Source: Parcubacteria group bacterium Greene0416_36
GTDB taxonomy: Bacteria > Patescibacteriota > Patescibacteriia > VMEV01
Direction of reading: 5' to 3'
NCBI GenBank assembly: GCA_007375725.1
Contig: VMEV01000005.1
Coordinates: 1-57,725, forward strand
Length of the DNA stretch: 57,725 bases
In this document: piece by piece, positions 1-57,725 of the stretch
Position numbering within the stretch: position 1 is the stretch's first letter
How the letters are laid out: each line of letters opens with the position of its first letter
Made by a program: the position numbers and the translations under genes
The notes under the pieces: model-generated
Seen by the model: the letters and a program-made list of their open reading frames with translations, nothing else
Database searches by the model: none
What the model was told of the DNA's origin: nothing

Positions 1-71
1 TCTCATCCCGTTCGCTATCGTTGAGGTGAGCGTGTTTTTTTTATCATCATATTTTCCACCTTAATCTTCCT

Positions 72-99
72 ATCGGTGCTTTTCAAACCTAACTTTCGG
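72..99 (+). promoter_or_regulatory. 28-nt leader motif (copy A)
   Basis: ATCGGTGCTTTTCAAACCTAACTTTCGG lies 63 nt upstream of the ATG at 163. Confidence 0.6.
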
Positions 100-162
100 G
101 AACATTAAAAAAACGTATTTTGATCCTGACTGCTGGAAGGTGGTTGGGAAGGAGAATGAAAA

Positions 163-336
163 ATGAGTATGGAAATAAAGTTCGAAAACGGATTTATTAT
201 TGAAAGAAAAATTGATCAAAAGGATTTTTTGGAAAAAGAGGGGTTGATGAACCCATATTTCAACCAACCACTTCCCTTTTGTGGTGTTGTTAAGCAGGAA
301 TGCTGGCTACAGGGGAGGGCATATGAGATCACCTAA
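163..336 (+). CDS. small hypothetical protein (57 aa)
   Basis: ATG at 163 is preceded by AAGGAG at 149-154. The ORF is below the 60-aa ORF-track cutoff. The listed opposite-strand ORF 70..267 looks like a shadow. No family recognised. Confidence 0.35.
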   Translation: MSMEIKFENGFIIERKIDQKDFLEKEGLMNPYFNQPLPFCGVVKQECWLQGRAYEIT

Positions 337-444
337 ATTTGTAGGCATCTTAAAAATTTTTTGCTGCTTTTTTTAAAAAAAGCAGATTCTTTGAATCAAT
401 CATGCTGTATGGTTGATTCAAAGTTCTATAAAAAGGAGAAAAAA

Positions 445-588
445 ATGAAGAAAAAAGAACCTCCAATGGAGGGATCGATTTTTGGGTTTTGGGGAAGTGT
501 GTTTCTGGTTTTTTGTGTAGGAGGACAATTTTTAGGACTGCTGATTGCAGTGGTTCTAAAAATTTTAGGCCTCCTTCCCCAAGGGTAA
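445..588 (+). CDS. small hydrophobic peptide (47 aa), hypothetical
   Basis: Internal ATG of ORF 361..588 is preceded by AAAAGGAG. The C-terminal half is one hydrophobic helix (FWGSVFLVFCVGGQFLGLLIAVVLKILGLL). Confidence 0.35.
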   Translation: MKKKEPPMEGSIFGFWGSVFLVFCVGGQFLGLLIAVVLKILGLLPQG

Positions 589-794
589 TGAACCCTGTTT
601 GTGTCCTGACATTTAAGACTAATTCACGTCAGGGCAAACTTTGAGGGCAATAGTGGAAATTATTGCATTCAAAGTTTGTGGAAGAGAAGTGATAGAACCA
701 AAAAGTGATCCTGGGTGTGGAATATATCGGGTCTTATGGGAGATTCGACATTGGGGATTACGGTTTGGGTTGAAAAATTGATTTAGAAAGTTTT

Positions 795-812
795 TTGTGA
801 TTTTTATCACAA
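795..812. promoter_or_regulatory. perfect palindrome overlapping a ribosome-binding site
   Basis: TTGTGAT-TTTT-ATCACAA directly abuts AAGGAG of the 825..1028 gene. Confidence 0.4.
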
Positions 813-824
813 GGAGAATTAAAA

Positions 825-1028
825 ATGAAGAAAATCTTGACGGTAAGGCTTCCCATGTCACTTTCACAGGATGAGCAAATGAAGATAGTTAGTCGGGACA
901 TAAAAAACCGACTGGATACTATTGCTAAAGAAATCGGAAGCGGAGAAGTAACCGTAAAAATTTTAAGCTCAGAACTTTCACGAGACAGAGAATTTCGTTT
1001 TGTGAAAGTAAAATTTTCTGTCGATTAA
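825..1028 (+). CDS. hypothetical protein
   Basis: ORF with AAGGAG 8 nt upstream and a hairpin terminator downstream. No family recognised. Confidence 0.5.
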   Translation: MKKILTVRLPMSLSQDEQMKIVSRDIKNRLDTIAKEIGSGEVTVKILSSELSRDREFRFVKVKFSVD

Positions 1029-1080
1029 AAAAAAGAGAATCTTGGATATCTAAAAATATATTCAAGATTCTTTTCGTTTT
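1028..1080. terminator. bidirectional terminator between convergent genes
   Basis: A-run, stem GAGAATCTTG / CAAGATTC, then a T-run. It lies between 825..1028 (+) and the HicB-like gene (-). Confidence 0.6.
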
Positions 1081-1097
1081 GGAGAATAAACCTCACA

Positions 1098-1304
1098 TTA
1101 TGCCAAGGCCATAGAATCCTCAAGTCTGATTGTCTCCAAATACAACTCCGCGGCTTCTTGGATATTTCGGAAAGCCTCTTCGAAGGTATCCCCCTCGGAT
1201 AGACAGCCTGGAAGACCCGGAATGGTGACGGTATACCCGCCCTCGCGGATTTGTTGGGGGAGATGGGCGTAGGGGTTGCGCATATAAAGTGAGGATTCTA
1301 TCAA
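1098..1304 (-). CDS. HicB-family antitoxin-like protein
   Basis: Motif YTVTIPGLPGCLSEGDTFEEAFRNIQEAAELYLE is typical of HicB/UPF0150. The start overlaps the stop of the upstream RelE-like gene. Confidence 0.6.
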   Translation of the reverse strand: MIESSLYMRNPYAHLPQQIREGGYTVTIPGLPGCLSEGDTFEEAFRNIQEAAELYLETIRLEDSMALA

Positions 1305-1570
1305 TAAGCCTTTGAACGATGTCTTACGTGTAGTAATTTGATCGTATGTGTTTCTTGGTCACGTATAAAAAGTATTCGATAATCTCCGACACGCAGACGA
1401 AAATCGGCTATATCATGATTGGTGAGTTTTTTGACTTGTATTCCATCGGGCCAAGGTTCGATTTTGAGGCCTCTGATTTTTGATGCAATTTTTTTCTTTT
1501 CTTTTTCTGGGATAGTGGAGAGATCCTTTTCCCATTTGTGGAGATTGAAGATTTGCAATTTATAGCTCAT
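1301..1570 (-). CDS. RelE/ParE-family toxin
   Basis: The C-terminal signature FRLRVGDYRILF...HTIKLLHVRHRSKAY matches this family. The ORF extends to 1591, but the ATG at 1570 overlaps the antitoxin stop in the usual coupled way. Confidence 0.7.
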   Translation of the reverse strand: MSYKLQIFNLHKWEKDLSTIPEKEKKKIASKIRGLKIEPWPDGIQVKKLTNHDIADFRLRVGDYRILFIRDQETHTIKLLHVRHRSKAY

Positions 1571-1841
1571 ATTTTTGAGCCCATTTTTCAAAATCTACAG
1601 GGTTGCCTTTCCCGAGGCGTGCCTCTCTGATAGTTTCTACTGTTTCAGGATCATTGAGTTCCCATAATTCTTCGCGGATTTGGGTGAGCAGGTCAGATTC
1701 TAAAAACATTTCTGTCATTTTTTTTGAGAAAATCATGCCTTCGATTTTATTGTTGGATAATAAAATTTGCATTGGTTTTTGGCCCATTGTTTTTTTTAGT
1801 TTTTTTTGAAGCTGGGTCGATGTGACAAAATTGAGAGTCAT
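1560..1841 (-). CDS. putative antitoxin of the RelE/ParE module
   Basis: A small acidic ORF lies directly upstream of the toxin and overlaps it. An operator-like palindrome lies in its promoter. Confidence 0.5.
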   Translation of the reverse strand: MTLNFVTSTQLQKKLKKTMGQKPMQILLSNNKIEGMIFSKKMTEMFLESDLLTQIREELWELNDPETVETIREARLGKGNPVDFEKWAQKYEL

Positions 1842-1864
1842 ATTTTTGTAGGATTATTACAGGA

Positions 1865-1893
1865 ATACTATCCGATTTTTATCGGATAGTCAA
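1865..1893 (-). promoter_or_regulatory. sigma70-like promoter with embedded operator palindrome of the toxin-antitoxin operon
   Basis: On the minus strand TTGACT (1888-1893), a 17-nt spacer and TAGTAT (1865-1870) are present. The perfect palindrome ACTATCCGAT-TTTT-ATCGGATAGT (1867-1890) fills the spacer. Confidence 0.5.
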
Positions 1894-1900
1894 ATAATCC

Positions 1901-1938
1901 AAAATAAAACCCTCCATAAATTGGGAGGGTTTTATTTG
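1901..1938 (-). terminator. rho-independent terminator after tRNA-Trp plus trailer
   Basis: Stem AAACCCTCC / GGAGGGTTT is followed by a T-run on the minus strand. Confidence 0.65.
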
Positions 1939-1940
1939 TT

Positions 1941-2029
1941 GCGGGCTTTGCCACGCCGTAGCCTTGACGAAAGGAGGTGGGCGAAGCCCGCCTACGTCCG
2001 CTAAAAGGCGGACTTCGGCGAGGCGAAGG
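1941..2029 (-). repeat. conserved structured tRNA 3' trailer element (copy 1)
   Basis: About 80 percent identical by eye to 3731..3815. It lies immediately 3' of tRNA-Trp. Confidence 0.8.
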
Positions 2030-2100
2030 CGGGCGCGGTAGGAATTGAACCCACAGTCGCGGTTTTGGAGACCGCTGGTTTACCGTTAACCGACGCGCCC
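2030..2100 (-). tRNA. trnW: tRNA-Trp (CCA anticodon)
   Basis: Manual cloverleaf: acceptor GGGCGCG/CGCGCCC, anticodon stem GCGGT/ACCGC, loop CTCCAAA, T-arm GTGGG-TTCAATT-CCTAC. No encoded CCA. Confidence 0.85.
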
Positions 2101-2293
2101 AAACAAAAATGACCGTTTTTATTGTAATTGAGATCAGTCTAAAAATCAAACCTTTAAATGTGTTGTTTTTGCCAAACAAAAAACATCGGTTGAACCTGAT
2201 GTTTTTTGTTTGGCTGTTCATTCTTCTGCCGTCGTCTTAAAACAGGCTATGGCGTGATAAATAATTCTTCATTCTTAATTTTTCATTCTTCAT

Positions 2294-3337
2294 TTATTTC
2301 AGCACATCCTTATACTCCACCTCATAAATCGAAATGAAAGTCAGGAACACTGCGAGGATGAGGGGGCCGAAGAGGAATCCCAATGGGCCGAAGTAGGCGA
2401 TGCCGCCGAGGATGCTCATGAAGATCAGAAGCGGGTGGATCTTGGTTTTGCCTTCGATGATGAAGGGGCGGATGATATTGTCGACGAGCGAGATGCAGAA
2501 CATGCCATAGAGGAGGATGAAAATACCGTGCCAGAATTTTCCCATGGCCAGGAGGATAATGCCCGTGGGGAGCCAGACCAAGGTCGCTCCGAGCATGGGG
2601 ATGAGGCCCGCGAAGGCGGTGAGGAAGGCGAGGAAAAAGGCCGGCACTCCCGCGATCCAGAATCCAATGAAGCTCACGATTCCCTGCGCCGCAGCGACCG
2701 CGAGAGTGGAGAGAAGGGTGGAGAGGCTCATTTGGCGGAACTTGTCGAAAAGCAGGTGATCATAGCGGTCTGGTAAAGGCGAGAGGTATTTGAGTTTTTC
2801 GAGGATCTTCTTGCCGTCTTTGAAGAGATAGTAGAGGGTGATGAGGAAGAAGATCACACTGAAAGCTACGGTCGCTCCGGCGCTGAGGAGCTCTCGGGTC
2901 GCGCTCACGATATGGGTATTGACGGTGGCGGCCGCGGTGATCAGTAATTCTCGCATTTTGGCGGGATTGAGGTATTGGGCTATCGGATTGTCGGCAGATA
3001 AAAATTTCTCGGCCCATGCGCTGGTTTGCCAGCTTGTGGGGAAGGAATATCGGAGCTGTTGGTAAGCGTCGATGGACTTATCCGTGAGCATGTAGGCGAA
3101 CTGAAAAGAGGGGAGAATCACGACAAGCAGAAGGAGTCCGCACATAGCCAGAGACGCCCATGTTTTTCGTCCACCAAGCCTTTCCAAAATCATGTCATAG
3201 AGAGGATAGGTGATGGCGGCGATGGCCGAGGCCAGAAAAAGTATGCCGACGAAGGGCCGGAATAATTGAAATATAAGATAGGCGATTCCCAAAAGACACG
3301 CGATTAGGAAATAGCCGGAGAGATTGTTGATTTTCAT
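2294..3337 (-). CDS. AI-2E family transporter (PerM-like membrane protein)
   Basis: A 347-aa multi-TM protein whose layout and C-terminal conserved region resemble UPF0118/AI-2E. Confidence 0.65.
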   Translation of the reverse strand: MKINNLSGYFLIACLLGIAYLIFQLFRPFVGILFLASAIAAITYPLYDMILERLGGRKTWASLAMCGLLLLVVILPSFQFAYMLTDKSIDAYQQLRYSFPTSWQTSAWAEKFLSADNPIAQYLNPAKMRELLITAAATVNTHIVSATRELLSAGATVAFSVIFFLITLYYLFKDGKKILEKLKYLSPLPDRYDHLLFDKFRQMSLSTLLSTLAVAAAQGIVSFIGFWIAGVPAFFLAFLTAFAGLIPMLGATLVWLPTGIILLAMGKFWHGIFILLYGMFCISLVDNIIRPFIIEGKTKIHPLLIFMSILGGIAYFGPLGFLFGPLILAVFLTFISIYEVEYKDVLK

Positions 3338-3406
3338 ATAATTTATGAGTATATTTTATGGTGCGACTATACCATATATATGTAGTTTTTGCACGGATTT
3401 ATGATC

Positions 3407-3446
3407 AAAAAGGCAGAGATGTAGCATGCTACATCTCTGCCTTTTT
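3407..3446 (-). terminator. rho-independent terminator downstream of rpmG (bidirectional shape)
   Basis: A 14-bp perfect stem GGCAGAGATGTAGC / GCTACATCTCTGCC is flanked by A- and T-runs. Confidence 0.8.
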
Positions 3447-3465
3447 GATTATTGCTGAGAAGACG

Positions 3466-3621
3466 TTACTTGATTTCTTTGTGGGCTTGGTGGCCAGCGC
3501 AAAATTTGCAGAACTTGGACATTTCAAGTTTATTCTTGAGTTTGCGACGATTTTTTCGAGTATAGTGAGTCACCTGTTTGCATTCAGTACACTCCAGTTT
3601 TGTAAGGTTATCTTGAGACAT
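3466..3621 (-). CDS. rpmG: 50S ribosomal protein L33
   Basis: The 51-aa translation is [51 protein letters not shown]. It has the CxxC...CxxC pattern and the HKE-K end typical of L33. It is absent from the ORF track because it is shorter than 60 aa. Confidence 0.85.
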
Positions 3622-3688
3622 AAGAATCAATTACGAATTACAAATGACGAATTACGAATATTTAAAGATTCGATTATTCGCGATTACT
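3622..3688. repeat. heptamer-arm hairpin (GAATTAC-type arms), degenerate
   Basis: Left arm AATTACGAATTACAAATGACGAATTACGAATA, right arm ATTCGATTATTCGCGATTAC. It lies in the rpmG leader. Confidence 0.6.
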
Positions 3689-3730
3689 AGAAATTTATAG
3701 CAAAAAAAAGATATTTAATCAAGTATTGTT

Positions 3731-3815
3731 GCGGACTGTGTCACGCCGTAGCTACGACGAAGATAGGAGGGCGAAGCCCGCCTACGCGCTAAGGCGCGCT
3801 TCGGCGTGGCGAAGG
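3731..3815 (-). repeat. conserved structured tRNA 3' trailer element (copy 2)
   Basis: Aligns with 1941..2029. The internal hairpin shows compensatory changes. Confidence 0.8.
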
Positions 3816-3889
3816 CGGACCGAACGGGGCTCGAACCCGCAACCCCCGCCGTGACAGGGCGGTGCTCTAACCAGTTGAGCTACCGGTCC
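3816..3889 (-). tRNA. trnD: tRNA-Asp (GTC)
   Basis: Manual cloverleaf: acceptor GGACCGG, anticodon stem CCGCC/GGCGG, loop CTGTCAC, T-loop TTCGAGC. No encoded CCA. Confidence 0.85.
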
Positions 3890-3993
3890 AAAAACAGGAA
3901 AAGATTAACATGAAGTTTTATTTTTTGCAAAATCGGTTTCGGCAGATGTTTTTTGACTTCAAATGTTTGTTTGTGATATTTTACAGACATTCC

Positions 3994-4065
3994 GCCAACA
4001 TAGCTCAGCGGTAGAGCAGTAGTTTTGTAAACTATTGGTCGTGGGTTCAAATCCTACTGTTGGCT
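3994..4065 (+). tRNA. trnT: tRNA-Thr (TGT)
   Basis: Manual cloverleaf: acceptor GCCAACA/TGTTGGC, anticodon loop TTTGTAA, T-arm GTGGG-TTCAAAT-CCTAC. Confidence 0.85.
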
Positions 4066-4147
4066 CCCCGCTTCGCTGCCATCGCTTACGCTCATAGGCG
4101 AGCTTCGCGGGGCAGGCCTCACATCTCGTAGAAAATTGTTTTTTACA

Positions 4148-4156
4148 TGTGGATAA
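4148..4156. promoter_or_regulatory. perfect DnaA-box 9-mer (TGTGGATAA)
   Basis: Exact match to the reverse complement of TTATCCACA. It is isolated, so its function is uncertain. Confidence 0.2.
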
Positions 4157-4408
4157 ATACAACATTCAGCAGCAAAATCAATGCATTGTGTTTTGTAAAA
4201 GTCATCTGATATAATGCTGGGCAAAGAACTGGCTTGGGAGGGGGTTCTTTTTTATCCTGCGAAGCTCGCCTTAGAGCGAAGCAGGATGAAAGCAAGGGGA
4301 GTGCCTTTATTACTTAGAGGGCTCCTTTTATTTTTGGCTGAAATGACGTACTCTGGGGACAACTTTCAAGAGTTTTGATAATCTATCAGATTAGCTGGTG
4401 GTGGGATG

Positions 4409-4479
4409 TTGTCATCCTGAGCCTGTCGAAGGATCTCTCGGCAAGGCATGAGATGGTTCGACAGGCTCACCATGACAGC
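4409..4479. repeat. TGTCAT...ATGACA compound palindrome, CCTGAGCCTGTCGAAGG type (copy 1)
   Basis: GTCATCCTGAGCCTGTCGAAGG ... GGTTCGACAGGCTCACCATGAC. It ends 16 nt before the metG ATG. Confidence 0.8.
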
Positions 4480-4494
4480 ACTACTTCCTAACCT

Positions 4495-6000
4495 ATGAAA
4501 TTCTACATCACCACTCCCATCTACTACGTCAATGACAAACCCCATATCGGCCACGCGTACACCACGGTGACTGCGGATGTGATCGCGCGTTATCATCGGA
4601 CCCTCGGAGACGAGGTTAAATTGCTCACGGGAACGGATGAGCATGGAGCCAAGATAATGGAGGCCGCGACGAAGAACGGCAAGAGTCCCAAGGAATTTTG
4701 CGATGAGCAGACTGTGAAATTTCAGAAAGCTTGGGAGGCTCTGGGGATTCAATATGACCACTGGATGAGAACGACTTATGACTATCACGAACGCCGTGCC
4801 GGGATTTTTCTTCAGAAATTATTTGATAAGGGGCTTATTTATAAAGGAATTTATAAGGGGCTTTATTGCGTGGGATGCGAGTCTTACAAAACGGAGACAG
4901 ATTTGGTTGGCGGTTTGTGTCTGGATCACAAAAAAGCGCCGGTGATTCTGGAAGAAGAAAATTATTTTTTTAAATTGTCGGCATTCAATGGTCAACTGCA
5001 AGAGCTGATTGAAAAAGGAGAACTCATTATCGCTCCGGAGAGCCGCCGGCTGGAAATGTTGGGGCTTCTCAAGCAGGGGCTCAATGATATCGCGATTTCT
5101 CGAAAAAATGTGTCCTGGGGCATTCCTCTCCCTTGGGACCCCGAGCAAACGGCGTATGTCTGGATCGAAGCGCTCATGAATTACGCTACGGCCGTGGGGC
5201 TCTTTGAAGACCCGTCCAGTTTTGCGAAATGGTGGCCTGCTGACGTGCATTTGATGGCCAAGGATATCGTGAAATTCCACGCCCTGATTTGGCCCGCCAT
5301 GCTTTTGGGGGCCGGATTGCCTCTGCCTCGGATGGTTTACGCGCATGGATTTTTTACGGTGGACGGATCGAAAATGAGCAAGACCCTTGGCAATACGATA
5401 GATCCTTTGGAATTGGCGGCGGAATATGGAGCGGATTCCATGCGCTATCTGCTTCTGTCTGATTTTGCCTTTGGCGAAGACGGCGATATTTCGCATTCGC
5501 GATTTGCCACGCGTTACAAGGCGGATCTCGCCGACGGCATCGGCAATCTGGCCTCGCGTGTGGCGGCGCTCTCTGGGAAACTGGGGGAGTGGGAGATTCA
5601 TTATCCGTCTTATTCCGATTTTCCCATCCGTGTGTCCGGACTCTGGTCGCTCTATCATCAGAAGATGAAGAAATTTGCCTTTCATGAAGTACTCTCGGAT
5701 ATTCGAGCCTTTGTTACCCAATGCGATCAGTATGTAGAAGAGACCAAGCCTTGGGAATTAGCCAAGACGAATCCGGATCAATTGAAAGAGGTTTTGTCGA
5801 ATCTTCTTGAATCTTTGCGGCACATCTCTTTGGCCTTGGCGCCATTCATGCCCGTGATATCGGAAAAATTATTAGTTCAGTTGGGAGGAAAGGACCTCTC
5901 CCGATCCGAGAAGTGGGGAAGTCTCTCAGGAAAGATTCAAATGGCCAAACTGGAGCCTTTATTTCCACGAAAAGAGCTGTCCCTTCCCAAGACAAATTAA
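4495..6000 (+). CDS. metG: methionine--tRNA ligase
   Basis: HIGH motif (KPHIGHAYT), KMSKT motif and class I synthetase layout. Confidence 0.9.
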   Translation: MKFYITTPIYYVNDKPHIGHAYTTVTADVIARYHRTLGDEVKLLTGTDEHGAKIMEAATKNGKSPKEFCDEQTVKFQKAWEALGIQYDHWMRTTYDYHERRAGIFLQKLFDKGLIYKGIYKGLYCVGCESYKTETDLVGGLCLDHKKAPVILEEENYFFKLSAFNGQLQELIEKGELIIAPESRRLEMLGLLKQGLNDIAISRKNVSWGIPLPWDPEQTAYVWIEALMNYATAVGLFEDPSSFAKWWPADVHLMAKDIVKFHALIWPAMLLGAGLPLPRMVYAHGFFTVDGSKMSKTLGNTIDPLELAAEYGADSMRYLLLSDFAFGEDGDISHSRFATRYKADLADGIGNLASRVAALSGKLGEWEIHYPSYSDFPIRVSGLWSLYHQKMKKFAFHEVLSDIRAFVTQCDQYVEETKPWELAKTNPDQLKEVLSNLLESLRHISLALAPFMPVISEKLLVQLGGKDLSRSEKWGSLSGKIQMAKLEPLFPRKELSLPKTN

Positions 6001-6034
6001 AAATCCTCATCTGTTACATTAGTGATGAGGATTT
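6001..6034 (+). terminator. hairpin downstream of metG
   Basis: Stem AAATCCTCATC / GATGAGGATTT. The T-run is weak. Confidence 0.4.
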
Positions 6035-6102
6035 AGAGACGGGACGGGAGGGACCCCATCCCTTTAATATGGACACCTTTTGTCTATCAAAAGCAGATAA
6101 TA

Positions 6103-6318
6103 ATGTCAATTATGGAAGAAATCAAAAAAAGTAATAAATCCAAGAAACCGAAGTTGTATATCTGCCCGCCTTGCGGTTTTATTTATGATTCGCGATTGGG
6201 CGATCCCGATGGCGGGATTCTTCCCGGCACGCCTTTTCATATGATTCCGGACGACTGGGTCTGTCCGGTCTGTGGAGCGGCTAAGAGCCTGTTTGTGCCA
6301 TATGAAGGGGAGAGTTAG
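6103..6318 (+). CDS. rubredoxin
   Basis: CPPCGFIYD ... [12 protein letters not shown], the double CxxC rubredoxin signature. Confidence 0.85.
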
Positions 6319-6323
6319 GTTTT

Positions 6324-6538
6324 TAGGTAGTAGCTTCATTAGCTTCGTCAGGTAACAAAATAAGATATGGAGAAAAAAATTATTGTATCGTATAAGGATT
6401 TGGTTGTTTGGCAAAAGGGCATGGATGTAGATGCTTTATTGCTTGAAGTGATGAAAATGTTAAATAAGATGTTATCTTCTTTGTCTGAGCATGCTAACTA
6501 ATGAAGCTAATGTAGCTAACGAAGCTAATGACCTAACC
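6324..6538. repeat. heptamer-arm hairpin (TAGCTTC-type arms) enclosing a gene remnant
   Basis: Left arm 6324-6356 and right arm 6493-6538 are inverted runs of TAGCTTC-like units. Confidence 0.75.
6367..6501 (+). pseudogene. internally deleted four-helix-bundle (23S rRNA IVS protein family) gene remnant
   Basis: The 44-aa ORF is MEKKIIVSYKDLVVWQKGMDV...EVMKMLNKMLSSL. It keeps only the N-terminal YKDLxVWQK and C-terminal KMLxxLxxSL ends that I associate with this ~120-aa family. Confidence 0.55.
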
Positions 6539-7249
6539 ATGGATTACGTTTCATCTCTCATTTCCCGCCGCGAGATTGCGGCTAATACTTACGAAATTCG
6601 GTTCACGAAACCTGATGGGTTTTCGTATCGGGCGGGGCAGTTTGTGAATTTTGGCATTGAGAAGGCTCCGTATTCGGATCCCAAAGGAATGCGGCGGTCA
6701 ATGTCGCTTTGTTCAGCTCCCAGTGAAGAAGACTTGAGAATTGCGTGGAGGGGGAGTCCTAGTGCCTTCAAGCGATCGCTCTTGGAGATTTCTATCGGTA
6801 ATACCTTCAGTATTCGCGGGCCTTTTGGGCATGTTGGACTGCCGGGAGAAGGTTCCGCGATTCCGCTGGTATTTTTGTCAGGCGGGATTGGCATTGCCAC
6901 GTTCCGGTCACTTTTGCGGGACAACCAATCCAAGGGCTTCCCTCATGGAATCACTCTCTTTGATGCCAACCGCACTGAATCGGAGATTGCGTGGAAAGAC
7001 GAGCTGCCCGGGTGGGTGGGGGAGAAGGGTCGTGTCATTTTCACCTTGACGCGCGAAGACTCGCCCTCTTGGACTGGAGAGCGCGGCAGAATCGACGAGT
7101 CTATGATCCAGCGATATGTTCCGGATTTAGGCACTCCTCGTTTTTATATTATCGGCGTGACGAATATGGTAAAATCATTGGAAGCTCTACTCTTGTCGAT
7201 GGGCGTTTCGCCGGAGAAAATTGTGGTGGAGAAATTTGGAGATTCTTAG
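6539..7249 (+). CDS. FNR-like FAD/NAD(P)-binding oxidoreductase
   Basis: RAGQFVNF, IRGPFG and FLSGGIGIATF motifs match the ferredoxin-reductase-type fold. The ORF extends to 6491, but that part is repeat-derived. Confidence 0.6.
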   Translation: MDYVSSLISRREIAANTYEIRFTKPDGFSYRAGQFVNFGIEKAPYSDPKGMRRSMSLCSAPSEEDLRIAWRGSPSAFKRSLLEISIGNTFSIRGPFGHVGLPGEGSAIPLVFLSGGIGIATFRSLLRDNQSKGFPHGITLFDANRTESEIAWKDELPGWVGEKGRVIFTLTREDSPSWTGERGRIDESMIQRYVPDLGTPRFYIIGVTNMVKSLEALLLSMGVSPEKIVVEKFGDS

Positions 7250-7254
7250 CCCTT

Positions 7255-7360
7255 TCATTGCGAGGACCGCGTCTTAGCGGGACGTGGCAATCTCATGGCA
7301 GAAACCTTTTCGACACGAGATTGCTTCGCCCCTGCTAAAGCGCAGGTTCTCGCAATGACA
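7255..7360. repeat. TGTCAT...ATGACA compound palindrome, CATTGCGAG type (copy 1)
   Basis: Two inverted ~40-nt units, CATTGCGAGGACCGCGTCTTAGCGGGACGTGGCAATCTC and its partner. It ends 14 nt before the SOD ATG. Confidence 0.8.
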
Positions 7361-7374
7361 TTTAATTTACACAT

Positions 7375-7956
7375 ATGAAATACACCCTACCCCCGCTTCC
7401 TTATTCCTACGACGCGCTCGAGCCGCATATCGATGCGCGCACCATGGAAATTCACTATACCAAGCATCATCAGACGTATGTGGATAAGCTCAATGCGGTC
7501 CTTGAAAAACATCCGGCACTCGCTGAAGAGAAACTCGAAGATTTGATGAAGAAATGGAATGAACTCACGATTCCAGAGGCCGATAAAATGGCTATCCGCA
7601 ATCATGGCGGAGGCCACTTGAATCATTCATTTTTTTGGAATCTGATGGACCCGAAAAAGGAGATTGATTTAAAATTATCTAAAGAAATCCAGGCTTCGTT
7701 CAGCTCGGTCGATGAGTTTAAAAAACTCTTCAGCGATAAGGCCGCCGCGTTATTCGGTTCCGGTTGGTGTCATTTGGTGCGCGATGCATCTGGCAAATTG
7801 ATGATTTATTCCTTGCCCAATCAAGATTCCCCCCTCATGTCCGGCCATACTCCAGTGATCAGTCTGGATGTCTGGGAACATGCCTATTATCTCAAATATC
7901 AAAACAAGCGTGCGGACTATATTGAGGCTTGGTGGAAGGTGGTGAAGATTATTTAA
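7375..7956 (+). CDS. Fe/Mn-family superoxide dismutase
   Basis: N-terminal YTLPPLPYSYDALEPHID, HHQTYV, and DVWEHAYYLKYQN near the C-terminus. Confidence 0.9.
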   Translation: MKYTLPPLPYSYDALEPHIDARTMEIHYTKHHQTYVDKLNAVLEKHPALAEEKLEDLMKKWNELTIPEADKMAIRNHGGGHLNHSFFWNLMDPKKEIDLKLSKEIQASFSSVDEFKKLFSDKAAALFGSGWCHLVRDASGKLMIYSLPNQDSPLMSGHTPVISLDVWEHAYYLKYQNKRADYIEAWWKVVKII

Positions 7957-8046
7957 TAAATCCCTCTCCAACCCTCCCTTTGACAAGGGAGGGGGTTTGC
8001 AGCCCCTTCCCCCTTGTCAAAGGGGGACCGAGGGGGATTTGTTGTT
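7955..8046. repeat. nested palindromic element (NPE) copy a, F orientation
   Basis: AATAAATCCCTCTCC...CCCTCCCTTTGACAAGGGAGGG...CCCCCTTGTCAAAGGGGG...GGGATTTGTTG. It overlaps the SOD stop codon. Confidence 0.9.
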
Positions 8047-8071
8047 TTGATTTCGAAAATACTTACAAAGT

Positions 8072-8635
8072 ATGTTTTTACAGATCCAATCCCTCGACTA
8101 TCGCATCGTCGAATACTTCGCCCTCCATCGAAGTGATTTTTTGACTTCGTTTTTCATGTTTTTGGCCGTCTGGGGAGGAGAAATCGTCAGCACCTTCTTA
8201 ACCATTTTGATTCTCGGGTTTCTCTGGAAACGGAGGGAGATCAAGACGGCGATTGTGGTTTTTGGGACCTTGGCCAGCGGCGCGACGAGTGTGTGGGTTA
8301 TTAAATTTCTGGTGGGGAGAAGTCGTCCAGATGAGTCATTCCGATACTATGTCGAAACTGGTTTTTCGTTTCCCTCCGGGCATGCCACTTTCGCGGTGTG
8401 TTTGTATCTCTCGTGCATTTATATTCTGGACCGATATTCCGTTTCTTGGAAATGGCGGCTCCTCTTCGATATCGTGATGATCTCCGTGGTCCTGGCCATG
8501 GGGCTTTCGCGCGTGTATTTGGGCGTTCATTATCCCACGGATGTGCTAGGCGGTTTTGCCTTGGGATTTTTGTCTTTTCTCTTTTTCTGGGCATTGGGAC
8601 GCACCTCGCTTTTGGATCGTTGGGACAAGAAATAA
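8072..8635 (+). CDS. PAP2-family phosphatase
   Basis: The tripartite motif is present: KFLVGRSRP, PSGH, SRVYLGVHYPTD. Confidence 0.8.
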   Translation: MFLQIQSLDYRIVEYFALHRSDFLTSFFMFLAVWGGEIVSTFLTILILGFLWKRREIKTAIVVFGTLASGATSVWVIKFLVGRSRPDESFRYYVETGFSFPSGHATFAVCLYLSCIYILDRYSVSWKWRLLFDIVMISVVLAMGLSRVYLGVHYPTDVLGGFALGFLSFLFFWALGRTSLLDRWDKK

Positions 8636-8644
8636 TCTTCTTTT

Positions 8645-9727
8645 ATGCCACGCATTCTCTTTGTCTCTAGGCCCGACTGTTTTTCGTTTCCGGCTGGGGA
8701 TACGGTCCAGATGAAGCATACGGCAAAATATTTGGAGCCTTTAGGATGGAAGGTGGATTTTTGGAATGGGAATATTGCGATGCTTAAAAATTATGAGATA
8801 ATACATGTTTTCAACTCTCGTCCTATCCATTTTTTTGTTTATTTGACCGAGCTTTTGGCGCGACTGCGGAAAAAACTGGTGATTTCTCCGATTATTATTG
8901 ATCTTGATGAATACAATCGGCGGGGGCGATACGGACTGGATTGTTTTCTCTTTCGTTTGCCTTTCTGGAATCATTGGGGCGAATGGGCGAAGTCTGCGTA
9001 TTTGTCCGCGCGCGGAGGGTATTCTTTGCCGGGTTTTGGTCGAGGGGATTACCGTTCGGGGGTGCGGACTCTTTTGGATGGTGCGGATGCGATCGTGTGT
9101 TTATCGGAGCTGGAGCGAGAATGGATTGCAAAAAACGTGCGGGATTATGCAAATGCGGCGATTATTCCTAATGGCGTGGAGCCTTTTTTTTATTCGGAAA
9201 ATAAAATCGCTCGGGATTGCTTTTTGTGTGTGGGAAAAATCGAACCGCTCAAAAATCAGCTCCGATTGCTCGAGGCTTATCGTCTCTTGGAAACCGATAT
9301 TCCGCTTTATTTCATTGGATCATCATCGCCCAAACACCCTGCCTTTGTCCGCGAATTTTTTCGCCAATTAAATCGAACCTCGGGTGCCATTTACATTCCC
9401 TCGATGCCTCATGCTGAATTAGCCTCTTTTTATCATCGCGCGAAAGTCCACATTCAGCCCAGCTGGTTTGAAAACGCGCCTTTGGTTCATATGGAAGCCT
9501 TGTCAGCCGGGGCCGCATCCGTGCTCACTGATCGGGGATTTGGAAAGAGTTTATTTCCCGAGTATACGGTTCTTTGTTCTCCTCGTTCGCCGGTCTCTAT
9601 TGCCGAAGCCATTGTTTCGGCTGAGACAAAAGAGATCCCCCATGGATTTTCCAAGAAAATGGTAGACGAGTATTCATGGGGTGCAACGGCGCGTAAATTG
9701 GCTTCTGTGTATGAGTCACTCAGTTAA
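8645..9727 (+). CDS. glycosyltransferase, GT4/GT1-like
   Basis: The C-terminal domain has the ENAPLVHMEALSAGA E-x7-E type motif. Confidence 0.7.
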   Translation: MPRILFVSRPDCFSFPAGDTVQMKHTAKYLEPLGWKVDFWNGNIAMLKNYEIIHVFNSRPIHFFVYLTELLARLRKKLVISPIIIDLDEYNRRGRYGLDCFLFRLPFWNHWGEWAKSAYLSARGGYSLPGFGRGDYRSGVRTLLDGADAIVCLSELEREWIAKNVRDYANAAIIPNGVEPFFYSENKIARDCFLCVGKIEPLKNQLRLLEAYRLLETDIPLYFIGSSSPKHPAFVREFFRQLNRTSGAIYIPSMPHAELASFYHRAKVHIQPSWFENAPLVHMEALSAGAASVLTDRGFGKSLFPEYTVLCSPRSPVSIAEAIVSAETKEIPHGFSKKMVDEYSWGATARKLASVYESLS

Positions 9728-10505
9728 ATTATCGATTATTATTTGCGCCTTGGATTCGAGAGATCATCTGGTTCGCTGTTTTGAATCTCTGTCCCTCCAA
9801 TACCTTCCGCGGTCGTGGGAACTGATTCTCGTGGAGAATGGCTCGTCCGACGGGACGGCGGGCTGGGTGGCCGCGGAGTATCCGCAGTTCCGTGTGATTG
9901 CTAATACTGCGAATAAAGGGGTCTCGATTGCCCGCAATCAGGCATTGGCCGAGGCGAGGGGAGAGTTTGTTTTATTCCTGGACGCGGATACTTATTTTAC
10001 GGAATCCCACACCATCAAGCATTTGATCTCGGTCTTGGATTCTGATCCCACCATTGCTCTCTTGGCCCCGAAACTTTTGTATCCCGATGGCCGGTATCAG
10101 TGTAATGTCCGCCGATTTCCAACCTTGTCGACCATGGCGGTGCGGGCCTTGGGCTTGGATTTGTGGGCGAAGAAAAGGCGTTTTTTTAGGGATTTTTTGT
10201 ATGAAGATATTATGATTGAAAATAAGGAGCTTCTGGATGTCGATTGGGCCTTGGCCGCTTGCCAATTGATTCGTTCCTCAGTTTTCAATCAAATCGGGCT
10301 TCTCGATCCGAAATATTTTTATGGTTATGAAGATATTGATTTTTGTTATCGATTGAAGCGTGGGGGAGCGCGAGTGGTTTTTGACCCCCGCGTGTCTTTG
10401 GTGCATATTTATCAGCGGCGAAGTACCCAATCATGTTTTTTTGCCTACCATCATGGTCGCAGTATTTTGCGATTTTTGGTTAAAAGATATCTATGCCTTA
10501 TTTGA
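9711..10505 (+). CDS. glycosyltransferase family 2
   Basis: LSIIICALD...NGSSDGT...LFLDAD motifs. The ATG at 9711 overlaps the upstream gene end. Confidence 0.75.
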   Translation: MSHSVKLSIIICALDSRDHLVRCFESLSLQYLPRSWELILVENGSSDGTAGWVAAEYPQFRVIANTANKGVSIARNQALAEARGEFVLFLDADTYFTESHTIKHLISVLDSDPTIALLAPKLLYPDGRYQCNVRRFPTLSTMAVRALGLDLWAKKRRFFRDFLYEDIMIENKELLDVDWALAACQLIRSSVFNQIGLLDPKYFYGYEDIDFCYRLKRGGARVVFDPRVSLVHIYQRRSTQSCFFAYHHGRSILRFLVKRYLCLI

Positions 10506-12361
10506 TCGCCTCTATTTTTTTTATTTTATTGCTCGTGCCATCGGAATGGGGGCATTTTATTTTGGGGGCGAGCGCGGCTTTGGTTTATTTATTTCTATTC
10601 TCGAAAGGGAAGATTCAAATGATCCGGAGTGATTGGATTTTATGGGTACTCTGGGGATATTTTTTGTCCGGAGTTTTTTTTCTTGTCCCATCTTTCGAAC
10701 GGGGAATAGCGGCCCTAGTGGATTTTACGTCCTGCCTGTTTTTGTTTTTTTCGGTTCGGAGCATGGATTTGTCTCTTGAAAAGTGGGCAAAGCCTCTGTT
10801 CGTCGTGTCGGGGATTAGTGCGCTCTGGGGACTCGTGGGACTTGGGCTCAGCGATCACTGGGGCTACCTCCGGACCTTTTCTTTCTGGGGCTCCCATGCC
10901 CACTGGGCGTCTTTTTTGATTTTTATTATTCCGATCGCGATGTTTTGGGTGATGAGGGGAGGGCGTCGGTGGGGGATTTTATTTCTGGCGATTTTATTCG
11001 CCAATTATTATTTCACCTTTTCCAGAAGTTCTTTCTTGGCTTTGGGTTTATGTATGGGGGTTTTGCTACTGATGAGAAAGGGCGATAAGCAACAAATCCC
11101 CCTTAATCCCCCCTTGACAGGGGGGAGATTGCTCCCTCCCCTGTCAAGGGGAGGGTTGGGGAGGGGTTGGTTGTTGGCTGTTTTTCTAATCCTCTCCCTC
11201 AGCCTTTACAAAATACACGATGCCCAAAAATCAGGTGTGCGCTTGTCTTTTTTATCACTCCAGCCCATTGTTGTCTCCATAGATAAATCAATTCCTGAAC
11301 TTGCTTCTGGGATCGACTTTTTTTTCGAACCAATACCTCCTCGAAATGCTGTGTCTTTTCGTCTTTCATACTGGAAACACGCGAGCGAAATTTTTCGGGA
11401 TCATTGGTTTTGGGGCATCGGAATCGGGGCCTTCGCAGATCAGTATCGCCTGTATTATCAGGATTTGCGCGATTTTTCGGGCGACCCGCATTCGTGGCCG
11501 CTGTCCTTGGCTTTGGCGGGCGGGGTGGCGGGGGGCGTGATTTTATTCATCTGGATTATTTCGGTGGTTCGGACAAGATTTTGGGAGGGGTGGGGCGACT
11601 CTCAGAAAATATTGGCTCTGTCTTTGGGTTTATTACTCGTTTCCAATCTCTGGGACCGAGGATTGATTTTTCTGCCGCATTTATTGATGATTTTCGTGTC
11701 TTTGGGGATGCTTTTGGGGGATGCGGGTCGTCCTGGTAGGGACACGTTCGGGCGTAGGGGCACGTTGCAACGTGCCCCTACGGGGCCGGTGGTAGGGATA
11801 TCCATAATTTTATTATTCGTTTCGTCTAGCTTTTTCCTCTCCTCTCTCTTTTCCAATCCCCGTCTTGCTTATTATTTCTATCGCCCTCGATCGGAATATG
11901 CTTATGCGGAGGCCCAGAAGCATGTGGATGGGGAAGTCCGTGCGGATTATTTTGTCTGGATGTCCCGCGCTTTATTTTGGGATGCCCCCAACTATATTTA
12001 TCGGACTCAATTAGCCGTCAATTTGTGGAATACCGGCCGTCACTCCGAGGCTCTCTCCGAAATCGAGCGCACGATTGCTTCCTCCCCCCGTGGCATTCCC
12101 AATTTGTACTTGTATTATTTTCAATTATTGAAGAATCGCGGGGAGTATGAAAAAATAGTGCGAGTCGGAGAAACTGTGATTCTGGATTATCCCAGAGATA
12201 TTCTGGTCTCCGAGGATTATTTTCTCTTCGACGGCGGCATTGAAAAACGGAAATCCGTGGCCGATATTTACGGGTGGATGGCCCGAGCGGCAGAGACTCT
12301 GGGAGACTTCGGAAAAGCGCAATTTTTCGAGGAGAGAAGCCGATTTATTTTGGGATTATGA
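10493..12361 (+). CDS. O-antigen ligase (Wzy_C)-like membrane protein with TPR-like C-terminus, carrying two in-frame repeat insertions
   Basis: Multi-TM protein with a FSRSSFLALGL-type motif. It contains NPE copy b and a GTAG palindrome in frame. Confidence 0.6.
   Translation: MPYLIASIFFILLLVPSEWGHFILGASAALVYLFLFSKGKIQMIRSDWILWVLWGYFLSGVFFLVPSFERGIAALVDFTSCLFLFFSVRSMDLSLEKWAKPLFVVSGISALWGLVGLGLSDHWGYLRTFSFWGSHAHWASFLIFIIPIAMFWVMRGGRRWGILFLAILFANYYFTFSRSSFLALGLCMGVLLLMRKGDKQQIPLNPPLTGGRLLPPLSRGGLGRGWLLAVFLILSLSLYKIHDAQKSGVRLSFLSLQPIVVSIDKSIPELASGIDFFFEPIPPRNAVSFRLSYWKHASEIFRDHWFWGIGIGAFADQYRLYYQDLRDFSGDPHSWPLSLALAGGVAGGVILFIWIISVVRTRFWEGWGDSQKILALSLGLLLVSNLWDRGLIFLPHLLMIFVSLGMLLGDAGRPGRDTFGRRGTLQRAPTGPVVGISIILLFVSSSFFLSSLFSNPRLAYYFYRPRSEYAYAEAQKHVDGEVRADYFVWMSRALFWDAPNYIYRTQLAVNLWNTGRHSEALSEIERTIASSPRGIPNLYLYYFQLLKNRGEYEKIVRVGETVILDYPRDILVSEDYFLFDGGIEKRKSVADIYGWMARAAETLGDFGKAQFFEERSRFILGL
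11089..11176. repeat. NPE copy b, R orientation, inside a CDS
   Basis: GCAACAAATCCCCCTTAATCCCCCCTTGACAGGGGGG...CCCTCCCCTGTCAAGGGGAGGG...GTTGGTTGTTG. It is read as QQIPLNPPLTGGRLLPPLSRGGLGRGWLL. Confidence 0.85.
11736..11781. repeat. GTAG-headed palindrome (REP-like) plus partial copy, inside a CDS
   Basis: GTAGGGACACGTTCGGGC is followed by the perfect 28-nt palindrome GTAGGGGCACGTTGCAACGTGCCCCTAC (11754-11781). Confidence 0.85.
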
Positions 12362-12367
12362 TGGAAT

Positions 12368-12958
12368 ATGTCTTTTTTGTGCCCCAAAATGAGTGCCTAT
12401 GATGGAGGCAAAAGACTATTCGATTTTTTGGGGGCGATGGTGGCTCTTGTATTGTTATTCCCTTTTTTTGTTCTTCTCGTGGCCCTTATCCGTTTGGATT
12501 CTTCAGGGCCTTCGATTATCCGACAGAAAAGAGCGGGTAAGGAGGGGAAGATTTTTACATTGTATAAATTCCGAACCATGCATGAATCCGCCACTCTTTA
12601 TGCAAGATCGCCAGCGAGTCTGGAAGATAGTCGCATCACGTGCATCGGAAAATATCTGCGCCGCTGGAATCTCGACGAGCTTCCCCAGCTGTGGAATATT
12701 CTTCGAGGCGAGATGTCGCTGGTGGGCCCCCGGCCGGAGATGCCGTTTGTGGTTGAGGAGTATCTGCCATGGCAGAGGAATCGTCTCTTGGTAAAACCCG
12801 GCCTTACTGGACTCTGGCAGATTTCCACATCCCGACAGTATCCGATTCTCGACGATATTGGCTATGATTTGTTTTATGTCCAGAATCGGTCATTTCTTTT
12901 GGATATGTGGATTTTGTGGAAGACAATCGGCGTTCTTTGGCGCGGCAGTTTCAAATAA
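12368..12958 (+). CDS. polyprenyl-phosphate sugar-phosphate transferase (bacterial sugar transferase family)
   Basis: KIFTLYKFRTM and DELPQLWNILRGEMSLVGPRP motifs. Confidence 0.8.
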   Translation: MSFLCPKMSAYDGGKRLFDFLGAMVALVLLFPFFVLLVALIRLDSSGPSIIRQKRAGKEGKIFTLYKFRTMHESATLYARSPASLEDSRITCIGKYLRRWNLDELPQLWNILRGEMSLVGPRPEMPFVVEEYLPWQRNRLLVKPGLTGLWQISTSRQYPILDDIGYDLFYVQNRSFLLDMWILWKTIGVLWRGSFK

Positions 12959-13064
12959 GTTATAATAGAATCTAATCCGCCTTCTCCCGAAAAGGGCTTC
13001 CACCTTCGCTAAAAAGCTAGGGTGGACAAGACGGCGAGATACATAATTCTTAAGGAGGGAATTT

Positions 13065-13253
13065 ATGGATTTTATTAAATGCGAGCGTTGCGGGATTCCG
13101 CTTAACCGTGAGACGGTGTCGGTGAAGAATCCCAAGATTTGTTGGGAATGTGCGGAAGAGAAACGGCGTTTCACGCCCGAACCCTCGAGTATTTCTGCTT
13201 TCGGGGGACCCATGGAGATGCCCATTCCATCGGCCAAATCAATGGGAAAATAG
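13065..13253 (+). CDS. small C4 zinc-ribbon protein (TraR/DksA-like)
   Basis: CERCG-x16-CWEC with AAGGAGG upstream. The family call is tentative. Confidence 0.4.
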   Translation: MDFIKCERCGIPLNRETVSVKNPKICWECAEEKRRFTPEPSSISAFGGPMEMPIPSAKSMGK

Positions 13254-13352
13254 CCGCCGGGCTATTGCCGCCCTTGATTTTTCCGCGCAAATAGATTTTA
13301 GTGGGGTATACGAAATAAAAAGGAGGTTTCGATATTTTTGTTTTTGCATTTT

Positions 13353-14039
13353 ATGGAAGTGAAAAAATTGAATCATTTGGCCATTATTATGGATGGCAAT
13401 CGCCGATGGGCGAAGGTAAATGGCCGGTCTGTCCCCGAAGGCCATCGGGCCGGGGCCGAGAAAATCAAAGAATTATGCCAGTGGGCATTGGACGCCCAAG
13501 TAAAAATTTTAACCCTCTTCGCTTTTTCTACCGAAAATTGGAAGCGCTCGCCGGAAGAGGTGGCATTTTTGATGTCTCTGATTGAGAAATTCTTGGCTGA
13601 AAATGGAGAGGAACTCATTCAAAAAGGAGGCCGACTTTCAGTGATCGGCCGCCGCGACCGCCTGGCGAAATCGATGGTGGAAAAAATCGAGGATATTGAG
13701 TCACGGAGCCGCGGCAACGAGAAAGGCTGGCTCCGAATAGCCATTGATTACGGAGGAAGAAATGAAATCACCGACGCGGTCCGAAAATTGATTCGAGAGA
13801 AAATCGAGGAGTCTGCTGTGACGGAAGAATTCCTGTCTTCTATGATGTATGATCCTTGTCCGGATCCGGATTTGATTGTCCGGACTTCGGGCGAATTGCG
13901 TCTGTCTGGATTTTTGCTCTGGCAGTCCGCGTACGCCGAATTTTTATTTTTAAATAAACACTGGCCTGCTTTGGGCAAAGGGGATTTTGATTCGATTTTG
14001 GAAGAATTTGCCAAAAGAGAGCGCCGTTATGGGAAATAA
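13353..14039 (+). CDS. uppS: isoprenyl transferase (undecaprenyl-diphosphate synthase)
   Basis: HLAIIMDGNRRWA, FAFSTENW and IRTSGELRLSGFLLWQ motifs. Confidence 0.9.
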   Translation: MEVKKLNHLAIIMDGNRRWAKVNGRSVPEGHRAGAEKIKELCQWALDAQVKILTLFAFSTENWKRSPEEVAFLMSLIEKFLAENGEELIQKGGRLSVIGRRDRLAKSMVEKIEDIESRSRGNEKGWLRIAIDYGGRNEITDAVRKLIREKIEESAVTEEFLSSMMYDPCPDPDLIVRTSGELRLSGFLLWQSAYAEFLFLNKHWPALGKGDFDSILEEFAKRERRYGK

Positions 14040-14355
14040 AAAAATACTCAAGCCCGATTTGGAATTCCAGTCTCTTTTTCGAGAGAGACTGGCTAGTTCC
14101 GGTGATTTATATCTGGAAATTCGCGCCTCTCCTTCTTCTTCCAAAACCGAACTCAGGGAGGTTTTATCTAGTGGAACCTGGAAAATCGCTCTGGTCGCTC
14201 GGCCGGAGCGTGGAAAGGCCAATGTCGAATTGGTTCTTTTTTTATCCCGATTTTTTGACGTACCGAAATCAAATGTGGTTCTGGTTCGAGGAGTGGCCTC
14301 TCGCCAGAAGTGTGTGCATGTGTGGAAAAAAATCCCTCCCCAGCCCTCCCTCTGA
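14029..14355 (+). CDS. DUF167 (YggU-like) protein
   Basis: The ARPERGKANVELVLFLSRFFDVPKSNVVLVRGVASRQK pattern matches this family. The last residues and the stop lie inside NPE copy c. Confidence 0.6.
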   Translation: MGNKKILKPDLEFQSLFRERLASSGDLYLEIRASPSSSKTELREVLSSGTWKIALVARPERGKANVELVLFLSRFFDVPKSNVVLVRGVASRQKCVHVWKKIPPQPSL

Positions 14356-14412
14356 GAGGGGAGGGGGCACTAACTTCCCCCTTGTCAAAGGGGGACCGAG
14401 GGGGATTTGTTG
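14326..14412. repeat. NPE copy c, F orientation
   Basis: The variant left hairpin is CCCTCCCTCTGAGAGGGGAGGG. It contains the DUF167 stop codon. Confidence 0.9.
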
Positions 14413-14470
14413 TTTGTTGTTGAGTTGTTTTTCTTTATGCTAAAATAATTACGAAATCAGTTTTGTTATT

Positions 14471-16723
14471 TTGTACAAATCCATGCTTGTCGATAAAAAA
14501 GAACGGCCAGAAGGCCCGACTCTTAAGGTCGGTTTTTTGGCTACAAAAAAAGAGTATTGTTTGAGTGTTTTTCAGAAAATTTATTGCGAGGCTCGGCGTT
14601 TTTTTCGGAGTAAGAAAAATGAGGAGGGCGACACCATTGAATCCATGATGCGGGGACTTCACCGAGAGGATCAAGAGATCGTCCGCTATGGCAATAAATT
14701 TTTTCTCAACCCTTTCTTGGGCGCTTTTCGTCAGGCGAGGAGTTTTTTTGTTTTATGTGTTTGGGCGGTGGTGCCTATTTTACTCGTATCCTTGGGCGCG
14801 TTGGGCGTCCAGTATTGGTCGGATCTGCGAGGCTCGACGGTACAGGCGGCCCGGTCTTTCAAAGAAGGCGTGAGCAATCTGTCCATGCTCCAAAGAGCTC
14901 AGGCCTCTTCTTTTTTTCAAGATTCCGGCGAGAGTTTCTCTCGTTCCCGTGATTTGTTGGAAGAGGTCAAAATGTGGGCAAGGGGCGCTTCTTTATTGGG
15001 CCTAGAAAGCGGCAATCAATATTCATTGGGAGATAAAGCCGTCCGGATGGGAGAATCCGCTTCCTTAGCTGCTGTGTATTTTTCCAGTGCGTTTGGCAAG
15101 CTGGAGGGCGCAGAAATGAACAATTTACTTCCCTCACTCGAAGAATCTTCTCGGGATTATTTCCGCGGGCTCGAACATGTCCGATTGCTTCAGAATATCA
15201 TGGATTCCATTGATGCTTCTCGGCTTCCCGGGGCCTTGGCCTCGGATTGGGATCGTTTTTCCGCTCTGGGGAGGGAGGGCCTTTTGGACTTGGAAAAGCT
15301 GGGCGATGTGATTTCGATTGTCCCCGAGATTTTGGGCAAGGCCGACAAAAAAAGATATCTGATCATTTTTCATAATAATTCCGAAATGCGCCCGACCGGC
15401 GGATTCATGGGGAGTTTCGCCTTGGTGGATATTGTGGACGGAAAGATTTCCGAGATCGAAGTTCCCGGCGGAGGCCCCTATGATTTGCGTGCGGGTTTCA
15501 ATGAGACAATTCTGCCTCCCGAGCCTTTGTCTATGGTATCTTCCCGATGGGAGTTTCAGGATGCTAACTGGTTTGGCGATTGGCCCACTTCGGCCGAGAA
15601 AATTAAATGGTTTTACGAGAAGAGCGGCGGGCCTACGGTGGACGGAGTGATAGGCGTGAATACGTTTTTATTCAGAGATATTTTGGAAATTGTCGGATCC
15701 ATTCCTATGCCGGAATATGGCAAGGTTATTTCCGCGGATAATTTTTTGGAGGAAATTCAGACCCAGGTGGAGCTCGAGTATGACCGTCTAGAAAATAAGC
15801 CCAAACAGCTCATTGCCGATTTGACCCCGGTTGTGACCGAACGGATTATGGGATTGTCCCAAGGCGATCAGCTGCGTCTTTTATCCGTTTTGAATCGCGC
15901 ATGGGTAGAGAAAAATCTATTTGTTTATTTTGTAAATCCGGTGCTCGAGAGGCATATGGTCGAGCTGGGACTGGCCGGGGAGATGAAGTCCTCCAATAGG
16001 GACTATCTCATGATTGTGCGGACCAATTTAGCATCGTCCAAAACCGACCGCGTGATCGATGAAAATATTGAGCTCACGAGCAAGATCTCGGCCCAAGGCC
16101 ATATTGTCAATGAGATTAATTTGTATCGGACGCATCAGGGGACTCCGGGAGATATTTTTACGGGCATGAAGAATATCAGCTATTTCCGTTTTTACGTTCC
16201 CGAGGGCGCCACCTTGATATCGGCCGAAGGCTTCAGTAAGCCGGAAGATTTCTATTTTTTTGCCTCTCCGGAGAATGCCAAAGCCGATCTCGATTTGGCC
16301 CTTATTGAAAAGAATGAACGTTTTGACAGCGAGAGCGGGACTCGTTTAACTGAGGAGCTGGGAAAGACCGTCTTTGGCAACTGGATCCAGACGGGAATGG
16401 GGGAGACAAGCCATATTCGACTCGTGTATGAATTGCCTATCAAACTGGATGTGTTTTCGGATACCTCCTCCGGCGGAGGGATCGAGTCTTGGAAACGTTG
16501 GATCCACGCTTCGGATGCCGATTCTATGGACCATTATTCACTGTATTATCAAAAACAGCTGGGGGCCTGGGACAGTACGTTTTCTTATGATTTAATAGTG
16601 GATCCGATTTGGAATGTGGCGTCTTTTTATCCTTCTAGCTGGAATCGAAAAGGGAACAATTTCGAGTGGTCTGGGCTTTTCGATCGGGATACTATTTGGA
16701 GCCTGCTGGTCCAAAAAAATTAG
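14471..16723 (+). CDS. DUF4012-domain protein
   Basis: N-terminal TM segment and the IIFHNNSEMRPTGGFMGSFALVD motif that I associate with DUF4012. The exact start is uncertain. Confidence 0.6.
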   Translation: MYKSMLVDKKERPEGPTLKVGFLATKKEYCLSVFQKIYCEARRFFRSKKNEEGDTIESMMRGLHREDQEIVRYGNKFFLNPFLGAFRQARSFFVLCVWAVVPILLVSLGALGVQYWSDLRGSTVQAARSFKEGVSNLSMLQRAQASSFFQDSGESFSRSRDLLEEVKMWARGASLLGLESGNQYSLGDKAVRMGESASLAAVYFSSAFGKLEGAEMNNLLPSLEESSRDYFRGLEHVRLLQNIMDSIDASRLPGALASDWDRFSALGREGLLDLEKLGDVISIVPEILGKADKKRYLIIFHNNSEMRPTGGFMGSFALVDIVDGKISEIEVPGGGPYDLRAGFNETILPPEPLSMVSSRWEFQDANWFGDWPTSAEKIKWFYEKSGGPTVDGVIGVNTFLFRDILEIVGSIPMPEYGKVISADNFLEEIQTQVELEYDRLENKPKQLIADLTPVVTERIMGLSQGDQLRLLSVLNRAWVEKNLFVYFVNPVLERHMVELGLAGEMKSSNRDYLMIVRTNLASSKTDRVIDENIELTSKISAQGHIVNEINLYRTHQGTPGDIFTGMKNISYFRFYVPEGATLISAEGFSKPEDFYFFASPENAKADLDLALIEKNERFDSESGTRLTEELGKTVFGNWIQTGMGETSHIRLVYELPIKLDVFSDTSSGGGIESWKRWIHASDADSMDHYSLYYQKQLGAWDSTFSYDLIVDPIWNVASFYPSSWNRKGNNFEWSGLFDRDTIWSLLVQKN

Positions 16724-16729
16724 TTTTTT

Positions 16730-18673
16730 ATGAATAAACCAACCGATAATGACGGCGGCGGGGCGCCTGTCCCTGGAGTCAAAAAATATTCCCGATTTTT
16801 GGAGTTTTATAAAAAAGAGGGAGGCGAAAAGGACATGTCGAGCATAGAGCATTCCAATGGGAGATGGCTGTTTGTGACCATTCTCGTGTTTTTTTCCATT
16901 GCTTTGTCAGGCGTCTTGTCGCTCCTTTTGGGATATTGGTATTTCAATCGCCAATTAGGGCAGGACCGGAAATATGAGGTCAAGGTGGCGGTATCCGGAG
17001 ACCCGAAAATCATCTCGGGAGATGAGCTGGTGTACCTTGTGGATTATGCCAATCTCTCTGGCGTGGAACTCCGTGATGCCCGGATCCATATCCGCTATCC
17101 CGCGGGATTTTCTCTTCTTTCCGTATTGCCAGAGCCGACCGGAGACAGTTCTATCTGGGATCTGGGAGTGCTTTCTTCCGGAGCCACGGGCCAGATCAAG
17201 ATAATTGGGCGCATTTTGGGAGAAAAAGACAGTTCCAAAACACTTTCGTCCGTCCTTTATTTTGTTCCCCATAATTTTAATTCCGAATTTCAGGAAATAG
17301 GTTCAACTACCGGCAAGATTGTTGGCTCGGATTTGTCTTTGGCTCTTGAAATTCCCGATGAAATGTATGTGGGAGAAAAGGTCCGAGGCCTGATTGTCTA
17401 TAAAAGCCTTCGCAATGAACCTTTGGGAAATATCAAAATCGATTTTGAGAATCCTTCCTCTTTTGAGATTTTGTCTTCATCGGTTCTTCTAGATCCGGTG
17501 GAAAATGTTTTTATCATCAAAAACGCCGTGGCAGAGGGTGAAATCGCGATCGAAGGGATTTGGGGCGCGCATCCGGGAGAGGATAAACAGTCGATCAAAT
17601 TGTTGGGAGAATTGGGAGATGAGTCCAATTTTTATCGGCAATCCGAGATTGAAAAAACAATGAACGTGCTTCGAAGTGATATCGAATCCTCCTTGGTCGC
17701 GAATGGCAGTGCCGAAAAATCCGCAATCTATCCTGGGGATCTGCTGCAATATTCTTTGTCCATTGGCAATAAAAGCGATGCCTTACTCGAAAAAATAGAA
17801 GTTGTTTTTGTGGTGGAGGGGAAATCGGATTTTAATAATTCTCATCTTAGAAAAGATTTTCGTCTGTTGGACTGGGATGTGGCTAAATTTAATGCGCCTC
17901 CTCTTGTCAAATTATTGGATATCCCCAAAGATCAGTCCTTTATTTTCGAGAGAAGGCAGATGACCTGGGGAGAGGGGGAGTACAAAGAACTCGCGAAATT
18001 GTCTCCGGAGGGCGAGATCGAATTATCTTTATCTTTGCCCGTGACCTCTTCGGCGGCCATAAAAAATCTCTTGGGGGTCGATGATTTCGGCCGGATTGAG
18101 ATGGAGAGTCATTTTGAGGTGCGGGTGGGAAAAACCGGCGGGAAATCTCTTGGGCAGGTGATCCGCAGTAATTCGATTCGAAGCATCCTTCATAGCGACT
18201 TGGCTCTCGATAGTGCGATTCGTTATTTTGATGAAAATAGCGTGCCGATCGGCTCTGGCCCCTTGCCTCCGGAGGTGGGAAAAGAGACAAAATACCGCGT
18301 GTTTTGGAAACTCTCCCAGTCTTTTCATGAAAGTGGCACGGTCTCGGTCCGCGCGGTACTCCCCGACGGCGTGTCGTGGGCCGGTAATATAAGGGTGGGA
18401 GCCGGCGAAATGGAGTATGATTTCAAAAATAAAGTCATTTCCTGGAAAATCAATCAGCTTCCTTCATTCACGCGAGAGATCAGCGCGGTATTTGATATCG
18501 CTCTTGTCCCTGAAGCCAAACACTCCGGACAAATTCTCGTTCTCGTTCCTAAACCTTCAATCGAAGCCGTGGATCTCTATCTCAAGAGTCCTATTGAGCG
18601 ATATGGCAAAACATTGACAACCAATCTGGAAGGTGATTCCATTGGGCAAGGAAAAGGGATAGTGGGGGAGTAA
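16730..18673 (+). CDS. membrane-anchored hypothetical protein with repeated beta-sandwich-like segments
   Basis: One TM segment near residue 50 is followed by about 590 aa of extracytoplasmic sequence. The gene starts 7 nt after the DUF4012 gene. Confidence 0.5.
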   Translation: MNKPTDNDGGGAPVPGVKKYSRFLEFYKKEGGEKDMSSIEHSNGRWLFVTILVFFSIALSGVLSLLLGYWYFNRQLGQDRKYEVKVAVSGDPKIISGDELVYLVDYANLSGVELRDARIHIRYPAGFSLLSVLPEPTGDSSIWDLGVLSSGATGQIKIIGRILGEKDSSKTLSSVLYFVPHNFNSEFQEIGSTTGKIVGSDLSLALEIPDEMYVGEKVRGLIVYKSLRNEPLGNIKIDFENPSSFEILSSSVLLDPVENVFIIKNAVAEGEIAIEGIWGAHPGEDKQSIKLLGELGDESNFYRQSEIEKTMNVLRSDIESSLVANGSAEKSAIYPGDLLQYSLSIGNKSDALLEKIEVVFVVEGKSDFNNSHLRKDFRLLDWDVAKFNAPPLVKLLDIPKDQSFIFERRQMTWGEGEYKELAKLSPEGEIELSLSLPVTSSAAIKNLLGVDDFGRIEMESHFEVRVGKTGGKSLGQVIRSNSIRSILHSDLALDSAIRYFDENSVPIGSGPLPPEVGKETKYRVFWKLSQSFHESGTVSVRAVLPDGVSWAGNIRVGAGEMEYDFKNKVISWKINQLPSFTREISAVFDIALVPEAKHSGQILVLVPKPSIEAVDLYLKSPIERYGKTLTTNLEGDSIGQGKGIVGE

Positions 18674-18679
18674 ACAAAT

Positions 18680-19975
<1,296 letters not shown>

Positions 19976-20111
19976 GCAACAAATCCCTCCCCAACCCTCC
20001 CTTTGACAAGGGAGGGAGCAACAACACCCTCCTTCCCTCAGTCTTCGCACCTCTAAGGGGTGGGCGTAGTAGCTTCCCCCTTGTCAAAGGGGGATTGAGG
20101 GGGATTTGTTG
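19976..20111. repeat. NPE copy d, F orientation, with ~45-nt extra central insert
   Basis: Starts directly after the tgt stop codon. The centre contains CAACAACACCCTCCTTCCCTCAGTCTTCGCACCTCTAAGGGGTGGGCGTAGTAGC. Confidence 0.9.
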
Positions 20112-20120
20112 TTTCCTGTT

Positions 20121-20146
20121 TCATTCGTCATTTGTAATTCGTAATT
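20121..20146. repeat. single heptamer arm (TCATTCGTCATTTGTAATTCGTAATT)
   Basis: A right-arm type sequence lies directly after NPE copy d. No left arm is present. Confidence 0.6.
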
Positions 20147-20152
20147 TTTTAT

Positions 20153-21466
20153 ATGTACTCCACCGTCCCCGTCGTTTCCGTCACTCAATTCAACGAATAT
20201 ACCAATGAAGTATTGGCGAATCTTAAGTTTGGCGTGCGGGGGGAGATTATTGGGTATAAAGTGTCGCAGGGGAAGTGGGTGACCTTTGATTTGAAAGACG
20301 CCACAAGTAAAATCAGCTGTTTTTCGACCGTGTATAAACAAAATGTGGCGCTTGAAGATGGGATGGAGGTGATTTGTTATGGGTATCCGAAGATTTATGT
20401 GCCGTACGGGAGATTTTCATTTACGGTCGAGGCCGTGGAACCGGTGGGCGAGGGTGCGCTCAAAAAAGCATTTGAGCTGACTAAGTCCCGCTTGGAATCG
20501 GAAGGACTCTTTGATCCCAAGTACAAAAAGCCGCTTCCTCGTTTTCCGGATCGGATCGGTATTGTCTCGTCTCCCGAAGCGGCGGCGTATACGGATATTC
20601 TGCGGATTCTCAATAATCGCTGGGGAGGACTCGAGATATTTCTCCGTCCCGTGCTGGTTCAGGGGGTGAATGCTCCGGGGGAGATTGTCGAGGCGATCCA
20701 ATATTTCAATGCTCATTTTCCGGTGGACGTGATTTTGGTGGCGCGTGGGGGCGGATCGCTCGAGGATCTGCAGGCCTTCAATGACGAGCGGGTGTGCCGC
20801 GCGATATTCGCCTCGAAGATCCCGATCATCACGGGAGTGGGGCATGAACGGGACACCACCCTCGTCGATTATGTCGCCGACCGCCGAGCCTCCACCCCGT
20901 CGAATGCCGCGGAGATCGCGGTGCCGGACCGCCGTGATATACTGGATCAATTGCTTTGGTCTCGGCGGACGATGGACTCATCCATGGAAGAGAGGATTCG
21001 AACCCTTGGGACCCAATTATTGCATAGTAAAACGCATTTGGACCGATTTGTGGAGAATATTCAGGTGGGATTTTCGAATCTCCAGGCGAAATTTGTGACA
21101 GCGAGCAATCGTCTTGGGTCGATGATGCAAACCGGCCAAAGTAATATCGCCTTGGCGGAGAAAAATATCCGTGATATTCTTCTTCGCAGAATCGCGTTGT
21201 CTCGTTCTCGACTCGGAGAGCGTCAGGTATTTCTCCAGTCCACTCATCCTTATCGGCTTTTGGAAAAAGGCTATTCGATTTCGTATCAGCGAGACGCCAA
21301 GACGATTATTCGTTCGGCCAAGTCCATTAAATGGGGGGATAAGATTGTGTCGAGGTGGAGAGATGGGGAGGCGGTGTCGATTGTGGAGAAGACAACAAAT
21401 CCCTCCCCAGCCCTCCCTTTGACAAGGGAGGGTGTAGCAGCTTCCCCCTTGTCAAAGGGGGATTGA
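20153..21466 (+). CDS. xseA: exodeoxyribonuclease VII large subunit
   Basis: OB-fold N-terminus (GEIIGYKVSQGKWVTFDLKD), VARGGGSLEDL and GHERD motifs. The C-terminal tail and stop lie inside NPE copy e. Confidence 0.9.
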   Translation: MYSTVPVVSVTQFNEYTNEVLANLKFGVRGEIIGYKVSQGKWVTFDLKDATSKISCFSTVYKQNVALEDGMEVICYGYPKIYVPYGRFSFTVEAVEPVGEGALKKAFELTKSRLESEGLFDPKYKKPLPRFPDRIGIVSSPEAAAYTDILRILNNRWGGLEIFLRPVLVQGVNAPGEIVEAIQYFNAHFPVDVILVARGGGSLEDLQAFNDERVCRAIFASKIPIITGVGHERDTTLVDYVADRRASTPSNAAEIAVPDRRDILDQLLWSRRTMDSSMEERIRTLGTQLLHSKTHLDRFVENIQVGFSNLQAKFVTASNRLGSMMQTGQSNIALAEKNIRDILLRRIALSRSRLGERQVFLQSTHPYRLLEKGYSISYQRDAKTIIRSAKSIKWGDKIVSRWRDGEAVSIVEKTTNPSPALPLTREGVAASPLSKGD

Positions 21467-21480
21467 GGGGGATTTGTTGC
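21392..21480. repeat. NPE copy e, F orientation
   Basis: Full element. It supplies the last ~25 codons and the TGA stop of xseA. Confidence 0.9.
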
Positions 21481-21524
21481 TATCTTTGTTACACCATTCA
21501 TGGAAACTTAAAACTTGCTTTTCT

Positions 21525-21764
21525 ATGGCCAAAAAACAAATCAATTTTCAAGCCGCGTATGGAGAACTCGAGCAATTGGTGGGGACGCTCGAGACTATGG
21601 AAGACCTCGATGCCTCGATTGAGCTTTATGAAAAAGGCCTCGAGCTCATTGCCGTCTGTCAGAAAAGGCTTTCGGAGATTGAGAATAAGGTGACTGAGAT
21701 AAGGGAGAAGTACCCGGCGGGGGAGAAGGCCTTGTCTGTAGAAAAAAGTGGAGATCTTGTCTAG
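21525..21764 (+). CDS. xseB: exodeoxyribonuclease VII small subunit
   Basis: FQAAYGELEQLVGTLE...LDASIELYEKGLEL pattern, and the gene sits directly after xseA. Confidence 0.8.
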   Translation: MAKKQINFQAAYGELEQLVGTLETMEDLDASIELYEKGLELIAVCQKRLSEIENKVTEIREKYPAGEKALSVEKSGDLV

Positions 21765-21798
21765 TGTCATCGCCTTCGAAGGGACCACTGGGTCAACT

Positions 21799-21905
21799 GT
21801 CATTGCGAAGCTCCCCGTTTTAGGGGAGATGAAGCAATCTCGTGTCGCAGGGTGTTATCATGAGATTGCCACGCCCCCGCTAAGACGCGGGTTCTCGCAA
21901 TGACA
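21799..21905. repeat. TGTCAT...ATGACA compound palindrome, CATTGCGAG type (copy 2)
   Basis: GTCATTGCGAAGCTCCCCGTTTTAGGGGAG...GAGATTGCCACGCCCCCGCTAAGACGCGGGTTCTCGCAATGACA. It ends 14 nt before the next start codon. Confidence 0.8.
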
Positions 21906-21919
21906 GTCTGTTTGGAGTA

Positions 21920-23029
21920 GTGGGCCTCCTATTGACGCTTATTTTTATGCTCTACCTCCTCGCCATTCTCTTTTCCGCCGTCATTTCGGTGGGCCTCACC
22001 CTCGGCGTCCGCAGACTTGCCCTCGCTTTTAATATTGTCGATTCGCCGTCTACGGACCCTTCCCGAAAAATTCATCGCCGGCCGATTCCGCTTTTGGGGG
22101 GAGTGGGGGTGATTGGGACATTTCTATTGGGGATATTAGGTGTCTTGGTATTTTTTCCAGATCTTTTGTCTGGAAGTATTTCAGGTTCTCTTCTTATCGG
22201 CATTTCGATTGGCTCCTTGTTTATTTTAATCGGCGGAGCGCTGGATGATCGCTATAATTTACCGCCTCTACTCCAGCTCGTGTTTCCTTTTTTGGCCTCA
22301 CTCTCGGTGATTGTGTCCGGCTTGGATCTCTCGTTCATCACCAATCCTTTTGGCGGGATTTTCTCTCTTTCGGGCTGGGAATTTTCTGTGTGGGGACAGG
22401 CGTATAGCGGGGTGTCCATACTCTTTTTATTGGCGTGGATCTTCTCGGTTTCTTACACGACGAAAATTCTCGACGGCCTCGACGGCTTGGTCTCCGGCAT
22501 TGCTGTGATTTCTGGAATTATTCTTATGTTCTTGTCTTTGGCCATTGGACTCTCGGATGTGGCACTACTTTCCGCGATTTTTTCCGGTGCTTATTTGGGA
22601 TTTCTAGTCTTCAATTTTCACCCCGCCTCTATTTTCCTCGGTGAATCGGGTGCCCTTTTTGCCGGATTTCTCCTCTCGATCCTCGCCGTCATGGGCTCCG
22701 GAAAAGTCGCCACTGCCTTTCTCGTTCTGGGAATCCCCATCCTCGACATGGTCTGGACCCTCTTCCGCCGCATGGTCATCGAGCGTAAATCGCCCTTCAA
22801 AGGGGATCGGAAACACCTTCATTTTTTACTACTGGATAGGGGATTGAGTCAGAGGCAGGCTGTATTGACTTTGTATTTGTTTTCTGGTATATTCGGTCTC
22901 GTCGCCCTATTTCTCCAGAGTATGGGGAAATTAGTGGCAATAATTGTTCTTATCATTTTGATGATTCTGCTATTGGAATTATTGTATTTTAGGAAAGGGA
23001 ATGTCGATGGAAATGGAATTAAGTCGTGA
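21920..23029 (+). CDS. MraY/WecA-family polyprenyl-phosphate N-acetylhexosamine-1-phosphate transferase
   Basis: About 10 TM helices. GGALDDRYNLPP and KILDGLDGLVSG motifs. GTG start. Confidence 0.75.
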   Translation: MGLLLTLIFMLYLLAILFSAVISVGLTLGVRRLALAFNIVDSPSTDPSRKIHRRPIPLLGGVGVIGTFLLGILGVLVFFPDLLSGSISGSLLIGISIGSLFILIGGALDDRYNLPPLLQLVFPFLASLSVIVSGLDLSFITNPFGGIFSLSGWEFSVWGQAYSGVSILFLLAWIFSVSYTTKILDGLDGLVSGIAVISGIILMFLSLAIGLSDVALLSAIFSGAYLGFLVFNFHPASIFLGESGALFAGFLLSILAVMGSGKVATAFLVLGIPILDMVWTLFRRMVIERKSPFKGDRKHLHFLLLDRGLSQRQAVLTLYLFSGIFGLVALFLQSMGKLVAIIVLIILMILLLELLYFRKGNVDGNGIKS

Positions 23030-23489
23030 AGAACTTTTAGGCTATTGTTTGCAAAAAGAGTTTAAGCCTAGATTTGAGTTGGAGGTATTAAAAAAAGAAC
23101 GTTTCTCGGTCTGTAGCCCTTCTTTTTTTGAAAATTTAATTAGACTTGTTGTTAATTATGGGAGAAAGCATTCAATTGGAAATGCTTTTCATATTTCTTT
23201 AGTCGGACTATTTTCAATCGTCTTAGGATACGACATAAAAAGTGGTGTTATTTGTGTAAGTATGGTACTTGCTCCCAACAGTGATCCGCTTTTAATTTAC
23301 AGTACCGATTATGCAGTCTATATTCTCTTACAAGATAGAATAGGTATTCAGATCGATAGCCGTGTAGATATCGCATACATCGTTGGGTGTATTGGGATTT
23401 GTTTAGAGGCATGTGATCAAGAGCTGGCTAATGGATATGCATTTGGAGATGGATTCACTCGGCTTTTAATGCATGAGAAAGTAGGCTAG
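23001..23489 (+). CDS. hypothetical protein (orphan, AT-rich)
   Basis: The ORF overlaps the preceding gene by 29 nt. No family recognised. Confidence 0.4.
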   Translation: MSMEMELSREELLGYCLQKEFKPRFELEVLKKERFSVCSPSFFENLIRLVVNYGRKHSIGNAFHISLVGLFSIVLGYDIKSGVICVSMVLAPNSDPLLIYSTDYAVYILLQDRIGIQIDSRVDIAYIVGCIGICLEACDQELANGYAFGDGFTRLLMHEKVG

Positions 23490-23643
23490 TATAAATCTGT
23501 TTTTTCTAGCTCTTGGAATTTTTTAAGCAAAAGGGTCTAGTCTAATCGCACTAGCCTTTTTTATTTGACTTTTTTATAAAAATCTATAGATTGGAGGGGT
23601 GAGTTAACAATACTCTTTTTTATATACTTTTTGCCTATTTTTT

Positions 23644-23961
23644 ATGATCGCCGTTATCAAAACCGGTGGGAAACAATATCCCGTCCAAGAAAAACAAAGG
23701 ATTGAAGTGGAAAAGCTCGAGGGGGAAATCGGTGCTTGTCTTGAATTTCCTGAAGTATTGCTGGTGGCCCAAGAAGACGGCTCGTCTGTGCAAATTGGCA
23801 AGCCTTATGTGGCCGGAGCCATGGTTTGCGCCACGATTCTCGAGCAGGGAAAGGGCGATAAGATTCACGTCATCAAGTTTCATAACAAAACTCGCTATCG
23901 ACGCAAAATTGGTCATCGTCAGCTTTTCACCAAGCTGGAGATCACGAAGATTATGGCGTAG
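23644..23961 (+). CDS. rplU: 50S ribosomal protein L21
   Basis: MIAVIKTGGKQYPVQE...HRQLFTKLEI pattern. Confidence 0.9.
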   Translation: MIAVIKTGGKQYPVQEKQRIEVEKLEGEIGACLEFPEVLLVAQEDGSSVQIGKPYVAGAMVCATILEQGKGDKIHVIKFHNKTRYRRKIGHRQLFTKLEITKIMA

Positions 23962-23979
23962 ATTTCTCCATGGGTAAAA

Positions 23980-24041
23980 AATGTAGGGGCCTGAAATGTA
24001 GGGGCACAGCGCGCTGTGCCCCTACATTTTGCCCTTACATT
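23980..24041. repeat. nested GTAG palindromes (REP-like doublet)
   Basis: The perfect palindrome GTAGGGGCACAGCGCGCTGTGCCCCTAC (23998-24025) lies inside outer arms AATGTAGGGGC / GCCCTTACATT, between convergent rplU and recR. Confidence 0.9.
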
Positions 24042-24048
24042 TTTTGTG

Positions 24049-24645
24049 TCACATTTTCACTCTCCCTCTCAGCGCATGCGCCATAGTAATCTCATCCGCA
24101 TATTCGAGTTCAGATCCCATGGAGAGGCCTTTGGCAAGTCGAGAGACCGGGATATTTTTCCCTCCGAGGAGTTCCTGAAGATAGAGGCCGGTGGATTCGC
24201 CTTCGATATCGGCATTGAAGGCGAGGATGACTTCGGAGGGCTTTTGGTATTCGAGGCGGGAGAGAAGCTGGGGCACCTGCAGGTCTTCTGGGGTGATGCC
24301 TTCGAGGGGATTGATGTGCCCCCAGAGGACATAATAGAGGCCTCGGTAGAGTCCCGTATTTTCCACGGAGATGAGATCCTGGGGTTTGGAGATAATGCAA
24401 AGCGTCTGCCGGTCGCGGTGAGTGTCCGCGCAAATGGCACAGGGGTCGCGGAGATCGATATTGCGGCATACGGAACAGTATTGGTTTTGTTCGATGAGTC
24501 TTGCCAAGGACTGTGAGAGTTCCAGCACTTCGGCCGGGCTTTTTTTGAGCAGGGCAAACACAATACGCTCGGCGCTTTTGGGGCCGATTCCTGGGAGGCG
24601 GTTGAAAAGCCGGATGAGGTTTTGGATGTGGGAAGGGAATTTCAC
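24049..24645 (-). CDS. recR: recombination protein RecR
   Basis: LPGIGPKSAERI helix-hairpin-helix, CSVC...CAIC zinc finger and Toprim region. Confidence 0.9.
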   Translation of the reverse strand: MKFPSHIQNLIRLFNRLPGIGPKSAERIVFALLKKSPAEVLELSQSLARLIEQNQYCSVCRNIDLRDPCAICADTHRDRQTLCIISKPQDLISVENTGLYRGLYYVLWGHINPLEGITPEDLQVPQLLSRLEYQKPSEVILAFNADIEGESTGLYLQELLGGKNIPVSRLAKGLSMGSELEYADEITMAHALRGRVKM

Positions 24646-24649
24646 ACGA

Positions 24650-24958
24650 CTACTGTCCCAGCATCTTCATCATTTCAGGGTTGGCCGTCATTTTGGACAT
24701 CATGATCTTCTGCATTTTTTTGTTTCCGTCTTCGAAAGCGTCTTTGACGGCCGACTCGAGCTTGGACTTCTGATCGGGAGTCAGGAATGACGGATCAATG
24801 TCGATCGATAGAATCTGCTGTGCGCCATTGAGTTTGATTTTCACCTTACCCGATCCGCCTGCGCCTTCGACATGTTCTTTTTCCAATTCCGCCTTGAGGT
24901 CCTTGAACTGTTTGGCTTTATCGACCATGTCTTTGATTTGTTTGAGTTTGTTGAACAT
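24650..24958 (-). CDS. YbaB/EbfC-family nucleoid-associated protein
   Basis: GGSGKVKIKLNGAQQILSIDIDPS pattern and position upstream of recR. Confidence 0.85.
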   Translation of the reverse strand: MFNKLKQIKDMVDKAKQFKDLKAELEKEHVEGAGGSGKVKIKLNGAQQILSIDIDPSFLTPDQKSKLESAVKDAFEDGNKKMQKIMMSKMTANPEMMKMLGQ

Positions 24959-24965
24959 ATTTTTT

Positions 24966-25059
24966 TAGTGAATAGTGAGTAGTTGGTAGTGGGTAGAAGC
25001 TAGTTAGTTGAGAGTATTCCTACTCACCACTCACTACAAACTACTCACTAACCCACTAC
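24966..25059. repeat. heptamer-arm hairpin (TAGTGAG/TAGTGGG-type arms)
   Basis: Arms TAGTGAATAGTGAGTAGTTGGTAGTGGGTAG and CCTACTCACCACTCACTACAAACTACTCACTAACCCACTAC. The right arm overlaps the dnaB 3' end. Confidence 0.8.
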
Positions 25060-26403
25060 ATCTTGCCTTGTTTTATCAATATTTTCAAATGAAGCACGGT
25101 TTTCGCGGAAAAAGAGGTCGGCTTTGCCAACGGGACCGTTTCGATGTTTGGCCACGTGGATTTCCGCGATATTATTTTTTTCTGTGGCGCTTTTGAATTT
25201 GTCTTCGCGGTGGATGAACATCACGACATCCGCGTCCTGTTCGATGGAGCCGGATTCGCGGAGATCGGACAGCTTGGGGATACCCTTTTCGCGGCTTTCC
25301 ACTGCACGTGAGAGCTGGGAGAGGGTGATCACGGGGATATTGAGCTCCTTGGCCAACCCCTTGAGAGAGCGGGAAATTTCGGCGACTTCTTGGACCCGGC
25401 TTTCGGCACGCCGCCCTTCGATTAACTGGAGATAGTCGATGATGATGACGCCCAGTCCCTGCTCCATCTGGAGCCTTCGCGCCTTGGTGCGGATTTCCAT
25501 GATATTGGTGGAGGACGAATCGTCGATGAAGATGGGCGCTTCAGACAGGACTCCCATGGCGTTTCCGATTTTGGGGAAGTCGTCGTCTTCGGGCCGGTCG
25601 GACAGTTTGCCGGTGCGCATTTTCCAGAGATCCACGCCCGCTTGGGCGCAGAGCAGGCGGTCCACGAGCTGTTCCTTGGACATTTCCAAGCTGAAGAGCC
25701 CCACGGGGATTTTGTGGAGGGTCGCGATATTGCGGGCGAAATCCAAGGCTAGGGATGTTTTTCCGAAGGAGGGGCGGGCGGCGAGAATGATCAGATCGGA
25801 ATTCTGGAATCCTCCCAAGAGATTATCCAAGGATTTGAAGCCCGAAGGTACTCCCCGAAGTTTTCCTTTTTCGCGGTGGATTTCGTCAATGCGGTCAAAG
25901 GCTTCAATCAAGATATCCTTGATCGGGATGAATGCTTTCTTGATTTTTTTTTGCGAGACGGAAAATAATTTCTGTTCGGCGAGATCCAGCATTTTTTCCG
26001 TGTCTTCTTCCTGATCATGGGTGATCTCTCCGATCTCTCCGGCCGCGCGGATGAGTTTGCGGAGGATGGATTTTTTTTCGATGATTGAGGCGTAGTGTTT
26101 GATGTGGCTGGCCGTGGGGACGACATTGGCGAGACTCGCGAGATACGACCGCCCGCCGACTTTCTCGAGCTGTTTTTTTTCCTCCATCAAGTTGGAAAGC
26201 GTCAGAATATCGACAGGTTCCCGCCGCGCGAAAAGTTCGCTCATGGCTTCAAAAATATCGCCGTGAGATTGCTGATAAAAATCCTCCGAGACAATTTGGT
26301 CCCCGATTTTGAGAAACGCGTCCCGATCAATCAAAATGCACCCGAGCAATGATTGCTCGGCTTCGAGATTTTGCGGCGGAATGAAGGCAGGTTGGTTGTT
26401 CAT
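25048..26403 (-). CDS. dnaB: replicative DNA helicase
   Basis: PPQNLEAEQSLLGC N-terminus, Walker A ARPSFGKTS, and IIIDYLQLI. Confidence 0.92.
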   Translation of the reverse strand: MNNQPAFIPPQNLEAEQSLLGCILIDRDAFLKIGDQIVSEDFYQQSHGDIFEAMSELFARREPVDILTLSNLMEEKKQLEKVGGRSYLASLANVVPTASHIKHYASIIEKKSILRKLIRAAGEIGEITHDQEEDTEKMLDLAEQKLFSVSQKKIKKAFIPIKDILIEAFDRIDEIHREKGKLRGVPSGFKSLDNLLGGFQNSDLIILAARPSFGKTSLALDFARNIATLHKIPVGLFSLEMSKEQLVDRLLCAQAGVDLWKMRTGKLSDRPEDDDFPKIGNAMGVLSEAPIFIDDSSSTNIMEIRTKARRLQMEQGLGVIIIDYLQLIEGRRAESRVQEVAEISRSLKGLAKELNIPVITLSQLSRAVESREKGIPKLSDLRESGSIEQDADVVMFIHREDKFKSATEKNNIAEIHVAKHRNGPVGKADLFFRENRASFENIDKTRQDVVG

Positions 26404-26552
26404 AATTTTTTACTCTTCCAGTATGCGCGCTCATTTTTTTTTGATCAATGTGGAGAGTGAGGGTGAATTGTGAAAGGAGTGTGAACAAGTTATTTTGGAT
26501 GAAGAATTTTGGGGTCTTGTCTTTTGATTTGTTATAATTAAATAACATCAGA

Positions 26553-26643
26553 GCAACAAATCCCACCCCAACCCTCCCTTTGACAAGGGAGGGGGTGTAG
26601 CTACCTCCCCCTTGTCAAAGGGGGATTGAGGGGGATTTGTTGC
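26553..26643. repeat. NPE copy f, F orientation
   Basis: Full element in the divergent dnaB / 26677 intergenic region. Confidence 0.9.
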
Positions 26644-26676
26644 TTGAAACACGGATGCCAACAATCATAAATTTTT

Positions 26677-27753
26677 ATGTCCAAACTTTCTTATTTTTTT
26701 ATCGCCATTTTCATTTTTTCCCCATACTCCATTTCCGCTCATGACATTACTTTTGTTCACGACACTCCTGAAGAACCTTTTCGGTATTGGGAAGACAATT
26801 GTCCGACACTTGAATCGGGCTGGGTGGCCGGGCAGAAAAACGTTCTGCCGCCCCAGCGGCTTGTTTGTGATTACAGCCGTAGTGAGTCTGGATCCACGGC
26901 CGTTAGAAAGGTGCTCATCAAATATGAGAAAAAAGATTCTTTGCAATTGGACATTCGTACGTTCGACCGCGCGTCGTCTATGGAGGATGAGTGGGGCATG
27001 ATCAAGTCTGACTTCCGAGGCGGGGGGACGTATATCAAGGATCAAGATAGTCATAATTTTTTAGTCCGCTCTGCATTTTGGGACGAAGAGACTTCGACCA
27101 TGAAAAAAACTCTTGTTATGGTTCGCCGAACCGGTCAGTCCATAGTGCTCTCGACCGAGACGCAGGAATTTTATCCGTCCCGTTTTTATCAGCTGGACAG
27201 TTCGGTAACGAGTGACCGGATGAACGCGATTGTGGAAGCTTGGAAACAAAATTTTCCTTATCCTCCCCAAGAAAAATCGGCGGCAATTGTGGAAATCATG
27301 ACGGCGATTGCCGCGGAGAAAGAACTGGAATTGTCCCGTCGGACCGAACTCGAGGCCAATTATGCCGCGTGGAGAGAAGAATCGGTTGCTCGGCAAGAAT
27401 TATGGGACAGCCAAGCGGGCGTCATCGGATATGTGGGGTGTCTCCTCTGGAATGGCCTGCGTTTGGATTTGGATACATTGCGCAAATTCAATATCGAAAA
27501 TCCTAGGGTGGTGTGCGGCTGGGAATTGTATTCCAAAAAAGCTAAGGCCTCGGCCCCGGATTTTGACACGCACAATCGCATGTCTTTTATCGAGAATGAT
27601 TCGCAGTTGATTTCATCTTGCTTGACCAATCGAGTGGCGGTCTTTTATCGCACCCATTTTTCCGCTTGGCTCGAACGGAATCCCTCATTGGAACTCGACC
27701 TCGTCGAGATTTGCAAAAACGGGTGTGATGAGGGAGAATGCCGAATTAAATAG
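26677..27753 (+). CDS. secreted hypothetical protein
   Basis: Signal-peptide-like N-terminus (FFIAIFIFSPYSISAHD). No family recognised. It is bracketed by NPE copies f and g. Confidence 0.5.
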   Translation: MSKLSYFFIAIFIFSPYSISAHDITFVHDTPEEPFRYWEDNCPTLESGWVAGQKNVLPPQRLVCDYSRSESGSTAVRKVLIKYEKKDSLQLDIRTFDRASSMEDEWGMIKSDFRGGGTYIKDQDSHNFLVRSAFWDEETSTMKKTLVMVRRTGQSIVLSTETQEFYPSRFYQLDSSVTSDRMNAIVEAWKQNFPYPPQEKSAAIVEIMTAIAAEKELELSRRTELEANYAAWREESVARQELWDSQAGVIGYVGCLLWNGLRLDLDTLRKFNIENPRVVCGWELYSKKAKASAPDFDTHNRMSFIENDSQLISSCLTNRVAVFYRTHFSAWLERNPSLELDLVEICKNGCDEGECRIK

Positions 27754-27757
27754 GAAT

Positions 27758-27844
27758 AACAACAAATCCCTCCCCAACCCTCCTTTTGACAAGGGAGGGC
27801 GCTGTTTCCCCCTTGTTAAAGGGGGATTAAGGGGGATTTGTTGC
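27758..27844. repeat. NPE copy g, F orientation
   Basis: Full element starting 4 nt after the preceding stop codon. Confidence 0.9.
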
Positions 27845-27852
27845 TAAAACAT

Positions 27853-29400
27853 ATGTCTCTAATTATCCGCGAAAATATCCCCCTTGCTCCCCTGACGACT
27901 TTCCGAGTCGGCGGGCCGGCGCGTTATTTTGCGGAGGTGGGAAGCAGAGAGGATTTGAAAGAAGCTTCGGCATGGGCAATCGAAAAACAATGCCCGGTTT
28001 TTATTTTTGGGGGGGGGAGCAATGTGCTGGTCAGTGACGAGGGATTTCTTGGCTTAGTGATTCGTCCGAATTTTTTGGGGAAGGAAATTGTCAGAGAGGA
28101 CGGCGAATCCGTGCGGATTCGTTTGGGCTCCGGAGAAGTCTGGGACGAGATGGTCGCGTGGACAGTGGAGAATAATTGGTGGGGAATTGAAAACCTCTCT
28201 CATATTCCCGGACGTGTTGGGGGCCTCGCGGTCCAGAATGTGGGGGCGTATGGGCAAGAGGCTTCTCAGGTGGTCGATTCCGTCGAAGCCTGGGATATTC
28301 AGGATCAAAAAGTAAGAATATTTCAAAAAGAAGAATGCCTATTTCGTTATCGGCAGAGTATTTTTAATGTCGAAGAGAAGGGAACATATGTGATTATTTC
28401 GATTGTTTTAAAATTGAGCAAAATTGCCAGTCCTAAGCTCGATTATCCGGATCTTAAAAAATGCCTGGAGTCCAATGTGAGTCCTTCGATTGGGGATATT
28501 CGCCGCTGTATTATTTCCATTCGCGACGCCAAATTTCCGTTTCCCCGAGAGGCGCAAAACGGTAATGCTGGGTCTTTTTTCAAGAATTTGGTTCTCACCC
28601 AAGATCTATATTCGATTCTTGAATCTTCTGTCGCGAAAAATATTCCGTTAGCATTACCCAAACTTCAAGAAATCAAAAAAAAATTTCCCGACCAAACCGG
28701 AATCAAAATCCCGACCGCCTTCCTCATCGATATTTGCGGCCTCAAGGGCGCATCAGTCGGCGGAGCGAAAATCAACGAAAAACAGCCTCTCGTGATTCTC
28801 AATTATACCGGTAAAGCCATGGCGAAGGATATTTTGGCGCTGGCAGATCAGGTGATAGCCACGTTGCATGAGAAGACGGGGATGAGAGTGGAGAGGGAGG
28901 TGGAGTGGGTGGGGGCAACAAGCAACCGGGCAACCAATCCCCCTCGGTCCCCCTTTGACAAGGGGGAAGAGGATGTTGTTACCCCCTCCCTTGTCAAAGG
29001 GAGGATTGGGGTGGGATTTGTTGCTAGAGGTTTGAATCTCCCCTATAATCAAAAACTAAAAATCTTGGCAAGAGAGAACCGAAAAAATTCGACACCCTCT
29101 GAATCAAAAATGTGGAATGATGTATTGCGTCGCCGTCAATGTAAGGGGCATACGTTTTTGAGACAAAAACCCATGGGTCGCTTCATTTTAGATTTTTATT
29201 GTTCAGAATTATTGTTGGGAATTGAAATCGATGGGAATTATCATACTGATCAGGAAATAAAAGAAAATGACGAAGAAAGATCCGAGTTATTAAAAGAATT
29301 TGGGATTCAGGTAATTCGATATACGAATGAAGAGGTGTTGGAAAATATTGAAGGGGTGAGGGAGGATTTGGGCAAGAGGGTGGGGGAGAGGGAACAATAA
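27853..29400 (+). CDS. murB: UDP-N-acetylenolpyruvoylglucosamine reductase (MurB) fused in frame, through a repeat copy, to a DUF559 endonuclease-like domain
   Basis: The MurB part has LAPLTTFRVGGPARYF and FIFGGGSNVLV. The MurB part ends near 28914, NPE copy h is read through, and the DUF559-like part follows. Confidence 0.75.
   Translation: MSLIIRENIPLAPLTTFRVGGPARYFAEVGSREDLKEASAWAIEKQCPVFIFGGGSNVLVSDEGFLGLVIRPNFLGKEIVREDGESVRIRLGSGEVWDEMVAWTVENNWWGIENLSHIPGRVGGLAVQNVGAYGQEASQVVDSVEAWDIQDQKVRIFQKEECLFRYRQSIFNVEEKGTYVIISIVLKLSKIASPKLDYPDLKKCLESNVSPSIGDIRRCIISIRDAKFPFPREAQNGNAGSFFKNLVLTQDLYSILESSVAKNIPLALPKLQEIKKKFPDQTGIKIPTAFLIDICGLKGASVGGAKINEKQPLVILNYTGKAMAKDILALADQVIATLHEKTGMRVEREVEWVGATSNRATNPPRSPFDKGEEDVVTPSLVKGRIGVGFVARGLNLPYNQKLKILARENRKNSTPSESKMWNDVLRRRQCKGHTFLRQKPMGRFILDFYCSELLLGIEIDGNYHTDQEIKENDEERSELLKEFGIQVIRYTNEEVLENIEGVREDLGKRVGEREQ
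28915..29024. repeat. NPE copy h, R orientation, inside a CDS
   Basis: Read as ATSNRATNPPRSPFDKGEEDVVTPSLVKGRIGVGFVA with no stop in this frame. Confidence 0.85.
29032..29400 (+). other. DUF559 (Vsr-like endonuclease) domain segment of the murB ORF
   Basis: LPYNQKLKILARENRKNSTPSESKMWNDVLRRRQCKGHTFLRQKPMGRFILDFYC...IEIDG...IRYTNEEV matches the stand-alone DUF559 layout. A TTG at 29032 could be an independent start. Confidence 0.6.
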
Positions 29401-29490
29401 AACAACAAATCCCCCTCAATCCCCCTTTGACAAGGGGGAGGAAGCTGCGCCCTCCCTTGTCAAAGGGAGGGTTGAGGTGGGATTTGTTGT
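29401..29490. repeat. NPE copy i, R orientation
   Basis: Starts directly after the stop codon at 29398-29400. Confidence 0.9.
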
Positions 29491-29516
29491 TTTGCTGCTC
29501 TTCAGTTCTTCCCCTC

Positions 29517-29554
29517 AAAAAAAATCAAACAACACCTTGGTTAGGGGTGTTGTT
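29517..29554 (-). terminator. rho-independent terminator of the 181-aa orphan gene
   Basis: Stem AACAACACC / GGTGTTGTT is followed by a T8 run on the minus strand. Confidence 0.65.
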
Positions 29555-29579
29555 ATTTTCGCTTGTATGAAATTTTTTT

Positions 29580-30125
29580 TTACGATGTGGCTTTGAAGTG
29601 CACACATTTGCAATGATAACATTGGCTTTTTCTATCAGCTGCTTCTGCTGCTTCTTTGTAGTGAGCGAATATGTTTGGCAATTCTTCGATTTGCCCACTC
29701 CAGATTTTCTCGGATTCAATTCTAGCGATATACATCTCCTTTCGGATTGTATATTTGTTTATCGTAAGGATACCTGACTTTTTTCCTGCTGTAATAGTAA
29801 CCACTGCGTTTGGGACTGAGAAGTGTGCATGTGTTCCACATGCACGGTGTCCACCACGAGGCATATAATAGGGTTTCAGTGCTTTTCCTGATAACCCACA
29901 AACTATAGTGCCACTGCCAGTATTTGTCATTCCTCCACCTGATTCTTCAACATCGATAGAGAGGGTGGCGTTGGCACATTCGGTTGGAATCCCATATCCA
30001 CCTAGTTCATTTTTTGCTAAATCTACGATGATCGCTCCTTTTACAAGTTTTGCCGTAATCTGACGAGCGGTCAAAGTCGCAACTGTGTTCTGGTTTTCAC
30101 CTTGGATGCGTGCTACAAGTTTCAT
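29580..30125 (-). CDS. hypothetical protein (181 aa, orphan)
   Basis: It has its own promoter, a long leader and a terminator. The C-terminal CYHCKC cluster is notable. No family recognised. Confidence 0.55.
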   Translation of the reverse strand: MKLVARIQGENQNTVATLTARQITAKLVKGAIIVDLAKNELGGYGIPTECANATLSIDVEESGGGMTNTGSGTIVCGLSGKALKPYYMPRGGHRACGTHAHFSVPNAVVTITAGKKSGILTINKYTIRKEMYIARIESEKIWSGQIEELPNIFAHYKEAAEAADRKSQCYHCKCVHFKATS

Positions 30126-30190
30126 GGTTTTTTCCTTGAAAAAATTTTGTGTCCGTGGAAATTGCTTCCGTGGACGTAAAAAATAGATAA

Positions 30191-30218
30191 CCGAAAGTTA
30201 GGTTTGAAAAGCACCGAT
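30191..30218 (-). promoter_or_regulatory. 28-nt leader motif (copy B)
   Basis: It is the exact reverse complement of 72..99 (ATCGGTGCTTTTCAAACCTAACTTTCGG in gene orientation). Confidence 0.6.
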
Positions 30219-30261
30219 GAGGTGTTTTTGGGGCCTAACTCTCAGCAAATGTACTGTGTAT

Positions 30262-30290
30262 ATAATACCATTATTATTATTATTTGTCAA
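30262..30290 (-). promoter_or_regulatory. near-consensus sigma70 promoter
   Basis: On the minus strand TTGACA (30285-30290), a 17-nt spacer and TATTAT (30262-30267) are present. Confidence 0.6.
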
Positions 30291-30317
30291 AATAGGCGAA
30301 TGTTAGGTAAATAATTA

Positions 30318-30411
30318 GCAACAAACCCCTCCCCAACCCTCCCTTTGACAAGGGAGGGGGCAACAACACCCCTTCCCCCTTGTCAAAGGGGGACCGAGGG
30401 GGATTTGTTGC
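30318..30411. repeat. NPE copy j, F orientation
   Basis: Full element. It contains the stop codon and last codons of the MurD-like gene on the minus strand. Confidence 0.9.
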
Positions 30412-31774
30412 TGGTTGTCTGCTGTTTGAATTGTTCCCCCCTCTCCTCGAAATTCTTAAACCTCCCATAACTCGGTGCTGCGGGTGAGAGGAGAATAACC
30501 CCGCCTTTTGGCGTGAGTCTTTGCGCTCGTTTGACTGCATCGGTCAAGTCTGTAGATTCCTCCACTATCGGGGATGTCTTTTTTTGTCTCCCGAGTTCCG
30601 CGCGGATCGCCGCGGCAATTTTGGGGCCGCTGTCCGGCATGGTGACGACCGCGTGAATGGCATGATCCACGAGATATTGGGCGAGTTCTTCCCACTGGAG
30701 ACCGCGGTTAAATCCGCCGAGAAGAATAGTGACCGATTTATCAGGAAATGCTTCGATGGCGGCGATGGCCGACTGTGGCGTGGTGGAGATACTGTCATCC
30801 ACATACAGAATGCCATTTTTCTCGCCGAGCCGGGTCAGGCGGTGAGGCAGGGGCTGGAATGAGCCGATGGTCGAGAGTGCTTTCGTGATATCGAGACCCA
30901 GAGCTGAGACCACGGTTAGGGCGGCGGCGAGATTGGAGAGGTTGTGCGCCCCCAACAGCGGGATTTGATCGGCGCCAATGACGCGGTGCCCGCCTTCGTA
31001 AACGGCATGATTTCGGACATTGAATCCTTCGGGGTCATTGAAATAAATCGTATTGGGCAAATAAGGGAGCAGTCGGACGGTATTTTTATCGGTTTGGTTG
31101 AGAATGGCGATATTGCCGCCGAGTCGGTGGAGTAAATTGAGTTTGTCTTGGTAATACGTTTTTTCGTTCCCGTGCCAGTCCAGATGTTCGGGGAAGAGAT
31201 TCACGAGCACCGCCATTCCCGGCCTGCCGTCGAAATCCGCGGCTTGGTAACTGGACATTTCGATCACCCATATCTCGTCTTTTTGCGGCGCATTCATGGA
31301 AAATAAAGGCACTCCGATATTGCCGGCGAGCACGACTTTTTTTCCCGCGGCCGAGAGCAAGTGTGCAACCAGCGAGCTGGTGGTGCTTTTGCCCTTGGTG
31401 CCGGTCACGCAAATAGAAGCGGTCCCTGGATATTCTCCAAACCAAAGATTGGTGGGGGTGGTGAAAATCACGCCTTTGTTTTTTGCTTCGAGTATTGCTT
31501 GTTTGTATCTCGAAATGCCTGGAGTTTTGATGATGATGTCAAAAGCCGTCAAAATTTCGGTAGTCACGGTTCCGATTCTGATATGATTTCTAGGGTTTTT
31601 CGCCAATTCTTGTTCGTCTTGAGGATCAATCGGCGTGTCATTGAGCAGGCAGAAATCTTGTTCGGGTAATTGTTTCCTGATCGCTTCTAGAGTGGCTTTG
31701 ATTTCTCGTCCGATTCCCCAGAGGGCGACTTTTTTATTGGCGAGATTGGAGAGTGTCATAGAGAATTTTTTCAA
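30383..31774 (-). CDS. murD: Mur ligase, MurD2-type (UDP-MurNAc-L-Ala--glutamate ligase)
   Basis: VALWGIGREIKA N-terminus, GTKGKSTT P-loop, and NLFPEHLDWHG in place of the usual MurD DHLDRH. Confidence 0.7.
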   Translation of the reverse strand: MKKFSMTLSNLANKKVALWGIGREIKATLEAIRKQLPEQDFCLLNDTPIDPQDEQELAKNPRNHIRIGTVTTEILTAFDIIIKTPGISRYKQAILEAKNKGVIFTTPTNLWFGEYPGTASICVTGTKGKSTTSSLVAHLLSAAGKKVVLAGNIGVPLFSMNAPQKDEIWVIEMSSYQAADFDGRPGMAVLVNLFPEHLDWHGNEKTYYQDKLNLLHRLGGNIAILNQTDKNTVRLLPYLPNTIYFNDPEGFNVRNHAVYEGGHRVIGADQIPLLGAHNLSNLAAALTVVSALGLDITKALSTIGSFQPLPHRLTRLGEKNGILYVDDSISTTPQSAIAAIEAFPDKSVTILLGGFNRGLQWEELAQYLVDHAIHAVVTMPDSGPKIAAAIRAELGRQKKTSPIVEESTDLTDAVKRAQRLTPKGGVILLSPAAPSYGRFKNFEERGEQFKQQTTSNKSPSVPL

Positions 31775-33095
31775 AATGAGGCGATAAATTATGCGGAAGG
31801 GAAGGTGTGAGCACTTCTGTGATTATTTCTTCGGGATTCTGAATTTGAGGCAATATATTTTTCGTAAAATTTTTCACAATCAGATCCTCGGCCCAATCTT
31901 TTTTTTCTGAGAGTAAAATAAAGGCGGCCATGGATTCGATGGTTTCCCCCACGCATTCAAAAGGCTTATGATCATTGATTCCCAAGAGCGCGTCAAATCC
32001 GGCAATTTGGTTTTCATCGGCGAGTAAATTAGCTCCGAAAATCGAGAGGATTTTTTGTTTCTCAATAAAAGGAGCGAGAGCCAAGAAGACAAACCGGCAT
32101 TTGGGACAGTCCAGGCACCATCGGCTGGTCCTTCTGGTTTTGTCGATGCGAAAAGCGGCATTACAGCTCGTGAATACGGAGTGATAGGGTTCCATTTTGG
32201 CGAAAAGTTTTGCGATATGGAGTTCGGACAGAGGGCGAAGAAACGAAAAATAGTTGAAGTTTTCCAGGATGTGCGTCCGAAAAAAAGCGTTCGCGTCTTT
32301 TTCGAATTCTAGACTTTTGGTGTATTGATGATTGATGTTCATTCCTAGGTATTCCAGATTTCCAACATTCGCGGATCTTTCATTTGAGAGAGCGGAGGCA
32401 TCAAAATCATATAGAACCGAAGAGGCAGCGAGAGCAAAAGCAATAATGGAAGAAATAGGAATATGCCCATTATAAGCACCTAGCGTATTGAGTTCAAATA
32501 ATTGGGGAGATAGTCTTCTGGTAATCGTGATTTTAGAAATTCCTGAAATTTTGGCGGTATTTTCTGTGGCCGGATTATTTCCGATGGAAAATAAGATCAT
32601 GGGTTCGCCAGCCTTTTTCAATATTTCAATAGTCACCGCTGAGTCTTTGCCGCCTCCAACAGGCACAGCGGTTTTTTTGTGGAGAATTAAATCACTGGCT
32701 TGGGCCTTTATTTTTTCATCAAATGGAAAATGAATGCGGTCTTGCAGATCGAGTTTGTTTTTATAAGCGAATTCGCCGAGTCCCAATAAATAAAGTTTGT
32801 TGAAGAAATCAGCCGCACTTTTGGGAATGGCTCCGGTTTCAATCTCGATTTTAGGTGGGCAGGCGGTTTTGTAATAACTCGTTCCCGCAGTCAGATGCAG
32901 GTATTTAAAGGCGGTGTCTAGAGCCGTTTTTTTCTCGGGCGTGAGCCCGGTCATTCCTTCTTTGGGAAATTCCCAAACTTCTTCAAAATAAATAGAATCG
33001 TCTAGGGCATAGACGAGTGTGAGGGCGGCTGAGGATTCATCGAATGTGTATGAGACGAATCGGAAGGTTTGGATGGAGGCGGGGGAGAAGGGCAT
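31734..33095 (-). CDS. murL: putative MurL-type UDP-MurNAc-L-Ala-L-Glu epimerase (PP-loop-like ATP-binding protein)
   Basis: It overlaps the MurD2-like gene. VPVGGGKDSAVT is a PP-loop-like motif. A CLDCPKC cysteine pair is present. The family call rests on context plus motifs. Confidence 0.5.
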   Translation of the reverse strand: MPFSPASIQTFRFVSYTFDESSAALTLVYALDDSIYFEEVWEFPKEGMTGLTPEKKTALDTAFKYLHLTAGTSYYKTACPPKIEIETGAIPKSAADFFNKLYLLGLGEFAYKNKLDLQDRIHFPFDEKIKAQASDLILHKKTAVPVGGGKDSAVTIEILKKAGEPMILFSIGNNPATENTAKISGISKITITRRLSPQLFELNTLGAYNGHIPISSIIAFALAASSVLYDFDASALSNERSANVGNLEYLGMNINHQYTKSLEFEKDANAFFRTHILENFNYFSFLRPLSELHIAKLFAKMEPYHSVFTSCNAAFRIDKTRRTSRWCLDCPKCRFVFLALAPFIEKQKILSIFGANLLADENQIAGFDALLGINDHKPFECVGETIESMAAFILLSEKKDWAEDLIVKNFTKNILPQIQNPEEIITEVLTPSLPHNLSPHFEKILYDTLQSRQ

Positions 33096-33183
33096 GGGTG
33101 ATTATAAATAGATTGAGTGCTTGGCGTGTGGCCCCACTACGCCTGCGGCTACGCGGGACACTTCGCTCCGCGATTTTATGGAA

Positions 33184-33258
33184 TGGTGGGGCGTGAAGGT
33201 ATCGAACCTTCGACCGTTTGCTTAAAAGGCAACTGCTCTACCCCTGAGCTAACGCCCC
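33184..33258 (-). tRNA. trnK: tRNA-Lys (TTT), CCA encoded
   Basis: Acceptor GGGGCGT/ACGCCCC, anticodon loop CTTTTAA, T-arm GAAGG-TTCGATA-CCTTC, 3' ACCA. Confidence 0.85.
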
Positions 33259-33265
33259 AAATATA

Positions 33266-33351
33266 ATTAAAAATTCAAAATGCAAAATTCAAAAATAAAA
33301 GCCAAAATATTGGGTATTTCATTTTTAATTTTTAATTTTGCATTTTGAATT
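33266..33351. repeat. heptamer-arm hairpin (AAAATTC-type arms)
   Basis: Arms AATTAAAAATTCAAAATGCAAAATTCAAAAAT and ATTTTTAATTTTTAATTTTGCATTTTGAATT. Confidence 0.75.
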
Positions 33352-33474
33352 GACGCCAAGTCCATCTGCAATAGGGAGACTAACATATCAAATAAAAATT
33401 CGCAAACAAAAAAACCACTTACCGCCCCACAAAATCCAGTTGCCAAAAAAACCTCTTTTTTGCTACTATCGGTT

Positions 33475-33528
33475 CAGCTTCTTAGCTTGTAGCTTCATTA
33501 GCTTCATTAGCTTCTTTAGCTTCTTTAG
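33475..33528. repeat. tandem AGCTTC-containing 7-9 nt units (single arm)
   Basis: CAGCTTCTTAGCTTGTAGCTTCATTAGCTTCATTAGCTTCTTTAGCTTCTTTAG. The unit type is the same as the arms at 6324-6538. Confidence 0.75.
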
Positions 33529-33589
33529 AAACACAACATCCATCATCCTAACGAAGCGAGTGGAGCTATTACCTAAATATCTAATTCCC

Positions 33590-33665
33590 GGGCTTGTAGC
33601 TCAGCTGGTAGAGCGTTGCATTCGCATTGCAGAGGCCGTCGGTTCGATTCCGATCAAGTCCACCA
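33590..33665 (+). tRNA. trnA: tRNA-Ala (CGC), CCA encoded
   Basis: Acceptor GGGCTTG/CAAGTCC with a G3-U70 pair, anticodon loop TTCGCAT, 3' ACCA. Confidence 0.88.
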
Positions 33666-33704
33666 CAAAGAAACAATTCCCATATTTCGGTGATTTTTTT
33701 ATTT

Positions 33705-34844
33705 ATGAATATTGGTATTGACATTCGTTCGGTGGTTTCCGGACCTGTCGCTGGAGTAGGGGAATATACTTTTCGAATTATTCAAGCCATGTCGGCAAAA
33801 GATCAGGACAATGAATATTTTTTGTTTTATAATTCTTGGGCCAGCGTTTCCGTCCCATTTGTAGCAGGTCGGAATGTGCATGTCATCGGTACTCATTATC
33901 CAAATAAAATTCTCAACCAGTCATTTCGATTTTTATCTCGGCCTAAGATGGAGTCATTAGTGGGGACGAAACTTGATTTTTTTTGGCTTCCTAATTGGAA
34001 TTTTTATCCGCGAGATCCGAGTCTGCCCTATATTTTGACTGTCCATGACCTGTCTCCCTTTATTGAGCCGTCTTTTTTTTCGTGGAAAAGAAGATTATGG
34101 CACCGCTGGATCGGGGCCTTGGATTTAATCGAAAACGCTTCACATATTGTGGCTGTGTCGGAAAATACCAAAAGAGATATCATGCAAATTTGTGATATTT
34201 CGGCAGAAAAAATTTCGGTCGTGTATTCGGGGGTGGACTGTGAATTCGAAGAAACGCCAAACGAGGAAGATCTGCGGCGAGTTATTTTAAAATATAATCT
34301 CCCCGCTAAATTTATTTTATTTTTAGGCACGATCGAGCCGCGGAAAAATGTGGAGGGACTCATCGAGGCTTTTTCCAGAATGGCGGTTGGGGAAAATCGA
34401 GATTTGCATCTGGTGATCGCCGGCGGCTGGGGATGGAATTATGGGGGTGTCTTGGCGGCTCATCTGCATTCTCCGGCACGGGACCGCATTCATTTTTTGG
34501 GTTATATTAAAAGGGAAGAGAAGCTGTCCCTCTATCATCTCTCTCGCTCTTTTGCTTTTCCGTCTTTCTACGAGGGCTTTGGTTTCCCTCCTCTGGAAGC
34601 TGCTATGGCGGGAAAGGCGATTGTCTCGTCTTACTCCTCTTCGCTCGGCAAAATTCTTCCCCGATCGGCTATTCTGGTCGATCCGTACGATATTTCCGAA
34701 TTGTCTCGGGCGCTCATTGCATCCTTGGGACGCGAGACATCCGTATATGAGAGAGTTGAGATTACTAAGAGATTCTCGTGGGAGAGGGCGGGGAGGGAGA
34801 TGGAAGAAATAATTAAGAATGATGAATTACGAATGACGAATTAA
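33705..34844 (+). CDS. glycosyltransferase, GT4/GT1 family
   Basis: FLGTIEPRKN and FPSFYEGFGFPPLEAAMAG motifs. The ATG at 33705 was chosen because the longer ORF overlaps tRNA-Ala. Confidence 0.75.
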   Translation: MNIGIDIRSVVSGPVAGVGEYTFRIIQAMSAKDQDNEYFLFYNSWASVSVPFVAGRNVHVIGTHYPNKILNQSFRFLSRPKMESLVGTKLDFFWLPNWNFYPRDPSLPYILTVHDLSPFIEPSFFSWKRRLWHRWIGALDLIENASHIVAVSENTKRDIMQICDISAEKISVVYSGVDCEFEETPNEEDLRRVILKYNLPAKFILFLGTIEPRKNVEGLIEAFSRMAVGENRDLHLVIAGGWGWNYGGVLAAHLHSPARDRIHFLGYIKREEKLSLYHLSRSFAFPSFYEGFGFPPLEAAMAGKAIVSSYSSSLGKILPRSAILVDPYDISELSRALIASLGRETSVYERVEITKRFSWERAGREMEEIIKNDELRMTN

Positions 34845-34918
34845 ACAGCCGCAACAAATCCCTCCCCAACCCTCCCTTTGACAAGGGAGGGGGTAGCAGC
34901 CTCCCCTTATTCGTAATT
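34812..34918. repeat. heptamer-arm hairpin interrupted by NPE copy k
   Basis: Left arm AATTAAGAATGATGAATTACGAATGACGAATTA, then AACAGCC, then the truncated NPE, then the short right arm TTATTCGTAATTTT. Confidence 0.7.
34851..34908. repeat. NPE copy k, F orientation, truncated (left half only)
   Basis: The left TIR, first hairpin and GGTAGCAGCC linker are present. The second hairpin and right TIR are absent. Confidence 0.85.
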
Positions 34919-34920
34919 TT

Positions 34921-36090
34921 ATGACCATCGGCATTGACGCCCGTTTTTACGGCACGCTCGGCAAAGGCCTGGGCCGCTATACTCAGCGACTGATTGAGTA
35001 TATCGAGCCGCTCGACCGTGAAAATCAGTATGTGATTTTTCTGCGGCGGGAGAATTGGGAGGAATACACTCCTCGGTTTTCGAATTTTCGAAAAGTGTTG
35101 GCGCCTTACTCTTGGTATGGTTTTAGCGAACAGATTTTTTTCCCGTTTTTGATTTGGAAAGAGGGGATAGATCTGATGCATTTCCCCCATTTCAATGTGC
35201 CGATTTTATGTCCAGCGCCTCTGGTTGTGACCATACATGATTTGATTCTTCTGGATTTTCCGACGCCCCGCGCCACTGCGCTCGGTCCGGTTATTTATAA
35301 AATCAAAGAGGCCGTCTATCATATCGTGATCCGAATGGCCATCTGGAGGGCAAAAAGGGTTATTACCATTTCTGAATACACCAAAAAACGCCTCATGGCT
35401 TATTTTCGTCGGTCAGAGAATAAAATCGCCGTAATTTATCAGTCCGGCAGGGTGAATATTTGCCAAGAAGGACCAGGCCGTGCCAGCGGAAAAAATGACT
35501 CTAGCCGTGATATTATTCGTCCTTATTTTTTGTATGTAGGCAATGCTTATCCCCACAAAAATTTGGAGGGACTGCTTCGGGCTTATAAAGTGTTTGTGCA
35601 TAAAAATGGATTCACTCATCAGCTCGTTTTGGTAGGCAAAATGGATTATTTTTACGAAGGCGTGAAAAAGCTGGCGGGGGAATTGGGCCTGCTCGAATCT
35701 CCAGACGGGGTGAGTCCGGTGATTTTTCGAGGACAGGTGTCGGATTGTGAACTCTGTTTTATTTATCGAAGTGCTTTTTGTTATGTCTTTCCTTCTTTTG
35801 TGGAAGGTTTTGGCCTCCCGCCTCTGGAAGCCATGAACTATGGCATTCCCGTTTTATCTTCCAACCGATCGTGTCTTCCTGAAATTCTGGGAGATGGGGC
35901 TCTTTTTTTCGATCCCGGGAATGAAGCGGAATTTGTAGAGTCCCTGATTCGCATTTCCCAAGATGATCTCTTGCGAACGGATTTAGTCGAGAAGGGTTAC
36001 CGTACGACCCAAAAATACTCCTGGGAGAAGTTTGCGAGGGAGACGCTGGGGGTTTATCAGAAAGAAATCCCACCCCAACCCTCCCTTTGA
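34921..36090 (+). CDS. glycosyltransferase, GT4/GT1 family
   Basis: FLYVGNAYPHKN and FPSFVEGFGLPPLEAMNYG motifs. The stop codon lies inside NPE copy l. Confidence 0.75.
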   Translation: MTIGIDARFYGTLGKGLGRYTQRLIEYIEPLDRENQYVIFLRRENWEEYTPRFSNFRKVLAPYSWYGFSEQIFFPFLIWKEGIDLMHFPHFNVPILCPAPLVVTIHDLILLDFPTPRATALGPVIYKIKEAVYHIVIRMAIWRAKRVITISEYTKKRLMAYFRRSENKIAVIYQSGRVNICQEGPGRASGKNDSSRDIIRPYFLYVGNAYPHKNLEGLLRAYKVFVHKNGFTHQLVLVGKMDYFYEGVKKLAGELGLLESPDGVSPVIFRGQVSDCELCFIYRSAFCYVFPSFVEGFGLPPLEAMNYGIPVLSSNRSCLPEILGDGALFFDPGNEAEFVESLIRISQDDLLRTDLVEKGYRTTQKYSWEKFARETLGVYQKEIPPQPSL

Positions 36091-36153
36091 CAAGGGAGGG
36101 CGCAATAGCACCCCTTCCCCCTTGTCAAAGGGGGACCGAGGGGGATTTGTTGC
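36061..36153. repeat. NPE copy l, F orientation
   Basis: Full element. The TGA of its TTTGACAAG supplies the stop of the preceding gene. Confidence 0.9.
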
Positions 36154-36155
36154 CG

Positions 36156-36214
36156 CTACCTCCTACCTCCTACTTCCTACCTCCTACTTCCTACAACCTA
36201 CTTCCTACCTCCTA
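36156..36214 (+). repeat. tandem heptamer array CTACCTC/CTACTTC x8
   Basis: Strict 7-nt period. It ends 5 nt before the ATG at 36220. Confidence 0.9.
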
Positions 36215-36219
36215 ATGCT

Positions 36220-36888
36220 ATGTTTCTCTCCCTCCTCTATTTCCTCCTCCTCGAATGGCTATTGGCCTCTCCCGTTTCTTTATTGGCGTGGCTGGTGTGT
36301 CTCGTCGTTTTTTTGTTTTTTTCTTTTGGCCGGTCGTTTCATATTCGATTTTGGTTCTTTTTGATCGTATCGCTTTCTTTTTTGTGGAAAGGCGAGGATG
36401 ATGCCTTATTTTTTCATATCGTGGCATTTTTTGCGGCTATGCTATTTGGACTGGGTCTTTATCACTGGGATCGGTATCGGAAGAACCGGCTGGTTCAGAC
36501 CCTCGTGATGATCGGGAGTGTTTTTGGGGGGATGCTCTTTTTTTTCTATTGGAAAGCCGCGGAGGATCCCTTATTTTTATTCTTTATTGGGGCTATTTTC
36601 ATTTGTTTATTCTGGATCACTTATTTTGGCTTGGCCGAATTCCAGAGGGGGGCCTCTTGGCGGGCGATTTATTTATCTTTAGTAGGAAGTTTGTTGGCGA
36701 TGGAACTCTCCTGGGTGATTGCTTTTTTCCCTTTTAATTACTATACTCAAGCGTCGATAGTGGCTTTGTGGTATAGTATTTTTTGGATTGCCCTGGATCC
36801 TCTTTCTAATCGCAATTCTCTATTTAAAAATGCTATTATTAGCTTTTTTTTGATTCTGCTCTTGCTCTGGAGCGCTCGGTGGATATAG
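36220..36888 (+). CDS. integral membrane hypothetical protein
   Basis: A 222-aa protein with about 6 hydrophobic helices. No family recognised. Confidence 0.55.
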   Translation: MFLSLLYFLLLEWLLASPVSLLAWLVCLVVFLFFSFGRSFHIRFWFFLIVSLSFLWKGEDDALFFHIVAFFAAMLFGLGLYHWDRYRKNRLVQTLVMIGSVFGGMLFFFYWKAAEDPLFLFFIGAIFICLFWITYFGLAEFQRGASWRAIYLSLVGSLLAMELSWVIAFFPFNYYTQASIVALWYSIFWIALDPLSNRNSLFKNAIISFFLILLLLWSARWI

Positions 36889-36901
36889 AAAGTGTAACAT
36901 T

Positions 36902-37483
36902 TTGCCGTTGTCGTCCGTCTTATTAGATATAAAACATGTGAACTGGCAAGAACAATTCGATTTATATAGGGTGATCACGCATAAAGATTCGGAGGCCTTT
37001 GGCCGTCTTTATGATCGCTATATTGACCGCATTTATCGGTTTATATTGGGCAAGGTGGCGGCTGAGGATGATGCGCGCGATATTGCCAATGATATTTTCG
37101 TTAAATGCTGGCAGTACCTGACCGATTCCGAAAATGTGCCGGTCGTAAACTTAAATGCTTTTTTATATAAAATGGCGAGGAATCGCATCATCGATTTCTA
37201 CCGCCGCAAGAAAGATCTGCGCCTAGATGATTGGGAAGAGTTGCCACAGATTCCTGACTCAGCTTTTGATAAAATGATTGAAAATTTGGGAGATAGGGAA
37301 TCGATTCGAAAGGCGCTTTCTGGATTGAGGCCTGAGTATAGAGATATTATTATCATGCGTTATTTGGATGATTTGAGTTTTTCGGACATTGCCTCTGCCA
37401 GTGGAAAAAGTTTGGTTAATGTGAGGGTTTTGGCGCATCGAGCGATGGGGGCGCTGCGAAAAATATTCCATGGGAGAATTTAA
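36902..37483 (+). CDS. ECF-type sigma-70 family RNA polymerase sigma factor
   Basis: Region 2 (RIYRFILGKV...DIANDIFVKCW) and region 4 (YRDIIIMRYLDDLSFSDIASASGKSLVNVRVLAHRAMGALRK). Non-ATG start. Confidence 0.8.
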   Translation: MPLSSVLLDIKHVNWQEQFDLYRVITHKDSEAFGRLYDRYIDRIYRFILGKVAAEDDARDIANDIFVKCWQYLTDSENVPVVNLNAFLYKMARNRIIDFYRRKKDLRLDDWEELPQIPDSAFDKMIENLGDRESIRKALSGLRPEYRDIIIMRYLDDLSFSDIASASGKSLVNVRVLAHRAMGALRKIFHGRI

Positions 37484-38198
37484 AAAATTTATGAAAGAAT
37501 TATTCACACAGTTGAAATCGCTTAAATCCAAGACCGCCCCGAGGGAGGAGTGGAAGAAGGAGACAAGGAAAAGTCTCTTGTCTTTGCGTCCTACGAGCGA
37601 GGCTTCCGGAAGCCGATGGGCGGTATTGGGATCTGCCAGAGTACTTTTGGGGGATGGCGTTTTGGTTTTGAACTTGGGCAAATCGGCGCTCATGGTCGCT
37701 TTAGTGTGTGTGGCTTTTTGGGAGAGCGGTTCTGCGACGGTGAACGTGGCTAAGAATAGTCTTCCCGGCGATAATCTCTACAGTCTCAAACGCGCTCTGG
37801 AAGACACCAAACTCCGTCTGGCCAGTCAAGATGATCTGCTCCGCCTGAAAGTTTCTTTGGTTGAGGAACGTCTCCGAGAAGCCTCTACCATCGAAGATCA
37901 TTCCAAGATCCGGCCTGTTCTGGAGGAAATTAAAAAAGGAGTGGACTCCATCGGCATTCAAATCGCTGGAATTAAAAAAGGAGATACGGAAACCGTGGCT
38001 CTGGTCAATCAGAAAGCGGAAGAATTGGGAAAGGGGCTAAATGAGATCAAGGGAAAACTCGGAGAAGATTTTGTGGTCCAAGCGGCTATTACATCCGTAG
38101 AACAAGTCAGCATTCAATTATCTCAGTTAAAAGAGAAAAATGATCAAGAAGAGGAGCAATCAAAGAAAGAGGAAGCTGTTGTAGAAGAGGTGAAGTAA
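37470..38198 (+). CDS. anti-sigma-like membrane protein (DUF5667-like)
   Basis: It overlaps the sigma gene by 14 nt. It has a single TM helix, an LPGDNLYSLKRALEDTKLRL motif and a coiled-coil C-terminus. Confidence 0.5.
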   Translation: MGEFKKFMKELFTQLKSLKSKTAPREEWKKETRKSLLSLRPTSEASGSRWAVLGSARVLLGDGVLVLNLGKSALMVALVCVAFWESGSATVNVAKNSLPGDNLYSLKRALEDTKLRLASQDDLLRLKVSLVEERLREASTIEDHSKIRPVLEEIKKGVDSIGIQIAGIKKGDTETVALVNQKAEELGKGLNEIKGKLGEDFVVQAAITSVEQVSIQLSQLKEKNDQEEEQSKKEEAVVEEVK

Positions 38199-38203
38199 TC
38201 CTC

Positions 38204-38326
38204 CGACCCTTCGACTCGTGGCCCTTTGGGCCGACTTCGCTCAGGGTCTGCGACTCGATCGTAATAGTGATGGTCGCAGACCCTGAGCGAGGTGGCCGAT
38301 TTATCGGCCCCGAGTCGAAGGGTCGG
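38204..38326. repeat. 123-nt compound palindrome
   Basis: CCGACCCTTCGACTCG pairs with CGAGTCGAAGGGTCGG, and GCTCAGGGTCTGCGAC pairs with GTCGCAGACCCTGAGC. Smaller hairpins lie in both arms. Confidence 0.8.
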
Positions 38327-38702
38327 GAAAAGGAGAGGGGGGAAATTTTTTCCCAGATTCCAAATAAGATACCGCTTTTCGTGACGAACACTTCATTCGC
38401 GAGTGACGAGCTTCAGGGTGGACCTACTAGGGAGTCTGGATTCTATTTGTAAATAAGCTGGTTTCTAGCCATGACAGGCCGGTTTTCTCCGTATAAAGGG
38501 GGAAAAAAAGGTGCGGCTGGATCCCTTATTTAGCCTATTTCGTAGCACTTTATACTTGCCGCTTTAGGGGTGTTGTGCATTATTCCCTTGCAAAAGGTCG
38601 GTCCCGCCTAAGAAACGGGAGGAATGATGGATAAGACCAAAAAAACCTATTCCGGAAAAGGTAAATTTTAAGCCGCGATTTAGTTATATTAATAAACAAA
38701 AT

Positions 38703-41700
38703 ATGTCAAATCAAAGTTTCGCAAAGAAACTCTTGTCTGTCGGATTGACAGTAAGCACCACATTTTGGAGCTTAGGTTTGGCCTTGTTGCCTGTGGGAGC
38801 CTCAGCGGCTACCCTCGTTTCAGGTGACTTGATCAAAGCCTCTGGCGCCTCAGTATATGCTTATGGTCCTGATGCCAAGAGATATGTGTTCCCTAACGAA
38901 AAAACCTTTAAGACTTGGTTTAAAGATTTTGGCACCGTGAAAACAATCACGGATGCTGAGCTTGCCAATATTCCTATTGGTGGAAACGTCGTTTACCGCG
39001 GTGGTACTCGACTCGTAAAAATTACTACCGACCCTAAGGTTTATGCTATAGGTTTGGGCGGTAAATTGTATCATGTTGCTACAGAAGGTGTAGCCATGGA
39101 ACTCTACGGTGCTGCTTGGGCCCAGAGAGTGGATGATGTACCGGATGCTTTCTTCACCAACTATATTGTTGGAGAAGCAATGACCACTGCCGTTCCTCCA
39201 AAGGGATCCGTAGTGTCCGATGGAACTGATATGTATTTCATCAATGGTACTGGCGAAAAGCAAAAGCTTGAAACCGGAGCATTAGATGCAAACTGGTTCC
39301 GTGCCGAATACACCCTTAACCTCAATGCTGCAAAATTGGCTGCTCTCCCAACTGGAACTCCCATTTTGGGCAAGGTTGCCAATATCGTAGATCCTGCTCA
39401 GAAAGAATTGGGTGCTGGAGCCGGTACAACCGTCACTGGTAGCGTAACCGTTTCCATGTCCAATTTGACTCCTGTTGCCGGTTCCGCTATCCCCGGAGGT
39501 GCTTTCTATGCGAAAGTTCTCTGTCTGGATGCAAACAATGGAACCAACCAGGAAGTTCGAGTCACCGGTATTACAGTGAACCGAATCGGTATTTTGGCCG
39601 ATGCTAACGTCGCTGGAGTGCTTGTAACTGATAAAGATGGTGTTCTTCATGGCAATAACGTGACTTTCGGTCAATCGACTGCCAGTTCGGCTTTTGCTTC
39701 TGAACCCATTATTTTGGCTCTTGGTGCCAAGACCACCTTCTGTGTCAATGTCAATATTGGCGCTGCAGTCCAAACCGGTACTGTCGGTGTTCAATTGCAG
39801 ACAGCCAATGCCCTCGTAGTACAAAATGCTGCGGGTCAGGTGATTGTTCCTGTGGGTGCTTTCCCATTCGTTTCTCCTCTCCAGAGTATCGTCAACGGAG
39901 CCGGAGCGATTGGTCAGCTTCAACTTTCTGCCGGCGCGGTTGCCAGTGGAAACAATGTCAACCCCACGGAAGTAGATCAGGGAGTGAAAGATCTTGATAT
40001 CGCTAAATTCCGTTTCCAGGAAATTACTGGTAACGAATCTGTCGAACTCATGACTCTCAATCTCCATAACAACGGAAGTGCTTCTGATCGAGATGTAGAT
40101 ACGGTTCGCCTCATTGACCAGAACAATAATATTGTGGCTACTGGAGAGATGAGAAATAATGAAATTTCCTTTGTGGTGAAGAACTTGGCTGCCTCCGCAG
40201 TTCCTGCCACTTTGATTGGTCCTAACGGTGGTTATTTGATCACGGAAGGCCAGCTTCGAGATTTCACCGTGCGTCTGAACACTACTTCTACTTCCAATTC
40301 CGCCAACCGAACACTCAACTTCGCTATTCAGGAAGCTAATGACGTGTTTGCTCGCGGTATTGAGACTCAAGTAGGTGTCACCCCCATTCAATTGGGTGGC
40401 GTGAACCTCTTCAACGCTTTCCCGATCGGCGACCTCTTCAATGTGGTTCGTTTCCGACAGGGTAATGTAAACTTGTCTCGCGCGACCTCTTCCTTAGCTG
40501 GAAAGATTGCTCGTGGTATGACCAATGTTGCTTTGGCTAGCTTCGATGTCAATGTCTTTGGTGAAGATCTGGAATTCCAGACCTTTGACTATGCCATTCG
40601 CCGCGACAACAACAATGGTCTTTTGACCAATGCTTTGGCTTTGACTGGAACTATCAAGATCCAGAATAAGCTTGGTAATAACATCTTTAGTATCACTGCT
40701 AATGATCCGACCAATTATGGTACGGCCTGTATTAACGGTGTGCCTGCTGCTGCCATTACAGTCGTGAATAACGTTCTGCAGTGTGGTGCGGGTTCCAATG
40801 CTAATGGTGTGGGTGTGGCTCATAACCTCAACAGCTTTTACACGGTAAAAGCAGGTGAAGTTGGAAAGATTACCTTTGTCGGTGATATTTCCCAGAACGC
40901 CAATGCCAATATTGCGGATTCTTACGCAGTTGTACTCACGGGTCTCCGTGCACGACGCGTTTCTTCCAACAACTTCTTGAATCAAGTTGCTTTGGCTATT
41001 GCAGGCAACACCCTCACGGTCGATGCTTCAACCTTGACTGTGAGTGCCAATAGCTCCTTTGCTCCTCAGAACTTAGTTTTGGGCGGTGGATTGCAGCAAA
41101 TTGCTTCTTTCAACCTCCAGGCCGGATCTGCTGAAGATCAGAGAGTCAATGCGATTCAGATTCGCATTTGTCGACGTCCTGCTGGTCAGGGTGTAGGCCT
41201 GACAACTGCCAATAACTGTGCTGTAGATACTGTGCTTGCCAACTTGCAGGCCGTGTCCAACATCACTTTGATGGTGGGGGGTCAGCCTATTGCTCCTTCC
41301 TTCAATATTGCAACGGTTGCTGGATTTACAGCTTCCACCAATTTGACGGTTCCGGCTAATACTCCTCGCATCGTCGATGTGTTCGCAGTTGTTTCAACTG
41401 CTTTCCCAGTCAATGATCGAGTCGGTGTTGGTTTGGCTGTCACGTCGGCCGTAGGATCTGGCTCTCAGACCACGGTTGCCATTGCTGAACAATTCAACAA
41501 TGCGGTCTTGGCTCAGAATGCTGGTGTTCTCAATGTCAATCCTCAAAACGATGGCGTTGTGAACTTGGCTGAACTTCTCCACAGCGGTCTGACCGGGGCA
41601 CCTTTGCTCCTCTTCCAGATTGCTGAGAACAACAATTCTGAAGCTATCAATATCCGCAACTTGTACTTCCAGGTGCGAAACGGTGGAAACTTGAATAACT

Positions 41701-43481
41701 ACAAGCTCTTCCGCGGTACGACTCCTGTTGGTTCCACTTCTCAGATCACCAATGTGGTCGGAACAAACCATGGTGAAGTGCGATTTACGGGTCTTAATTC
41801 ACAGGTTGCCAAGGGTACTGTAGGTCAGTTCCAAGTAGCAGCTGATGTGAACTTTGCCGGTAATATCCTCTTGGGTATTGGCCAGAACATTGTCACAGTC
41901 ATTCCGACTTACCTCGAATATGACGGTGCGGTCTCTGGTGCTAATACTCGAGATTCCGGAGGCATAGCGGTTGCTTCTTTCCCTGTTGCTGCTGCTCCTG
42001 CGGGTGCTGATACGATTGAAGTCAACGATGGCGAGAACTTCGAGAACGGAGATCTCGTCCGAATCGACTTCAACAACGATGGCGACTTTACTGATAATCA
42101 TGTGGTTGCAGGTGTGAACGAAAATCTTCAGTTTACGGTTTGTACTAAGGCATTGATCGCTGCTGGTCGAACGACCATTCAACTTGATCCTGATGCTTGT
42201 GGCGCCGGCGCTGCTATCGTAGATATCTTGGCTGCTGGCGAATTTGTGGTGGGTGGTGCAATCACTCGATTCGTTACGGTTATCTCCAATGTCAAGACCA
42301 CAGAAGAAGCTCGCTTGGTTGGCTCAGCTCATGCCTCCTTCCAAGACTTGTCTCAGACTGTGACTTCTCAGGTGGGTACCTTTGTCTTGGCTTCCCAGGG
42401 CAATCGGCCGATCATCATCGACAAGCTGAAGTTTGAAGTTTCCGGTTCCTTTGACGTAGTCAACGGTTTCGGTGCTCATAACTATCAGCTCTGGAGAGCT
42501 TCCAACACCGATGGTGCTAAGACTGTTCAGATCCCAACCGGACCTGGCGGAATTTTCACCCAGGCTGCTCAATTGGTATACGTTCCCTCTGGAACGAATA
42601 TTGCCAACGGTGCCGCTCCTTTGGTGAATAACGGTGGGGGTATTGCGGTCGGCGCGACTTTGATCGCTTTCGATGCGGGTACTGCTAATCGATCTTTCTC
42701 TGTCGGTGACCGTATCACTTTCCGAGCTGCAGCTGCTAACTGTGGCGCTCCGAACCAGGCTGGTATCAGCCCGAACGGAACGATCGGTTATCGTGTGACT
42801 CAAGTCACAACTGCTGATCTCGGTATTACGGGTTCTATCGTGATCACTCCAGGTGTCCGCGGAACAGCTTTGGCTGATAACGTGGTTATCTGCGCCTTCA
42901 CCAATGATGCGGCTGATGCCTTAGTCAACGTTGCTAACGGTGCTACAGGTGTTGGGTCCGTCATCATTGGAACGAATGCTGCACCTACGGTTGTTGTGGG
43001 AGATATTGTCTCCTTCGTACAATTGGCAGGTCCTCTACTTGTTCGCAATGTTGGACAGGGTCATCGTGTCCTTGCAGTAGGTAACGTCGCTCCTTGTGCC
43101 GCTGCCAACTGTTTCGTGATCGTGCCTCCTCTTCCAGCTGCCTTGGCCAACAACGATTTGATCCGACGATCCAGCAATGTACTCCAGGATACTGATCTTC
43201 CTGAGTCCGGAGCTGTCGTCGCCTTCAAGCTGCCTGCTGGCGAACAGATTGGTGCTAACTCTAGCTCGACCTATGCTGTTGTAGCTGACACTTCAACTAT
43301 GAAGGCTACAAACAACAATGGAACAGCCACTTTGACTCTCAGAGTGCCTGGAAACCGAGGTATTGCTGACAATACCAACGGTTTCAACTGGACTTATACT
43401 CCAGCCAACGGTGGACTTAACCGCCCAATCATCGATATCTCCAACTCTTATCCCACCAACTCTCGAACCGCTATCTACTAA
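38703..43481 (+). CDS. giant secreted surface protein (S-layer-like candidate), 1592 aa
   Basis: Signal peptide, then a globular N-terminal domain (GDLIKASGASVYAYGPDAKRYVFPNEKTF...), then about 1400 aa rich in A/G/T/V/N. NNT/NNC codon bias is strong and a strong terminator follows. Confidence 0.7.
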   Translation: MSNQSFAKKLLSVGLTVSTTFWSLGLALLPVGASAATLVSGDLIKASGASVYAYGPDAKRYVFPNEKTFKTWFKDFGTVKTITDAELANIPIGGNVVYRGGTRLVKITTDPKVYAIGLGGKLYHVATEGVAMELYGAAWAQRVDDVPDAFFTNYIVGEAMTTAVPPKGSVVSDGTDMYFINGTGEKQKLETGALDANWFRAEYTLNLNAAKLAALPTGTPILGKVANIVDPAQKELGAGAGTTVTGSVTVSMSNLTPVAGSAIPGGAFYAKVLCLDANNGTNQEVRVTGITVNRIGILADANVAGVLVTDKDGVLHGNNVTFGQSTASSAFASEPIILALGAKTTFCVNVNIGAAVQTGTVGVQLQTANALVVQNAAGQVIVPVGAFPFVSPLQSIVNGAGAIGQLQLSAGAVASGNNVNPTEVDQGVKDLDIAKFRFQEITGNESVELMTLNLHNNGSASDRDVDTVRLIDQNNNIVATGEMRNNEISFVVKNLAASAVPATLIGPNGGYLITEGQLRDFTVRLNTTSTSNSANRTLNFAIQEANDVFARGIETQVGVTPIQLGGVNLFNAFPIGDLFNVVRFRQGNVNLSRATSSLAGKIARGMTNVALASFDVNVFGEDLEFQTFDYAIRRDNNNGLLTNALALTGTIKIQNKLGNNIFSITANDPTNYGTACINGVPAAAITVVNNVLQCGAGSNANGVGVAHNLNSFYTVKAGEVGKITFVGDISQNANANIADSYAVVLTGLRARRVSSNNFLNQVALAIAGNTLTVDASTLTVSANSSFAPQNLVLGGGLQQIASFNLQAGSAEDQRVNAIQIRICRRPAGQGVGLTTANNCAVDTVLANLQAVSNITLMVGGQPIAPSFNIATVAGFTASTNLTVPANTPRIVDVFAVVSTAFPVNDRVGVGLAVTSAVGSGSQTTVAIAEQFNNAVLAQNAGVLNVNPQNDGVVNLAELLHSGLTGAPLLLFQIAENNNSEAINIRNLYFQVRNGGNLNNYKLFRGTTPVGSTSQITNVVGTNHGEVRFTGLNSQVAKGTVGQFQVAADVNFAGNILLGIGQNIVTVIPTYLEYDGAVSGANTRDSGGIAVASFPVAAAPAGADTIEVNDGENFENGDLVRIDFNNDGDFTDNHVVAGVNENLQFTVCTKALIAAGRTTIQLDPDACGAGAAIVDILAAGEFVVGGAITRFVTVISNVKTTEEARLVGSAHASFQDLSQTVTSQVGTFVLASQGNRPIIIDKLKFEVSGSFDVVNGFGAHNYQLWRASNTDGAKTVQIPTGPGGIFTQAAQLVYVPSGTNIANGAAPLVNNGGGIAVGATLIAFDAGTANRSFSVGDRITFRAAAANCGAPNQAGISPNGTIGYRVTQVTTADLGITGSIVITPGVRGTALADNVVICAFTNDAADALVNVANGATGVGSVIIGTNAAPTVVVGDIVSFVQLAGPLLVRNVGQGHRVLAVGNVAPCAAANCFVIVPPLPAALANNDLIRRSSNVLQDTDLPESGAVVAFKLPAGEQIGANSSSTYAVVADTSTMKATNNNGTATLTLRVPGNRGIADNTNGFNWTYTPANGGLNRPIIDISNSYPTNSRTAIY

Positions 43482-43533
43482 ACTAGATCTGCGATAGAGA
43501 TGACGTGAGAAAAAGCGTTGTCGATACTCGACG

Positions 43534-43568
43534 AAAAACCACTCCGACGAAAGTCGGAGTGGTTTTGT
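43534..43568 (+). terminator. rho-independent terminator of the giant gene
   Basis: A 14-bp stem AAAACCACTCCGAC-GAAA-GTCGGAGTGGTTTT is followed by a T-rich tail. Confidence 0.8.
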
Positions 43569-43606
43569 TATTAGAAATATTTTTTGTATAATGGGGGAAT
43601 AACAAA

Positions 43607-43693
43607 ACAACAAATCCCTCCCCAACCCTCCCTTTGACAAGGGAGGGCGTAGGCCTCCCCCTTGTCAAAGGGGGACTGAGGGGGATTTGTTGC
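43607..43693. repeat. NPE copy m, F orientation
   Basis: Full element about 40 nt after the terminator. Confidence 0.9.
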
Positions 43694-43755
43694 TGGCCGT
43701 TTTGCTTGCCCCGAGTAGTCCATCTTAGGGCGAAGTTGGGTTGCTATTTTTCCCT

Positions 43756-44160
43756 ATGCGTTCATCCACCCCCCGGAAAGCCTTTTCTTTTCCATGGAAA
43801 ATCCTCATGATTCCCACGGTTTTTCTGATTGTATTTGTGTCTCTGGCTATCGTCCGTCAGACCGCGAAAGGGTATACTGTCAAGCGGGAAATTGCTTCTT
43901 TTGAGGGGGAGATCAAAAAACTCGAAAGGCAAAATGCGCTTTTAGAAGACAAACTCAGCTATTATAAAACCGTCAGTTTCCTCGAGAGGGAAGCGCGTCT
44001 CAATTTGGGACTCAAGAAGGACGATGAAGAAGTAGTGGTCGTTCTAGGCCAAAAATTGGGCGTGGGGGTCCTTGCTGCTGGCACCGTAGACCCAAAGGAG
44101 GCTTATGCCAATTGGGAGAAGTGGTTTTATTATTTTTTTAGGAAAGACCTAATCAATTAA
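43756..44160 (+). CDS. septum formation initiator (FtsB/DivIC-like) protein
   Basis: One TM helix, a coiled coil (EIKKLERQNALLEDKLSYYK) and the FLEREARLNLGLKK motif. Confidence 0.7.
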   Translation: MRSSTPRKAFSFPWKILMIPTVFLIVFVSLAIVRQTAKGYTVKREIASFEGEIKKLERQNALLEDKLSYYKTVSFLEREARLNLGLKKDDEEVVVVLGQKLGVGVLAAGTVDPKEAYANWEKWFYYFFRKDLIN

Positions 44161-44305
44161 GAATTACGAATGACGAATTACGAATTACGAATGAACAACA
44201 AAATTAAAATATTGAATTTTTTGGGGAATATTGTTAATAATGAGAGGCGTAATAGGCCTTTTTTATTTTGATAGGCTGTTCATTCGTAATTTGAAATTCG
44301 TAATT
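44161..44305. repeat. heptamer-arm hairpin (GAATTAC-type arms) with ~80-nt loop
   Basis: Left arm 44161-44194, GGCTGTT at 44274-44280, right arm 44281-44305. Confidence 0.75.
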
Positions 44306-44311
44306 GGTTTT

Positions 44312-44384
44312 GCCGGAGTAGCTCAGTTGGTAGAGCAGTGCTTTCGTAAAGCAAAGGTCGTCAGTTCAATTCTGACCTCCGGCT
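44312..44384 (+). tRNA. trnT: tRNA-Thr (CGT)
   Basis: Acceptor GCCGGAG/CTCCGGC, anticodon loop TTCGTAA, T-arm GTCAG-TTCAATT-CTGAC. Confidence 0.85.
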
Positions 44385-44435
44385 CCCAAAAAAACGTAGG
44401 GACGTTGCATTGCAACGTCCCTACGTTTTTTTGGG
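44385..44435. terminator. bidirectional terminator formed by a GTAG palindrome
   Basis: CCCAAAAAAA-CGTAGGGACGTTGCATTGCAACGTCCCTACG-TTTTTTTGGG lies between convergent tRNA genes. Confidence 0.75.
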
Positions 44436-44438
44436 AGG

Positions 44439-44509
44439 AGCGGGTAGTGGGAATCGAACCCACAACTCAACCTTGGGAAGGTCGCGTTTTACCACTAAAC
44501 TATACCCGC
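44439..44509 (-). tRNA. trnG: tRNA-Gly (CCC)
   Basis: Acceptor GCGGGTA/TACCCGC, anticodon loop TTCCCAA, T-arm GTGGG-TTCGATT-CCCAC. Confidence 0.85.
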
Positions 44510-44571
44510 ATGACTCGCCCTCTCATTTATTTCATGCTAAAATCCACCTGAAAGATAGCAGATAATTTTTT

Positions 44572-45252
44572 ATGATTCAACTGGTGGGAGTATCGAAAAA
44601 ATACGGGCCGGATCAATATGCTCTCCGGGACATCAATTTCCACATTCATCCTGGAGAGTTTGTCTCTTTGGTCGGGCCGAGCGGGACCGGGAAGACGACC
44701 CTAGCTAAGCTTTTGATTTCCGAAATTAAGCCAACCGAGGGGACGGTCACTATCGGCGGATGGGATATCACCCATATTTCGTCGTATGAAGTACCCATGC
44801 TCCGCCGCCAGATCGGAGTGGTGTTTCAGGATTTTAATCTGCTCCCCAAAAAGACCGTATTTGAAAATGTGGCCTTTTCACTCGAGGTATTGGGCGAGAG
44901 CTATCGGCAGATACGAGATATCGTGCCGGAAGTCCTCGATATCGTAGGGCTGGGAGACAATCTCGACCGCTATCCCATGCATCTCTCAGGCGGCGAAAAA
45001 CAGCGGGTTGCCGTGGCTCGGTCTCTTGTTCACCGTCCCAAAATTCTCATTGCTGATGAGCCTACAGGCAATCTCGATGACAATAATACCAGGGAAGTAA
45101 TCGATCTCCTCCGCAAAGTAAATGAACTCGGCACAACGGTGGTTCTCATCACCCACAACCGTGCGGTCGTCGATTCCCTTGGCCACCGCGTGATTACGCT
45201 CCGAGATGGGACGCTTTACTCGGATGAGGAGAAGGGGAAATATCATGTATAG
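44572..45252 (+). CDS. ftsE: cell division ATP-binding protein FtsE
   Basis: Walker A GPSGTGKTT, signature LSGGEKQRV, Walker B ILIADEPTGNLD, and the gene is followed by ftsX. Confidence 0.88.
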   Translation: MIQLVGVSKKYGPDQYALRDINFHIHPGEFVSLVGPSGTGKTTLAKLLISEIKPTEGTVTIGGWDITHISSYEVPMLRRQIGVVFQDFNLLPKKTVFENVAFSLEVLGESYRQIRDIVPEVLDIVGLGDNLDRYPMHLSGGEKQRVAVARSLVHRPKILIADEPTGNLDDNNTREVIDLLRKVNELGTTVVLITHNRAVVDSLGHRVITLRDGTLYSDEEKGKYHV

Positions 45253-45341
45253 AAAATTACGAAAGACGAATTACGAATTACGAATGAACAACAAAACAGC
45301 CGGCTGTTGCATTCGTAATTCGTAATTTGTAATTCGTCTTT
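45253..45341. repeat. heptamer-arm hairpin (GAATTAC-type arms), complete, with AACAGCCGGCTGTT centre
   Basis: It fills the whole ftsE-ftsX intergenic space. Confidence 0.85.
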
Positions 45342-45346
45342 ATTTT

Positions 45347-46261
45347 ATGTTGCTCTCTCTCTACCGCACAACTAAATACGCATTCGTGGATTTTTGGAGA
45401 AATATTTGGCTGTCCCTCATCACGGTGACCATGATGGTTTTTGCGCTCATTTCAGTCAATGTGCTCATCTTTTTTTCCGTGGTATCGAATGCGGCGATCA
45501 CGACGCTGGAAGATAAGGTGGACGTGAGTATTTTTTTCAAGAGAGAGGTCAATGATAACCAGATTTACGAGTTGGAGACCAAGATGGTCTCTATGGACGA
45601 GGTCAAAGAAGCTAAAATTATTTCCAAAGAAGAGTCCCTGGCATTATTTAAAGAAAATCACAAAAATGATGCCACTATCATCGCGTCTCTCGAAGAAATC
45701 GGCTACAACCCGCTGGGCGCGACCTTGGTGGTCAAAGCCAAGTCTCCCGAGTTCTTCCCCCTTATTTTGGCCGTGCTAGAAGACCCGAAATTCGCGCTTC
45801 TCATCGCTGAGAAGAATTTCACGCGTCATCAACTAGTCATCGACAAAATCACCGAGATTTCCGCCCATATTAAGCGCATGGTGGTGGGCATGAGCATTAT
45901 CTTCATCTGTATCGCCATCATCATTATTTTCAATACCATCCGTATGGCGATCTACACCCACCGAGACGAAATCCGCATCATGAAGCTGGTGGGCGCGTCT
46001 AATTGGTTTGTCGAGTTTCCGTTTTTGATCCAGGCCCTCTTCTTCAGCATCCTCTCCGTGGCCGCATCTTTGGCTCTTGTTTATTGGGGTATTTTCGTCC
46101 TCAATCCGTATATCGTGGAATTCTTCGGCTCCATCAATCTAGATCTCCTTCGTTACTTCTCAGAAAATTTCTGGCTCTTGGCTGGTTCCCAAGGCCTCGT
46201 CGCCGCCCTTCTCTCCGTATTTTCCAGCTCCTACGCCGTGAGCAAGTACGTGCGGGCCTAG
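45347..46261 (+). CDS. ftsX: cell division permease-like protein FtsX
   Basis: Four TM helices and a large first extracytoplasmic loop. It lies downstream of ftsE. Confidence 0.85.
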   Translation: MLLSLYRTTKYAFVDFWRNIWLSLITVTMMVFALISVNVLIFFSVVSNAAITTLEDKVDVSIFFKREVNDNQIYELETKMVSMDEVKEAKIISKEESLALFKENHKNDATIIASLEEIGYNPLGATLVVKAKSPEFFPLILAVLEDPKFALLIAEKNFTRHQLVIDKITEISAHIKRMVVGMSIIFICIAIIIIFNTIRMAIYTHRDEIRIMKLVGASNWFVEFPFLIQALFFSILSVAASLALVYWGIFVLNPYIVEFFGSINLDLLRYFSENFWLLAGSQGLVAALLSVFSSSYAVSKYVRA

Positions 46262-46366
46262 CCATCATCCCCGAGAGCCCTGTAGGGCGATAATTCCAAC
46301 TTGTTCCGCGCGCCATAAATCGCTATTATGGAGTCACGATAATTATATTTTTTGAAACTAATTTTT

Positions 46367-47008
46367 ATGACGGATCAACAACTCAATCGCATTACAGTTT
46401 TGGGTGTTATTTTGGTGATTATTGCTGGAATAGTTGGTCTTTATTGGTCTTCTCGGCCGGGGGTATCTATTCCCGAGGTGGCCGCGATCTCAGATCATGA
46501 TTGGGTCAAAGGAAATAAAGACAGTGGAAATTTACTCGTAGAATACAGCGACTTCCAGTGTCCGGCCTGCAGTTTTTACAGCTCGATTGTGGAAGAATTA
46601 GCCAAGGAAATGGGGGACAAGCTCGCTTTTGTTTATCGGCATCATCCTCTTTCCATTCATCCGTATGCCGAGTCCGCGGCGGCCGCGGCTGAGGCCGCCG
46701 GAACTCAGGGCAAGTTCTGGGAAATGCACGATCTGCTTTTCAAAAATCAGTCCGTGTGGTCTGCGTCCGCGGATCCTGAGGCCGCTTTTGTCTCTTATGC
46801 AGAGTCTTTGTCTTTGAATGTCGAGAAATTCAAGACCGACATGGATTCCAGGGCGGCTCGTGGCAATGTCCGGGCGGATTATCTCTCGAGCCTCTCCTTG
46901 GGAATCGACTCCACACCCACCTTTGTCTGGAATGGCCAAAAACTCGCCGATGTTCCCGGAAATTACCTCGAATTCAAGAAAATGATCGAGGTGAAATTGA
47001 CGGAGTAG
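46367..47008 (+). CDS. membrane-anchored DsbA/thioredoxin-family protein
   Basis: An N-terminal TM anchor and the CPAC active site within EYSDFQCPACSFY. Confidence 0.75.
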   Translation: MTDQQLNRITVLGVILVIIAGIVGLYWSSRPGVSIPEVAAISDHDWVKGNKDSGNLLVEYSDFQCPACSFYSSIVEELAKEMGDKLAFVYRHHPLSIHPYAESAAAAAEAAGTQGKFWEMHDLLFKNQSVWSASADPEAAFVSYAESLSLNVEKFKTDMDSRAARGNVRADYLSSLSLGIDSTPTFVWNGQKLADVPGNYLEFKKMIEVKLTE

Positions 47009-47134
47009 TTAAAATAGTGTATGGTAAACCATCTTTAATGCTGTATTAAAGATGGTTTTTTATATTGCTCGGCATTTTTTTGACCAAAACCCTATATTTG
47101 TGATAAATTCCCCTCGTGGACAGTTTGTCCCCAT

Positions 47135-47206
47135 GGCGACTATAGTTTAGTGGTAAAACACTGGTTTGTGGAGCCAGTTTCACGGGTTCAATTCCCGTTA
47201 GTCGCC
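47135..47206 (+). tRNA. trnH: tRNA-His (GTG) with encoded G-1
   Basis: An extra G lies before acceptor GCGACTA. Anticodon loop TTGTGGA, discriminator C. Confidence 0.85.
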
Positions 47207-47218
47207 CCGACGTCAAAC

Positions 47219-47247
47219 AGAGTGTGAAAACACTCTTTTTCTCTTTT
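47219..47247 (+). terminator. rho-independent terminator after tRNA-His
   Basis: AGAGTG-TGAAAA-CACTCT followed by a T-run. Confidence 0.6.
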
Positions 47248-47380
47248 ATTTATAGGGGTTTCCATTAGTTCTGACCCACTCTATTTTCTTGATTTTACTA
47301 TATTTGGAATGCCTGATTTTATTGGTCATCCAAAATGACCCTAACAGGAATTGAACTTTTATGTACACTTATGGGGAAGC

Positions 47381-48295
47381 TTATTTATTTCCGCGATATA
47401 ATAGAATCCCCCTAACATTAAATCCCTCCGCAATTTTCCACACTCCTTTTTCCCGAAAAGCGGGTATATGTTGACGGCGAGCGGCGTTTGTTATGGAAGG
47501 AGCAGACTTACCCTGTTTTTTGATAAATTCAGAAAGAGTAATGATCTTTTCTCCCTTGAGATAAGTAATTCGTTTATGGAGCGACTCCATGAGGGCCAAT
47601 GACAGGACTTTTTCCATTGCTTTGGTATTTTTATTCATTTCGTATTCCGCAAACGATTTATAATATTTTGATTTTTCTTTATCGCGAATAATAATCATGG
47701 GAAGTCCCAGTCTTTGAAGCTGGAAATTCATGAGAACTCTGCCAATACGTCCATTTCCGTAACAAAAGGGATGGATATTCTCGAAATCCAAATGAAATTT
47801 CGCAATTTTATCAATAAAATAGCCTGAGAGATTGAGGCTGTACTCATTGATAAGAGAGGTAATCAAACTTTGCACATGCTCTGGGGCAGGGGCGATATGG
47901 GAGCCAACTCTTACATATTCGCCTTTTATTCGGAAGCGTCCAGCAATATCGTCATTGATTCCGCCGATGAGCATTTGGTGCAGCAATAAAATGATTTCTT
48001 CATTGACTTGGATTTCCTTTGATTTGTTGCGAATATAGCCAATGACTCGTGCCAGATTTTTCGCTTCAAATACTTCGCGCACGGGTACATCTCTGGAAAC
48101 TTCCATATCCAAAAGAATCTTCTCGGTTTCTTTGAGGGTAAGAGTCGAGTTTTCAATTGCATTGGAGTTATAGACACTTTCTGGAATTTCGACTTCATCA
48201 ATCATGACCAGAAGCGATTCTTTTCCTTTTCGCAGGGTGTCGAATTCGTTTTTGAGGGATTGAATTTTGTTTTTTGTGAGGTTAGAAATAGCCAT
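47381..48295 (-). CDS. Fic-family protein with N-terminal inhibitory motif
   Basis: The Fic motif is HPFCYGNGRIGR, and SNAIEN matches (S/T)xxxE(G/N). The ORF extends to 48334, but that part overlaps operator-like repeats. Confidence 0.8.
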   Translation of the reverse strand: MAISNLTKNKIQSLKNEFDTLRKGKESLLVMIDEVEIPESVYNSNAIENSTLTLKETEKILLDMEVSRDVPVREVFEAKNLARVIGYIRNKSKEIQVNEEIILLLHQMLIGGINDDIAGRFRIKGEYVRVGSHIAPAPEHVQSLITSLINEYSLNLSGYFIDKIAKFHLDFENIHPFCYGNGRIGRVLMNFQLQRLGLPMIIIRDKEKSKYYKSFAEYEMNKNTKAMEKVLSLALMESLHKRITYLKGEKIITLSEFIKKQGKSAPSITNAARRQHIPAFREKGVWKIAEGFNVRGILLYRGNK

Positions 48296-48301
48296 ATTTT
48301 T

Positions 48302-48335
48302 AGTGAATTTATGCTTAAATAATAGCATATTCACT
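48302..48335. promoter_or_regulatory. operator-like imperfect palindrome R1 upstream of fic
   Basis: AGTGAATTTATGCTTAAATAATAGCATATTCACT. Confidence 0.5.
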
Positions 48336-48352
48336 CAAAATAAGCAATTTTG

Positions 48353-48386
48353 GATGAATTTAGGCTTAATGTAATGCAAATTCACT
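48353..48386. promoter_or_regulatory. operator-like imperfect palindrome R2 upstream of fic
   Basis: GATGAATTTAGGCTTAATGTAATGCAAATTCACT is a direct repeat of R1, about 80 percent identical by eye. Confidence 0.5.
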
Positions 48387-48469
48387 CATTTTTTATGGGG
48401 CAATGATTGTGAAATCGCAAATTTTAGCCTCAAAAGTGCTAATTTTCGTAAAGGTCGATGAGCCTCTCG

Positions 48470-48518
48470 CTCAATAAAACTAGGTCTCGACATGTTGTCG
48501 AGACCTAGTTTTATTGAG
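48470..48518. terminator. very long perfect hairpin (23-bp stem), bidirectional terminator shape
   Basis: CTCAATAAAACTAGGTCTCGACA-TGT-TGTCGAGACCTAGTTTTATTGAG lies just downstream of the 48520..48864 gene. Confidence 0.65.
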
Positions 48519-48519
48519 T

Positions 48520-48864
48520 CTATGCTTTTTTCTGCGCCAACATTTGTTTTTCCAAGAAGGCCACCCTTTGTCTGAGGCTGAGCACCTCTTGGGAGAGCAT
48601 ATCCGTATCTTCTTTTGATTGTTTTCTGACATTCTCGAGTTTTTTCTCTACTCGGTCCAAATCTTCTCGAATATCATGCAGTTGTGTGTGTATCGAAGAG
48701 AGAGATTGTTCGGTTTTAGTTCTGAAACTAAACATTTCGGTTTTGAAATCATCATGTTGTTTCTGCAGGAATTCAAATCCTTTCCGCGTGATTTGGGTGA
48801 GCTCAGCAATTTGATTGGCCAGCCCCTTTAATGTGGTTTCTTGTCCGGCAGTTTTGGATGCCAT
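48520..48864 (-). CDS. coiled-coil hypothetical protein
   Basis: A 114-aa protein with heptad-like charged/hydrophobic pattern throughout. No family recognised. Confidence 0.5.
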   Translation of the reverse strand: MASKTAGQETTLKGLANQIAELTQITRKGFEFLQKQHDDFKTEMFSFRTKTEQSLSSIHTQLHDIREDLDRVEKKLENVRKQSKEDTDMLSQEVLSLRQRVAFLEKQMLAQKKA

Positions 48865-49004
48865 AGATTTTGAGAACTCTATTTTTGCGAAGAAATGATA
48901 GGGTTCTGTGAAGTTAATTTTTAAGGGGCCGGTGTTTTATTTCTCTATCACTTTAAATGGAATTTCTAGCCGAGTCAATCCATCGGTTCTTTCCTTATTC
49001 TGGG

Positions 49005-49754
49005 CTATGGCAGAGTTTTCCAGATTTGTTCAAAAATAATCATCTGGGTTTGAAAAATAGCGCGGTCTTCCACGAGCACGGCGATGAGTTCTCCCGCGGC
49101 ATTGACCGAAAAAAAAGCGACCTTGTCTGCATAAATGAGCACGAAATTGGGGTCTTTGCTTTGTTTGTCGGTTGGTAGGTATTTGCGGCTGGCTAGTTTC
49201 GCACTTGTGCCGCCTTGCCATAGTGATATAACCCGGACAGATATATTATTTTGGATCCGTTTTTCCGTGAAATTTGGGAATTTTTCGTAGAGTGTTTGGG
49301 CTACCGGTTCGGAAGAGTAGGCTGCATAAGAGAGGTTTCCTTGTTTTTGGCAGGATTCCAGAAGATCCTCCAAAATTATTTTTCCCCCGTGCGCTCCTTC
49401 ATAAAATTTGACCACGGGTTTTTTGCCGGACTCATTAGCCAGGCTCTCGAGTTCCGGAATGAGATCATTCATCTGATTGCCTAATAGGTCCAGTTTTTTG
49501 CGTTTTTCTTCTAGAACTAAACTTAAGTTTTTTGGGTTTTCGGCCGTGAAGTATTGGTGTTTTTCTTTGTGATAGTACGTTATCAGCCTTTGTTCAATGA
49601 GTGATTTGAGAATATCGTAAGTCGTGCCACGATTGACTTTTGACTCTTCCGCGATTTTTCGGACAGGTGAAGGCCCGAGTCGCAAAAGAGCTAAGTAAAC
49701 ATTGATTTCATTGTCAGAGAAATCAAATTTTTTGAGGGTGGGGAAGAGATCCAT
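49005..49754 (-). CDS. TrmB-family transcriptional regulator
   Basis: The N-terminal winged helix reads FSDNEINVYLALLRLGPSPVRKIAEESKVNRGTTYDILKSLIEQRLI. Confidence 0.75.
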   Translation of the reverse strand: MDLFPTLKKFDFSDNEINVYLALLRLGPSPVRKIAEESKVNRGTTYDILKSLIEQRLITYYHKEKHQYFTAENPKNLSLVLEEKRKKLDLLGNQMNDLIPELESLANESGKKPVVKFYEGAHGGKIILEDLLESCQKQGNLSYAAYSSEPVAQTLYEKFPNFTEKRIQNNISVRVISLWQGGTSAKLASRKYLPTDKQSKDPNFVLIYADKVAFFSVNAAGELIAVLVEDRAIFQTQMIIFEQIWKTLP

Positions 49755-49757
49755 AGT

Positions 49758-49799
49758 AAAATTACGAATTAAGAATTAAGAATTACGAATAGAACAGCC
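49758..49799. repeat. half heptamer-arm element (left arm plus GAACAGCC)
   Basis: AAAATTACGAATTAAGAATTAAGAATTACGAATAGAACAGCC. No right arm is present. Confidence 0.7.
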
Positions 49800-49819
49800 T
49801 TGAGTGGACAAGCTATAGG

Positions 49820-51685
49820 TTATTGGACGGTGACGGATTTGGCAAGATTGCGGGGGAGATCGGGATTATAACCCTTTAGAACCGCCATGTAATAGGCGAA
49901 TAATTGCAGGGGGATGCTATAGAGAATTGGGCTGAGCGGTTCGTAAATGGGTGGAAGATACAGTACTTGGTCTGCGATTGTGTCTACTTGCGTATCGCCA
50001 ACGGTGGCAATAGCGACCACTGGCCCTGATCTAGCTTTGATTTCCTGCATATTCGATATGTTCTTGGCATATACTGAATCATTGGGACAGAGGAAAAATG
50101 TAGGGAACTGGTCCGTGATCATTGCCAGAGGTCCATGTTTCATTTCTCCGCTTTCATAAGCTTCGGCATGAATATAACTGATTTCTTTGAGTTTGAGCGC
50201 TCCTTCCATGGCTGTTGGATAATTATACTTTCTGCCTAAGAATAGAAAGTTTGTGAATTTTGAATAATCCTCGGCAAGTTTTTTTATCTGCGGATCTAAA
50301 ATGTTGATTGTTTTTTCAATGATATCTGGCAATGAATTCAGGGTATTGATAAATAGAGTACGGTCTGATAAAGACATGTTTTTTGATTGACCAAAGAAAA
50401 GGGTTAGCAAGGCGAGATTAGCTATTTGTGCGGTGAATGCTTTTGTGGAGGCTACTCCAATTTCGGGTCCGATTCGTTGATAAATGCCCACTCCGCATTC
50501 TCTGGCAATAGTACTTCCTACGCGATTGATAAGGCCGAGGCATAGAATATTTTTATTTTTAAGTTCGGTCACGCATCCCAAAGTATCCGCGGTTTCTCCG
50601 GATTGAGAAATGAATAATGCCAAGTCTCGTTTTGGATGAAGGGGGAGTTTGCGATACCGGAATAAGGAAGCTATTTCCGCGTGAGCTTCCATATCTGCAA
50701 ATTCTTCAAATAAAAATTTGCCTACCAGACTCGCGTGAAAAGACGTGCCGCAGCCAATCAAGAATATTTTCTCTTTTGAAAGTATGGATTCTTTTTGTTG
50801 TTCCAGTCCTCCCAGTTTGACTCCCGCAATATCGGAAATCATGCGGCCGCTAAGGGTGTCGCGAAGTGCTTTGGGTTGTTCAAAGATTTCTTTGGCCATA
50901 AAGTGGGGAAAGCCTTGTTTTTGAGCGAATTCTTCCGTTTCATTCATGGGAACAGATATAGGGCTTTGCGGTTTTGATTCGAAATCCGTGATTTCTATTT
51001 TTCCGCCTCCTAAGGCTACAAGGGTTTCCGGCGGCATGGCCACTACTTTTTGTGCGATATCGGGATAGAGATAGAATGTCCCGGGATCCGAAGAAATAAG
51101 AAATTCGTTTTGTTCGTTATTGTATGAAAATAAAAGCGGGCTTTCTTTTCGCGCTAAAAATAAAGAGTCGGGTCCGTCCGCGTCCATGACCACTATGGCA
51201 AAGGCGCCTTCCATTTTAGACAGAATCCTTCGCAAGCATTCCCGCGTATTCATCGTCGGGTTTTGTTTCTTTTCTTCTTCTAAAAGGTGAGGAATGATTT
51301 CCGTATCGGTCTGGCCGAAAAATCGGTGTCCTTCGGCTATCAATTGTTTTTTTAGTTCCGCGTGATTCTCGATGACTCCATTGTGGACCACATGGATTTT
51401 TCCGTGGCAATCCCGGTGGGGGTGAGCGTTTTCTTCGGAGGGGATTCCGTGTGTTGCCCAGCGCGTATGGGCAATGCCGACGGTTCCGCCGATCGAGAGG
51501 GGATCCAGTTTCTTTTTCAAATTTTCGAGCTTTCCGGGAGATCGATAATAGTGGGTGGTTTTATTTTTTTCATCCCGGATCGATAGCCCCGCGGAGTCAT
51601 ATCCTCTATACAGCACGCTTTCGAGTCCTCGAAGGAGAATGGGTTTTGCTTCCCTGTTTCCGATATAACCAATGATTCCGCACAT
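49820..51685 (-). CDS. glmS: glutamine--fructose-6-phosphate aminotransferase
   Basis: MCGIIGY N-terminus, two SIS domains, and the C-terminal LAKSVTVQ end. Confidence 0.92.
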   Translation of the reverse strand: MCGIIGYIGNREAKPILLRGLESVLYRGYDSAGLSIRDEKNKTTHYYRSPGKLENLKKKLDPLSIGGTVGIAHTRWATHGIPSEENAHPHRDCHGKIHVVHNGVIENHAELKKQLIAEGHRFFGQTDTEIIPHLLEEEKKQNPTMNTRECLRRILSKMEGAFAIVVMDADGPDSLFLARKESPLLFSYNNEQNEFLISSDPGTFYLYPDIAQKVVAMPPETLVALGGGKIEITDFESKPQSPISVPMNETEEFAQKQGFPHFMAKEIFEQPKALRDTLSGRMISDIAGVKLGGLEQQKESILSKEKIFLIGCGTSFHASLVGKFLFEEFADMEAHAEIASLFRYRKLPLHPKRDLALFISQSGETADTLGCVTELKNKNILCLGLINRVGSTIARECGVGIYQRIGPEIGVASTKAFTAQIANLALLTLFFGQSKNMSLSDRTLFINTLNSLPDIIEKTINILDPQIKKLAEDYSKFTNFLFLGRKYNYPTAMEGALKLKEISYIHAEAYESGEMKHGPLAMITDQFPTFFLCPNDSVYAKNISNMQEIKARSGPVVAIATVGDTQVDTIADQVLYLPPIYEPLSPILYSIPLQLFAYYMAVLKGYNPDLPRNLAKSVTVQ

Positions 51686-51742
51686 ATGATTTGTTTTTTA
51701 ATGTTTTTTGCGATTTTATTCGCCTTGTCTTATTAATGATTG

Positions 51743-51771
51743 AAGGGCTCAAATAAATTGAGCCCTTTTTT
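51743..51771 (+). terminator. orphan plus-strand terminator-shaped hairpin in the glmS leader region
   Basis: GGGCTCAA-ATAAA-TTGAGCCC is followed by TTTTTT on the plus strand only. Confidence 0.4.
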
Positions 51772-52064
51772 GTCCTATTTATTTCTACAATTTTATTTTA
51801 TTTTGTTTTTATTCGGGAGGGGACCGGCTGTTATTGTCCGCTTTTTTGGTTTTGGAATACAGGTATGGTTCTTTTAATTTATTTGATAAATAATTATTTT
51901 TTATTTTCATATTTTTGTTTTTAATATTTCTATAACCATTGTAATTTTATATTTTTATACTGTCAATTTTATTCCTACAAAGATATTTAAATTGGTGTTT
52001 TGTACAATGTTTATGCGGGAAATTTTTTCGGAAAATGTCTGGAAAAAAATGTTTTTTGTCGGGG

Positions 52065-52073
52065 TTATCCACA
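52065..52073. promoter_or_regulatory. perfect DnaA-box 9-mer (TTATCCACA)
   Basis: An exact consensus inside a ~490-bp AT-rich stretch with no supported gene. Confidence 0.2.
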
Positions 52074-52177
52074 GCTTTTTGGTGGCATTATTGTTCTCTT
52101 CTATTCTGAAGAAGAAGCATATTGTGTTTTATGCGTTTTTAGTGCAAAATCCTTTTGAGATAGTTTTTTGAAAAGAG

Positions 52178-52274
52178 TTGTCATGCTGAGCCTGCCGTGC
52201 CAACCCGAAGCTGTTTTAGCCTAGGGTGGTCGAAGCATTTCTAAGGAAAGCCTTCGACAGGCTCAGGCTGACAA
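52178..52274. repeat. TGTCAT...ATGACA compound palindrome, CCTGAGCCTGTCGAAGG type (copy 2)
   Basis: TTGTCATGCTGAGCCTGCCG...GCCTTCGACAGGCTCAGGCTGACAA. It ends 17 nt before the lepA ATG. Confidence 0.8.
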
Positions 52275-52291
52275 GGCCCCTCTAAAATTAT

Positions 52292-54085
52292 ATGAAAAGC
52301 ATCCGTAATTTCTGCATTATCGCTCATATTGATCATGGAAAGTCCACCTTGGCGGACCGGTTTTTGGAATTGACAAAAACCGTGGAGAGGCGAGACATGC
52401 AGGCGCAATTGCTTGATTCCATGGACATCGAGCGCGAGCGGGGGATCACGATCAAGTTGACGCCAGTGCGCATGAATTACACCGCCAAAGACGGGCAGGA
52501 ATATATTTTGAATCTGATCGATACTCCGGGCCACGTTGATTTTTCGTATGAAGTGTCACGGTCATTGGCTGCGGTCGAGGGCGCGATTTTGCTTGTGGAT
52601 GCCACTCAGGGCATTCAGGCTCAGACCTTGGCCAACTTGTATCTGGCACTGGATCAGAATCTGGAAGTGATTGCTGTGGCCAATAAAATCGATTTGCCGG
52701 CGGCCGAGGTCGAGAAGGTGACGGATGAAATCGTGAATCTGATTGGATGCCCCAGAGAGGATGTGCTTCGAGTGTCCGGCAAAACCGGCTTCAATGTGGA
52801 CTCGATTCTGGAGCGAATCGTGTCGAAAATCAAACCGCCTAGAATAGAGACGTCATTGCCTCTGCGAGCCCTCATTTTTGATTCTGTATATGATGAATAT
52901 AAAGGGGTAATTGCCTATATTCGCGTGATGGAGGGCCGCATCAAAAAAGGGGACAAAATCAGATTTGTCTCCATGGGCCAGGACGCCGAAGTCTTGGAAG
53001 TCGGCGTATTTCGCCCAAAATATGTGGAATGCGAAGAACTCTCCGCTGGAGAAATCGGCTATGTTTCTTTCGGGGTGAAGGACTTGGGTCAGTGCCGCGT
53101 GGGTGACACGATCGGCGATCGGTCGGTGACGGTTGCTTTGCCCGGATACAAGGAGGTGAAGCCCTTTGTTTTTGCTGGTATTTTTTGCAAAGAGGGCAAT
53201 GAATTTTCAAAATTAAGAGAAGCGGTTGAGAAACTCAAGCTCAATGACGCGTCTTTGGTCTACGAGGTGGAAAATAACAATGCCTTGGGATTTGGGATTC
53301 GCGCGGGGTTTCTCGGCATGCTTCACCTGGACATTGTTCAGGAGCGACTTCGCCGTGAATACGACCTCGATCTTATCATCACCGTGCCTTCGGTGGCTTA
53401 TCGCCTTTACAGACTTGGCGATGGAGAAGATTTTTCAATCGTGAAATCTCCTTCCGATTTGCCGGATCCGTCCAAAATCGCCAAACTGGAAGAGCCCATG
53501 ATGAAGGTCTCGATTGTCTGTCCCAAGGATTACATGGGGCCGGTGATGCAATTGGTCAGCGAAAAAAGGGGCACTTATATTTCGACGGAGTATTTGGATC
53601 TTGGGACTGCGGTTCTTCATTACCGCATGCATTTGTCCTCCATCATCGTGGATTTTTATGATAAGCTCAAAAGTGTCAGCACCGGGTATGCGTCTCTCAA
53701 TTATGAATTTGATGGCTACGAAGAAGTGGAAGTGGTTGTCCTGGATATTTTGGTGGCGGATAAAAAAATGGAGCCATTGGCTACTATCGTCTATGAAGAG
53801 GATGCCTATTATGCGGGGCGCAAAATTGTGGAGACTCTCAAAGATATTTTGCCGCGCCAGCAATTTGAGGTGAAGATCCAGGCGGCTATTGGCGCAAAAA
53901 TTATTGCTAGCGCAAAAATTCCGGCCATGAGAAAGGATGTGACGGATTATCTGTCTGGCGGCGACGTGAGTCGTAAGATGAAATTACTCAGCAAGCAAAA
54001 AGAAGGCAAGAAAAAAATGAAGGAAATGGGCATCGGCAAAGTTGATATCCCGCCGGATGCCTTTATTGCGGTACTTAAAAGGTAA
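52292..54085 (+). CDS. lepA: elongation factor 4
   Basis: IRNFCIIAHIDHGKSTLADR, DTPGHVDF, NKIDL and the LepA C-terminal domain. Confidence 0.93.
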   Translation: MKSIRNFCIIAHIDHGKSTLADRFLELTKTVERRDMQAQLLDSMDIERERGITIKLTPVRMNYTAKDGQEYILNLIDTPGHVDFSYEVSRSLAAVEGAILLVDATQGIQAQTLANLYLALDQNLEVIAVANKIDLPAAEVEKVTDEIVNLIGCPREDVLRVSGKTGFNVDSILERIVSKIKPPRIETSLPLRALIFDSVYDEYKGVIAYIRVMEGRIKKGDKIRFVSMGQDAEVLEVGVFRPKYVECEELSAGEIGYVSFGVKDLGQCRVGDTIGDRSVTVALPGYKEVKPFVFAGIFCKEGNEFSKLREAVEKLKLNDASLVYEVENNNALGFGIRAGFLGMLHLDIVQERLRREYDLDLIITVPSVAYRLYRLGDGEDFSIVKSPSDLPDPSKIAKLEEPMMKVSIVCPKDYMGPVMQLVSEKRGTYISTEYLDLGTAVLHYRMHLSSIIVDFYDKLKSVSTGYASLNYEFDGYEEVEVVVLDILVADKKMEPLATIVYEEDAYYAGRKIVETLKDILPRQQFEVKIQAAIGAKIIASAKIPAMRKDVTDYLSGGDVSRKMKLLSKQKEGKKKMKEMGIGKVDIPPDAFIAVLKR

Positions 54086-54088
54086 ATT

Positions 54089-54178
54089 AACAACAAATCC
54101 CCCTCAATCCCCCTTTGACAAGGGGGAGGCTGTTACCCCCTCCCTTGTCAAAGGGAGGGTTGGGGAGGGATTTGTTGT
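54089..54178. repeat. NPE copy n, R orientation
   Basis: Full element starting 3 nt after the lepA stop codon. Confidence 0.9.
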
Positions 54179-54349
54179 TTAGATATGCATCGTCATCAAA
54201 TCACAAAAATCCTCTGGAAGGTCATTTGTATTGTCATGATTTTTTCCATGATTCTATTCACTATATTGCCTTTATTGGGCAATTGAACCTGAAATCAGAT
54301 TTTTTTGAAGAAATCTGATTTTTTGGCTGGCTGATTTTGTTAAATTTAT

Positions 54350-56092
54350 ATGAAGAAAATAGCGCAGTGGGAGATCAAGACGCCCGTGGAGGTCGCCAAT
54401 CGGGATCAGTTTCCGGAGGTGCATCCGATCGTTTTGCAGTTGCTGTGGGATCGGGGATTGCGGACCGAGGCGCAAATCGAAGAGTTTTTGACTCCGGATT
54501 ATTTGGAAGACGTCCATGATCCTTTTTTATTTTCGAGAATGGTTGAAGCGGTAGATTTACTCTCGGGAAAAATTAAAGCGAAAGAATTAGTCGCGATTCA
54601 CGGGGACTATGATGCGGATGGCGTCACGGCCAGCGTGATTTTGGCTTCCACGATTCGACTTCTCGGCGGAGAGGCTCTGGTTTATTTGCCTCATCGGGAA
54701 ACCGAAGGCTATGGTCTGTCTAAAAAGGCTATTGATTATCTGGCTCGAAAAGGCGCCTTCTTACTCATCACGGCTGACTGCGGGATCAGCAATCGGGAAG
54801 AAGTCGAGTATGCTAAATCATCGGGGTTTACCGTGATTGTCACCGATCATCATGAGGTCCCAGCCGTACCTCCGGAGTGCATTTTGATTCATCCCCGCGC
54901 TCCTGGAGAAGAATATCCTTTTAAATATCTGACAGGCGGAGGAGTGGCATTCAAATTCATGCAGGCCATTCTTCGTACGAAGAGCGAGGAATTTGGAGTC
55001 AAAAAAGAAGAAGCTTTTGCTTTTGAAAAATGGCTTCTGGATTTGGTGGCCATCTCGACGGTCGCGGACATGATGCCCCTCCTCGGTGAGAATCGGACCT
55101 TGGTCAAATATGGCCTGGTGGTACTGGCCAAATCCCGTCGCGTGGGCATGAAGAGTCTGCTCGAACGTGCGGGACTGCTTGGGGGAGAGAAGCCCGCTAA
55201 ACTGGATGCCGATACCATTGGCTTTCAAATTGCGCCTCGCATCAATGCCGCCGGGCGCATGGATCATGCCAATATCGCGTTCGAGCTGCTCATGGAAGAG
55301 TCGCCGGTGCGGGCGGGTGAACTCGCCGAAGCTATCAACAAGAATAACGCCGATCGTAAAGACGTGGTGACCCGCATGATGGAGTCTGCGTATCGTCAGC
55401 TGGGAGAGGTTCCGCTGGACGCGCGCCGAGTGCTTTCGGTTTATGACAGCTCGTGGTCCTTGGGAGTCGCGGGGCTTGTGGCCGGGAAACTTTGCCAGGA
55501 ATTTTACCTGCCCTCGGTCGTGGCCGCGGATCTGGACGGGAAAATCGCGGGTTCGGTGCGTTCGATTCCTGGATTCAATTTTGTCGATATGCTTTGGGAG
55601 ATGAAGGGTCTGTTTGAGAAATTTGGAGGTCATGCCGCGGCTTGCGGATTCACGCTGAAGAACCGAGCGGATTGGCCGATATTCCAGAAAAAAGCGAGTG
55701 AATTTTTCTTTCTCAAATCGCGCGACTCGGATGTGATCCCGAAGCTCATGATCGACCAGGAAATTCCGCTCCGAGAAATCAATTGGGATCTCATGGGTCA
55801 GCTCGAGCAGTGTGAGCCTTTTGGAAAAGATAATCCTCGTCCGGTTTTTATCTCGCGAGGGGTGACGGTCAAATCGCTCGACCCTATTGGTAATCTAGGG
55901 AAACATTTGCGTCTCTCCGTATTTGACGGCCAAAAAACAACCCGTAAATGCATCGGGTTCTGTTTTGGCCACTGGTGCCAAACCCTCAAATCCGGGGATA
56001 AAATTGATATGGTCTATGAGGTGGGCGTCAATGAATGGAATGGGAATAGGGAATTGCAATTGAGGATTGTGGATCTTAAATTAGGCAGTTAG
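54350..56092 (+). CDS. recJ: single-stranded-DNA-specific exonuclease RecJ
   Basis: DHH-family motifs: HGDYDADGV, ITADCG, VTDHH. Confidence 0.9.
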   Translation: MKKIAQWEIKTPVEVANRDQFPEVHPIVLQLLWDRGLRTEAQIEEFLTPDYLEDVHDPFLFSRMVEAVDLLSGKIKAKELVAIHGDYDADGVTASVILASTIRLLGGEALVYLPHRETEGYGLSKKAIDYLARKGAFLLITADCGISNREEVEYAKSSGFTVIVTDHHEVPAVPPECILIHPRAPGEEYPFKYLTGGGVAFKFMQAILRTKSEEFGVKKEEAFAFEKWLLDLVAISTVADMMPLLGENRTLVKYGLVVLAKSRRVGMKSLLERAGLLGGEKPAKLDADTIGFQIAPRINAAGRMDHANIAFELLMEESPVRAGELAEAINKNNADRKDVVTRMMESAYRQLGEVPLDARRVLSVYDSSWSLGVAGLVAGKLCQEFYLPSVVAADLDGKIAGSVRSIPGFNFVDMLWEMKGLFEKFGGHAAACGFTLKNRADWPIFQKKASEFFFLKSRDSDVIPKLMIDQEIPLREINWDLMGQLEQCEPFGKDNPRPVFISRGVTVKSLDPIGNLGKHLRLSVFDGQKTTRKCIGFCFGHWCQTLKSGDKIDMVYEVGVNEWNGNRELQLRIVDLKLGS

Positions 56093-56166
56093 GCTTTAGG
56101 CATTAGCTTTTTAGGGAACAGCCAAAATACTGTTTTATTTCTAATAAGCTAAAACCTAATGCCTAA
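56081..56166. repeat. heptamer-arm hairpin (TTAGGCA/TTAGCTT-type arms)
   Basis: The left arm overlaps the recJ stop. GAACAGCC lies in the loop. The right arm is CTAATAAGCTAAAACCTAATGCCTAA. Confidence 0.75.
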
Positions 56167-56181
56167 TTCCTTGTTGCTTAT

Positions 56182-56592
56182 ATGCATATCATCATCTATT
56201 CCGACGGCGGATCGCGCGGAAACCCGGGGCCGGCTGGCATTGGCGCAGTTTTGTGGAATGCCGATAAAACCAAGAAATTGGCCCAGATTTCCAAATATAT
56301 TGGCGAGACCACCAATAATCAGGCTGAGTATCGCGCCTTGGATGCAGCCCTCGACCGCGCCAAAGAACTGGGTGCCAAAACCATCGAATGCTATCTCGAC
56401 AGCCAGCTGGTCGTCCGGCAACTAGAGGGCAAGTACAAGGTCAAAGAACCCGGCATCGCCGCGATTTTCCCCGCGATCAAATTCAAACTCCATTCTTTTG
56501 GTACTCATTCCTGCCATGATATCCGCCGGGAACTGAACAAAGACGCGGACGCTCTGGTGAATGAGGCGCTCGATAAAAAATTAAAAAATTAG
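56182..56592 (+). CDS. rnhA: ribonuclease HI-family protein
   Basis: IYSDGGSRGNPGPAGIG, NNQAEYRAL, and DSQLV...NKDADALVN carrying the DEDD residues. Confidence 0.85.
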   Translation: MHIIIYSDGGSRGNPGPAGIGAVLWNADKTKKLAQISKYIGETTNNQAEYRALDAALDRAKELGAKTIECYLDSQLVVRQLEGKYKVKEPGIAAIFPAIKFKLHSFGTHSCHDIRRELNKDADALVNEALDKKLKN

Positions 56593-56680
56593 CAACCAAT
56601 CCCTCCCCAGCCCTCCCTTTGACAAGGGAGGGGGTAGCAGCCTCCCCCTTGTCAAAGGGGGACCGAGGGGGATTTGTTGT
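56592..56680. repeat. NPE copy o, F orientation
   Basis: It starts at the last base of the rnhA stop codon and is followed by a heptamer arm TCATTCGTCATTCTTCATT. Confidence 0.9.
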
Positions 56681-56703
56681 TTCATTCGTCATTCTTCATT
56701 TTT

Positions 56704-57384
56704 ATGCACCCTTCCCTCGTGATTTCCCTCGGCGGATCCATAGTGGTTCCGGACAAAGTCGATGTTAAATTCATTGAACATTTTCGAGATTTAATTTTAG
56801 GCATTAAAAAGAATTACAATAAGATTTTTATTATTGTCGGAGGGGGAGCAACTGCTCGCGTGTATCAAAACGCGCTTCGCGAATTGGGCACGGAAAAGAA
56901 CTCGGATTTGGATTGGATGGGGATCTCGGTTTCGCGACTCAATGGCCAGTTATTACGGACCGTTTTTTCTAAATTTGCTTATCCAGAACTCGTGACTGAT
57001 CCTTCAAAAAAAATTTCTTTTGGGGAAAAGATGATGATTGGCGCGGGCTGGAAACCAGGCTGGAGCACGGATTATGTCTCGGTCCAATTCGCCAAGACCT
57101 ACGGCGTCCGAGAAATGCTCAATCTGTCCAATGTGGAATGTGTCTACGACAAAGATCCCAAAACTCATCCTGACGCCAAACCTATCTCGTCGCTATCTTG
57201 GCGGAAAATGAAGTCTCTCATGCCCTCGAAATGGACCCCCGGCATGAATGCCCCTTTCGATCCTCAAGCCGTGAAATTGGCCTCCGGATTGGGTTTAAAA
57301 GTCGTATTCCTGAAAGGCACGGATCTGGGAAACCTCGAGCATTATTTGGAAGGGAAAAAGTGGAAGGGGAGTGTGGTGGAGTAA
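56704..57384 (+). CDS. pyrH: UMP kinase, archaeal-type
   Basis: ISLGGSIVVP, FIIVGGGATAR and GWKPGWSTD motifs, about 226 aa. It resembles the short archaeal PyrH layout. Confidence 0.75.
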   Translation: MHPSLVISLGGSIVVPDKVDVKFIEHFRDLILGIKKNYNKIFIIVGGGATARVYQNALRELGTEKNSDLDWMGISVSRLNGQLLRTVFSKFAYPELVTDPSKKISFGEKMMIGAGWKPGWSTDYVSVQFAKTYGVREMLNLSNVECVYDKDPKTHPDAKPISSLSWRKMKSLMPSKWTPGMNAPFDPQAVKLASGLGLKVVFLKGTDLGNLEHYLEGKKWKGSVVE

Positions 57385-57395
57385 TTTGGTTTTGT

Positions 57396-57638
57396 ATGAA
57401 TAATCTTGTTGATGAGAATGGTAAATTTCTAGAGAAATATAGGATTGAATCGTCGAGATGTAAACCGTGGGATTATTCGTCACAGGGTTATTATTTTGTT
57501 ACGATTTGTACTCGAGATCGAGAGCCTTTTTTTGGAAAAATTGCAGAGGGAAAAATGGAATTATCTGATGTCGGGGTGATTGCTGAAACTTTTTTAAAAG
57601 ATATTGAACATCATTTTTCACATATAAAGGTACTGTAA
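57396..57638 (+). CDS. IS200/IS605-like (RAYT-type) Y1 transposase, N-terminal fragment only
   Basis: KYRIESSRCKPWDYSSQGYYFVTICTRDREPFFGKIAEGKMELSDVGVIAE matches the N-terminal pattern of this family. The ORF stops before the expected HUH motif. Confidence 0.55.
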   Translation: MNNLVDENGKFLEKYRIESSRCKPWDYSSQGYYFVTICTRDREPFFGKIAEGKMELSDVGVIAETFLKDIEHHFSHIKVL

Positions 57639-57725
57639 ACTAAAAGTGTGTAAATAAAAAAGAAGGGATGAGATAATGGAAATGTTTAGTAACCATTAAA
57701 ATCATCCTTCCTATGAAAAAGAATA

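Follow-up and report, generated by a model that had tools for sequence, protein, structure and literature searches.

Structured trailers behind the tRNA-Trp and tRNA-Asp genes of a Parcubacteria contig: probable solo arms of a tRNA-end-targeting cassette built around a small GIY-YIG nuclease

The whole stretch of DNA that was analyzed (57,725 nt, the 57.7-kb window) carries on its minus strand a tRNA-Trp and a tRNA-Asp gene, each directly followed by a structured trailer. The two trailers are copies of a single repeat, named E, whose layout comprises TTC, a first hairpin (HP1), a variable spacer and a second hairpin (HP2). The features, with the evidence for each in parentheses, are:

1902-1937, minus strand: intrinsic-terminator-like hairpin CCCTCC/GGAGGG plus T run, directly 3' of the Trp copy (terminator scan)
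1941-2027, minus strand: element E, Trp copy, 87 nt, solo (alignment; nhmmer E 3e-30; covariance model R1, 78.4 bits)
1941-1957, minus strand: HP2 of the Trp copy (model-based alignment table; pair counts)
1986-2024, minus strand: HP1 of the Trp copy (fold; family pair counts; apical stem survey)
2028-2100, minus strand: tRNA-Trp, CCA anticodon (ARAGORN; Rfam tRNA, 59.5 bits)
3731-3813, minus strand: element E, Asp copy, 83 nt, solo (alignment; nhmmer E 7e-28; R1, 82.2 bits)
3731-3747, minus strand: HP2 of the Asp copy (model-based alignment table)
3776-3810, minus strand: HP1 of the Asp copy (fold; family pair counts; apical stem survey)
3814-3889, minus strand: tRNA-Asp, GTC anticodon (ARAGORN; Rfam)
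4068-4124, plus strand: possible degenerate HP1-type relative (12-mer match; fold; R1 12.5 bits, E 0.3, at 4065-4124)
4252-4291, minus strand: short hairpin CCTGC-TTC-GCTC..GCGAGC-TTC-GCAGG (12-mer match; fold; R1 E 1.6-8.9)

A76 is encoded in neither gene: tRNA-Trp ends in ...CGCGCCC-G-CC, with GCCCGCC as its last 6-7 nt (X1), and tRNA-Asp ends in ...GGTCC-G-CC, with GTCCGCC as X1. Both copies of E start GCC^TTCGCC (the caret marks the junction), directly after the discriminator and CC of the tRNA. The preliminary description had claimed that the two trailers align along their whole length, and the full-length alignment gave a mean column identity of 83%; the coordinates proposed there were good to within 2 nt (actual extents, 2027 to 1941 and 3813 to 3731). 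An HMM built from these two sequences matched only these two loci in the window (E 3e-30 and 7e-28), and it also picked up members of the E family in Bacteroidota loci independently. The covariance model R1, built from 24 family members, scored the Trp and Asp copies at 78 and 82 bits (E ~1e-15), values that are partly circular because both copies are in its seed.

In the Trp copy, the lower stem of HP1 is formed by GCCTCGCC (2017-2024, with a bulged T) pairing with GGCGGGC (1986-1992), and it carries a 3x3 GAA/GUA internal loop and the apical hairpin TCCGC-CTTTTA-GCGGA (1997-2012). In the Asp copy, GCCACGCC (3803-3810) pairs with GGCGGGC (3776-3782), and the apex is CGCGC-CTTA-GCGCG (3785-3798). 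These apices had been described as a second hairpin changed on both strands yet still paired, an observation that extends to the family, in which the apical stem has 62 distinct sequences, those of at least 11 nt being almost all perfect stems. The first hairpin described there, CTTCG..CGAAG, is identical in both window copies; however, it shows an uncompensated T-T mismatch in the GTAG variants (7/24 aligned), and it cannot form together with the stem GCC(N)CGCC/GGCGGGC, for which the support is better. Both copies also contain CGTAG-GCGGGCTTCGCCC, a GTAG tag beside an imperfect GC-rich palindrome.

HP2 of the Trp copy consists of a 5' strand, X' (GGCGTGGC, 1950-1957), a loop AAA (1947-1949) and a 3' strand, X2 (GCCCGC, 1941-1946), with the tRNA-Trp 3' end (GCCCGCC) repeated by X2 and complemented by X'. 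Its Asp counterpart has GGCGTGAC as X' (3740-3747), ACA as the loop (3737-3739) and GTCCGC as X2 (3731-3736), the latter repeating the tRNA-Asp 3' end (GTCCGCC). The preliminary description did not include this 3' hairpin (1941-1957, 3731-3747), in which the 3' end of the respective tRNA is mirrored. Downstream of the Trp copy, the terminator scan recovered the terminator that had been described there; the 5' flank of this terminator, GCAACAAAT, equals the end motif of a palindromic repeat family (~90 nt) that is abundant in the window. Behind the Asp copy, ~100 nt lead to rpmG (ribosomal protein L33) on the same strand.

Degenerate relatives of the trailers had also been proposed, and the 12-mer common to them, GGCGRGCTTCGC, has five matches versus 0.6 expected, one relative starting at the tRNA-Thr 3' end, whereas the model gave E values of 0.3 and 1.6. 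The one at 4068-4124, directly after tRNA-Thr(TGT) (3994-4067), reads CCCCGC-TTC-GCTGCC...GGCGAGC-TTC-GCGGGG and is possibly a relative of E; not significant by itself, it is backed only by its place exactly at the tRNA-Thr 3' end. The hairpin at 4252-4291 shares the TTCGC/GGCGAGCTTCGC vocabulary, and its membership in the E family is doubtful (R1 on 4254-4287, E = 1.6, not significant).

The Rfam 15 search proposed in the preliminary description matched no family to E: the gathering-threshold scan returned only tRNAs for the window and only tRNA and one L10 leader (locus L209) for six related loci, and the E-value scan of 1880-2110 gave only terminator-driven chance matches. A profile search of six-frame ORFs of at least 30 aa and a relaxed tblastn detected no GIY-YIG gene or remnant in the window, and its two copies of E are therefore solo. 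A weak tblastn GIY-YIG match at 34479-34634 was discarded as spurious, being inside a glycosyltransferase.

Pattern scans yielded 86 matches, ~45 of them at distance 0 from a tRNA or tmRNA 3' end, and ~60 distinct copies of E, most of which are at distance 0, while model R1 gave 113 matches across 89 loci. The hosts are tRNA-Ser, Pro, Asp, Trp, Glu, Ala and Leu plus tmRNA, in CPR (Patescibacteria) and Bacteroidota, with tmRNA and tRNA-Ser among the hosts in Bacteroidota MAGs; the DNA searches demanded exact core motifs, which inflated the apparent conservation and biased this host spectrum. The first genome-collection scan used the 17-mer GTAGGCGGGCTTCGCCC, and the matches listed from it were mostly chance in GC-rich genomes, the first Bacteroidota and CPR copies of E being among them. 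A Chloroflexia repeat sharing this 17-mer was unrelated to E. The copies are 65-130 nt long, and the junction lies right after tRNA position 75 (N73-C-C^TTCG...), with the GCC^TTCGCC-type junction at 36/41 distinct E-bearing tRNA/tmRNA ends, AC^T at 4/41 and GCA at 1/41; at locus L181, E follows a tRNA that encodes CCA (ACCA-GCC^E). HP1-only copies were found away from tRNAs, as in a Moraniibacteriota MAG where such modules are dispersed in intergenic DNA (5 matches in 8 kb, no tRNA), and in several contigs copies of E abut CCTCC, the complement of the Shine-Dalgarno site. Tandem arrays of up to six copies occur, E matches its own reverse complement, and a viral contig collection gave no match.

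Family pair counts, the apical survey and the alignment table support the conserved structure with compensatory changes that had been proposed from the two window copies. The HP1 stem GCC(N)CGCC/GGCGGGC is 100% paired, with one compensatory pair, and is followed by the 3x3 GAA/GUA loop and a hypervariable apical stem that is nearly always perfectly paired; over HP1 and HP2, 99% of the cells were paired, against 30-42% when the partners were slid. A CG<->UA double change in the HP1 stem occurs in copies found independently of the DNA pattern. Throughout the family, the final ~6 nt of the tRNA in front of E (X1) reappear in X2 and have their complement in X', a rule that holds in the Ser/Asp, Trp, Glu, Pro, CCAGCC and ACCGCC types; a short direct repeat of the target thus delimits E. 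The complementarity of X' covers N73-C74-C75 and the 3' strand of the acceptor in the particular tRNA that precedes it, and at one tRNA position all four bases show Watson-Crick covariation with X'. The left arm of E and the X' region form inverted repeats. The non-canonical pairs (G-U versus A-C asymmetry, RNA versus DNA) were too few to use.

Two origins considered for HP2 were rejected. A palindromic (P-nucleotide-like) origin of HP2 does not fit its loops (GCA, ACA, AAA and others), which are not palindromic; HP2 as the remnant of a deleted second tRNA fits neither the pairing of X' with N73-C74-C75 nor a fourth pair unlike the tRNA-Ser acceptor stem. A self-cleaving ribozyme of the HDV-like or hatchet kind, which cuts at its own 5' end and could thereby make the tRNA 3' end, seems unlikely: Rfam gave it no support, and inspection by eye did not yield the pseudoknot topology that it needs.

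All the ORFs within 1.5 kb of E in ~85 loci were clustered, and the only recurrent protein cluster was a GIY-YIG family (31 ORFs in 28 loci); no cluster of Y1 transposases, DDE transposases or tyrosine/serine recombinases recurred in this sample. The associated ORF encodes a UPF0213/Slx1-like GIY-YIG protein of 77-85 aa directly downstream of E (Pfam PF01541, E 1e-13 to 1e-16), with GIY-YIG HMM matches 93-630 nt downstream of the E starts on the same strand. Stand-alone GIY-YIG proteins of the UPF0213/YhbQ type (1ZG2, 1YWL) and the Slx1 domain are its closest sequence relatives and closest solved structures, and share its catalytic residues; the proteins are highly conserved, and the catalytic residues (Tyr, Tyr, Arg, His, Glu) are intact. 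In complete cassettes where a single copy of E precedes it, the nuclease ORF begins 3-45 nt after E, and in roughly half of the examined loci a second, decayed E follows the ORF, in some cases together with a duplicate of part of the tRNA 3' end.

When the search was started from the protein, E was found directly upstream of the ORF in 6/6 independent loci, four from CPR (4/4) and two from cultured Chitinophagaceae (2/2), Niastella yeongjuensis and Flavisolibacter ginsengisoli, which have the order tRNA-Ser, E, GIY-YIG gene. One protein-side locus has the order tRNA-Trp, E, ORF, and its E closely resembles the Trp trailer of the window. Where enough flank was available, the ORF lay within 750 nt of 14/38 E-bearing tRNAs versus 4/28 E-less ones (Fisher p = 0.05), indicating that either of the two can occur separately; GIY-YIG genes were also found behind tRNAs that have no E. 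Genes of the UPF0213 type form thousands of clusters, are 60-88% identical across CPR classes and Bacteroidota, and are usually annotated as "GIY-YIG nuclease family protein" or "excinuclease ABC C subunit domain". The literature searched described no link of UPF0213 genes to tRNA ends or structured repeats, and full-text searches found no description of E; neither is proof of novelty, although a selfish element carrying E is apparently undescribed so far.

Of the roles put forward in the preliminary description, that of a tRNA-targeting mobile repeat gained support: the same junction occurs at at least seven tRNA species plus tmRNA in two phyla, with an empty relative, arrays and non-tRNA copies. 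An 884-nt block of E plus ORF, 99% identical, is present at two unrelated sites, one at tRNA-Ser and one non-tRNA, and its left boundary is exactly CCGCC^TTCGC. In one syntenic relative of the window, the tRNA-Trp and tRNA-Asp sites are empty of E; its flanks are too diverged for base-by-base insertion boundaries, and the nearest homologue of the synteny anchor, an AI-2E transporter, is only 49% identical. In loci L145, L146, L151 and L214, duplicate tRNA 3' ends surround the ORF, and presence/absence polymorphism of the nuclease was seen at related loci rather than in the window itself (the 884-nt block, the empty relative, and L146 versus L174).

These observations make it probable that the window trailers are the solo non-coding arm of a selfish cassette that targets tRNA ends and is built around a domain-only GIY-YIG nuclease. 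We infer that the address of this cassette is the extreme 3' end of tRNA/tmRNA genes, where it would enter by nuclease-initiated recombination of the Campbell or homing type, for which E and the end of the tRNA would supply portable homology, and where it would be transcribed from the tRNA promoter. Recombination between flanking copies of E would then remove the ORF and leave a solo E, as in the window. In the tRNA-E co-transcript, the hairpins probably prevent the trailer from disturbing acceptor-stem folding and 3' processing, HP2 would sequester X' and so keep it from possible pairing with the end of the tRNA, and the hairpins may also cap a downstream mRNA where one is present. Several points count against the cassette: the 77-aa nuclease is a bare catalytic domain with no evident DNA-binding part, the one recent relocation (L205 to L200) left X' and X2 without a match to their new surroundings, the two window copies are linked to the nuclease only through the homology of E, E and the ORF can be found separately, and HP1-only copies lie away from tRNAs.

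A close parallel is phage T4 SegB, one of the free-standing GIY-YIG homing endonucleases whose genes lie in tRNA gene regions (PMC2330249). As in the cassette, a GIY-YIG gene sits between or behind tRNA genes, is selfish together with its flanks and shows presence/absence polymorphism. However, Seg proteins have ~200 aa and a DNA-binding domain (PMC2330249), compared with the bare UPF0213/Slx1-type catalytic domain of 77-85 aa, and their hosts are phages, whereas the E cassette was found in cellular CPR and Bacteroidota genomes and in none of the viral contigs. Unlike Seg, the cassette also includes a conserved, structured non-coding module with a target-matching hairpin, and this module is all that the window has.

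A more specific proposal, which we regard as improbable, is that X' acts as a short guide (RNA or folded single-stranded DNA) programming the domain-only GIY-YIG nuclease to the 3' end of one tRNA gene, HP2 being the closed, self-inhibited or product state. If true, this would be a guide-directed homing system on a GIY-YIG fold, and it would explain the retargeting of the cassette to Ser, Asp, Trp, Glu, Pro, Ala and tmRNA gene ends.

Among the alternatives to the cassette, the one that survives best, although unlikely, is that E is primarily a functional RNA trailer. For tRNA genes without a terminal A, it would act in cis on processing or maturation, or would persist as a stable small RNA linked to the tRNA. 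Either X' would base-pair with the end of the tRNA itself, or HP2 would look like a closed acceptor stem to RNase Z, RNase P, RNase III or the CCA-adding enzyme, and the association with the nuclease would be secondary. Such a role would fit the exact junction at 75/76 in all tRNA-linked copies, the four-base covariation of X' with its own tRNA, and the position of the Trp-locus E between tRNA and terminator, which implies co-transcription. GNRA made up 5/17 of the four-nt apical loops and its complement none, a preference specific to the tRNA-sense strand. The folds were also more stable than those of shuffled sequences on this strand (z -2.6 to -2.8), but the reverse strand folded at least equally well (z -3.4 to -4.3), a result equally compatible with a DNA palindrome. 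In the syntenic relative, the orthologous tRNA-Trp and tRNA-Asp dispense with E, which argues against a required maturation signal, and other CC-ending tRNAs of the window lack it; E at non-tRNA sites, in tandem arrays and after the CCA-encoding tRNA of L181, together with the lack of an Rfam match, also speaks against this role. A function of E in insulation, or as the processing signal or tRNA-linked small RNA raised in the preliminary description, is possible but unlikely; most likely, E in the window is a tolerated, structured 3' trailer that is removed in tRNA maturation and has no further role.

There is only a slim chance that E is a miniature element of the REP/REPIN type, a GTAG-tagged palindrome moved in trans by a RAYT (IS200/IS605-like Y1) or another transposase, with a preference for CCNCC sites such as tRNA ends and with GIY-YIG genes sharing the same safe harbour. 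REP, BIME and REPIN elements carry GTAG tags, are associated with RAYT transposases, and GTAG REPs are widespread (PMC3733652). E resembles them as a short, GC-rich, imperfect palindrome with one or two GTAG tags in HP1, lying outside genes, frequently behind them and at times in arrays, with transcripts that probably form hairpins; its match to its own reverse complement, the dispersed HP1-only modules of the Moraniibacteriota MAG and the copies abutting CCTCC point the same way. It differs in its exact tRNA/tmRNA 3'-end junction, a targeting not reported in the REP literature examined (PMC3733652), in being a two-hairpin composite of 64-128 nt, and in its low copy number in the window, with only two significant copies versus at least 14 of a different palindromic family. 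No RAYT lies within 1.5 kb of E in the ~85 loci; the recurrent neighbour is the GIY-YIG gene, with no Y1, DDE or integrase cluster, and the presence of E at 6/6 protein-side loci is hard to explain by a shared harbour alone.

Elements of the IS200/IS605 family have hairpin ends, insert immediately 3' of a short specific sequence, recognize their target partly through base contacts with a short internal guide beside a hairpin and show orientation specificity. E is like them and their miniature derivatives in its hairpins, insertion address, short guide-like segment and orientation, but has no Y1 HUH transposase nearby, and its target is repeated at the right end, where a 6-8-nt complementary segment pairs with it as a regular hairpin. 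Compared with DDE-derived MITEs, which have terminal inverted repeats and a target-site duplication of fixed length, E gives a mixed picture: a ~6-nt direct repeat of the target flanks it, and its left arm and X' region are inverted repeats, but the sequence of X' changes from target to target and no transposase cluster recurs within 1.5 kb in the ~85 loci.

It is very unlikely that E acts on the nuclease as a regulator or RNA antidote, binding or restraining the protein or its translation in the style of type III toxin-antitoxin systems, with the solo copies as leftovers. Arrays of E or of HP2 units immediately upstream of the ORF (six in L160, three to four in L155/L162, three in L051), a distance of 3-5 nt between HP2 and the start codon at L123 and L209, and the high conservation and intact catalytic residues of the nuclease would agree with it. 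Most loci, however, have a single E, no terminator was noted between repeats and ORF in the loci examined, and E is solo in the majority (24/38); to our knowledge, GIY-YIG enzymes are DNases. The exact tRNA junction and the target-matching HP2 would also be left unexplained.

Integrative and cis-mobilizable elements at tRNA/tmRNA 3' ends leave the tRNA gene intact and are flanked on either side by a direct repeat of its end, and the 3' ends of tRNA-Ser, tRNA-Pro, tRNA-Leu and tmRNA are classic integration sites. That E is a remnant attachment site of such integrase-driven islands or prophages is scarcely credible: the genomic address, the short direct repeats, the intact tRNA gene and the partial tRNA 3' ends duplicated in some loci are shared, but E is two orders of magnitude smaller, with only 64-128 nt between repeats of only ~6 nt, its flanks hold no recurrent integrase or other tyrosine/serine recombinase (in the window, rpmG follows the Asp copy and a terminator the Trp copy), the viral contig collection gave no match, and an internal structure conserved across phyla is unexpected for att scars.

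For the window, the consequence of the cassette reading is modest: two tRNA genes with a tolerated structured 3' trailer. More broadly, if the reading is true, solo copies of E would be a recurrent source of conserved, covarying, apparently non-coding sequence beside tRNAs, which comparative RNA-discovery pipelines could take for riboregulators, and a structured module carrying a 3' hairpin that matches its host tRNA would represent an unusual form of target mimicry or guidance. The tiny GIY-YIG genes of the UPF0213 type would be the engines of a compact mobile cassette colonizing tRNA/tmRNA ends, a system that is experimentally reachable because cultured Chitinophagaceae carry loci with tRNA-Ser, E and the GIY-YIG gene.

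The 3' flanks of tRNA-Trp and tRNA-Asp in the window were 83% identical in an alignment over their full length. The trailer coordinates, the second hairpin with its compensatory changes and the terminator behind the Trp copy, all reported in the preliminary description, were correct, the terminator being recovered by a terminator scan.

tRNA genes and copies of the structured repeat E in the window
1941-2027, minus strand: E, directly 3' of tRNA-Trp
2028-2100, minus strand: tRNA-Trp (ARAGORN, Rfam)
3731-3813, minus strand: E, directly 3' of tRNA-Asp
3814-3889, minus strand: tRNA-Asp (ARAGORN, Rfam)

A profile made from the two copies found no other comparable match in the 57.7 kb, and a covariance model built from 24 family members, with both window copies in its seed, gave them 78 (Trp) and 82 (Asp) bits, the next non-overlapping match in the window scoring 13.8 bits. 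The Rfam scan returned no family matching E. The degenerate relatives proposed at about 4065-4124 and 4254-4287 do have a 12-mer in common, which is over-represented, but as elements they were not significant (model E-values 0.3 and 1.6); the first hairpin originally drawn, CTTCG/CGAAG, is lost in GTAG variants and competes with HP1, the 5' hairpin of E. Six of the eight tRNA genes in the window (at 2028, 3814, 3994, 44312, 44437 and 47136; locus L198 is listed with them) had no encoded CCA, and in all six, as in a syntenic relative, the discriminator was followed by CC and then by a non-A base, which may reflect the making or repair of 3' ends in this lineage, or simply partial CCA templating. 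Source-named homologues of the AI-2E transporter of the window were mostly from Patescibacteria/CPR, the nearest being 49% identical.

Species-representative genomes were scanned with a 17-mer, and the matches listed were mostly due to chance; the true E copies among them belonged to Cytophagales, Chitinophagaceae, Flavobacteriales and Bacteroidia MAGs and to one Moraniibacteriota MAG, and started at the exact end of tRNA-Ser or tmRNA. A more specific two-anchor pattern yielded 76 loci from metagenome contigs, and the E loci are mostly on short metagenome contigs without taxonomy. Metagenome loci, genome loci and the window together gave 86 E instances, about 45 of them at distance 0 from a tRNA or tmRNA; Ser was the commonest tRNA host at this distance, and Pro, Asp, Trp, Ala, Leu and tmRNA were also among the hosts, a host spectrum that is biased, as is the conservation of HP1, because the DNA search patterns fixed parts of HP1. 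The junction N73-C-C immediately followed by TTCGCC was present in 36 of 41 distinct E-bearing ends. On one GC-rich contig E stood behind a full ACCA plus GCC, and insertion is therefore independent of a missing A76.

Modules consisting of HP1 only were dispersed in the intergenic DNA of one Moraniibacteriota MAG. HP1-only copies on the opposite strand also immediately preceded a Shine-Dalgarno sequence with its start codon (...GGCGAA followed by GGAGGTGA..ATG), in loci L124, L138/L168, L148, L184, L185 and L191; the Shine-Dalgarno complement at these sites, CCTCC, is similar to the CCGCC target, and the copies would mean that CCTCC is a preferred target or, alternatively, that HP1 has a role in the 5'-UTR. 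An unrelated repeat having the 17-mer in common with E (GCCCGCGTAGGCGGGCTTCGCCC..GTTGCCGCGGCTTCAGCCGCCGGG) occurred in at least nine contigs of the Chloroflexia MAG SMAG_U9695 (L011, L018, L045, L046, L050, L060, L101, L104 and L121; L044 and L066 are listed with them), and formed tandem arrays in two contigs, one deltaproteobacterial (88-nt period) and one from Chloroflexales.

The length of E was 64-128 nt (n = 33 non-redundant full-length copies), and its 3' hairpin, HP2, consists of two strands, X' and X2.

Parts of E, in order from 5' to 3'
TTC
HP1: lower stem of 7 bp, GCC(N)CGCC/GGCGGGC, in which one bulged base is optional; internal loop of 3x3 nt, G(A/U)A facing GUA; apical hairpin of variable length and sequence
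TTCG, then about 5-65 nt of variable spacer
(G)CU(U/A)C
HP2: X', a loop of 2-4 nt, X2

In the 24-sequence alignment, 99% of the HP1 and HP2 cells were paired, against 30-42% when the partners were slid, and changes on both sides were found at three pairs. The HP1 lower stem was mostly invariant, partly because the search patterns fixed it; a CG to UA double change in this stem was present in copies reached from the protein side. Structurally, the best evidence for E comes from the apical stem, which had 62 different sequences; nearly all those of at least 11 nt formed full-length perfect stems. GNRA was found in 5 of 17 four-nt apical loops and its complementary motif in none (p about 1e-4), a bias suggesting that selection acts on the single strand of tRNA sense, be it RNA or one DNA strand.

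The HP2 segments were read from 65 matches aligned to the model, and followed a rule: X2 copies the ~6 nt that immediately precede the insertion point (X1, the end of the upstream tRNA), and X' is the complement of X1.

HP2 strands by host tRNA end
Ser/Asp, host end TCCGCC: X' GCG(N)GAC, X2 GTCCGC
Trp, host end CCCGCC: X' GCG(N)GGC, X2 GCCCGC
Glu, host end GCCGCC: X' GCGAGCC, X2 GGCCG
Pro, host end CCCGAC: X' TCGGGGC, X2 CCCCGAC
L181, host end CCAGCC: X' GCTCGGC, X2 GCCAGC
Second tRNA-Ser, host end ACCGCC: X' GCGTGTC, X2 GACCGT

All four bases were seen at the sixth-last tRNA position, each time with the Watson-Crick partner in X' and the same base in X2, and the window copies obeyed the rule, with GGC/GCC behind tRNA-Trp and GAC/GTC behind tRNA-Asp; exceptions were one tmRNA copy and the tRNA-Leu copy, in which X2 matched and X' was unadapted. 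A ~6-nt direct repeat of the target thus delimits E, which also holds an internal complement of that target; duplication of the target site would explain X2 but leaves X' unaccounted for. Comparison of these sequences establishes E as a family with an exact tRNA/tmRNA junction, conserved hairpins and a 3' hairpin matched to the target.

A small ORF starting MYYVYIL... was found in loci with a few hundred nucleotides between an intact tRNA and E. A profile search of all six-frame ORFs gave 29 matches, nearly all on the same strand and 93-630 nt downstream of the E start, and none in the chance-match loci or in the window. The ORFs encode a GIY-YIG catalytic domain and nothing else (Pfam PF01541, E-values 1e-13 to 1e-16), with conserved Tyr, Tyr, Arg, His and Glu; the nearest structures were Slx1 and the UPF0213 proteins 1ZG2 and 1YWL. 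When all ORFs within 1.5 kb of E were clustered, GIY-YIG was the sole real recurrent neighbour (31 ORFs in 28 loci); the remaining clusters came from translating E or the tRNA. Counting tRNAs with sufficient flank, the ORF lay within 750 nt of 14/38 with E versus 4/28 without it, and in two or three of the latter four E was decayed or displaced. This link was tested decisively in the protein-to-DNA direction: the 77-aa protein had more than 2,300 homologues, 77-88% identical across many CPR classes, and the four homologues traced to DNA represented four independent loci, all with E directly upstream of the ORF. One of the four, in Staskawiczbacteria, reads tRNA-Trp, E, 5 nt, ORF, and its E and the Trp trailer of the window have in common ...TTCGTCAA(A/G)GCTACGGCG(A/T)GGCAA(A)GCCCGC. 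The Bacteroidota-type protein, 60-68% identical to the CPR type, led to the order tRNA-Ser, E, ORF in the cultured Niastella yeongjuensis and Flavisolibacter ginsengisoli. ORFs from other GIY-YIG subfamilies were observed directly behind tRNAs without E in L134/L178 (tRNA-Arg) and L162 (two tRNA-Met, 788-1600), one E-less locus having a 5-nt spacer and another a trailer unlike E that is complementary to the tRNA 3' end in its distal part; residence at tRNA ends thus seems to be a general habit of these small nucleases.

The gene order of the syntenic relative (tRNA-Asp, tRNA-Gly, tRNA-Thr, rpmG, AI-2E, tRNA-Trp) equals that of the window but for an extra tRNA-Gly, and in this one relative, on which the empty-site comparison rests, AT-rich sequence or a terminator, and no E, stood directly behind tRNA-Trp and tRNA-Asp. 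An identical 77-aa protein was found in two contexts whose common DNA was an 884-nt block (99% identity) starting exactly at the CCGCC-TTCGC junction, one copy behind tRNA-Ser and the other at a non-tRNA site with a flank ending ...ACACCGCC. In L146 (compared with L174), L151, L145 and L214 the ORF lay between two E copies, and a duplicate of 5-70 nt from the tRNA or tmRNA 3' end stood before the second. A decayed E was present past the stop codon in about half of the ORF-bearing loci, and tandem arrays of up to six E copies occurred between tRNA and ORF, a pattern that slippage or recombination of units with direct repeats at their ends would produce. The link of E to a UPF0213-type GIY-YIG gene and the past movement of E-containing blocks are likewise established by these comparisons.

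Further observations were made at the cassette loci, that is, those with E and the ORF. A 103-aa ORF of no assigned function lies inside the 884-nt block of both contexts (L200/L205, 1781-2092, minus strand), and thus moves together with E and the nuclease gene. In L145 (reverse strand, 930-1405) pseudo-tRNA-Pro copies, with CCCGCC-NNNN-GGCGGG hairpins in place of the D and T loops, adjoin the intact tRNA-Pro and the GIY-YIG ORF. A conserved 97-nt non-coding block (GACCCGAGTACCTCAATCT...GGGGCACTTAACCCGA..CCGCCAGATTGG), ending in a CCGCC-like motif and without Rfam match, was located downstream of GIY-YIG cassettes and before unrelated genes, those for GMP synthase and LexA (L200, 2221-2317; L189, 4189-4285, reverse strand; shorter copies in L131, L183 and L189, reverse complement 3599). 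L189 also held an extra ~150-aa ORF bracketed by two GACCCGAGTACCT motifs.

The window contained other repeats. One is a ~90-nt nested palindrome, distinct from E (AACAACAAATCCCTCCCC..CCCTCCCTTTGACAAGGGAGGG..TCCCCCTTGTCAAAGGGGGA..GGGGGATTTGTTGTT), very abundant at no fewer than 14 copies in 57.7 kb and in both orientations, whose outer stem and two inner hairpins parallel E and whose end, GCAACAAAT, equals the junction sequence behind the Trp trailer. Runs of a 7-nt unit (AATTACG/AATGACG/AATTAAG) were intergenic, often adjoining gene ends or palindromic repeats. The GTAG-tagged perfect palindromes look like REP-like bidirectional terminators.

Other repeats in the window
7952-8047, 11088-11179, 14324-14415, 19975-20114, 21391-21482, 26552-26645, 27758-27845, 28935-29026, 29401-29492, 30314-30413, 34850-34917, 36056-36155, 43606-43695, 54089-54180, 56591-56682: ~90-nt palindrome
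3620-3670, 18664-18704, 34795-34852, 44146-44203, 45246-45296, 49744-49801: 7-nt unit runs
2264-2299, 18723-18772, 20116-20151, 44275-44310, 45311-45346: 7-nt unit runs, complements
11753-11783, 19330-19360, 23997-24027: GTAG-tagged palindrome TGTAGGGGCACAGTGCGCTGTGCCCCTACA
44387-44436: GTAG-tagged palindrome CGTAGGGACGTTGCAATGCAACGTCCCTACG between the convergent tRNA-Thr and tRNA-Gly, bordered by A and T runs
36156-36225: about five tandem copies of a 14-nt unit (CTACCTCCTACTTC-like)

The window trailers are probably solo members, lacking the ORF, of a cassette-associated mobile family. The main rival, that E has a genuine function as RNA, either as a small RNA or in the maturation of tRNA, is unlikely; what probability it keeps comes from the precise junction, a segment complementary to the 3' strand of the acceptor and GNRA loops specific to one strand. 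Both the empty orthologous sites and the copies away from tRNAs speak against E being required. Mobilisation of the REP/RAYT type is less likely still: it would suit the GTAG tags and the dispersed HP1 modules, but no RAYT was seen near E. An antidote RNA resembling those of type III toxin-antitoxin systems is very improbable, and an integrase att-site remnant is the least credible of these readings.

Full-text literature searches and the two most relevant papers offered no description of E, nor of a link between UPF0213 and tRNA ends. The closest precedents are free-standing GIY-YIG homing endonucleases in phage tRNA clusters (SegB), GTAG-tagged REPs, the hairpin-guided insertion of IS200/IS605 and integrative elements at tRNA ends. 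The cassette is a combination of known kinds, a selfish nuclease cassette and a miniature repeat; its unusual feature is the target-matched hairpin, which has a slim chance of hiding a guide-like mechanism.

Any particular enzymatic mechanism for this mobile family is much less certain than the membership of the window trailers in it. The tRNA 3' end and E would form a homology or attachment region for entry of the nuclease cassette, and the direct repeat-ORF-direct repeat layout fits Campbell-type integration or the repair of a nuclease-made break. The ORF may be transcribed from the tRNA promoter, while the RNA hairpins would mainly stop the trailer from disturbing tRNA folding and processing, and recombination between flanking E copies would leave a solo E, as in the window.

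Follow-up and report, generated by a model that had tools for sequence, protein, structure and literature searches.

Heptamer-periodic hairpins in the intergenic spacers of a Parcubacteria genome: anatomy, occurrence and possible origin

Hairpins with long arms of tandem heptamers recur between the genes of an uncultured Parcubacteria bacterium, and the heptamer changes from one locus to the next. What kind of element keeps its period and layout while its sequence varies, and is it peculiar to this genome? These questions were addressed in a 57,725-nt window, a term used here for the whole stretch of DNA analysed, in which an earlier note had seen an unusual architecture and the sign of a structure-specific rather than a sequence-specific mechanism. 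Rather than forming a system of a new kind, the window hairpins add one more case to the heptanucleotide repeats already known from bacteria. To our knowledge, bacterial repeats of this type were first recognised in 1990, with both their 7-nt step and their function unexplained, and the phenomenon is here extended to the streamlined genomes of the candidate phyla radiation (CPR), in which non-coding DNA is scarce.

Heptamer arrays and hairpins in the window

Period 7 was the sole strongly enriched tandem period in the window. Our own scan returned 10 strict tracts of period 7, six of period 14, two of period 9 and one of period 12, none of periods 4-6, 8, 10, 11, 13 or 15, and close to none in locally shuffled sequence. 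There are 18 arrays (2.9 per 10 kb), built from the units GAATTAC/GAATGAA, TAGTGAG, AAAATTC, TTAGGCA, CTACCTC and TTTGTTG, and more than half of them lie in inverted pairs. The census gives six true long hairpins with heptamer-periodic arms (H1-H6), one composite and about seven single arms (Table 1). TRF placed heptamer tracts at nearly all coordinates cited by the earlier note, the unit does differ between loci as the note had claimed, and its single arms at 20121, 49758 and 56681 were all found again, with additional ones at 2262, 14406 and 34811. Its count of at least ten hairpin loci came down to the six hairpins and the composite, the remainder being single arms, a direct array, 9-mers and non-hairpin sequence. 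The supposed hairpin at 3622-3688 folds no better than its shuffles (-7.8 vs -8.0 kcal/mol), the array at 36156-36214 had been mistaken for inverted arms, and the TAGCTTC heptamers proposed for 6324-6538 and 33475-33528 are in truth repeats of period 9.

Table 1. Heptamer and 9-mer features of the window, with their arms, apexes and gene neighbours
Feature	Position	Strand	Description	Arms or parts	Neighbours
H1	45253..45341	.	closed hairpin, GAATTAC-type arms; apex AACAGCC/GGCTGTT at 45295-45308	45262-45301/45302-45341; 40 nt, 83% complementary, no gap	fills ftsE-ftsX spacer; ftsE stop 45252, ftsX start 45347
H2	44155..44308	.	GAATTAC-type arms enclosing 79-nt insert; GGCTGTT at 44274 adjoins 3' arm	44166-44197/44277-44308; 32 nt, 88% complementary	divIC stop 44160, tRNA-Thr at 44312
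H3	18677..18763	.	GAATGAA/GAATTAA arms; GACAGCC at 18706-18712	18677-18703/18730-18756; 27 nt, 89% complementary; 21-nt perfect core	fills spacer from 647-aa ORF to tgt; ORF stop 18673, tgt start 18767
H4	24966..25059	.	TAGTGAG/CTCACTA arms, without ACAGCC core	24973-24994/25029-25050; 22 nt, 91% complementary	dnaB stop 25048, ybaB start 24958; both genes minus strand
H5	33265..33351	.	AAAATTC/GAATTTT arms; apex AGCCAAAATATTG, common to H5 and H6	33272-33300/33323-33351; 29 nt, 93% complementary	adjoins tRNA-Lys 33184-33258, minus strand
H6	56080..56180	.	TTAGGCA/TGCCTAA arms; apex GGGAACAGCCAAAATACTGTT	56082-56111/56151-56180; 30 nt, 77% complementary	recJ-rnhA spacer; recJ stop 56092 (within arm), rnhA start 56182
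Composite	34811..34917	+	GAATNAN arm, AACAGCC, left half of GC-rich element, ATTCGTAATTTT remnant	in order: arm, AACAGCC 34844-34850, GC-rich left half 34852-34906, remnant	arm codes for last 11 codons and stop of GT4 gene; ATG 34921
Single arm and core	2212..2295	.	GGCTGTTCATTCTTC (core and one unit), 35 nt, ATTCTTC array		array ends at stop of AI-2E transporter gene (minus strand)
Single array	3629..3659	-	GAATTAC-type; hairpin not significant		directly upstream of rpmG (L33), 3466-3621, minus strand
Single array	14406..14430	+	(TTTGTTG)n, in-place duplication of a GC-rich element's terminal heptamer		GC-rich element 14330-14412
Single arm	20121..20146	+	ATTCGTA-type		from right end of GC-rich element 19977-20111 to xseA start 20153
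Direct array	36156..36214	+	(CTACCTC)x8.4, no inverted partner		GC-rich element 36065-36152; ATG at 36220
Single arm	49758..49799	.	GAATTAC/GAATTAA and AACAGCC (49793)		65-nt spacer, glmS stop to trmB-like start; both genes minus strand
Single arm	56681..56703	+	TTCATTC-type		from GC-rich element 56593-56679 to UMP-kinase start 56704
9-mer hairpin	6324..6538	.	inverted TAGCTTCAT/ATGAAGCTA arms around ~150 nt	interior with 44-aa ORF	rubredoxin gene and FNR-like gene
Single 9-mer array	33475..33528	+	TAGCTTCAT x4.3		upstream of tRNA-Ala

Folded as RNA, the hairpins have predicted energies between -23 and -44 kcal/mol, and their shuffles between -9 and -24. For example, H1 reaches -36.5 kcal/mol (shuffles -12.7) and has a z of -7.05 when folded as DNA; its apex bears out the fully closed form of the core that the earlier note had described. 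The left arm of H2 has 32 nt in common with H1, non-periodic sequence included, and the H2 insert contains a terminator-like site. H5 and H6 carry one 24-nt apex module beneath different arms. Variant units occupy mirrored positions in the two arms. The 9-mer hairpin also folds beyond its shuffles (-52.0 vs -42.1 kcal/mol); a guess that its small ORF is a 23S-IVS or four-helix-bundle remnant found no Pfam match and was discarded.

That all this is an artefact, or the plain AT-rich low-complexity sequence for which the earlier note had allowed, is hardly conceivable. The arms are indeed AT-rich, but they repeat specifically every 7 nt, which shuffles do not, and their inverted pairing lies well beyond that of shuffles (z about -6 to -8). 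H5 and the loci at 33475, 34811 and 49758 recur at 100% identity in independent assemblies of other samples (four samples), which excludes an assembly artefact.

The ACAGCC core and neighbouring palindromes

The heptamer AACAGCC occurs 14 times on both strands of the window against 6.15 expected, a count reached in none of 100 shuffles. Of the 26 occurrences of ACAGCC/GGCTGT, seven are no more than 12 nt away from an array edge, where only 0.75% of positions are (P about 8e-10), and all seven are on the loop side in one orientation; an eighth case is at 2212. The enrichment at loop edges on which the earlier note had staked its shared core is thus present, but the core is not general. It is confined to the TTAGGCA hairpin and the GAATNAN family (7-8 edges, nearly all GAATNAN), is absent from H4, the 9-mer loci and 36156, and is reduced in H5 to AAGCC alone. 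All GAATNAN units are 1-2 changes away from the apex-proximal GAATGAA, and a conserved junction, GAAT(G/T)(A/G)(A/G)-ACAGCC, is found at 7-8 loci in 57 kb with a variable cargo at the apex: none, 16 nt, 79 nt or half a GC-rich element. The core is lineage-specific: none of 333 GAATTAC-type array ends in unrelated contigs has it, and it is seen again in GCA_007376705.1 (contig L544), a related MAG of the Parcubacteria. The single AACAGCC of that contig sits 7 nt from a TTAGGCN-type heptamer arm, between this arm and a palindrome of a third kind. Missing from those 333 ends, the core looks like shared descent within one lineage.

The heptamer arrays interlock physically with two further families of palindromic repeats, and almost all spacers of more than about 40 nt consist of one of these three hairpin families. 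Of 15 GC-rich hairpin elements, 6 have the same CAGCC-type motif in their apex loop. When metagenomes were scanned for the 88-nt GC-rich element there were no matches, and further contigs were sought via the peptide that the element encodes. A second contig of the window's assembly (L542, 20 kb) has the GC-rich element, almost no heptamer arrays and no AACAGCC. The array at 14406 reads as a direct trace of 7-nt slippage, and a comparable duplication is found at 28915. At gathering threshold, Rfam returned 8 tRNAs and no other family in the window.

A dispersed family of this kind could consist of non-autonomous mobile elements, of the MITE or REPIN type or an SDR-like type targeting loops, moved by a hairpin-recognising enzyme encoded elsewhere; the enzyme would recognise or cleave the ACAGCC apex, and the arms would serve as its terminal inverted repeats. 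We hold this to be possible but unlikely. The conserved junction, the changing apex cargo, the CAGCC-type loops of the GC-rich elements and the placement of AACAGCC in GCA_007376705.1 all agree with mobility. Yet Pfam identified no transposase, RAYT, integrase or reverse transcriptase among the window ORFs, the hairpin boundaries show no target-site duplications, the arm unit and length differ between copies, unlike those of typical terminal inverted repeats, and the core is missing from array ends elsewhere. Of the features of a MITE, the inverted arms are present; inspection revealed no direct repeats flanking H1, H3 and H6, and there is no IS in the window.

Small dispersed repeats (SDR) of Nostoc were reportedly described by Elhai et al. 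in 2008, and the apex module common to H5 and H6 resembles an SDR-like unit. Like these, and like REP/REPIN and other small intergenic palindromes (PMC3116915), the window hairpins are short dispersed intergenic repeats of high copy number at which assemblies break. Identity with REP/REPIN was rejected on account of the unconserved arms and the lack of a Y1 transposase by Pfam in the window ORFs; neither is there a GTAG at a fixed 5' position.

Placement, relatives and occurrence elsewhere

Each of the 18 arrays either lies between genes or reaches no further into one than its final 11 codons. Arms end 3-16 nt ahead of start codons, half of them follow stop codons, and no Shine-Dalgarno sequences were found in the genome. 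Canonical bidirectional terminators were called at 3401-3452, 44383-44437 and 48470-48518; none of the heptamer hairpins within 43000-57725 was scored as an intrinsic (Rho-independent) terminator, and that identity was rejected for them. The orientation of half elements adds nothing, since the second arm of a palindrome is by geometry always nearest the downstream gene. Metagenome arrays showed a weak orientation trend relative to ORFs (39 vs 25 after stops, 8 vs 15 before starts).

The nearest LepA and FtsX relatives belong to Patescibacteria/Parcubacteria, at 57-63% identity. In the nearest relatives, the ftsE-ftsX spacer measures 25 nt or the genes overlap, the recJ-rnhA spacer is 26 nt, and the hairpins are absent from the orthologous spacers, a comparison that the earlier note had called for and that goes against it. 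The hairpins are therefore recent, lineage-specific insertions or expansions and not conserved processing sites. Such insertion into spacers of 0-26 nt also speaks for mobile elements. The corresponding TrmB comparison matched a paralogue at 29% identity and is uninformative on relatedness.

The same layout, with other units and other apexes, was found in the Parcubacteria MAGs L085 and L007 and in Nostoc, Thermoflexus and Microcoleus; overall it extends over other Parcubacteria, cyanobacteria and Chloroflexi to numerous metagenome contigs and to Mu-like phages. An inverted partner no more than 200 nt away accompanied 4 of 7 arrays in a related Parcubacteria MAG, 67 of 215 in metagenome contigs and 20 of 147 in mostly cyanobacterial genomes. 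Inverted arms that keep to a 7-nt period while their unit changes with the locus are hence not unusual, contrary to the earlier note, and inverted heptamer repeats have already been noted in Xanthomonas and Nostoc (PMC4692102). The arrangement has a polarity across phyla, with GAAT first in 16 contigs and the opposite in 3. In IMG/VR, (GAATTAC)n is 5-10 times commoner than control heptamers of the same composition (93 vs 9 and 18). The presence of GAATTAC hairpins in phages and in contigs with a GC of 0.28-0.67 would fit horizontal spread; like the polarity, it counts in favour of mobile elements. No printed instance of the GAATTAC array sequence was found in the literature searched, nor any CPR-specific literature on heptamer repeats.

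The Mu-like phages provided a series of 80 related loci in which a stem-loop, of unrelated sequences, is present in almost every case in the spacer that follows the major capsid gene. The arms are heptamer-periodic in 6-12 of the 80, with a different unit in each, and the relatives hold ordinary GC-rich stem-loops in the very spacer where the heptamer hairpins sit. In one phage family, heptamer hairpins stand in for ordinary stem-loops at a single orthologous site, and the two are positionally equivalent. The series may serve as a natural experiment on whether repeats are a mutational route to a generic structural element. Stabiliser stem-loops occur after phage capsid genes, and the mRNAs of phage T7 are cut by RNase III at intercistronic hairpins. 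The window hairpins resemble the latter in lying between cistrons of one operon with predicted stems of at least 20 bp; their arms differ in being periodic and A/T-rich with no conserved internal-loop geometry.

Stems of 25-40 bp in spacers would be natural double-stranded RNA substrates if transcribed, and the predicted stems have the length associated with RNase III, about 20 bp or more. The earlier note went further and took the hairpins for independently selected, sequence-independent substrates, either RNase III or hairpin-DNA sites, with the core as a loop signal, which we find quite unlikely. Stems long enough for double-strand RNases, strictly intercistronic placement, the T7 precedent and a capsid-gene spacer that conserves the position of a stem-loop and not its sequence count in its favour. 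It sits poorly with the missing hairpins in relatives, a core that is lineage-specific and missing from H4, H5 and 36156, and single arms from which no structure can form. Nor is there a strand asymmetry of the kind expected from G.U pairs: the sense strand was the more stable in all six window hairpins, and among 31 hairpins from all loci, with a crude strand assignment, the tally was 12 sense vs 19 antisense (P = 0.28). A covariation test on nine phage GAATTAC hairpins gave 0 compensatory pairs and was uninformative because the arms are nearly invariant and their register is ambiguous. Structure-specificity is thus upheld in part: period and structure are conserved and arm sequence is not, but the asymmetry and the counterparts in relatives are wanting.

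Known heptanucleotide repeats and a possible origin

The closest known counterparts are the short tandemly repeated repetitive (STRR) heptanucleotide sequences of heterocystous cyanobacteria, reportedly described by Mazel et al. in 1990, and the broader class of prokaryotic long simple-sequence repeats (LSSR), which has no host restriction. The window arrays share with them 7-nt units beyond chance, several units per genome, a non-coding, dispersed, dense and abundant distribution and an unexplained function. The density of 2.9 arrays per 10 kb compares with 6.0 at a Nostoc locus and 4.5 in Thermoflexus, and genomes of this type also hold hairpin pairs. The window differs in its CPR/Parcubacteria host, which is not the heterocystous cyanobacterium of STRR, in having more than half of its arrays inverted, in the lineage-specific apex and in the nesting with two palindrome families. 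According to Mrazek (2007), as related in PMC4679880 and PMC4692102, heptanucleotides are the most abundant class of long SSR and polymerase slippage was proposed for them. The GGGAATC repeats of Xanthomonas and GGGGA(C/T)T repeats of Nostoc PCC 7120 (Rehm et al. 2015, PMC4692102) are likewise intergenic heptamer arrays, some of them inverted repeats able to form stem-loops or cruciforms, and their length differs between strains. These are G-rich, have been studied as G-quadruplex formers and have one dominant unit per genome, whereas the window has many A/T-rich units and a shared apex.

The reading that we prefer, at roughly even odds (a probability of about 0.5), is that the window elements are heptanucleotide hairpins of the STRR/LSSR type, grown by slippage on dispersed palindromes and acting as generic intercistronic stem-loops. 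The starting point would be a small intergenic palindrome whose apex carries a short module specific to the lineage, ...GAATGAA-(A)ACAGCC..., and lengthened to the 24-nt module in H5 and H6, and the loci with GAATNAN and ACAGCC would be copies of one dispersed repeat family. Both arms may have been lengthened by slipped-strand duplication, 7 nt per step, with a change in one arm carried over to the other through template switching inside the palindrome, through selection for pairing, or through both. Lengthening in 7-nt steps, with changes mirrored in this way, would preserve period and layout and still let each locus arrive by drift at a heptamer of its own. Elements of this kind fill the whole stop-to-start spacer between same-strand genes, sometimes supplying the stop codon; presumably co-transcribed, they are predicted to fold into stems of 25-40 bp. 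Their most likely role would be that of ordinary intercistronic stem-loops, as a 3'-end barrier or a double-strand RNase substrate, and the stem may keep the following gene's A/U-rich initiation region hidden as long as it stays closed. They are unlikely to be sequence-specific sites. Contig L542, nearly devoid of arrays, speaks against this reading, as does the lack of strand asymmetry, and the absence of the hairpins from the spacers of relatives speaks against a conserved function.

Another possible role is suggested by the TAACTGA direct repeats of marine Beggiatoaceae, cyanobacteria and Bacteroidetes (MacGregor 2015, PMC4679880), heptamer repeats directly upstream of starts where ribosome-binding sites are rare. 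Following what has been proposed for the Beggiatoaceae, the arrays could be multivalent mRNA sites for a single-strand-binding protein with a footprint of about 7 nt (cold-shock-domain or S1-type), tuning downstream translation. Arms that stop just short of start codons in a genome without Shine-Dalgarno sequences are in line with such sites. Both sets of arrays also have a scattered phylogenetic spread. We nevertheless judge a role of this kind very unlikely: the unit changes between loci, stop codons precede half of the arms and the duplex sequesters most arrays. TAACTGA is over-represented in IMG/VR, like GAATTAC, with at least 120 stretches; of 120 TAACTGA loci, 1 forms a hairpin, and the BOGUAY genome has one 'indirect' set among 170 (PMC4679880). 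This near absence of hairpins marks TAACTGA, a single unit in direct repeats, as a different mode from the window arrays, with their many units and mostly inverted pairs, and identity with pre-start arrays of its type was rejected.

Slippage alone leaves the GAATTAC excess in IMG/VR and the GAAT-first bias unexplained. An outside chance is therefore left to (GAATTAC)n-loop-(GTAATTC)n hairpins, and heptamer hairpins in general, as the footprint of an unrecognised structure-specific process common to CPR, other phyla and Mu-like phages and not as passive products of slippage. The process might be a selfish hairpin that spreads horizontally, or an enzyme by which palindromes are seeded and then lengthened 7 nt at a time, with the AACAGCC apex as a lineage-specific recognition site. 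This reading is kept open by the GAATTAC excess, by a strong preference for the purine-richer arm first, tallied across unit types by eye and not computed, and by the apex motif under three unrelated stem types. Whatever their origin, the repeats have practical consequences, as short-read assemblies break at them and predicted ORFs are lengthened or joined by them (MurB-DUF559, Wzy_C and C-terminal tails such as that of XseA).

Heptamer hairpins as an addition to a known class of repeats

The hairpins of the window fall under the operational definition of a known class of heptanucleotide repeats, termed STRR or long SSR, although STRR were originally defined in a cyanobacterial host and the present host is not cyanobacterial. 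Earlier work has recorded inverted heptamer repeats in Xanthomonas and Nostoc (PMC4692102) and, in Beggiatoaceae, heptamer arrays that adjoin start codons (PMC4679880). Our literature search found no report of heptamer repeats in bacteria of the candidate phyla radiation (CPR). The hairpins are therefore a CPR addition to a known, unexplained kind of repeat. What is new is their lineage-specific apex, the distribution of GAATTAC hairpins across phyla and into phages, the polarity of the arms and a series of orthologous replacements in phages. Identity with REP/REPIN elements, intrinsic terminators or an Rfam family was in each case considered and rejected.

The earlier note had proposed at least ten hairpin loci with 7-nt periodic arms and a shared AACAGCC/GGCTGTT core. 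TRF recovers nearly all of these period-7 arrays, and a windowed self-match scan of the window returned ten strict tracts of period 7, six of period 14, two of period 9 and one of period 12, with none of periods 4–6, 8, 10, 11, 13 or 15 and approximately none in the locally shuffled control. Inverted pairing held for six loci only (H1–H6, see table), whose arms of 22–40 nt are 77–93% complementary and whose folding energies are two to three times those of shuffles (H1 folded as DNA, z = −7.05). Among the remaining loci, the array at 3622–3688 upstream of rpmG folds no better than shuffles, that at 36156–36214 is a direct array with no partner, and the repeats at 6324–6538 and 33475–33528 turned out by TRF to be 9-mers (TAGCTTCAT). 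The 9-mer hairpin at 6324–6538 encloses a 44-aa ORF (6367–6501, MEKKIIVSYKDLVVWQKGMDV...); its product is reminiscent of the terminal parts of four-helix-bundle proteins (23S rRNA intervening-sequence type), but the ORF has no Pfam match. Several heptamer loci are 100% identical in contigs independently assembled from other samples, and the structures are therefore genomic; such contigs terminate within other repeats. The population is represented in several samples, among them SRR8863434, SRR8863435 and SRR8863439.

Coordinates of hairpins, terminators, repeat families and phage loci (window positions unless a locus is named; (-), minus strand)
Feature	Position	Description
H1	45253-45341	inverted pair; ftsE/ftsX spacer
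H2	44155-44308	inverted pair; divIC/tRNA-Thr spacer
H3	18677-18763	inverted pair; 647-aa ORF/tgt spacer
H4	24966-25059	inverted pair; dnaB/ybaB spacer, minus strand
H5	33265-33351	inverted pair
H6	56080-56180	inverted pair; recJ/rnhA spacer
Canonical bidirectional intrinsic terminators	3401-3452, 44383-44437, 48470-48518	perfect or near-perfect palindromes: A-run, GC stem, T-run
GC-rich element, copies 1-5	7958-8044, 11090-11174(-), 14330-14412, 19977-20111, 21392-21479	
GC-rich element, copies 6-10	26554-26642, 27759-27843, 28931-29023(-), 29403-29490(-), 30319-30410	
GC-rich element, copies 11-15	34852-34906, 36065-36152, 43607-43692, 54091-54178(-), 56593-56679	34852-34906 is a half copy
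Third palindromic family and related type	7250-7372, 21790-21915; 4400-4490, 52165-52287; L086:775-915; L544:1430-1540	L086, Parcubacteria MAG; L544, GCA_007376705.1
Mu-like phage loci	L256:1488-1564 and 3000-3075; L250; L241; L211; L462-L541	L250 has 9 arrays in 9.9 kb

The window corresponds to positions 41–57765 of the ENA metagenomic contig ERZ27284378 k139_360328 (57.8 kb) and is a bacterial chromosome segment of about 46 housekeeping genes, predominantly on the plus strand, including metG, sodA, glycosyltransferases, tgt, xseA, dnaB-ybaB-recR, murB, mur ligases, divIC, ftsEX, glmS, lepA, recJ, rnhA and pyrH, together with eight tRNAs. The closest relatives of its LepA and FtsX, in Patescibacteria/Parcubacteria near Buchananbacteria, are just 57–63% identical, and the organism is therefore an uncultured CPR bacterium that lacks any close sequenced relative. 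The leaders of the window genes are A/T-rich, no Shine-Dalgarno-like sequence precedes the start codon of any of the 46 listed genes, and the organism appears to initiate translation without Shine-Dalgarno pairing. Two small overlapping ORFs on the minus strand at 1301–1841, one with weak ParE/Gp49-like matches, suggest a toxin-antitoxin pair.

The 18 arrays all lie between genes or reach no further than the last 11 codons into one, and several contribute the stop codon of the preceding gene. H1, H2, H3, H4 and H6 take up the whole stop-to-start spacer before a next gene of like orientation. These gene pairs are only 0–26 nt apart in the nearest relatives, with no hairpin between them, and the hairpins are therefore lineage-specific additions. 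They are distinct from the canonical bidirectional terminators, one of which separates the convergent tRNA-Thr and tRNA-Gly genes.

The ACAGCC core and its companion repeat families

The two strands of the window together have 14 copies of AACAGCC against 6.15 expected. Of 26 ACAGCC/GGCTGT occurrences, seven are no more than 12 nt from an array edge, a zone comprising 0.75% of positions (P ~8e-10), and all seven are on the loop side; ACAGCC is the commonest 6-mer at array edges. The proposed enrichment of the core at array edges is thus borne out, but not its presence in every loop, as some loops are without it. An eighth case of the edge type is GGCTGTTCATTCTTC at 2212. With the exception of H6, all core-bearing edges belong to arms of the GAATNAN family (GAATTAC, GAATGAA and GAATTAA types), with junctions such as GAATGAACAGCC, GAATGCAACAGCC, GAATAGAACAGCC, GAATTAAACAGCC and GAATGGGACAGCC. 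H5 and H6 have a longer apex, AGCCAAAATAYTG, in common despite their unlike arms (18 of 24 positions identical), and H1 and H2 share 32 nt, non-periodic sequence included. None of the 333 GAAT-type array ends at 213 unrelated metagenome and viral loci carries the core. It recurs in the related Parcubacteria MAG GCA_007376705.1, which also has both other repeat families of the window; the sole AACAGCC there in 10.3 kb is separated by 7 nt from an arm of the TTAGGCN type. These results show a real core that is specific to the lineage, and common descent within a dispersed repeat family is its best reading.

The heptamer hairpins co-occupy the spacers with two further hairpin families. The first is a G/C-rich long-hairpin repeat of 88 nt (−56 kcal/mol, z = −6.6) with 15 copies in the window and the layout CAACAAATCCCTCCCC...TTTGACAAGGGAGGG-apex-TCCCCCTTGTCAAAGGGGGA..GAGGGGGATTTGTTG, its apex loop reading CAGC(C/T) in 6 of 15 copies, e.g. 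GTAGCAGCC or GTAACAGCC. It is located at or across stop codons, is present in 'Greene' Parcubacteria MAGs such as GCA_007376705.1 and had no match in a JGI metagenome scan; other assemblies of the same population break within it. A half-copy follows AACAGCC at the exact apex of a GAATNAN hairpin, and single heptamer arms trail other copies. The second is a palindromic family of the form TGTCATTGCGAG...CTCGCAATGACA or TGTCATTGCGAGG...GCAATCTCATG...CTCGCAATGACA, with a related TTGTCATCCTGAGCCTGTCGAAGG type, which occupies the spacer between ftsE and ftsX in a related MAG and adjoins AACAGCC in GCA_007376705.1. A second contig of the same assembly (ERZ27284378 k139_393209, 20.4 kb) bears copies of the GC-rich element, some diverged (e.g. 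15116–15272), with no AACAGCC and no more than two weak period-7 arrays; either this contig comes from another, related genome, or heptamer hairpins are not evenly distributed.

Occurrence in other bacteria, metagenomes and phages

Heptamer hairpins with other units and apexes were found in a Buchananbacteria MAG, in the Parcubacteria MAG L085/L086, where two hairpins have the apex GGAATAAATTTTATTTAAAAAATTCC in common, and at loci of Nostoc, Thermoflexus and Microcoleus. An inverted partner within 200 nt accompanies 10 of 18 arrays in the window, 4/7 in L085, 67/215 in metagenome contigs and 20/147 in mostly cyanobacterial genomes (reverse-only control, 0–4). The exact unit GAATTAC is present in at least 120 metagenome contigs with GC from 0.28 to 0.67, and IMG/VR holds 93 stretches of (GAATTAC)n against 9 and 18 for two control heptamers of the same composition, i.e. 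it is 5–10 times commoner; we found no paper that prints a GAATTAC array. CTACCTC has 11 stretches in IMG/VR, and the Beggiatoa repeat TAACTGA, whose arrays almost never form hairpins, has at least 120 and is at least as frequent as GAATTAC. Some heptamers appear to be favoured across unrelated genomes.

Across the loci analysed, (GAATTAC)n-loop-(GTAATTC)n was found in 16 distinct contigs versus three with the opposite arrangement. Judged by eye, about 20 of 21 heptamer hairpins of all unit types carry their purine-richer arm on the 5' side. In a palindrome such a bias is a true asymmetry; a first arm rich in stop codons and a second arm free of start codons could possibly explain it. Mobility of the hairpins is a serious rival to the growth mechanism proposed below. 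It would account for the polarity as well as for the GAATTAC excess and the shared apex, but is weakened by three observations: the window ORFs yielded no transposase in Pfam scans, target-site duplications are not seen, and arm sequence varies from copy to copy.

Some GAATTAC carriers are genuine tailed phages, kin of Mu-like Pseudomonas phages, with hairpins between head-protease and structural genes and directly 3' of the major capsid gene. In nearly all of 80 related phage loci a stem-loop of unrelated, usually GC-rich sequence occupies the spacer after the capsid gene, and in 6–12 of them the arms are heptamer-periodic, the unit being different each time (GAATTAC, GAAGTAC, GATCAGC, GGTGAAT and GTGAGGA among others). 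Heptamer hairpins are thus one way to build a stem-loop that is conserved in position and free in sequence.

Proposed growth and possible effects of the hairpins

The arms have probably arisen from small palindromes that grow on both sides through slipped-strand duplication. A constant period with free sequence, in-place 7-nt duplication, units one or two changes away from the apex-proximal stem and the mirrored order of variant units all argue for such growth. At 14406 a GC-rich element ends in a tandem duplication of its terminal heptamer, TTTGTTG, and so records 7-nt slippage in this genome directly. Slippage of heptamers was put forward by Mrazek et al. 2007, as summarised in PMC4679880 and PMC4692102. 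Mirroring of the arms would presumably come about by template switching within the palindrome or by selection for pairing, and the seed, to judge from the conserved junction and apex, is a lineage-specific dispersed element.

A test for RNA-specific G.U asymmetry was negative overall. Placement, stem length and the phage series together suggest that the hairpins would act on the transcript as a generic intercistronic stem-loop, which might serve as a 3' barrier, as a substrate for a double-strand RNase or as a cover over the next A/U-rich initiation region.

Copies of the GC-rich element also extend into reading frames. That at 11090–11174 is read in frame within an O-antigen-ligase-like Wzy_C ORF (10493–12361), that at 28931–29023 joins MurB to a DUF559 endonuclease-like ORF within ORF 27838–29400, and at the 3' end of xseA positions 21392–21466 encode the final ~24 residues of XseA and its stop codon. 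Predicted proteins are being reshaped by repeat insertions.

Follow-up and report, generated by a model that had tools for sequence, protein, structure and literature searches.

A nested-palindromic repeat family in a Parcubacteria chromosome and its physical linkage to small DUF559 nuclease genes

A dispersed palindromic repeat and its structure

The window analyzed here is a 57,725-nucleotide stretch of a Patescibacteria (CPR) chromosome, that of Parcubacteria group bacterium Greene0416_36 (VMEV01000005.1:1-57725). It holds 15 genuine copies of a ~90-bp palindromic repeat, 14 full and one truncated, or about one copy per 4 kb over the 57.7 kb. When the 15 copies were made into an nhmmer profile and this was run against the window, it retrieved all of them, within ~3 nt of their predicted positions, and found no further copies. 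The 12-mer GCAACAAATCCC (at most one mismatch) occurs 25 times in the window compared with 0.58 expected, and none of 100 shuffles reached 25. Both results bear out the copies listed in the original prediction, and its orientation split of 11 forward to four reverse was likewise recovered.

The element is 87–94 bp in total length, and pairwise identity among the window copies averages 89.5% (range 80–97%). Its terminal inverted repeats extend over at least 12 nt (GCAACAAATCCC/GGGATTTGTTGC). Read from the left, it consists of a C-rich box (AAATCCCYCCCC), hairpin A, a short variable linker, hairpin B, a spacer AYYGA and a G-rich box (GGGGGATTT), with the ends lengthened by GCAAC/GTTGC in this lineage. 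The two arms are inverted repeats with one hairpin in each, which is the form of a REPIN doublet. Of 48 elements collected with a pattern that left the boxes unspecified, 38 had terminal boxes, versus 1.4% of control windows.

When single copies are folded as RNA, the minimum-free-energy structure is one long arm-to-arm hairpin of −58 to −72 kcal/mol, with z-scores of −5.8 to −11.8. Covariation across 68 distinct family members, however, favors two local stem-loops over the long hairpin. The local hairpins are 94.6% paired and show 97 double-sided changes versus 27 ± 4.8 in shuffles, none of 500 of which reached 97, for sequences that, like the many others used here, are not phylogenetically independent. 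The predicted fold of an outer stem enclosing two hairpins stands as regards the inner stem-loops, whose compensatory substitutions are found here, but it is not the thermodynamic optimum. Covariation in a palindrome fits a folded strand and a symmetric double-stranded protein-binding site alike.

Inspection of the flanks of all copies revealed no visible target-site duplication, as had been predicted; the copy at 27758 alone has TA at both ends. In an Rfam search tRNAs were the sole matches at the gathering score, and weaker hits amounted to generic hairpin noise, in keeping with the earlier failure to place the element in a named family. The end-motif counts and profile matches support a dispersed, nested-palindromic REP/MITE-like family with terminal inverted repeats and without target-site duplication. 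The frequent GTAG that had been noted in the linker did not hold up: it is present in six of the 15 copies, and relatives in other genomes lack it. Because GTAG is not conserved, the hint that it gave of a RAYT/REP system fails.

Placement at stop codons and gene ends

Seven of the 15 copies begin between −2 and +6 nt from the stop codon of a real gene. Copy 1 (7955..8046, plus strand, left end degenerate) shares 2 nt with the SOD stop codon, copy 4 (19976..20111, plus, with a 47-bp insert in its linker) begins 0 nt past the TGT stop codon, and copy 7 (27758..27844, plus), upstream of murB, begins 4 nt past the stop of ORF358. Copy 9 (29401..29490, minus) starts 0 nt past the DUF559 stop codon, copy 11 (34851..34908, plus, truncated within hairpin 2) 6 nt past that of GT1, and copy 14 (54089..54178, minus) 3 nt past that of LepA, while the first base of copy 15 (56592..56680, plus) finishes the TAG stop of an RNase H-like gene. 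The end of copy 11 is also 12 nt upstream of the next start codon.

Four further copies overlap the 3' end of a gene and hold its stop. Copy 3 (14326..14412, plus) provides the final 10 codons and stop of a DUF167 gene, as does copy 12 (36061..36153, plus, left end degenerate) for a GT1 gene (GT1b). Copy 5 (21392..21480, plus) codes for the final 25 residues and stop of XseA, a protein that in a relative has a normal end, with XseB coming after it. Copy 10 (30318..30411, plus) overlaps the 3' end of a minus-strand MurD-like gene by 29 nt. In all, 11 of the 15 copies adjoin or cover the 3' end of a gene, and 13 lie outside genes or at a gene edge. If placement were uniform in non-coding DNA, finding seven of 15 copies within 9 nt of a stop would have P = 5.9e-6. 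The 3'-end bias claimed in the original prediction holds in the window, and also on an independent contig, L107, where all four full copies adjoin or overlap a stop codon.

Of the remaining copies, copy 6 (26553..26643, plus) occupies the divergent intergenic region between dnaB (minus) and ORF358 (plus), and copy 13 (43607..43693, plus) lies 125 nt past a 1592-aa ORF and 47 nt ahead of a DivIC-like gene. Copies 2 and 8 are read through in frame, and four of the six reading frames of the element consensus are open. Copy 2 (11089..11176, minus) lies within a Wzy_C (O-antigen ligase-like) ORF at 10493-12361 and encodes residues 199–228; these 30 residues are a gap in the closest homologues. Copy 8 (minus) was predicted at 28915..29024. 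The copy is there, but its core is 28930-29024, and the 15 nt at 28915-28929 are a partial extra end. It adjoins a MurB coding region that is complete by NCBIfam (aa 10-362) and has no stop, so that the frame runs via copy 8 into DUF559. A DHFR gene on L107 likewise has an element in frame.

The same subfamily occurs in other CPR assemblies. L107, which matches 'Parcubacteria group bacterium Gr01-1014_18', has 4.5 copies in 17.5 kb that are 88–96% identical to those of the window, and a second assembly (L108) has 1.5 copies in 10 kb, so the density on the former is similar to the window and on the latter lower. Two loci from the nearest TGT relatives (L105, 11.4 kb, and L106, 15.4 kb) contain no element. 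A Logan contig of the same genome (L009) carries element halves at both ends. Absence from the sampled relatives' loci and the in-frame insertions are indirect signs of mobility in this genome.

One way to read this placement is that the copies chiefly serve the host as regulatory sequences (bidirectional terminators, mRNA 3' stabilizers or translation stops) that resemble each other through selection and gene conversion, and that they have lost their mobility or never had any. The gene-end positions in the window and on L107 suit such a role, and so do the very stable hairpins and the T-rich tail ATTTGTTGYT, which gives a U-rich AUUUGUUGYU in RNA. In one relative, moreover, a classical terminator takes the element's place at the 3' end of TGT. 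However, the tail pairs with the 5' arm, copies are also found within ORFs and at a divergent promoter region, they occur in both orientations, they have replaced native C-termini and in one case removed a stop codon, and a consensus terminator scan flagged none of the full copies in the window. Near-identical motifs across phyla of differing GC content argue for horizontal spread and not independent selection. We consider it very improbable that the copies are chiefly regulatory.

DUF559 genes flanked by the element

The sole DUF559 gene of the window (PF04480; about 29010..29400, plus strand, conserved domain 29041-29397) lies between copies 8 and 9, which share one orientation. The right hairpin and G-box of copy 8 contain a GGGAGG Shine-Dalgarno-like motif, with a candidate GTG start for DUF559 at ~29010. 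The protein scores 89.9 bits against the Pfam profile (cut-off 20.6), and the NCBIfam DUF559 model matches at E = 4e-15, under its equivalog cut-off. It also matches 3HRL (E = 7e-14), and D51, E62, D64 and H68 are invariant in 29 sequences. An AlphaFold2 model (pLDDT 87) matches 3hrl (E = 4e-7), 3r3p (probability 1.0) and 1vsr, the next structural match after 3HRL being the I-Bth0305I homing endonuclease (3r3p). Vsr, DUF559 and I-Bth0305I have been placed in one clade (PMC3424549). From sequence and model, the window protein is predicted to be a Vsr-like PD-(D/E)XK nuclease. To our knowledge, nucleases of the Vsr family nick or cut DNA and are not known for strand transfer. DUF559 is no known transposase, and in the window its gene lies between two full elements, not inside one. 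The original prediction had overlooked this bracketing of DUF559 by the element, in the window and across phyla, which is the most informative feature.

Physical linkage between the element superfamily and DUF559 genes was observed in several phyla. Element-type peptides occur in 85 of the 120 best DUF559 homologues versus one of 119 TGT homologues used as controls, and they are confined to N- or C-terminal extensions, never within the domain. DUF559 is flanked by element or half-element DNA in Pelobacter propionicus, a 0.97-Mb contig, Thermodesulfovibrio, Pacebacteria and two further contigs. At these six loci there are 17 C-rich perfect hairpins in 5.5 kb near DUF559 versus eight in 112 kb elsewhere, an enrichment of about 43-fold. 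Distant DUF559 genes (33–45% identity) also lie within such repeats in cultured bacteria, namely Deinococcus, Azospirillum, Sphingomonas, Sphingobium, Picosynechococcus, Sinorhizobium and Neisseria gonorrhoeae. The Sinorhizobium repeat belongs to a dispersed two-hairpin palindromic family found at 1238 places in 179 replicons (Rhizobiaceae). It may be related to the Rhizobium-specific intergenic mosaic elements (RIME) or other orphan mosaic repeats, for which we found no described enzyme partner. Among 72 loci picked for having an element, one also had a DUF559 gene, which is no more than would be expected if the copies are non-autonomous and gives no direct support.

Could a conventional enzyme encoded outside the 58-kb window, either a DDE transposase or a Y1 RAYT/IS200-type enzyme, move an ordinary MITE or REP, with DUF559 nearby only incidentally? 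The element is short, abundant and bounded by terminal inverted repeats, as such a MITE or REP would be, the absence of target-site duplication suits Y1 enzymes, six linkers do contain GTAG, and the window is a minor part of the genome. Against this, neither a transposase nor a RAYT/Y1_Tnp (PF01797) is present among the ~40 ORFs of the window, and neither a transposase nor Y1_Tnp is found among 109 neighbors of solo elements (25 families listed). GTAG is conserved neither in the window nor in the wider family, and DUF559 adjacency in several phyla, at the frequencies given above, is hardly incidental. This explanation appears quite improbable.

Two Deinococcus species carry a TIR–DUF559–TIR unit whose ~50-bp ends have the same box-plus-hairpin design. 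In D. psychrotolerans this unit lies directly 3' of the paaD stop codon, whereas in a sister species, Deinococcus sp. QL22, paaD-paaZ lacks it, leaving an empty site. This insertion/empty-site pair concerns the DUF559-carrying unit and not a 90-bp copy. The position of the gene varies: in Deinococcus a single element encloses it, in the window and at loci L089 and L098 it is flanked by two full elements, and at L090, L099, L100 and in Azospirillum it only follows a half or full element. These three arrangements do not all follow from one simple transposon model.

The linkage could also arise in the opposite direction, through DUF559 homing into repeats that were already there. DUF559 would then be a free-standing homing-type endonuclease gene with the palindromic element as its recognition or landing site, and the repeats would multiply otherwise, by another enzyme or by hairpin-driven errors of replication or repair. 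The nearest characterized structural relative is indeed a homing endonuclease (3r3p; PMC3239194), DUF559 often sits between two complete elements as if it had landed between or inside them, and in most genomes sampled the elements are almost restricted to the DUF559 locus. Homing leaves the spread of solo copies at one per 4 kb unexplained, however, and neither the window nor the 109 solo-element neighbors yielded another candidate enzyme. Furthermore, the Deinococcus gene and both of its inverted ends form one unit that is either there in full or missing altogether. We regard homing into resident repeats as rather unlikely.

Relation to known repeats and proposed origin

The family shares several features with REP/REPIN sequences and their RAYT (TnpA_REP) enzymes: short palindromes arranged as inverted doublets, a high-copy, dispersed and extragenic distribution without target-site duplication, a single small nuclease gene flanked by repeats, and a lineage-specific family (PMC8266576; bioRxiv 10.1101/2021.07.10.451892). 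Unlike RAYT, which is a Y1 HUH enzyme, the flanked gene here encodes a DUF559 PD-(D/E)XK (Vsr-like) protein, and in Deinococcus it lies inside the element. The conserved GTAG of REPs is missing, and whereas REPs are species-specific, the hairpin loop and box motifs here are conserved across phyla.

Bacterial MITEs such as the Neisseria Correia elements and pneumococcal RUP are ~100-bp sequences with terminal inverted repeats that lie between genes, close to them, and affect adjacent reading frames. Our element resembles them in all these respects, but it has internal hairpins and repeated box motifs, and neither a TA or other target-site duplication nor a DDE transposase partner. Rickettsia palindromic elements (RPE) are palindromic repeats of a reduced genome that can sit in frame within protein-coding genes, as seen here in the Wzy ORF, the MurB–DUF559 read-through, the XseA tail and the DHFR gene of L107. 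Unlike RPE, most copies here lie at stop codons and not within genes, the sequence is unrelated, and a nuclease gene is associated. Integron attC sites and gene cassettes were rejected as candidates: the ends GCAAC.../...GTTGC do not fit the RYYYAAC/GTTRRRY cores, the window has no integrase, and the neighbors are housekeeping genes.

DUF559 shares its fold and catalytic-motif family with I-Bth0305I and other Vsr-like (EDxHD) homing endonucleases (PMC3239194, PMC2677866), which set a precedent for a selfish, site-specific role of this fold. Those enzymes are larger, with extra DNA-binding regions, and reside in introns or inteins of phage genes, in contrast to the 120-aa stand-alone domain found here among chromosomal palindromic repeats.

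In our preferred reading, to which we assign a probability of roughly 55%, the 90-bp unit is a non-autonomous REPIN/MITE-like repeat with DUF559 as its partner enzyme, and the window family is a local expansion of a superfamily that occurs in many bacterial phyla and is tied physically to small DUF559 genes. We infer that DUF559 moves or maintains the repeats. The nuclease would recognize the repeated hairpin-plus-box motifs and may nick DNA at the element or close by; replication or repair by the host would then copy the element to new sites without target-site duplication, in analogy either to REPINs and RAYT or to the pairing of a homing endonuclease with its site. Copies would last at or beside stop codons, where they do least harm, and there probably serve as strong 3' hairpins that terminate transcription or stabilize mRNA. 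The hairpin and G-box upstream of DUF559 would carry its ribosome-binding site and probably keep its expression low.

Our literature search found no paper on a REP/RAYT-like partnership between a repeat and DUF559. We suggest tentatively, at somewhat less than even odds, that DUF559 and its box-plus-hairpin inverted ends form an unrecognized class of minimal selfish element, equipped only with a ~120-aa Vsr-like nuclease, of which the 90-bp repeats are gene-less derivatives. Orphan palindromic repeats of rhizobia, Deinococcus, Neisseria, cyanobacteria and gut Clostridia may likewise be gene-less derivatives of DUF559 elements. If true, REPIN-type repeats would have a second origin, independent of RAYT, and DUF559 would gain a function.

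Fifteen copies of a palindromic repeat at gene ends

In the window, a gene-less palindromic repeat has undergone a lineage-specific bloom; its ~90-bp unit consists of a C-rich box, hairpin A, a linker, hairpin B, a spacer and a G-rich box. A profile built from the fifteen copies of the original prediction recovered 15 of 15 at their noted positions and nothing else in the window, and the end motif GCAACAAATCCC (≤1 mismatch) has 25 occurrences where 0.58 would be expected. Fourteen are full-length copies; the one at 34851-34908 is cut within hairpin 2, and that at 19976-20111 holds a 47-bp insert in its linker. One boundary had to be redrawn: copy 8, placed from 28915, has its core at 28930-29024, and the 15 nt ahead of this core are a partial extra end. 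Pairwise identity among the copies averages 89.5%, the split of 11 copies one way and 4 the other was reproduced, and together they take up 1381 nucleotides (2.4% of the window). A third end-like motif (GCAACAACACCC, GCAATAGCACCC) is present in the linkers of 30318-30411, 36061-36153, 28930-29024 and 19976-20111, and it looks as if a one-hairpin mini-element were nested within the unit.

The element had not been assigned to a named family, and Rfam provides none: its matches at the gathering score are 8 tRNAs only, with no element copy, and relaxed E-values give generic microRNA-precursor hairpin models and weak noise. A CRISPR or tandem array is ruled out by the dispersal of the copies at ~1 per 4 kb, and an integron attC by misfitting core sites and the absence of an integrase. 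The TTGACA loops were rejected as promoters, as inspection found no correctly spaced -10 box and a promoter/terminator scan lists none within the elements. No RAYT, transposase or integrase gene is encoded in the window.

The suggested bias towards stop codons is evident. Seven of the 15 copies lie within 9 nt of one (P = 5.9e-6 under uniform placement in non-coding DNA), starting -2 to +6 nt from the stops of SOD, TGT, ORF358, DUF559, GT1, LepA and an RNase H-like gene. Four more overlap a gene's 3' end and supply its last 10-25 codons and stop: DUF167, XseA (final 25 aa), GT1b and, on the other strand, a MurD-like gene. The element consensus is open in four of six reading frames, and a gene's frame continues through two of the copies. 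One of these is within a Wzy_C (O-antigen ligase-like) ORF at 10493-12361, where 30 element-coded residues (KQQIPLNPPLTGGRLLPPLSRGGLGRGWLL, aa 199-228) fall between predicted membrane segments and the closest homologues (~27-29% identity in alignment) are gapped. The other is copy 8, through which the frame of MurB, complete (NCBIfam equivalog over aa 10-362) but without a stop codon, continues into DUF559 to yield a 520-aa MurB-DUF559 ORF (27838-29400). This ORF could be a real fusion, a stop loss caused by the element or an assembly error. Copies are expected to serve their upstream genes as 3' hairpins and may act as terminators. A 1592-aa ORF at 38703-43481, with no Pfam match, ends 125 nt upstream of copy 13 (43607-43693).

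Inspection of the flanks of the window copies, and of those on the 20-kb contig L107, which matches 'Parcubacteria group bacterium Gr01-1014_18', agreed that there is no obvious target-site duplication, as none, TA included, was consistent across copies. The base just outside the element ends is mostly A and TA(A/G) often lies 0-4 nt away; a weak preference for AT/TA-rich targets is therefore possible.

Distribution and fold of the repeat family

The window is a bacterial chromosome segment encoding MetRS, SOD, TGT, XseA, MurB, a MurD-like protein, DnaB, LepA, RecJ, GlmS and FtsEX, along with many glycosyltransferases and 8 scattered tRNA genes. Every named relative of its TGT is from the Patescibacteria, and the best non-self match reaches only 59% identity; the lineage therefore has no close relative in the databases. 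GC content is 45-50% over most of the window versus 33-34% at the loci of the two nearest TGT relatives; GC skew is positive nearly throughout, and the plus strand carries most genes.

The same subfamily recurs on L107 at 88-96% identity (4.5 copies in 17.5 kb), where each of the four full copies adjoins or overlaps a stop codon and one extends DHFR in frame. A second CPR assembly (L108) carries 1.5 copies in 10 kb. At L105 and L106, the loci sampled from the nearest TGT relatives, the element is absent; an ordinary terminator hairpin follows TGT, and XseA ends normally before XseB. Because these relatives are only 59% identical in TGT, the search for orthologous empty sites of the 90-bp copies covers absence from the relatives' sampled loci and comparison of gene ends.

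A wider search found 72 metagenome contigs with the same layout, ranging from AT-rich, CPR-like ones to freshwater and soil ones of high GC and including a gut Clostridia-type locus: a box, an optional small hairpin, CCCCC-TTTGACAA-GGGGG, a linker, CCCCC-TTGTCAAA-GGGGG, an optional hairpin and a box. Solo elements (49 distinct) are flanked by 109 ORFs of unrelated housekeeping genes, among which each Pfam family occurs at most twice and the families listed include no transposase. A RAYT or DDE transposase was rejected as the partner, none having been found in the window or among those families. Scanning GTDB representatives with a 22-mer gave 8 single matches, and the two-hairpin pattern, in either order, had no match in viral contigs. 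Used as a protein query, a synthetic translation of the element in four frames gave only three matches on account of the word index; these revealed the sister genomes. Same-protein look-ups for the proteins P0131 and P0174 returned one and the same locus from many samples and are uninformative on mobility.

On the high-GC contigs L023 (2100-2900), L071 and L018, tandem arrays of one hairpin type replace the single unit, at 48-49-bp or 159-bp spacing. The human-gut Clostridia-type element has additional small hairpins separating the box from the main hairpin, and lies in many samples (L011, L013, L016, L019, L022 and ~20 other gut-metagenome loci) at one locus, flanked by an 864-aa gene and the gene for a TRAP-transporter binding protein.

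Folded singly, as RNA or DNA, a copy is predicted to form a single long hairpin that pairs arm with arm (-58 to -72 kcal/mol as RNA) rather than the outer stem with two inner stem-loops first proposed. The inner stem-loops are nonetheless backed by compensatory changes among 68 distinct family members, collected from metagenomes with a pattern in which the loops and two stem pairs alone were fixed. In these, the two local hairpins are 94.6% paired, with C-G to T-A swaps, and carry 97 double-sided changes compared with 27 ± 4.8 after shuffling (0 of 500 shuffles as high); their covariation score is 0.303 versus 0.121 in shuffles. Arm-to-arm pairing gave no covariation signal in the same members (0.066 versus 0.071; 419 of 500 shuffles as high). 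Covariation favors the two local hairpins over the predicted long fold, and in a palindrome it may reflect a folded strand or a symmetric duplex binding site equally well. Terminal boxes were no part of the search pattern, and 38 of 48 elements carry them versus 1.4% of control windows.

DUF559 genes amid the repeats

Across phyla, the repeat superfamily accompanies genes for DUF559 nucleases. The sole DUF559 gene of the window (~29010-29400) is bracketed by copies 8 and 9 (29401-29490), both in the same orientation; its domain spans 29041-29397, and its likely GTG start at ~29010 lies within copy 8, six bases past GGGAGG. DUF559 is bracketed in the same way on the high-GC L023 and, with a different loop, on the viral-collection contig L083. 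Element-type peptides (...SPSLVKGRAGEGL..., ...SPSPDKGRAGEGF...), in whose frame the window element reads ...TPSLVKGRVGEGF, occur in 85 of the 120 best DUF559 homologues versus 1 of 119 TGT homologues; taxa named among the 120 include Pelobacter, Desulfuromonadales, Methylococcaceae, Nitrospirae, Thermodesulfovibrio and Pacebacteria. The peptides are confined to extensions of the protein, N-terminal (76/118) or C-terminal (28/118), with none inside the domain. At the DNA level, the order element-DUF559-element was found in P. propionicus, a 0.97-Mb contig and Thermodesulfovibrio, and a half-element upstream of DUF559 in Pacebacteria and two other contigs. Across these six 15-20-kb loci, the 5.5 kb around DUF559 hold 17 C-rich perfect hairpins and the remaining 112 kb hold 8.

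Distant DUF559 genes (33-45% identity) of cultured bacteria also sit in such repeats: Azospirillum, Sphingomonas, Sphingobium, Picosynechococcus, Sinorhizobium and N. gonorrhoeae. The Sphingomonas repeat and the window element have an ACCGA spacer in common, and the Sinorhizobium repeat adjoining DUF559 is dispersed over 1238 places in 179 replicons. In two Deinococcus species, DUF559 is found inside a single element with ~50-bp inverted ends of box-plus-hairpin design. The TIR-DUF559-TIR unit of D. psychrotolerans begins right after the paaD stop codon, whereas in Deinococcus sp. QL22 paaD is next to paaZ and the unit is absent, which, judged by gene order, gives an insertion/empty-site pair.

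Individual loci show further arrangements. On Thermodesulfovibrio L098 (10376-10600), the downstream element is followed by a duplicated G-box, ribosome-binding region and first DUF559 codons, a layout that suggests a tandem or partly deleted second DUF559 copy. On L098 and L089, DUF559 comes last in a type I restriction-modification operon. On the Pacebacteria contig L090 (31% GC), two halves face each other at 11985-12109 with 60 nt between them: a right half of hairpin and GGGGGTTTG, and a left half of CAAACCC and hairpin. The arrangement is that found around DUF559, here lacking the gene, and could be what a deletion left behind. The N. gonorrhoeae locus L112, a 2.17 Mb PLSDB record labelled plasmid but apparently a chromosome, has direct repeats of ~100 bp on both sides of DUF559, each with CTCTCCC-TGT-GGGAGAG and a AGAGAGAGGG box; going by its name, this gene would be that of PDB 3HRL (NGO0050).

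The window protein matches PF04480 at 89.9 bits and PDB 3HRL, a DUF559 protein of N. gonorrhoeae, at E = 7e-14; residues D51, E62, D64 and H68 are invariant in 29 homologues. Its AlphaFold2 model (pLDDT 87) best matches 3HRL, followed by the catalytic domain of the homing endonuclease I-Bth0305I and then Vsr. Vsr, DUF559 and I-Bth0305I form one PD-(D/E)XK clade in a published survey (PMC3424549).

A candidate partner enzyme and its significance

We favor DUF559 as the partner enzyme, working on hairpin-plus-box motifs, while host replication or repair would copy the element. The linkage is an observation, from which we infer both this enzymology and the direction of causation, in which DUF559 may mobilise the repeats or home into them. 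The gene-element arrangement differs between lineages in ways that this model does not account for.

The MITE/REP-like label of the original prediction is apt for the form, which is MITE-like, and for an analogy with REPIN-RAYT, the closest functional parallel to element plus DUF559. However, the element lacks the target-site duplication and known transposase of a MITE, as well as the conserved GTAG and Y1 partner enzyme that define REPIN-RAYT. Like the window element, Rickettsia palindromic elements are tolerated in frame. The DUF559-repeat association appears to be undescribed so far; no description of it was found in the literature searched.

Dispersed palindromic repeats are common in bacteria. 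To our knowledge, an enzyme partner is known for few repeat families only (RAYT for REPs, some IS elements for MITEs), and the DUF559 family, widespread and with a solved structure (3HRL), has no known role. The repeats also break assemblies, as in L009, a short-read contig of the window's genome that terminates at both ends in element halves, and create spurious ORF extensions or fusions, such as the long N-termini that database entries give to DUF559 proteins and possibly the MurB-DUF559 ORF. The finding would show a very small CPR genome tolerating, at ~2.4% of the window, a repeat that rewrites gene ends. A reproducible DUF559 link would offer many orphan repeat families a candidate mechanism and would give the DUF559 family a testable function.

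Follow-up and report, generated by a model that had tools for sequence, protein, structure and literature searches.

Rickettsia palindromic elements (RPEs), repeats of ~150 bp, are found as in-frame insertions in many genes (MITE review PMC10969869). Another described group of hairpin-forming repeats, BoxC/PIT/TMECO, which belongs to E. coli and other bacteria, is defined by an intrastrand-triplex consensus, CCCTCNCCC-N3-6-GGGNGAGGG-N3-GGGNGAGGG, and its TMECO representatives are present in 23 copies in E. coli K-12, all of them intergenic (PMC4666352). A third point of reference is offered by the REP/REPIN-RAYT systems, in which a high-copy palindromic family goes together with a single-copy gene of nuclease type. 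Finally, DUF559 has been placed in the Vsr/DUF559/DUF2726 clade of PD-(D/E)xK nucleases (PMC3424549), and stand-alone representatives of this domain are available for comparison (3HRL; NCBIfam PRK09767).

Here we describe a locus in which these subjects meet. It lies in a stretch of 57,725 nt (hereafter the window) from Parcubacteria group bacterium Greene0416_36, an ultra-small groundwater bacterium with a draft genome of 1.03 Mb in 25 contigs. A single open reading frame begins there with murB, continues through a copy of a palindromic repeat and ends with DUF559. Like RPEs, the repeats of this reduced genome are dispersed and hairpin-forming, lie in frame in unrelated genes (ileS, a Wzy-like gene, GT1, the tail of a DHFR gene and murB), and give the host protein an additional conserved peptide that does not destroy it. 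Unlike RPEs, they are ~94-nt units built from blocks of the triplex-motif type, and they occur in another phylum (CPR/Patescibacteria). Given the difference in length and composition, the likeness is meant as an analogy and no membership is claimed. The murB copy also differs from RPEs in that it appears to have taken the place of a stop codon and to link two complete genes, and not merely to add a loop.

With BoxC/TMECO the repeats share the block order, the N3 second loop (here CCCTCCC-N8-GGGAGGG-TTG-GGGAGGG) and the arrangement in inverted pairs, whereas the first loop has 8 nt instead of 3–6 and the blocks 7 nt instead of 9. Moreover, in contrast to TMECO, they occupy about 139 loci and several are translated; triplex formation here is putative. 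The resemblance to REP/REPIN-RAYT consists in a high-copy palindromic family and a single-copy nuclease-type gene flanked by its members. However, no RAYT-type Y1 transposase (PF01797) was matched in this genome, while control genomes did match, and the gene between the repeats encodes a Vsr-like PD-(D/E)xK protein, whose link to them is statistical only. The DUF559 part itself is the same full-length domain as in the stand-alone proteins, with the invariant residues retained, but here it makes up the C-terminal portion of an ORF of 515 aa whose first part is MurB. The reading that we prefer, with a probability of about 0.62, is that of a real and young read-through (stop-less) fusion that came about via a dispersed palindromic repeat of the Rickettsia palindromic element type.

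The fused reading frame and its junction

The features of the locus, in window coordinates, are as follows:

27757..27846, both strands: palindromic repeat copy directly 5' of the murB start codon (nhmmer and core motifs)
27853..28923, plus strand: murB proper (UDP-N-acetylmuramate dehydrogenase), aa 1–357 (PRK00046, Pfam, alignment A1 with 10 homologues)
28915..28929, plus strand: 15-nt junction GCAACAAGCAACCGG, peptide ATSNR (direct sequence reading)
28930..29026, plus strand: repeat copy 'h', translated as TNPPRSPFDKGEEDVVTPSLVKGRIGVGFVA (nhmmer, 82.5 bits, model positions 3–93)
29032..29400, plus strand: DUF559 (Vsr-like PD-(D/E)xK nuclease) module, from in-frame TTG to TAA (Pfam PF04480, HMM, PDB 3HRL)
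29400..29493: repeat copy right behind the DUF559 stop, forming the 3' bracket, with the TAA overlapping the first base of the repeat (nhmmer, 100.1 bits)
29528..29554, plus strand: terminator-like hairpin with a T-rich tail (promoter/terminator scan)

On the plus strand the frame is open from either TTG 27838 or ATG 27853 to position 29400, without an internal stop codon, giving products of 520 or 515 aa, and it is closed by the TAA at 29398–29400. Comparison with homologues puts the murB start at ATG 27853, where their M..I.EN.PLAPYTTF is matched by MSLIIRENIPLAPLTTF. An earlier note, made from the letters of the DNA alone, had suggested that murB lacks its own stop and runs on into a 515-aa chimera, which is what the frame 27853–29400 contains. 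In the 515-aa product, Pfam located FAD_binding_4 at aa 25–151, MurB_C at aa 216–353 and DUF559 (PF04480) at aa 401–506, the last with an E-value of 1.2e-25 and 90 bits against a cut-off of 20.6, covering profile positions 2–104 of 109. The NCBIfam MurB equivalog PRK00046 matched aa 5–357 with 297.7 bits (cut-off 277), and the conserved invariant MurB columns are common to the window protein and the 10 homologues of alignment A1.

AlphaFold prediction based on alignment A1 returned pLDDT values mostly above 80 for aa 1–350 (10-residue block means of 69–97) and below 30 across most of aa 356–402, pointing to a linker of ~45 residues that is probably disordered; the DUF559 part of the model is uninformative, as alignment A1 has no coverage there. 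Tryptic peptides of the predicted read-through product would include EVEWVGATSNR, GEEDVVTPSLVK, IGVGFVAR and GLNLPYNQK. The scan detected no terminator-like site between murB and DUF559, the first one behind murB being that at 29528–29554, and the two are therefore probably co-transcribed.

The genome has no full-length murB other than the one at 27853, tblastn returning otherwise just one 31-aa fragment (C11:27824–27916, E = 0.004). Ten homologues (47–53% identity), as well as the two nearest genomic relatives, end at ...EPELVGF plus 0–22 residues. In the window protein the corresponding motif, ...EREVEWVG, ends with G354 at 28914, in agreement with where the earlier note saw MurB homology cease, and 161 further residues follow, which is not a normal MurB C-terminus. 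What comes next is the 15-nt junction GCAACAAGCAACCGG, which looks like a stutter-like version of the GCAAC terminus of the repeat, and then copy h, which begins at 28930 according to nhmmer. Since the homologues stop at GF plus 0–22 aa, whereas junction and repeat occupy that place in the window, the native murB tail and stop are missing at the repeat edge. The same note had described a 110-nt repeat in open frame right after MurB; the copy is genuine and open, but its extent needs correction, as the copy itself spans 28930–29026 and the '110 nt' correspond to 28915–29026, junction included.

Two other ways of terminating MurB at this point were rejected. An alternative genetic code is neither needed nor helpful, because the frame contains no stop; a frameshift would have a TGA available in the −1 frame of the repeat, but no canonical slippery heptamer was seen. 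Separately, a GGGGG run at 28911–28915 adjoins the junction, and a one-base indel within it would end MurB at the TGA of the repeat.

The repeat family and its translated copies

Iterated nhmmer searches over the 1.03-Mb, 25-contig genome defined about 139 repeat loci, 114 of them at least 80 nt long, with the 94-nt consensus AAGCAACAAATCCCTCTCAATCCCCCTTTGACAAGGGGGAGGTAGCTGCTCCCTCCCTTGTCAAAGGGAGGGTTGGGGAGGGATTTGTTGCTTT. The repeat is an inverted pair; in each half, an 8-nt loop separates a pyrimidine block from the first of two purine blocks, between which lies a 3-nt loop. Its core, CCTTTGACAAGGG, occurs 196 times in the genome and 26 times in the window (0.07 expected), and local density around murB is high, with five copies between 26.5 and 30.4 kb. 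Copy h is 97 nt long as against the 94 nt of the consensus. RNA of the copy h region (28900–29060) is predicted to fold with −81 kcal/mol (z = −5.9), and so stable a hairpin could affect the mRNA. On average, 1.9 of the 6 frames are fully open per repeat copy, from which it follows that a repeat placed on a stop codon would be read through in about one third of cases, with the next gene in phase in one third. One frame per strand, encoding NPP.SPFDKGE...PSLVKGR.G.GFV, is nearly always stop-free, and it is in this frame that copy h is read.

The repeat is also read in frame at four further loci. A copy in ileS (C12:89830–89925) shares its reading frame with the murB copy; another, at 11086–11175 in the window, lies within the frame 10484–12361 of a Wzy_C-type membrane protein; a third is contained in the long frame of a GT1 glycosyltransferase on contig C11; and the copy at C7:3610–3703 supplies the last ~37 residues of a DHFR/RibD_C protein, another case of a lost stop. 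Copy h is closest to the ileS copy (96.6% identity, 3 mismatches in 89 nt), with every other copy at or below 92.8%, and the two share subfamily variants in both arms. The two copies that bracket DUF559 are only 85–87% identical to each other, as opposed to the 96.6% for the ileS copy, and they were accordingly rejected as mutual closest relatives of the kind left by a duplicated target or long terminal repeat.

These copies bear on the possibility that the fusion is an artefact of assembly or base-calling, such that a real stop, or a frameshift leading to the TGA of the repeat, has been missed, or that murB and DUF559 have been misjoined through the repeat. The organism is uncultured, its genome is a draft in 25 contigs assembled in metagenome style, and the junction lies inside a repeat with about 139 loci and beside the G5 run. 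Furthermore, no independent contig with the junction was found among metagenome and genome contigs: a search for a second fusion with the exact junction pattern of 39 nt came up empty in both, and a protein-guided contig scan with aa 250–515 yielded no fusion, just one distant MurB (38% identity). On the other hand, the four other copies are read in frame and with no frameshift inside long genes, the essential ileS among them, which speaks against an assembler garbling the repeat. The subfamily variants shared with the ileS copy by both arms make copy h coherent rather than chimeric, and so argue against a join inside it. In a search of ~5.8 billion proteins, the exact 515-aa protein was one member sequence, found identically on three contigs (NCBI/ENA/nr) of slightly different lengths, the longest being 57,805 nt. 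MurB homology, moreover, reaches just to the repeat edge, and neither a spare tail nor a stop is present nearby. Taking both sides together, we consider an artefact unlikely.

DUF559 in this genome and in its relatives

DUF559 is single-copy in this genome by both tblastn and a whole-genome HMM search, whose sole match lies at 29053–29373 (94 bits); the idea of DUF559 as a multi-copy mobile gene here is thereby ruled out. The module is complete, as the earlier note had maintained. It is matched by PDB 3HRL, a 104-aa 'endonuclease-like protein' of Neisseria gonorrhoeae (E = 7.6e-14); all 21 columns that are invariant across nine aligned DUF559 sequences are kept in the window protein, with ILDFYC, IEIDG and H present. 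The further statement that such modules normally stand alone also agrees with what we observed, DUF559 in the relatives' loci examined being encoded mostly by stand-alone frames of 113–174 aa, with a few longer ones of up to 363 aa. When eight stand-alone homologues (MKRLYN..., MTRLYN..., MPRLFN...) are aligned with the window protein, their start Met falls no more than one residue away from the in-frame TTG at 29032–29034 (codon 394; LNLPYN...), the codon at which independent initiation had been suggested, and DUF559 was therefore probably once a separate gene.

This alignment raises the question of whether DUF559 is produced separately to this day, being initiated at TTG 29032, with the fused species minor, unstable or rapidly cleaved and the MurB tail disposable. 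Apart from the position of the homologues' Met, such an arrangement would fit the location of the TTG 6 nt past the repeat end, a geometry common to many real gene starts here, and the linker predicted to be unstructured. Nevertheless, there is no in-frame stop before 29398, so that a full-length product is expected unless ribosomes stall or are rescued. The TTG also has no Shine-Dalgarno sequence at a proper distance (AGAGG ends 1 nt upstream), is buried within the predicted hairpin, and differs from the genes that follow repeats here, which mostly start with ATG. We regard separate production as distinctly unlikely.

To place the fusion among its relatives, we compared 40 genomes from the same order or class. 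Open frames of 274–420 aa encode MurB there, except in two genomes with 602 and 958 aa. The comparison of murB loci that the earlier note had proposed showed DUF559 to be separate throughout: murB and DUF559 were fused in 0/40 and adjacent in 0/40 relatives, the nearest pair being ~4 kb apart (genome G035). In the 5.8-billion-protein collection, among the 120 best-scoring matches listed, only the window's own protein carried the fusion, and the matches listed after it were ordinary MurBs of 351–429 aa, at most 54% identical and none with a DUF559 domain. The two nearest genomic MurB loci (G001 and G011, 46–48% identity) have ordinary stops and unrelated neighbours, which means that they offer no 'empty site' from which the ancestral state of the locus could be reconstructed.

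The surroundings of DUF559 were examined at 13 loci from 10 other CPR genomes for GC-rich homopyrimidine/homopurine hairpins. Such hairpins were found immediately upstream and/or downstream of DUF559, often with identical sequence on both sides. In total, 19 lay within ~150–200 nt of the 13 DUF559 genes versus 2 in the other 34 kb of these loci (p = 6e-15), a control that is mostly coding DNA; over intergenic DNA the enrichment would be smaller, by our rough estimate ~ten-fold. Counting the pattern CCCTCC-N3-12-GGAGGG genome-wide, we found just four hairpins in the whole of genome G038, two of which bracket its single DUF559; in G036, two of five adjoin DUF559 genes, and in G017, seven of 35 lie within ~1 kb of its three DUF559 genes. 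Hairpin and DUF559 counts were correlated across 41 genomes, uncorrected for phylogeny (Spearman 0.53, p = 4e-4; Mann–Whitney p = 0.002). A literature search on DUF559 found no link with repeats in the titles and abstracts listed. In the Greene0416_36 genome the bracketing of DUF559 is not significant by itself, given the local repeat density. Because DUF559 genes are bracketed by similar hairpins in many CPR genomes, however, copy h is probably the 5' bracket of the DUF559 gene itself and not an independent late insertion.

A fusion maintained by selection, in which tethering to the essential MurB secures expression or retention of DUF559 or gives MurB a new property, would be in keeping with the presence of a sole DUF559 beside about 139 repeat loci in a genome that lacks a RAYT-type transposase, with the link between DUF559 and such hairpins across genomes and with two intact domains, but we consider it very unlikely given that it is present in 1/41 genomes and restricted to the window's own protein among the 120 matches listed, that not one of the 40 relatives has the two genes side by side, and that chance read-through predicts the arrangement in ~1 in 9 cases after stop loss. 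A bolder proposal would make DUF559 the partner nuclease of the BoxC/triplex-type repeats; the two would form a pair of the REPIN-RAYT kind with a Vsr-like enzyme at its core, and the sole DUF559 copy would here have been welded to an essential murB. This we see as a very long shot; if it were true, a selfish repeat system would be expressed together with a cell-wall gene and its loss would always harm that gene, amounting to addiction by fusion.

Origin of the fusion and its significance

We return to the reading preferred at the outset, a recent read-through fusion via the repeat. Its starting point is the single DUF559 gene, which lies directly downstream of murB and is bracketed by two repeat copies. 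The left bracket would abut or overwrite the murB 3' end, and with it a short C-terminal tail and the stop would be lost. As copy h lies in the usually stop-free frame and is by chance also in phase with DUF559, ribosomes starting at ATG 27853 would run to the TAA at 29398–29400 and produce MurB, a linker of ~45 residues and DUF559, while DUF559 may in addition be initiated at the ancestral TTG 29032. We infer that the repeat was the cause of the stop loss and that the fused protein is actually made. The order of events is a reconstruction, since there is no close relative with a murB stop at the locus (the best MurB match has 54% identity). It is plausible that MurB still works despite the added tail, because homologue tails vary in length (0–22 aa) and the linker is probably unstructured, as suggested by its very low pLDDT. 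The fusion itself would then be a neutral or slightly deleterious accident, probably neutral, rather than a functional innovation.

Altogether, the interpretation in the earlier note of a repeat-made fusion is supported by the analysis. For annotation, the consequence is that pipelines will label the product as a 'MurB' of 515 aa that has a nuclease domain, and this domain is not to be taken as a functional innovation. The bracketing of DUF559 by triplex-type hairpins is the more interesting question, as neither DUF559 nor the BoxC/PIT repeats have, to our knowledge, a known function; the murB locus illustrates this association without resolving it. In-frame fusions through palindromic repeats are a known kind of event, whereas a case in which two whole genes, including an essential one, are bridged in a member of the CPR is new. 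The locus thus provides a clean and checkable example of a short palindromic repeat that appears, in a CPR bacterium, to have erased a stop codon and joined an essential enzyme to the gene next to it. Together with ileS and three other genes, it would extend the Rickettsia-type phenomenon of 'repeats inside proteins' to another lineage with reduced genomes.

Junction and predicted RNA fold of the murB copy

The boundary between murB and the repeat copy that joins it in frame to the DUF559 module (28915-28940) carries three tandem units, each beginning with GCAAC (GCAACAA, GCAACCGG and GCAACCAAT), and the reading frame is preserved by an extra 15 nt at this point. Possible origins are slippage during replication at the end of the repeat and the survival of a remnant from an older copy edge. 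In the predicted RNA fold, pairing reaches past the repeat itself, with 28901-28915 pairing with approximately 29036-29051; the G-rich final murB codons (GGAGUGGGUGGGGG) are base-paired with the opening codons of DUF559 (...CUCCCCUA), giving a longer stem, an extension that may be due to chance.

Other genes carrying repeat copies

Copies of the repeat were also found in or beside the following genes, in the window and on contigs C7 and C11 of the same genome:

11086-11175, in-frame copy in a Wzy_C gene (host frame 10484-12361, plus strand)
C7:3610-3703, copy forming the C-terminal tail of a DHFR/RibD_C-type protein
C11:25969-26062 and C11:26800-26893, minus strand, two copies at a GT1 glycosyltransferase gene

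The DHFR/RibD_C-type gene no longer has a stop of its own, and its protein ends in a tail of ~37 repeat-encoded residues (...HYKIATNPPQSPFDKGEAATPSLVKGRAGEGFVVSLPPNL*). This stop replacement is of the same kind as that at murB, although no downstream gene lies in phase at C7. At the glycosyltransferase gene, one copy lies in frame within the Glycos_transf_1 domain, which Pfam splits into two stretches, while the second, just upstream of the gene start, is open in the same frame. The Wzy_C host is a 622-aa O-antigen-ligase-like membrane protein, to which the repeat contributes the peptide ...KQQIPLNPPLTGGRLLPPLSRGGLGRGWLL...

DUF559 homology in longer frames elsewhere

Two other CPR genomes contain DUF559 homology inside longer open frames, which are putative fusions:

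L024, G022:C31:8000-10721, 363-aa open frame
L025, G036:C5:700-4100, 284-aa open frame

In L024, the long Arg/Pro/Gly-rich part upstream of the homology looks like another gene read out of frame. In L025, the domain is followed by a Lys-rich tail of 160 aa.

Sister copies in ileS and murB

The in-frame copy in ileS (C12:89830-89925, on a further contig) and the murB copy (28930-29026) are sister copies, differing at 3 of 89 nt, with all three mismatches non-synonymous; all remaining copies are at least 7% divergent. Both are read in the same frame, which differs from that of the Wzy_C copy. The closeness of the pair is a hint that a 'coding-compatible' subfamily may exist, or that sequence may have been copied from one translated copy to another.
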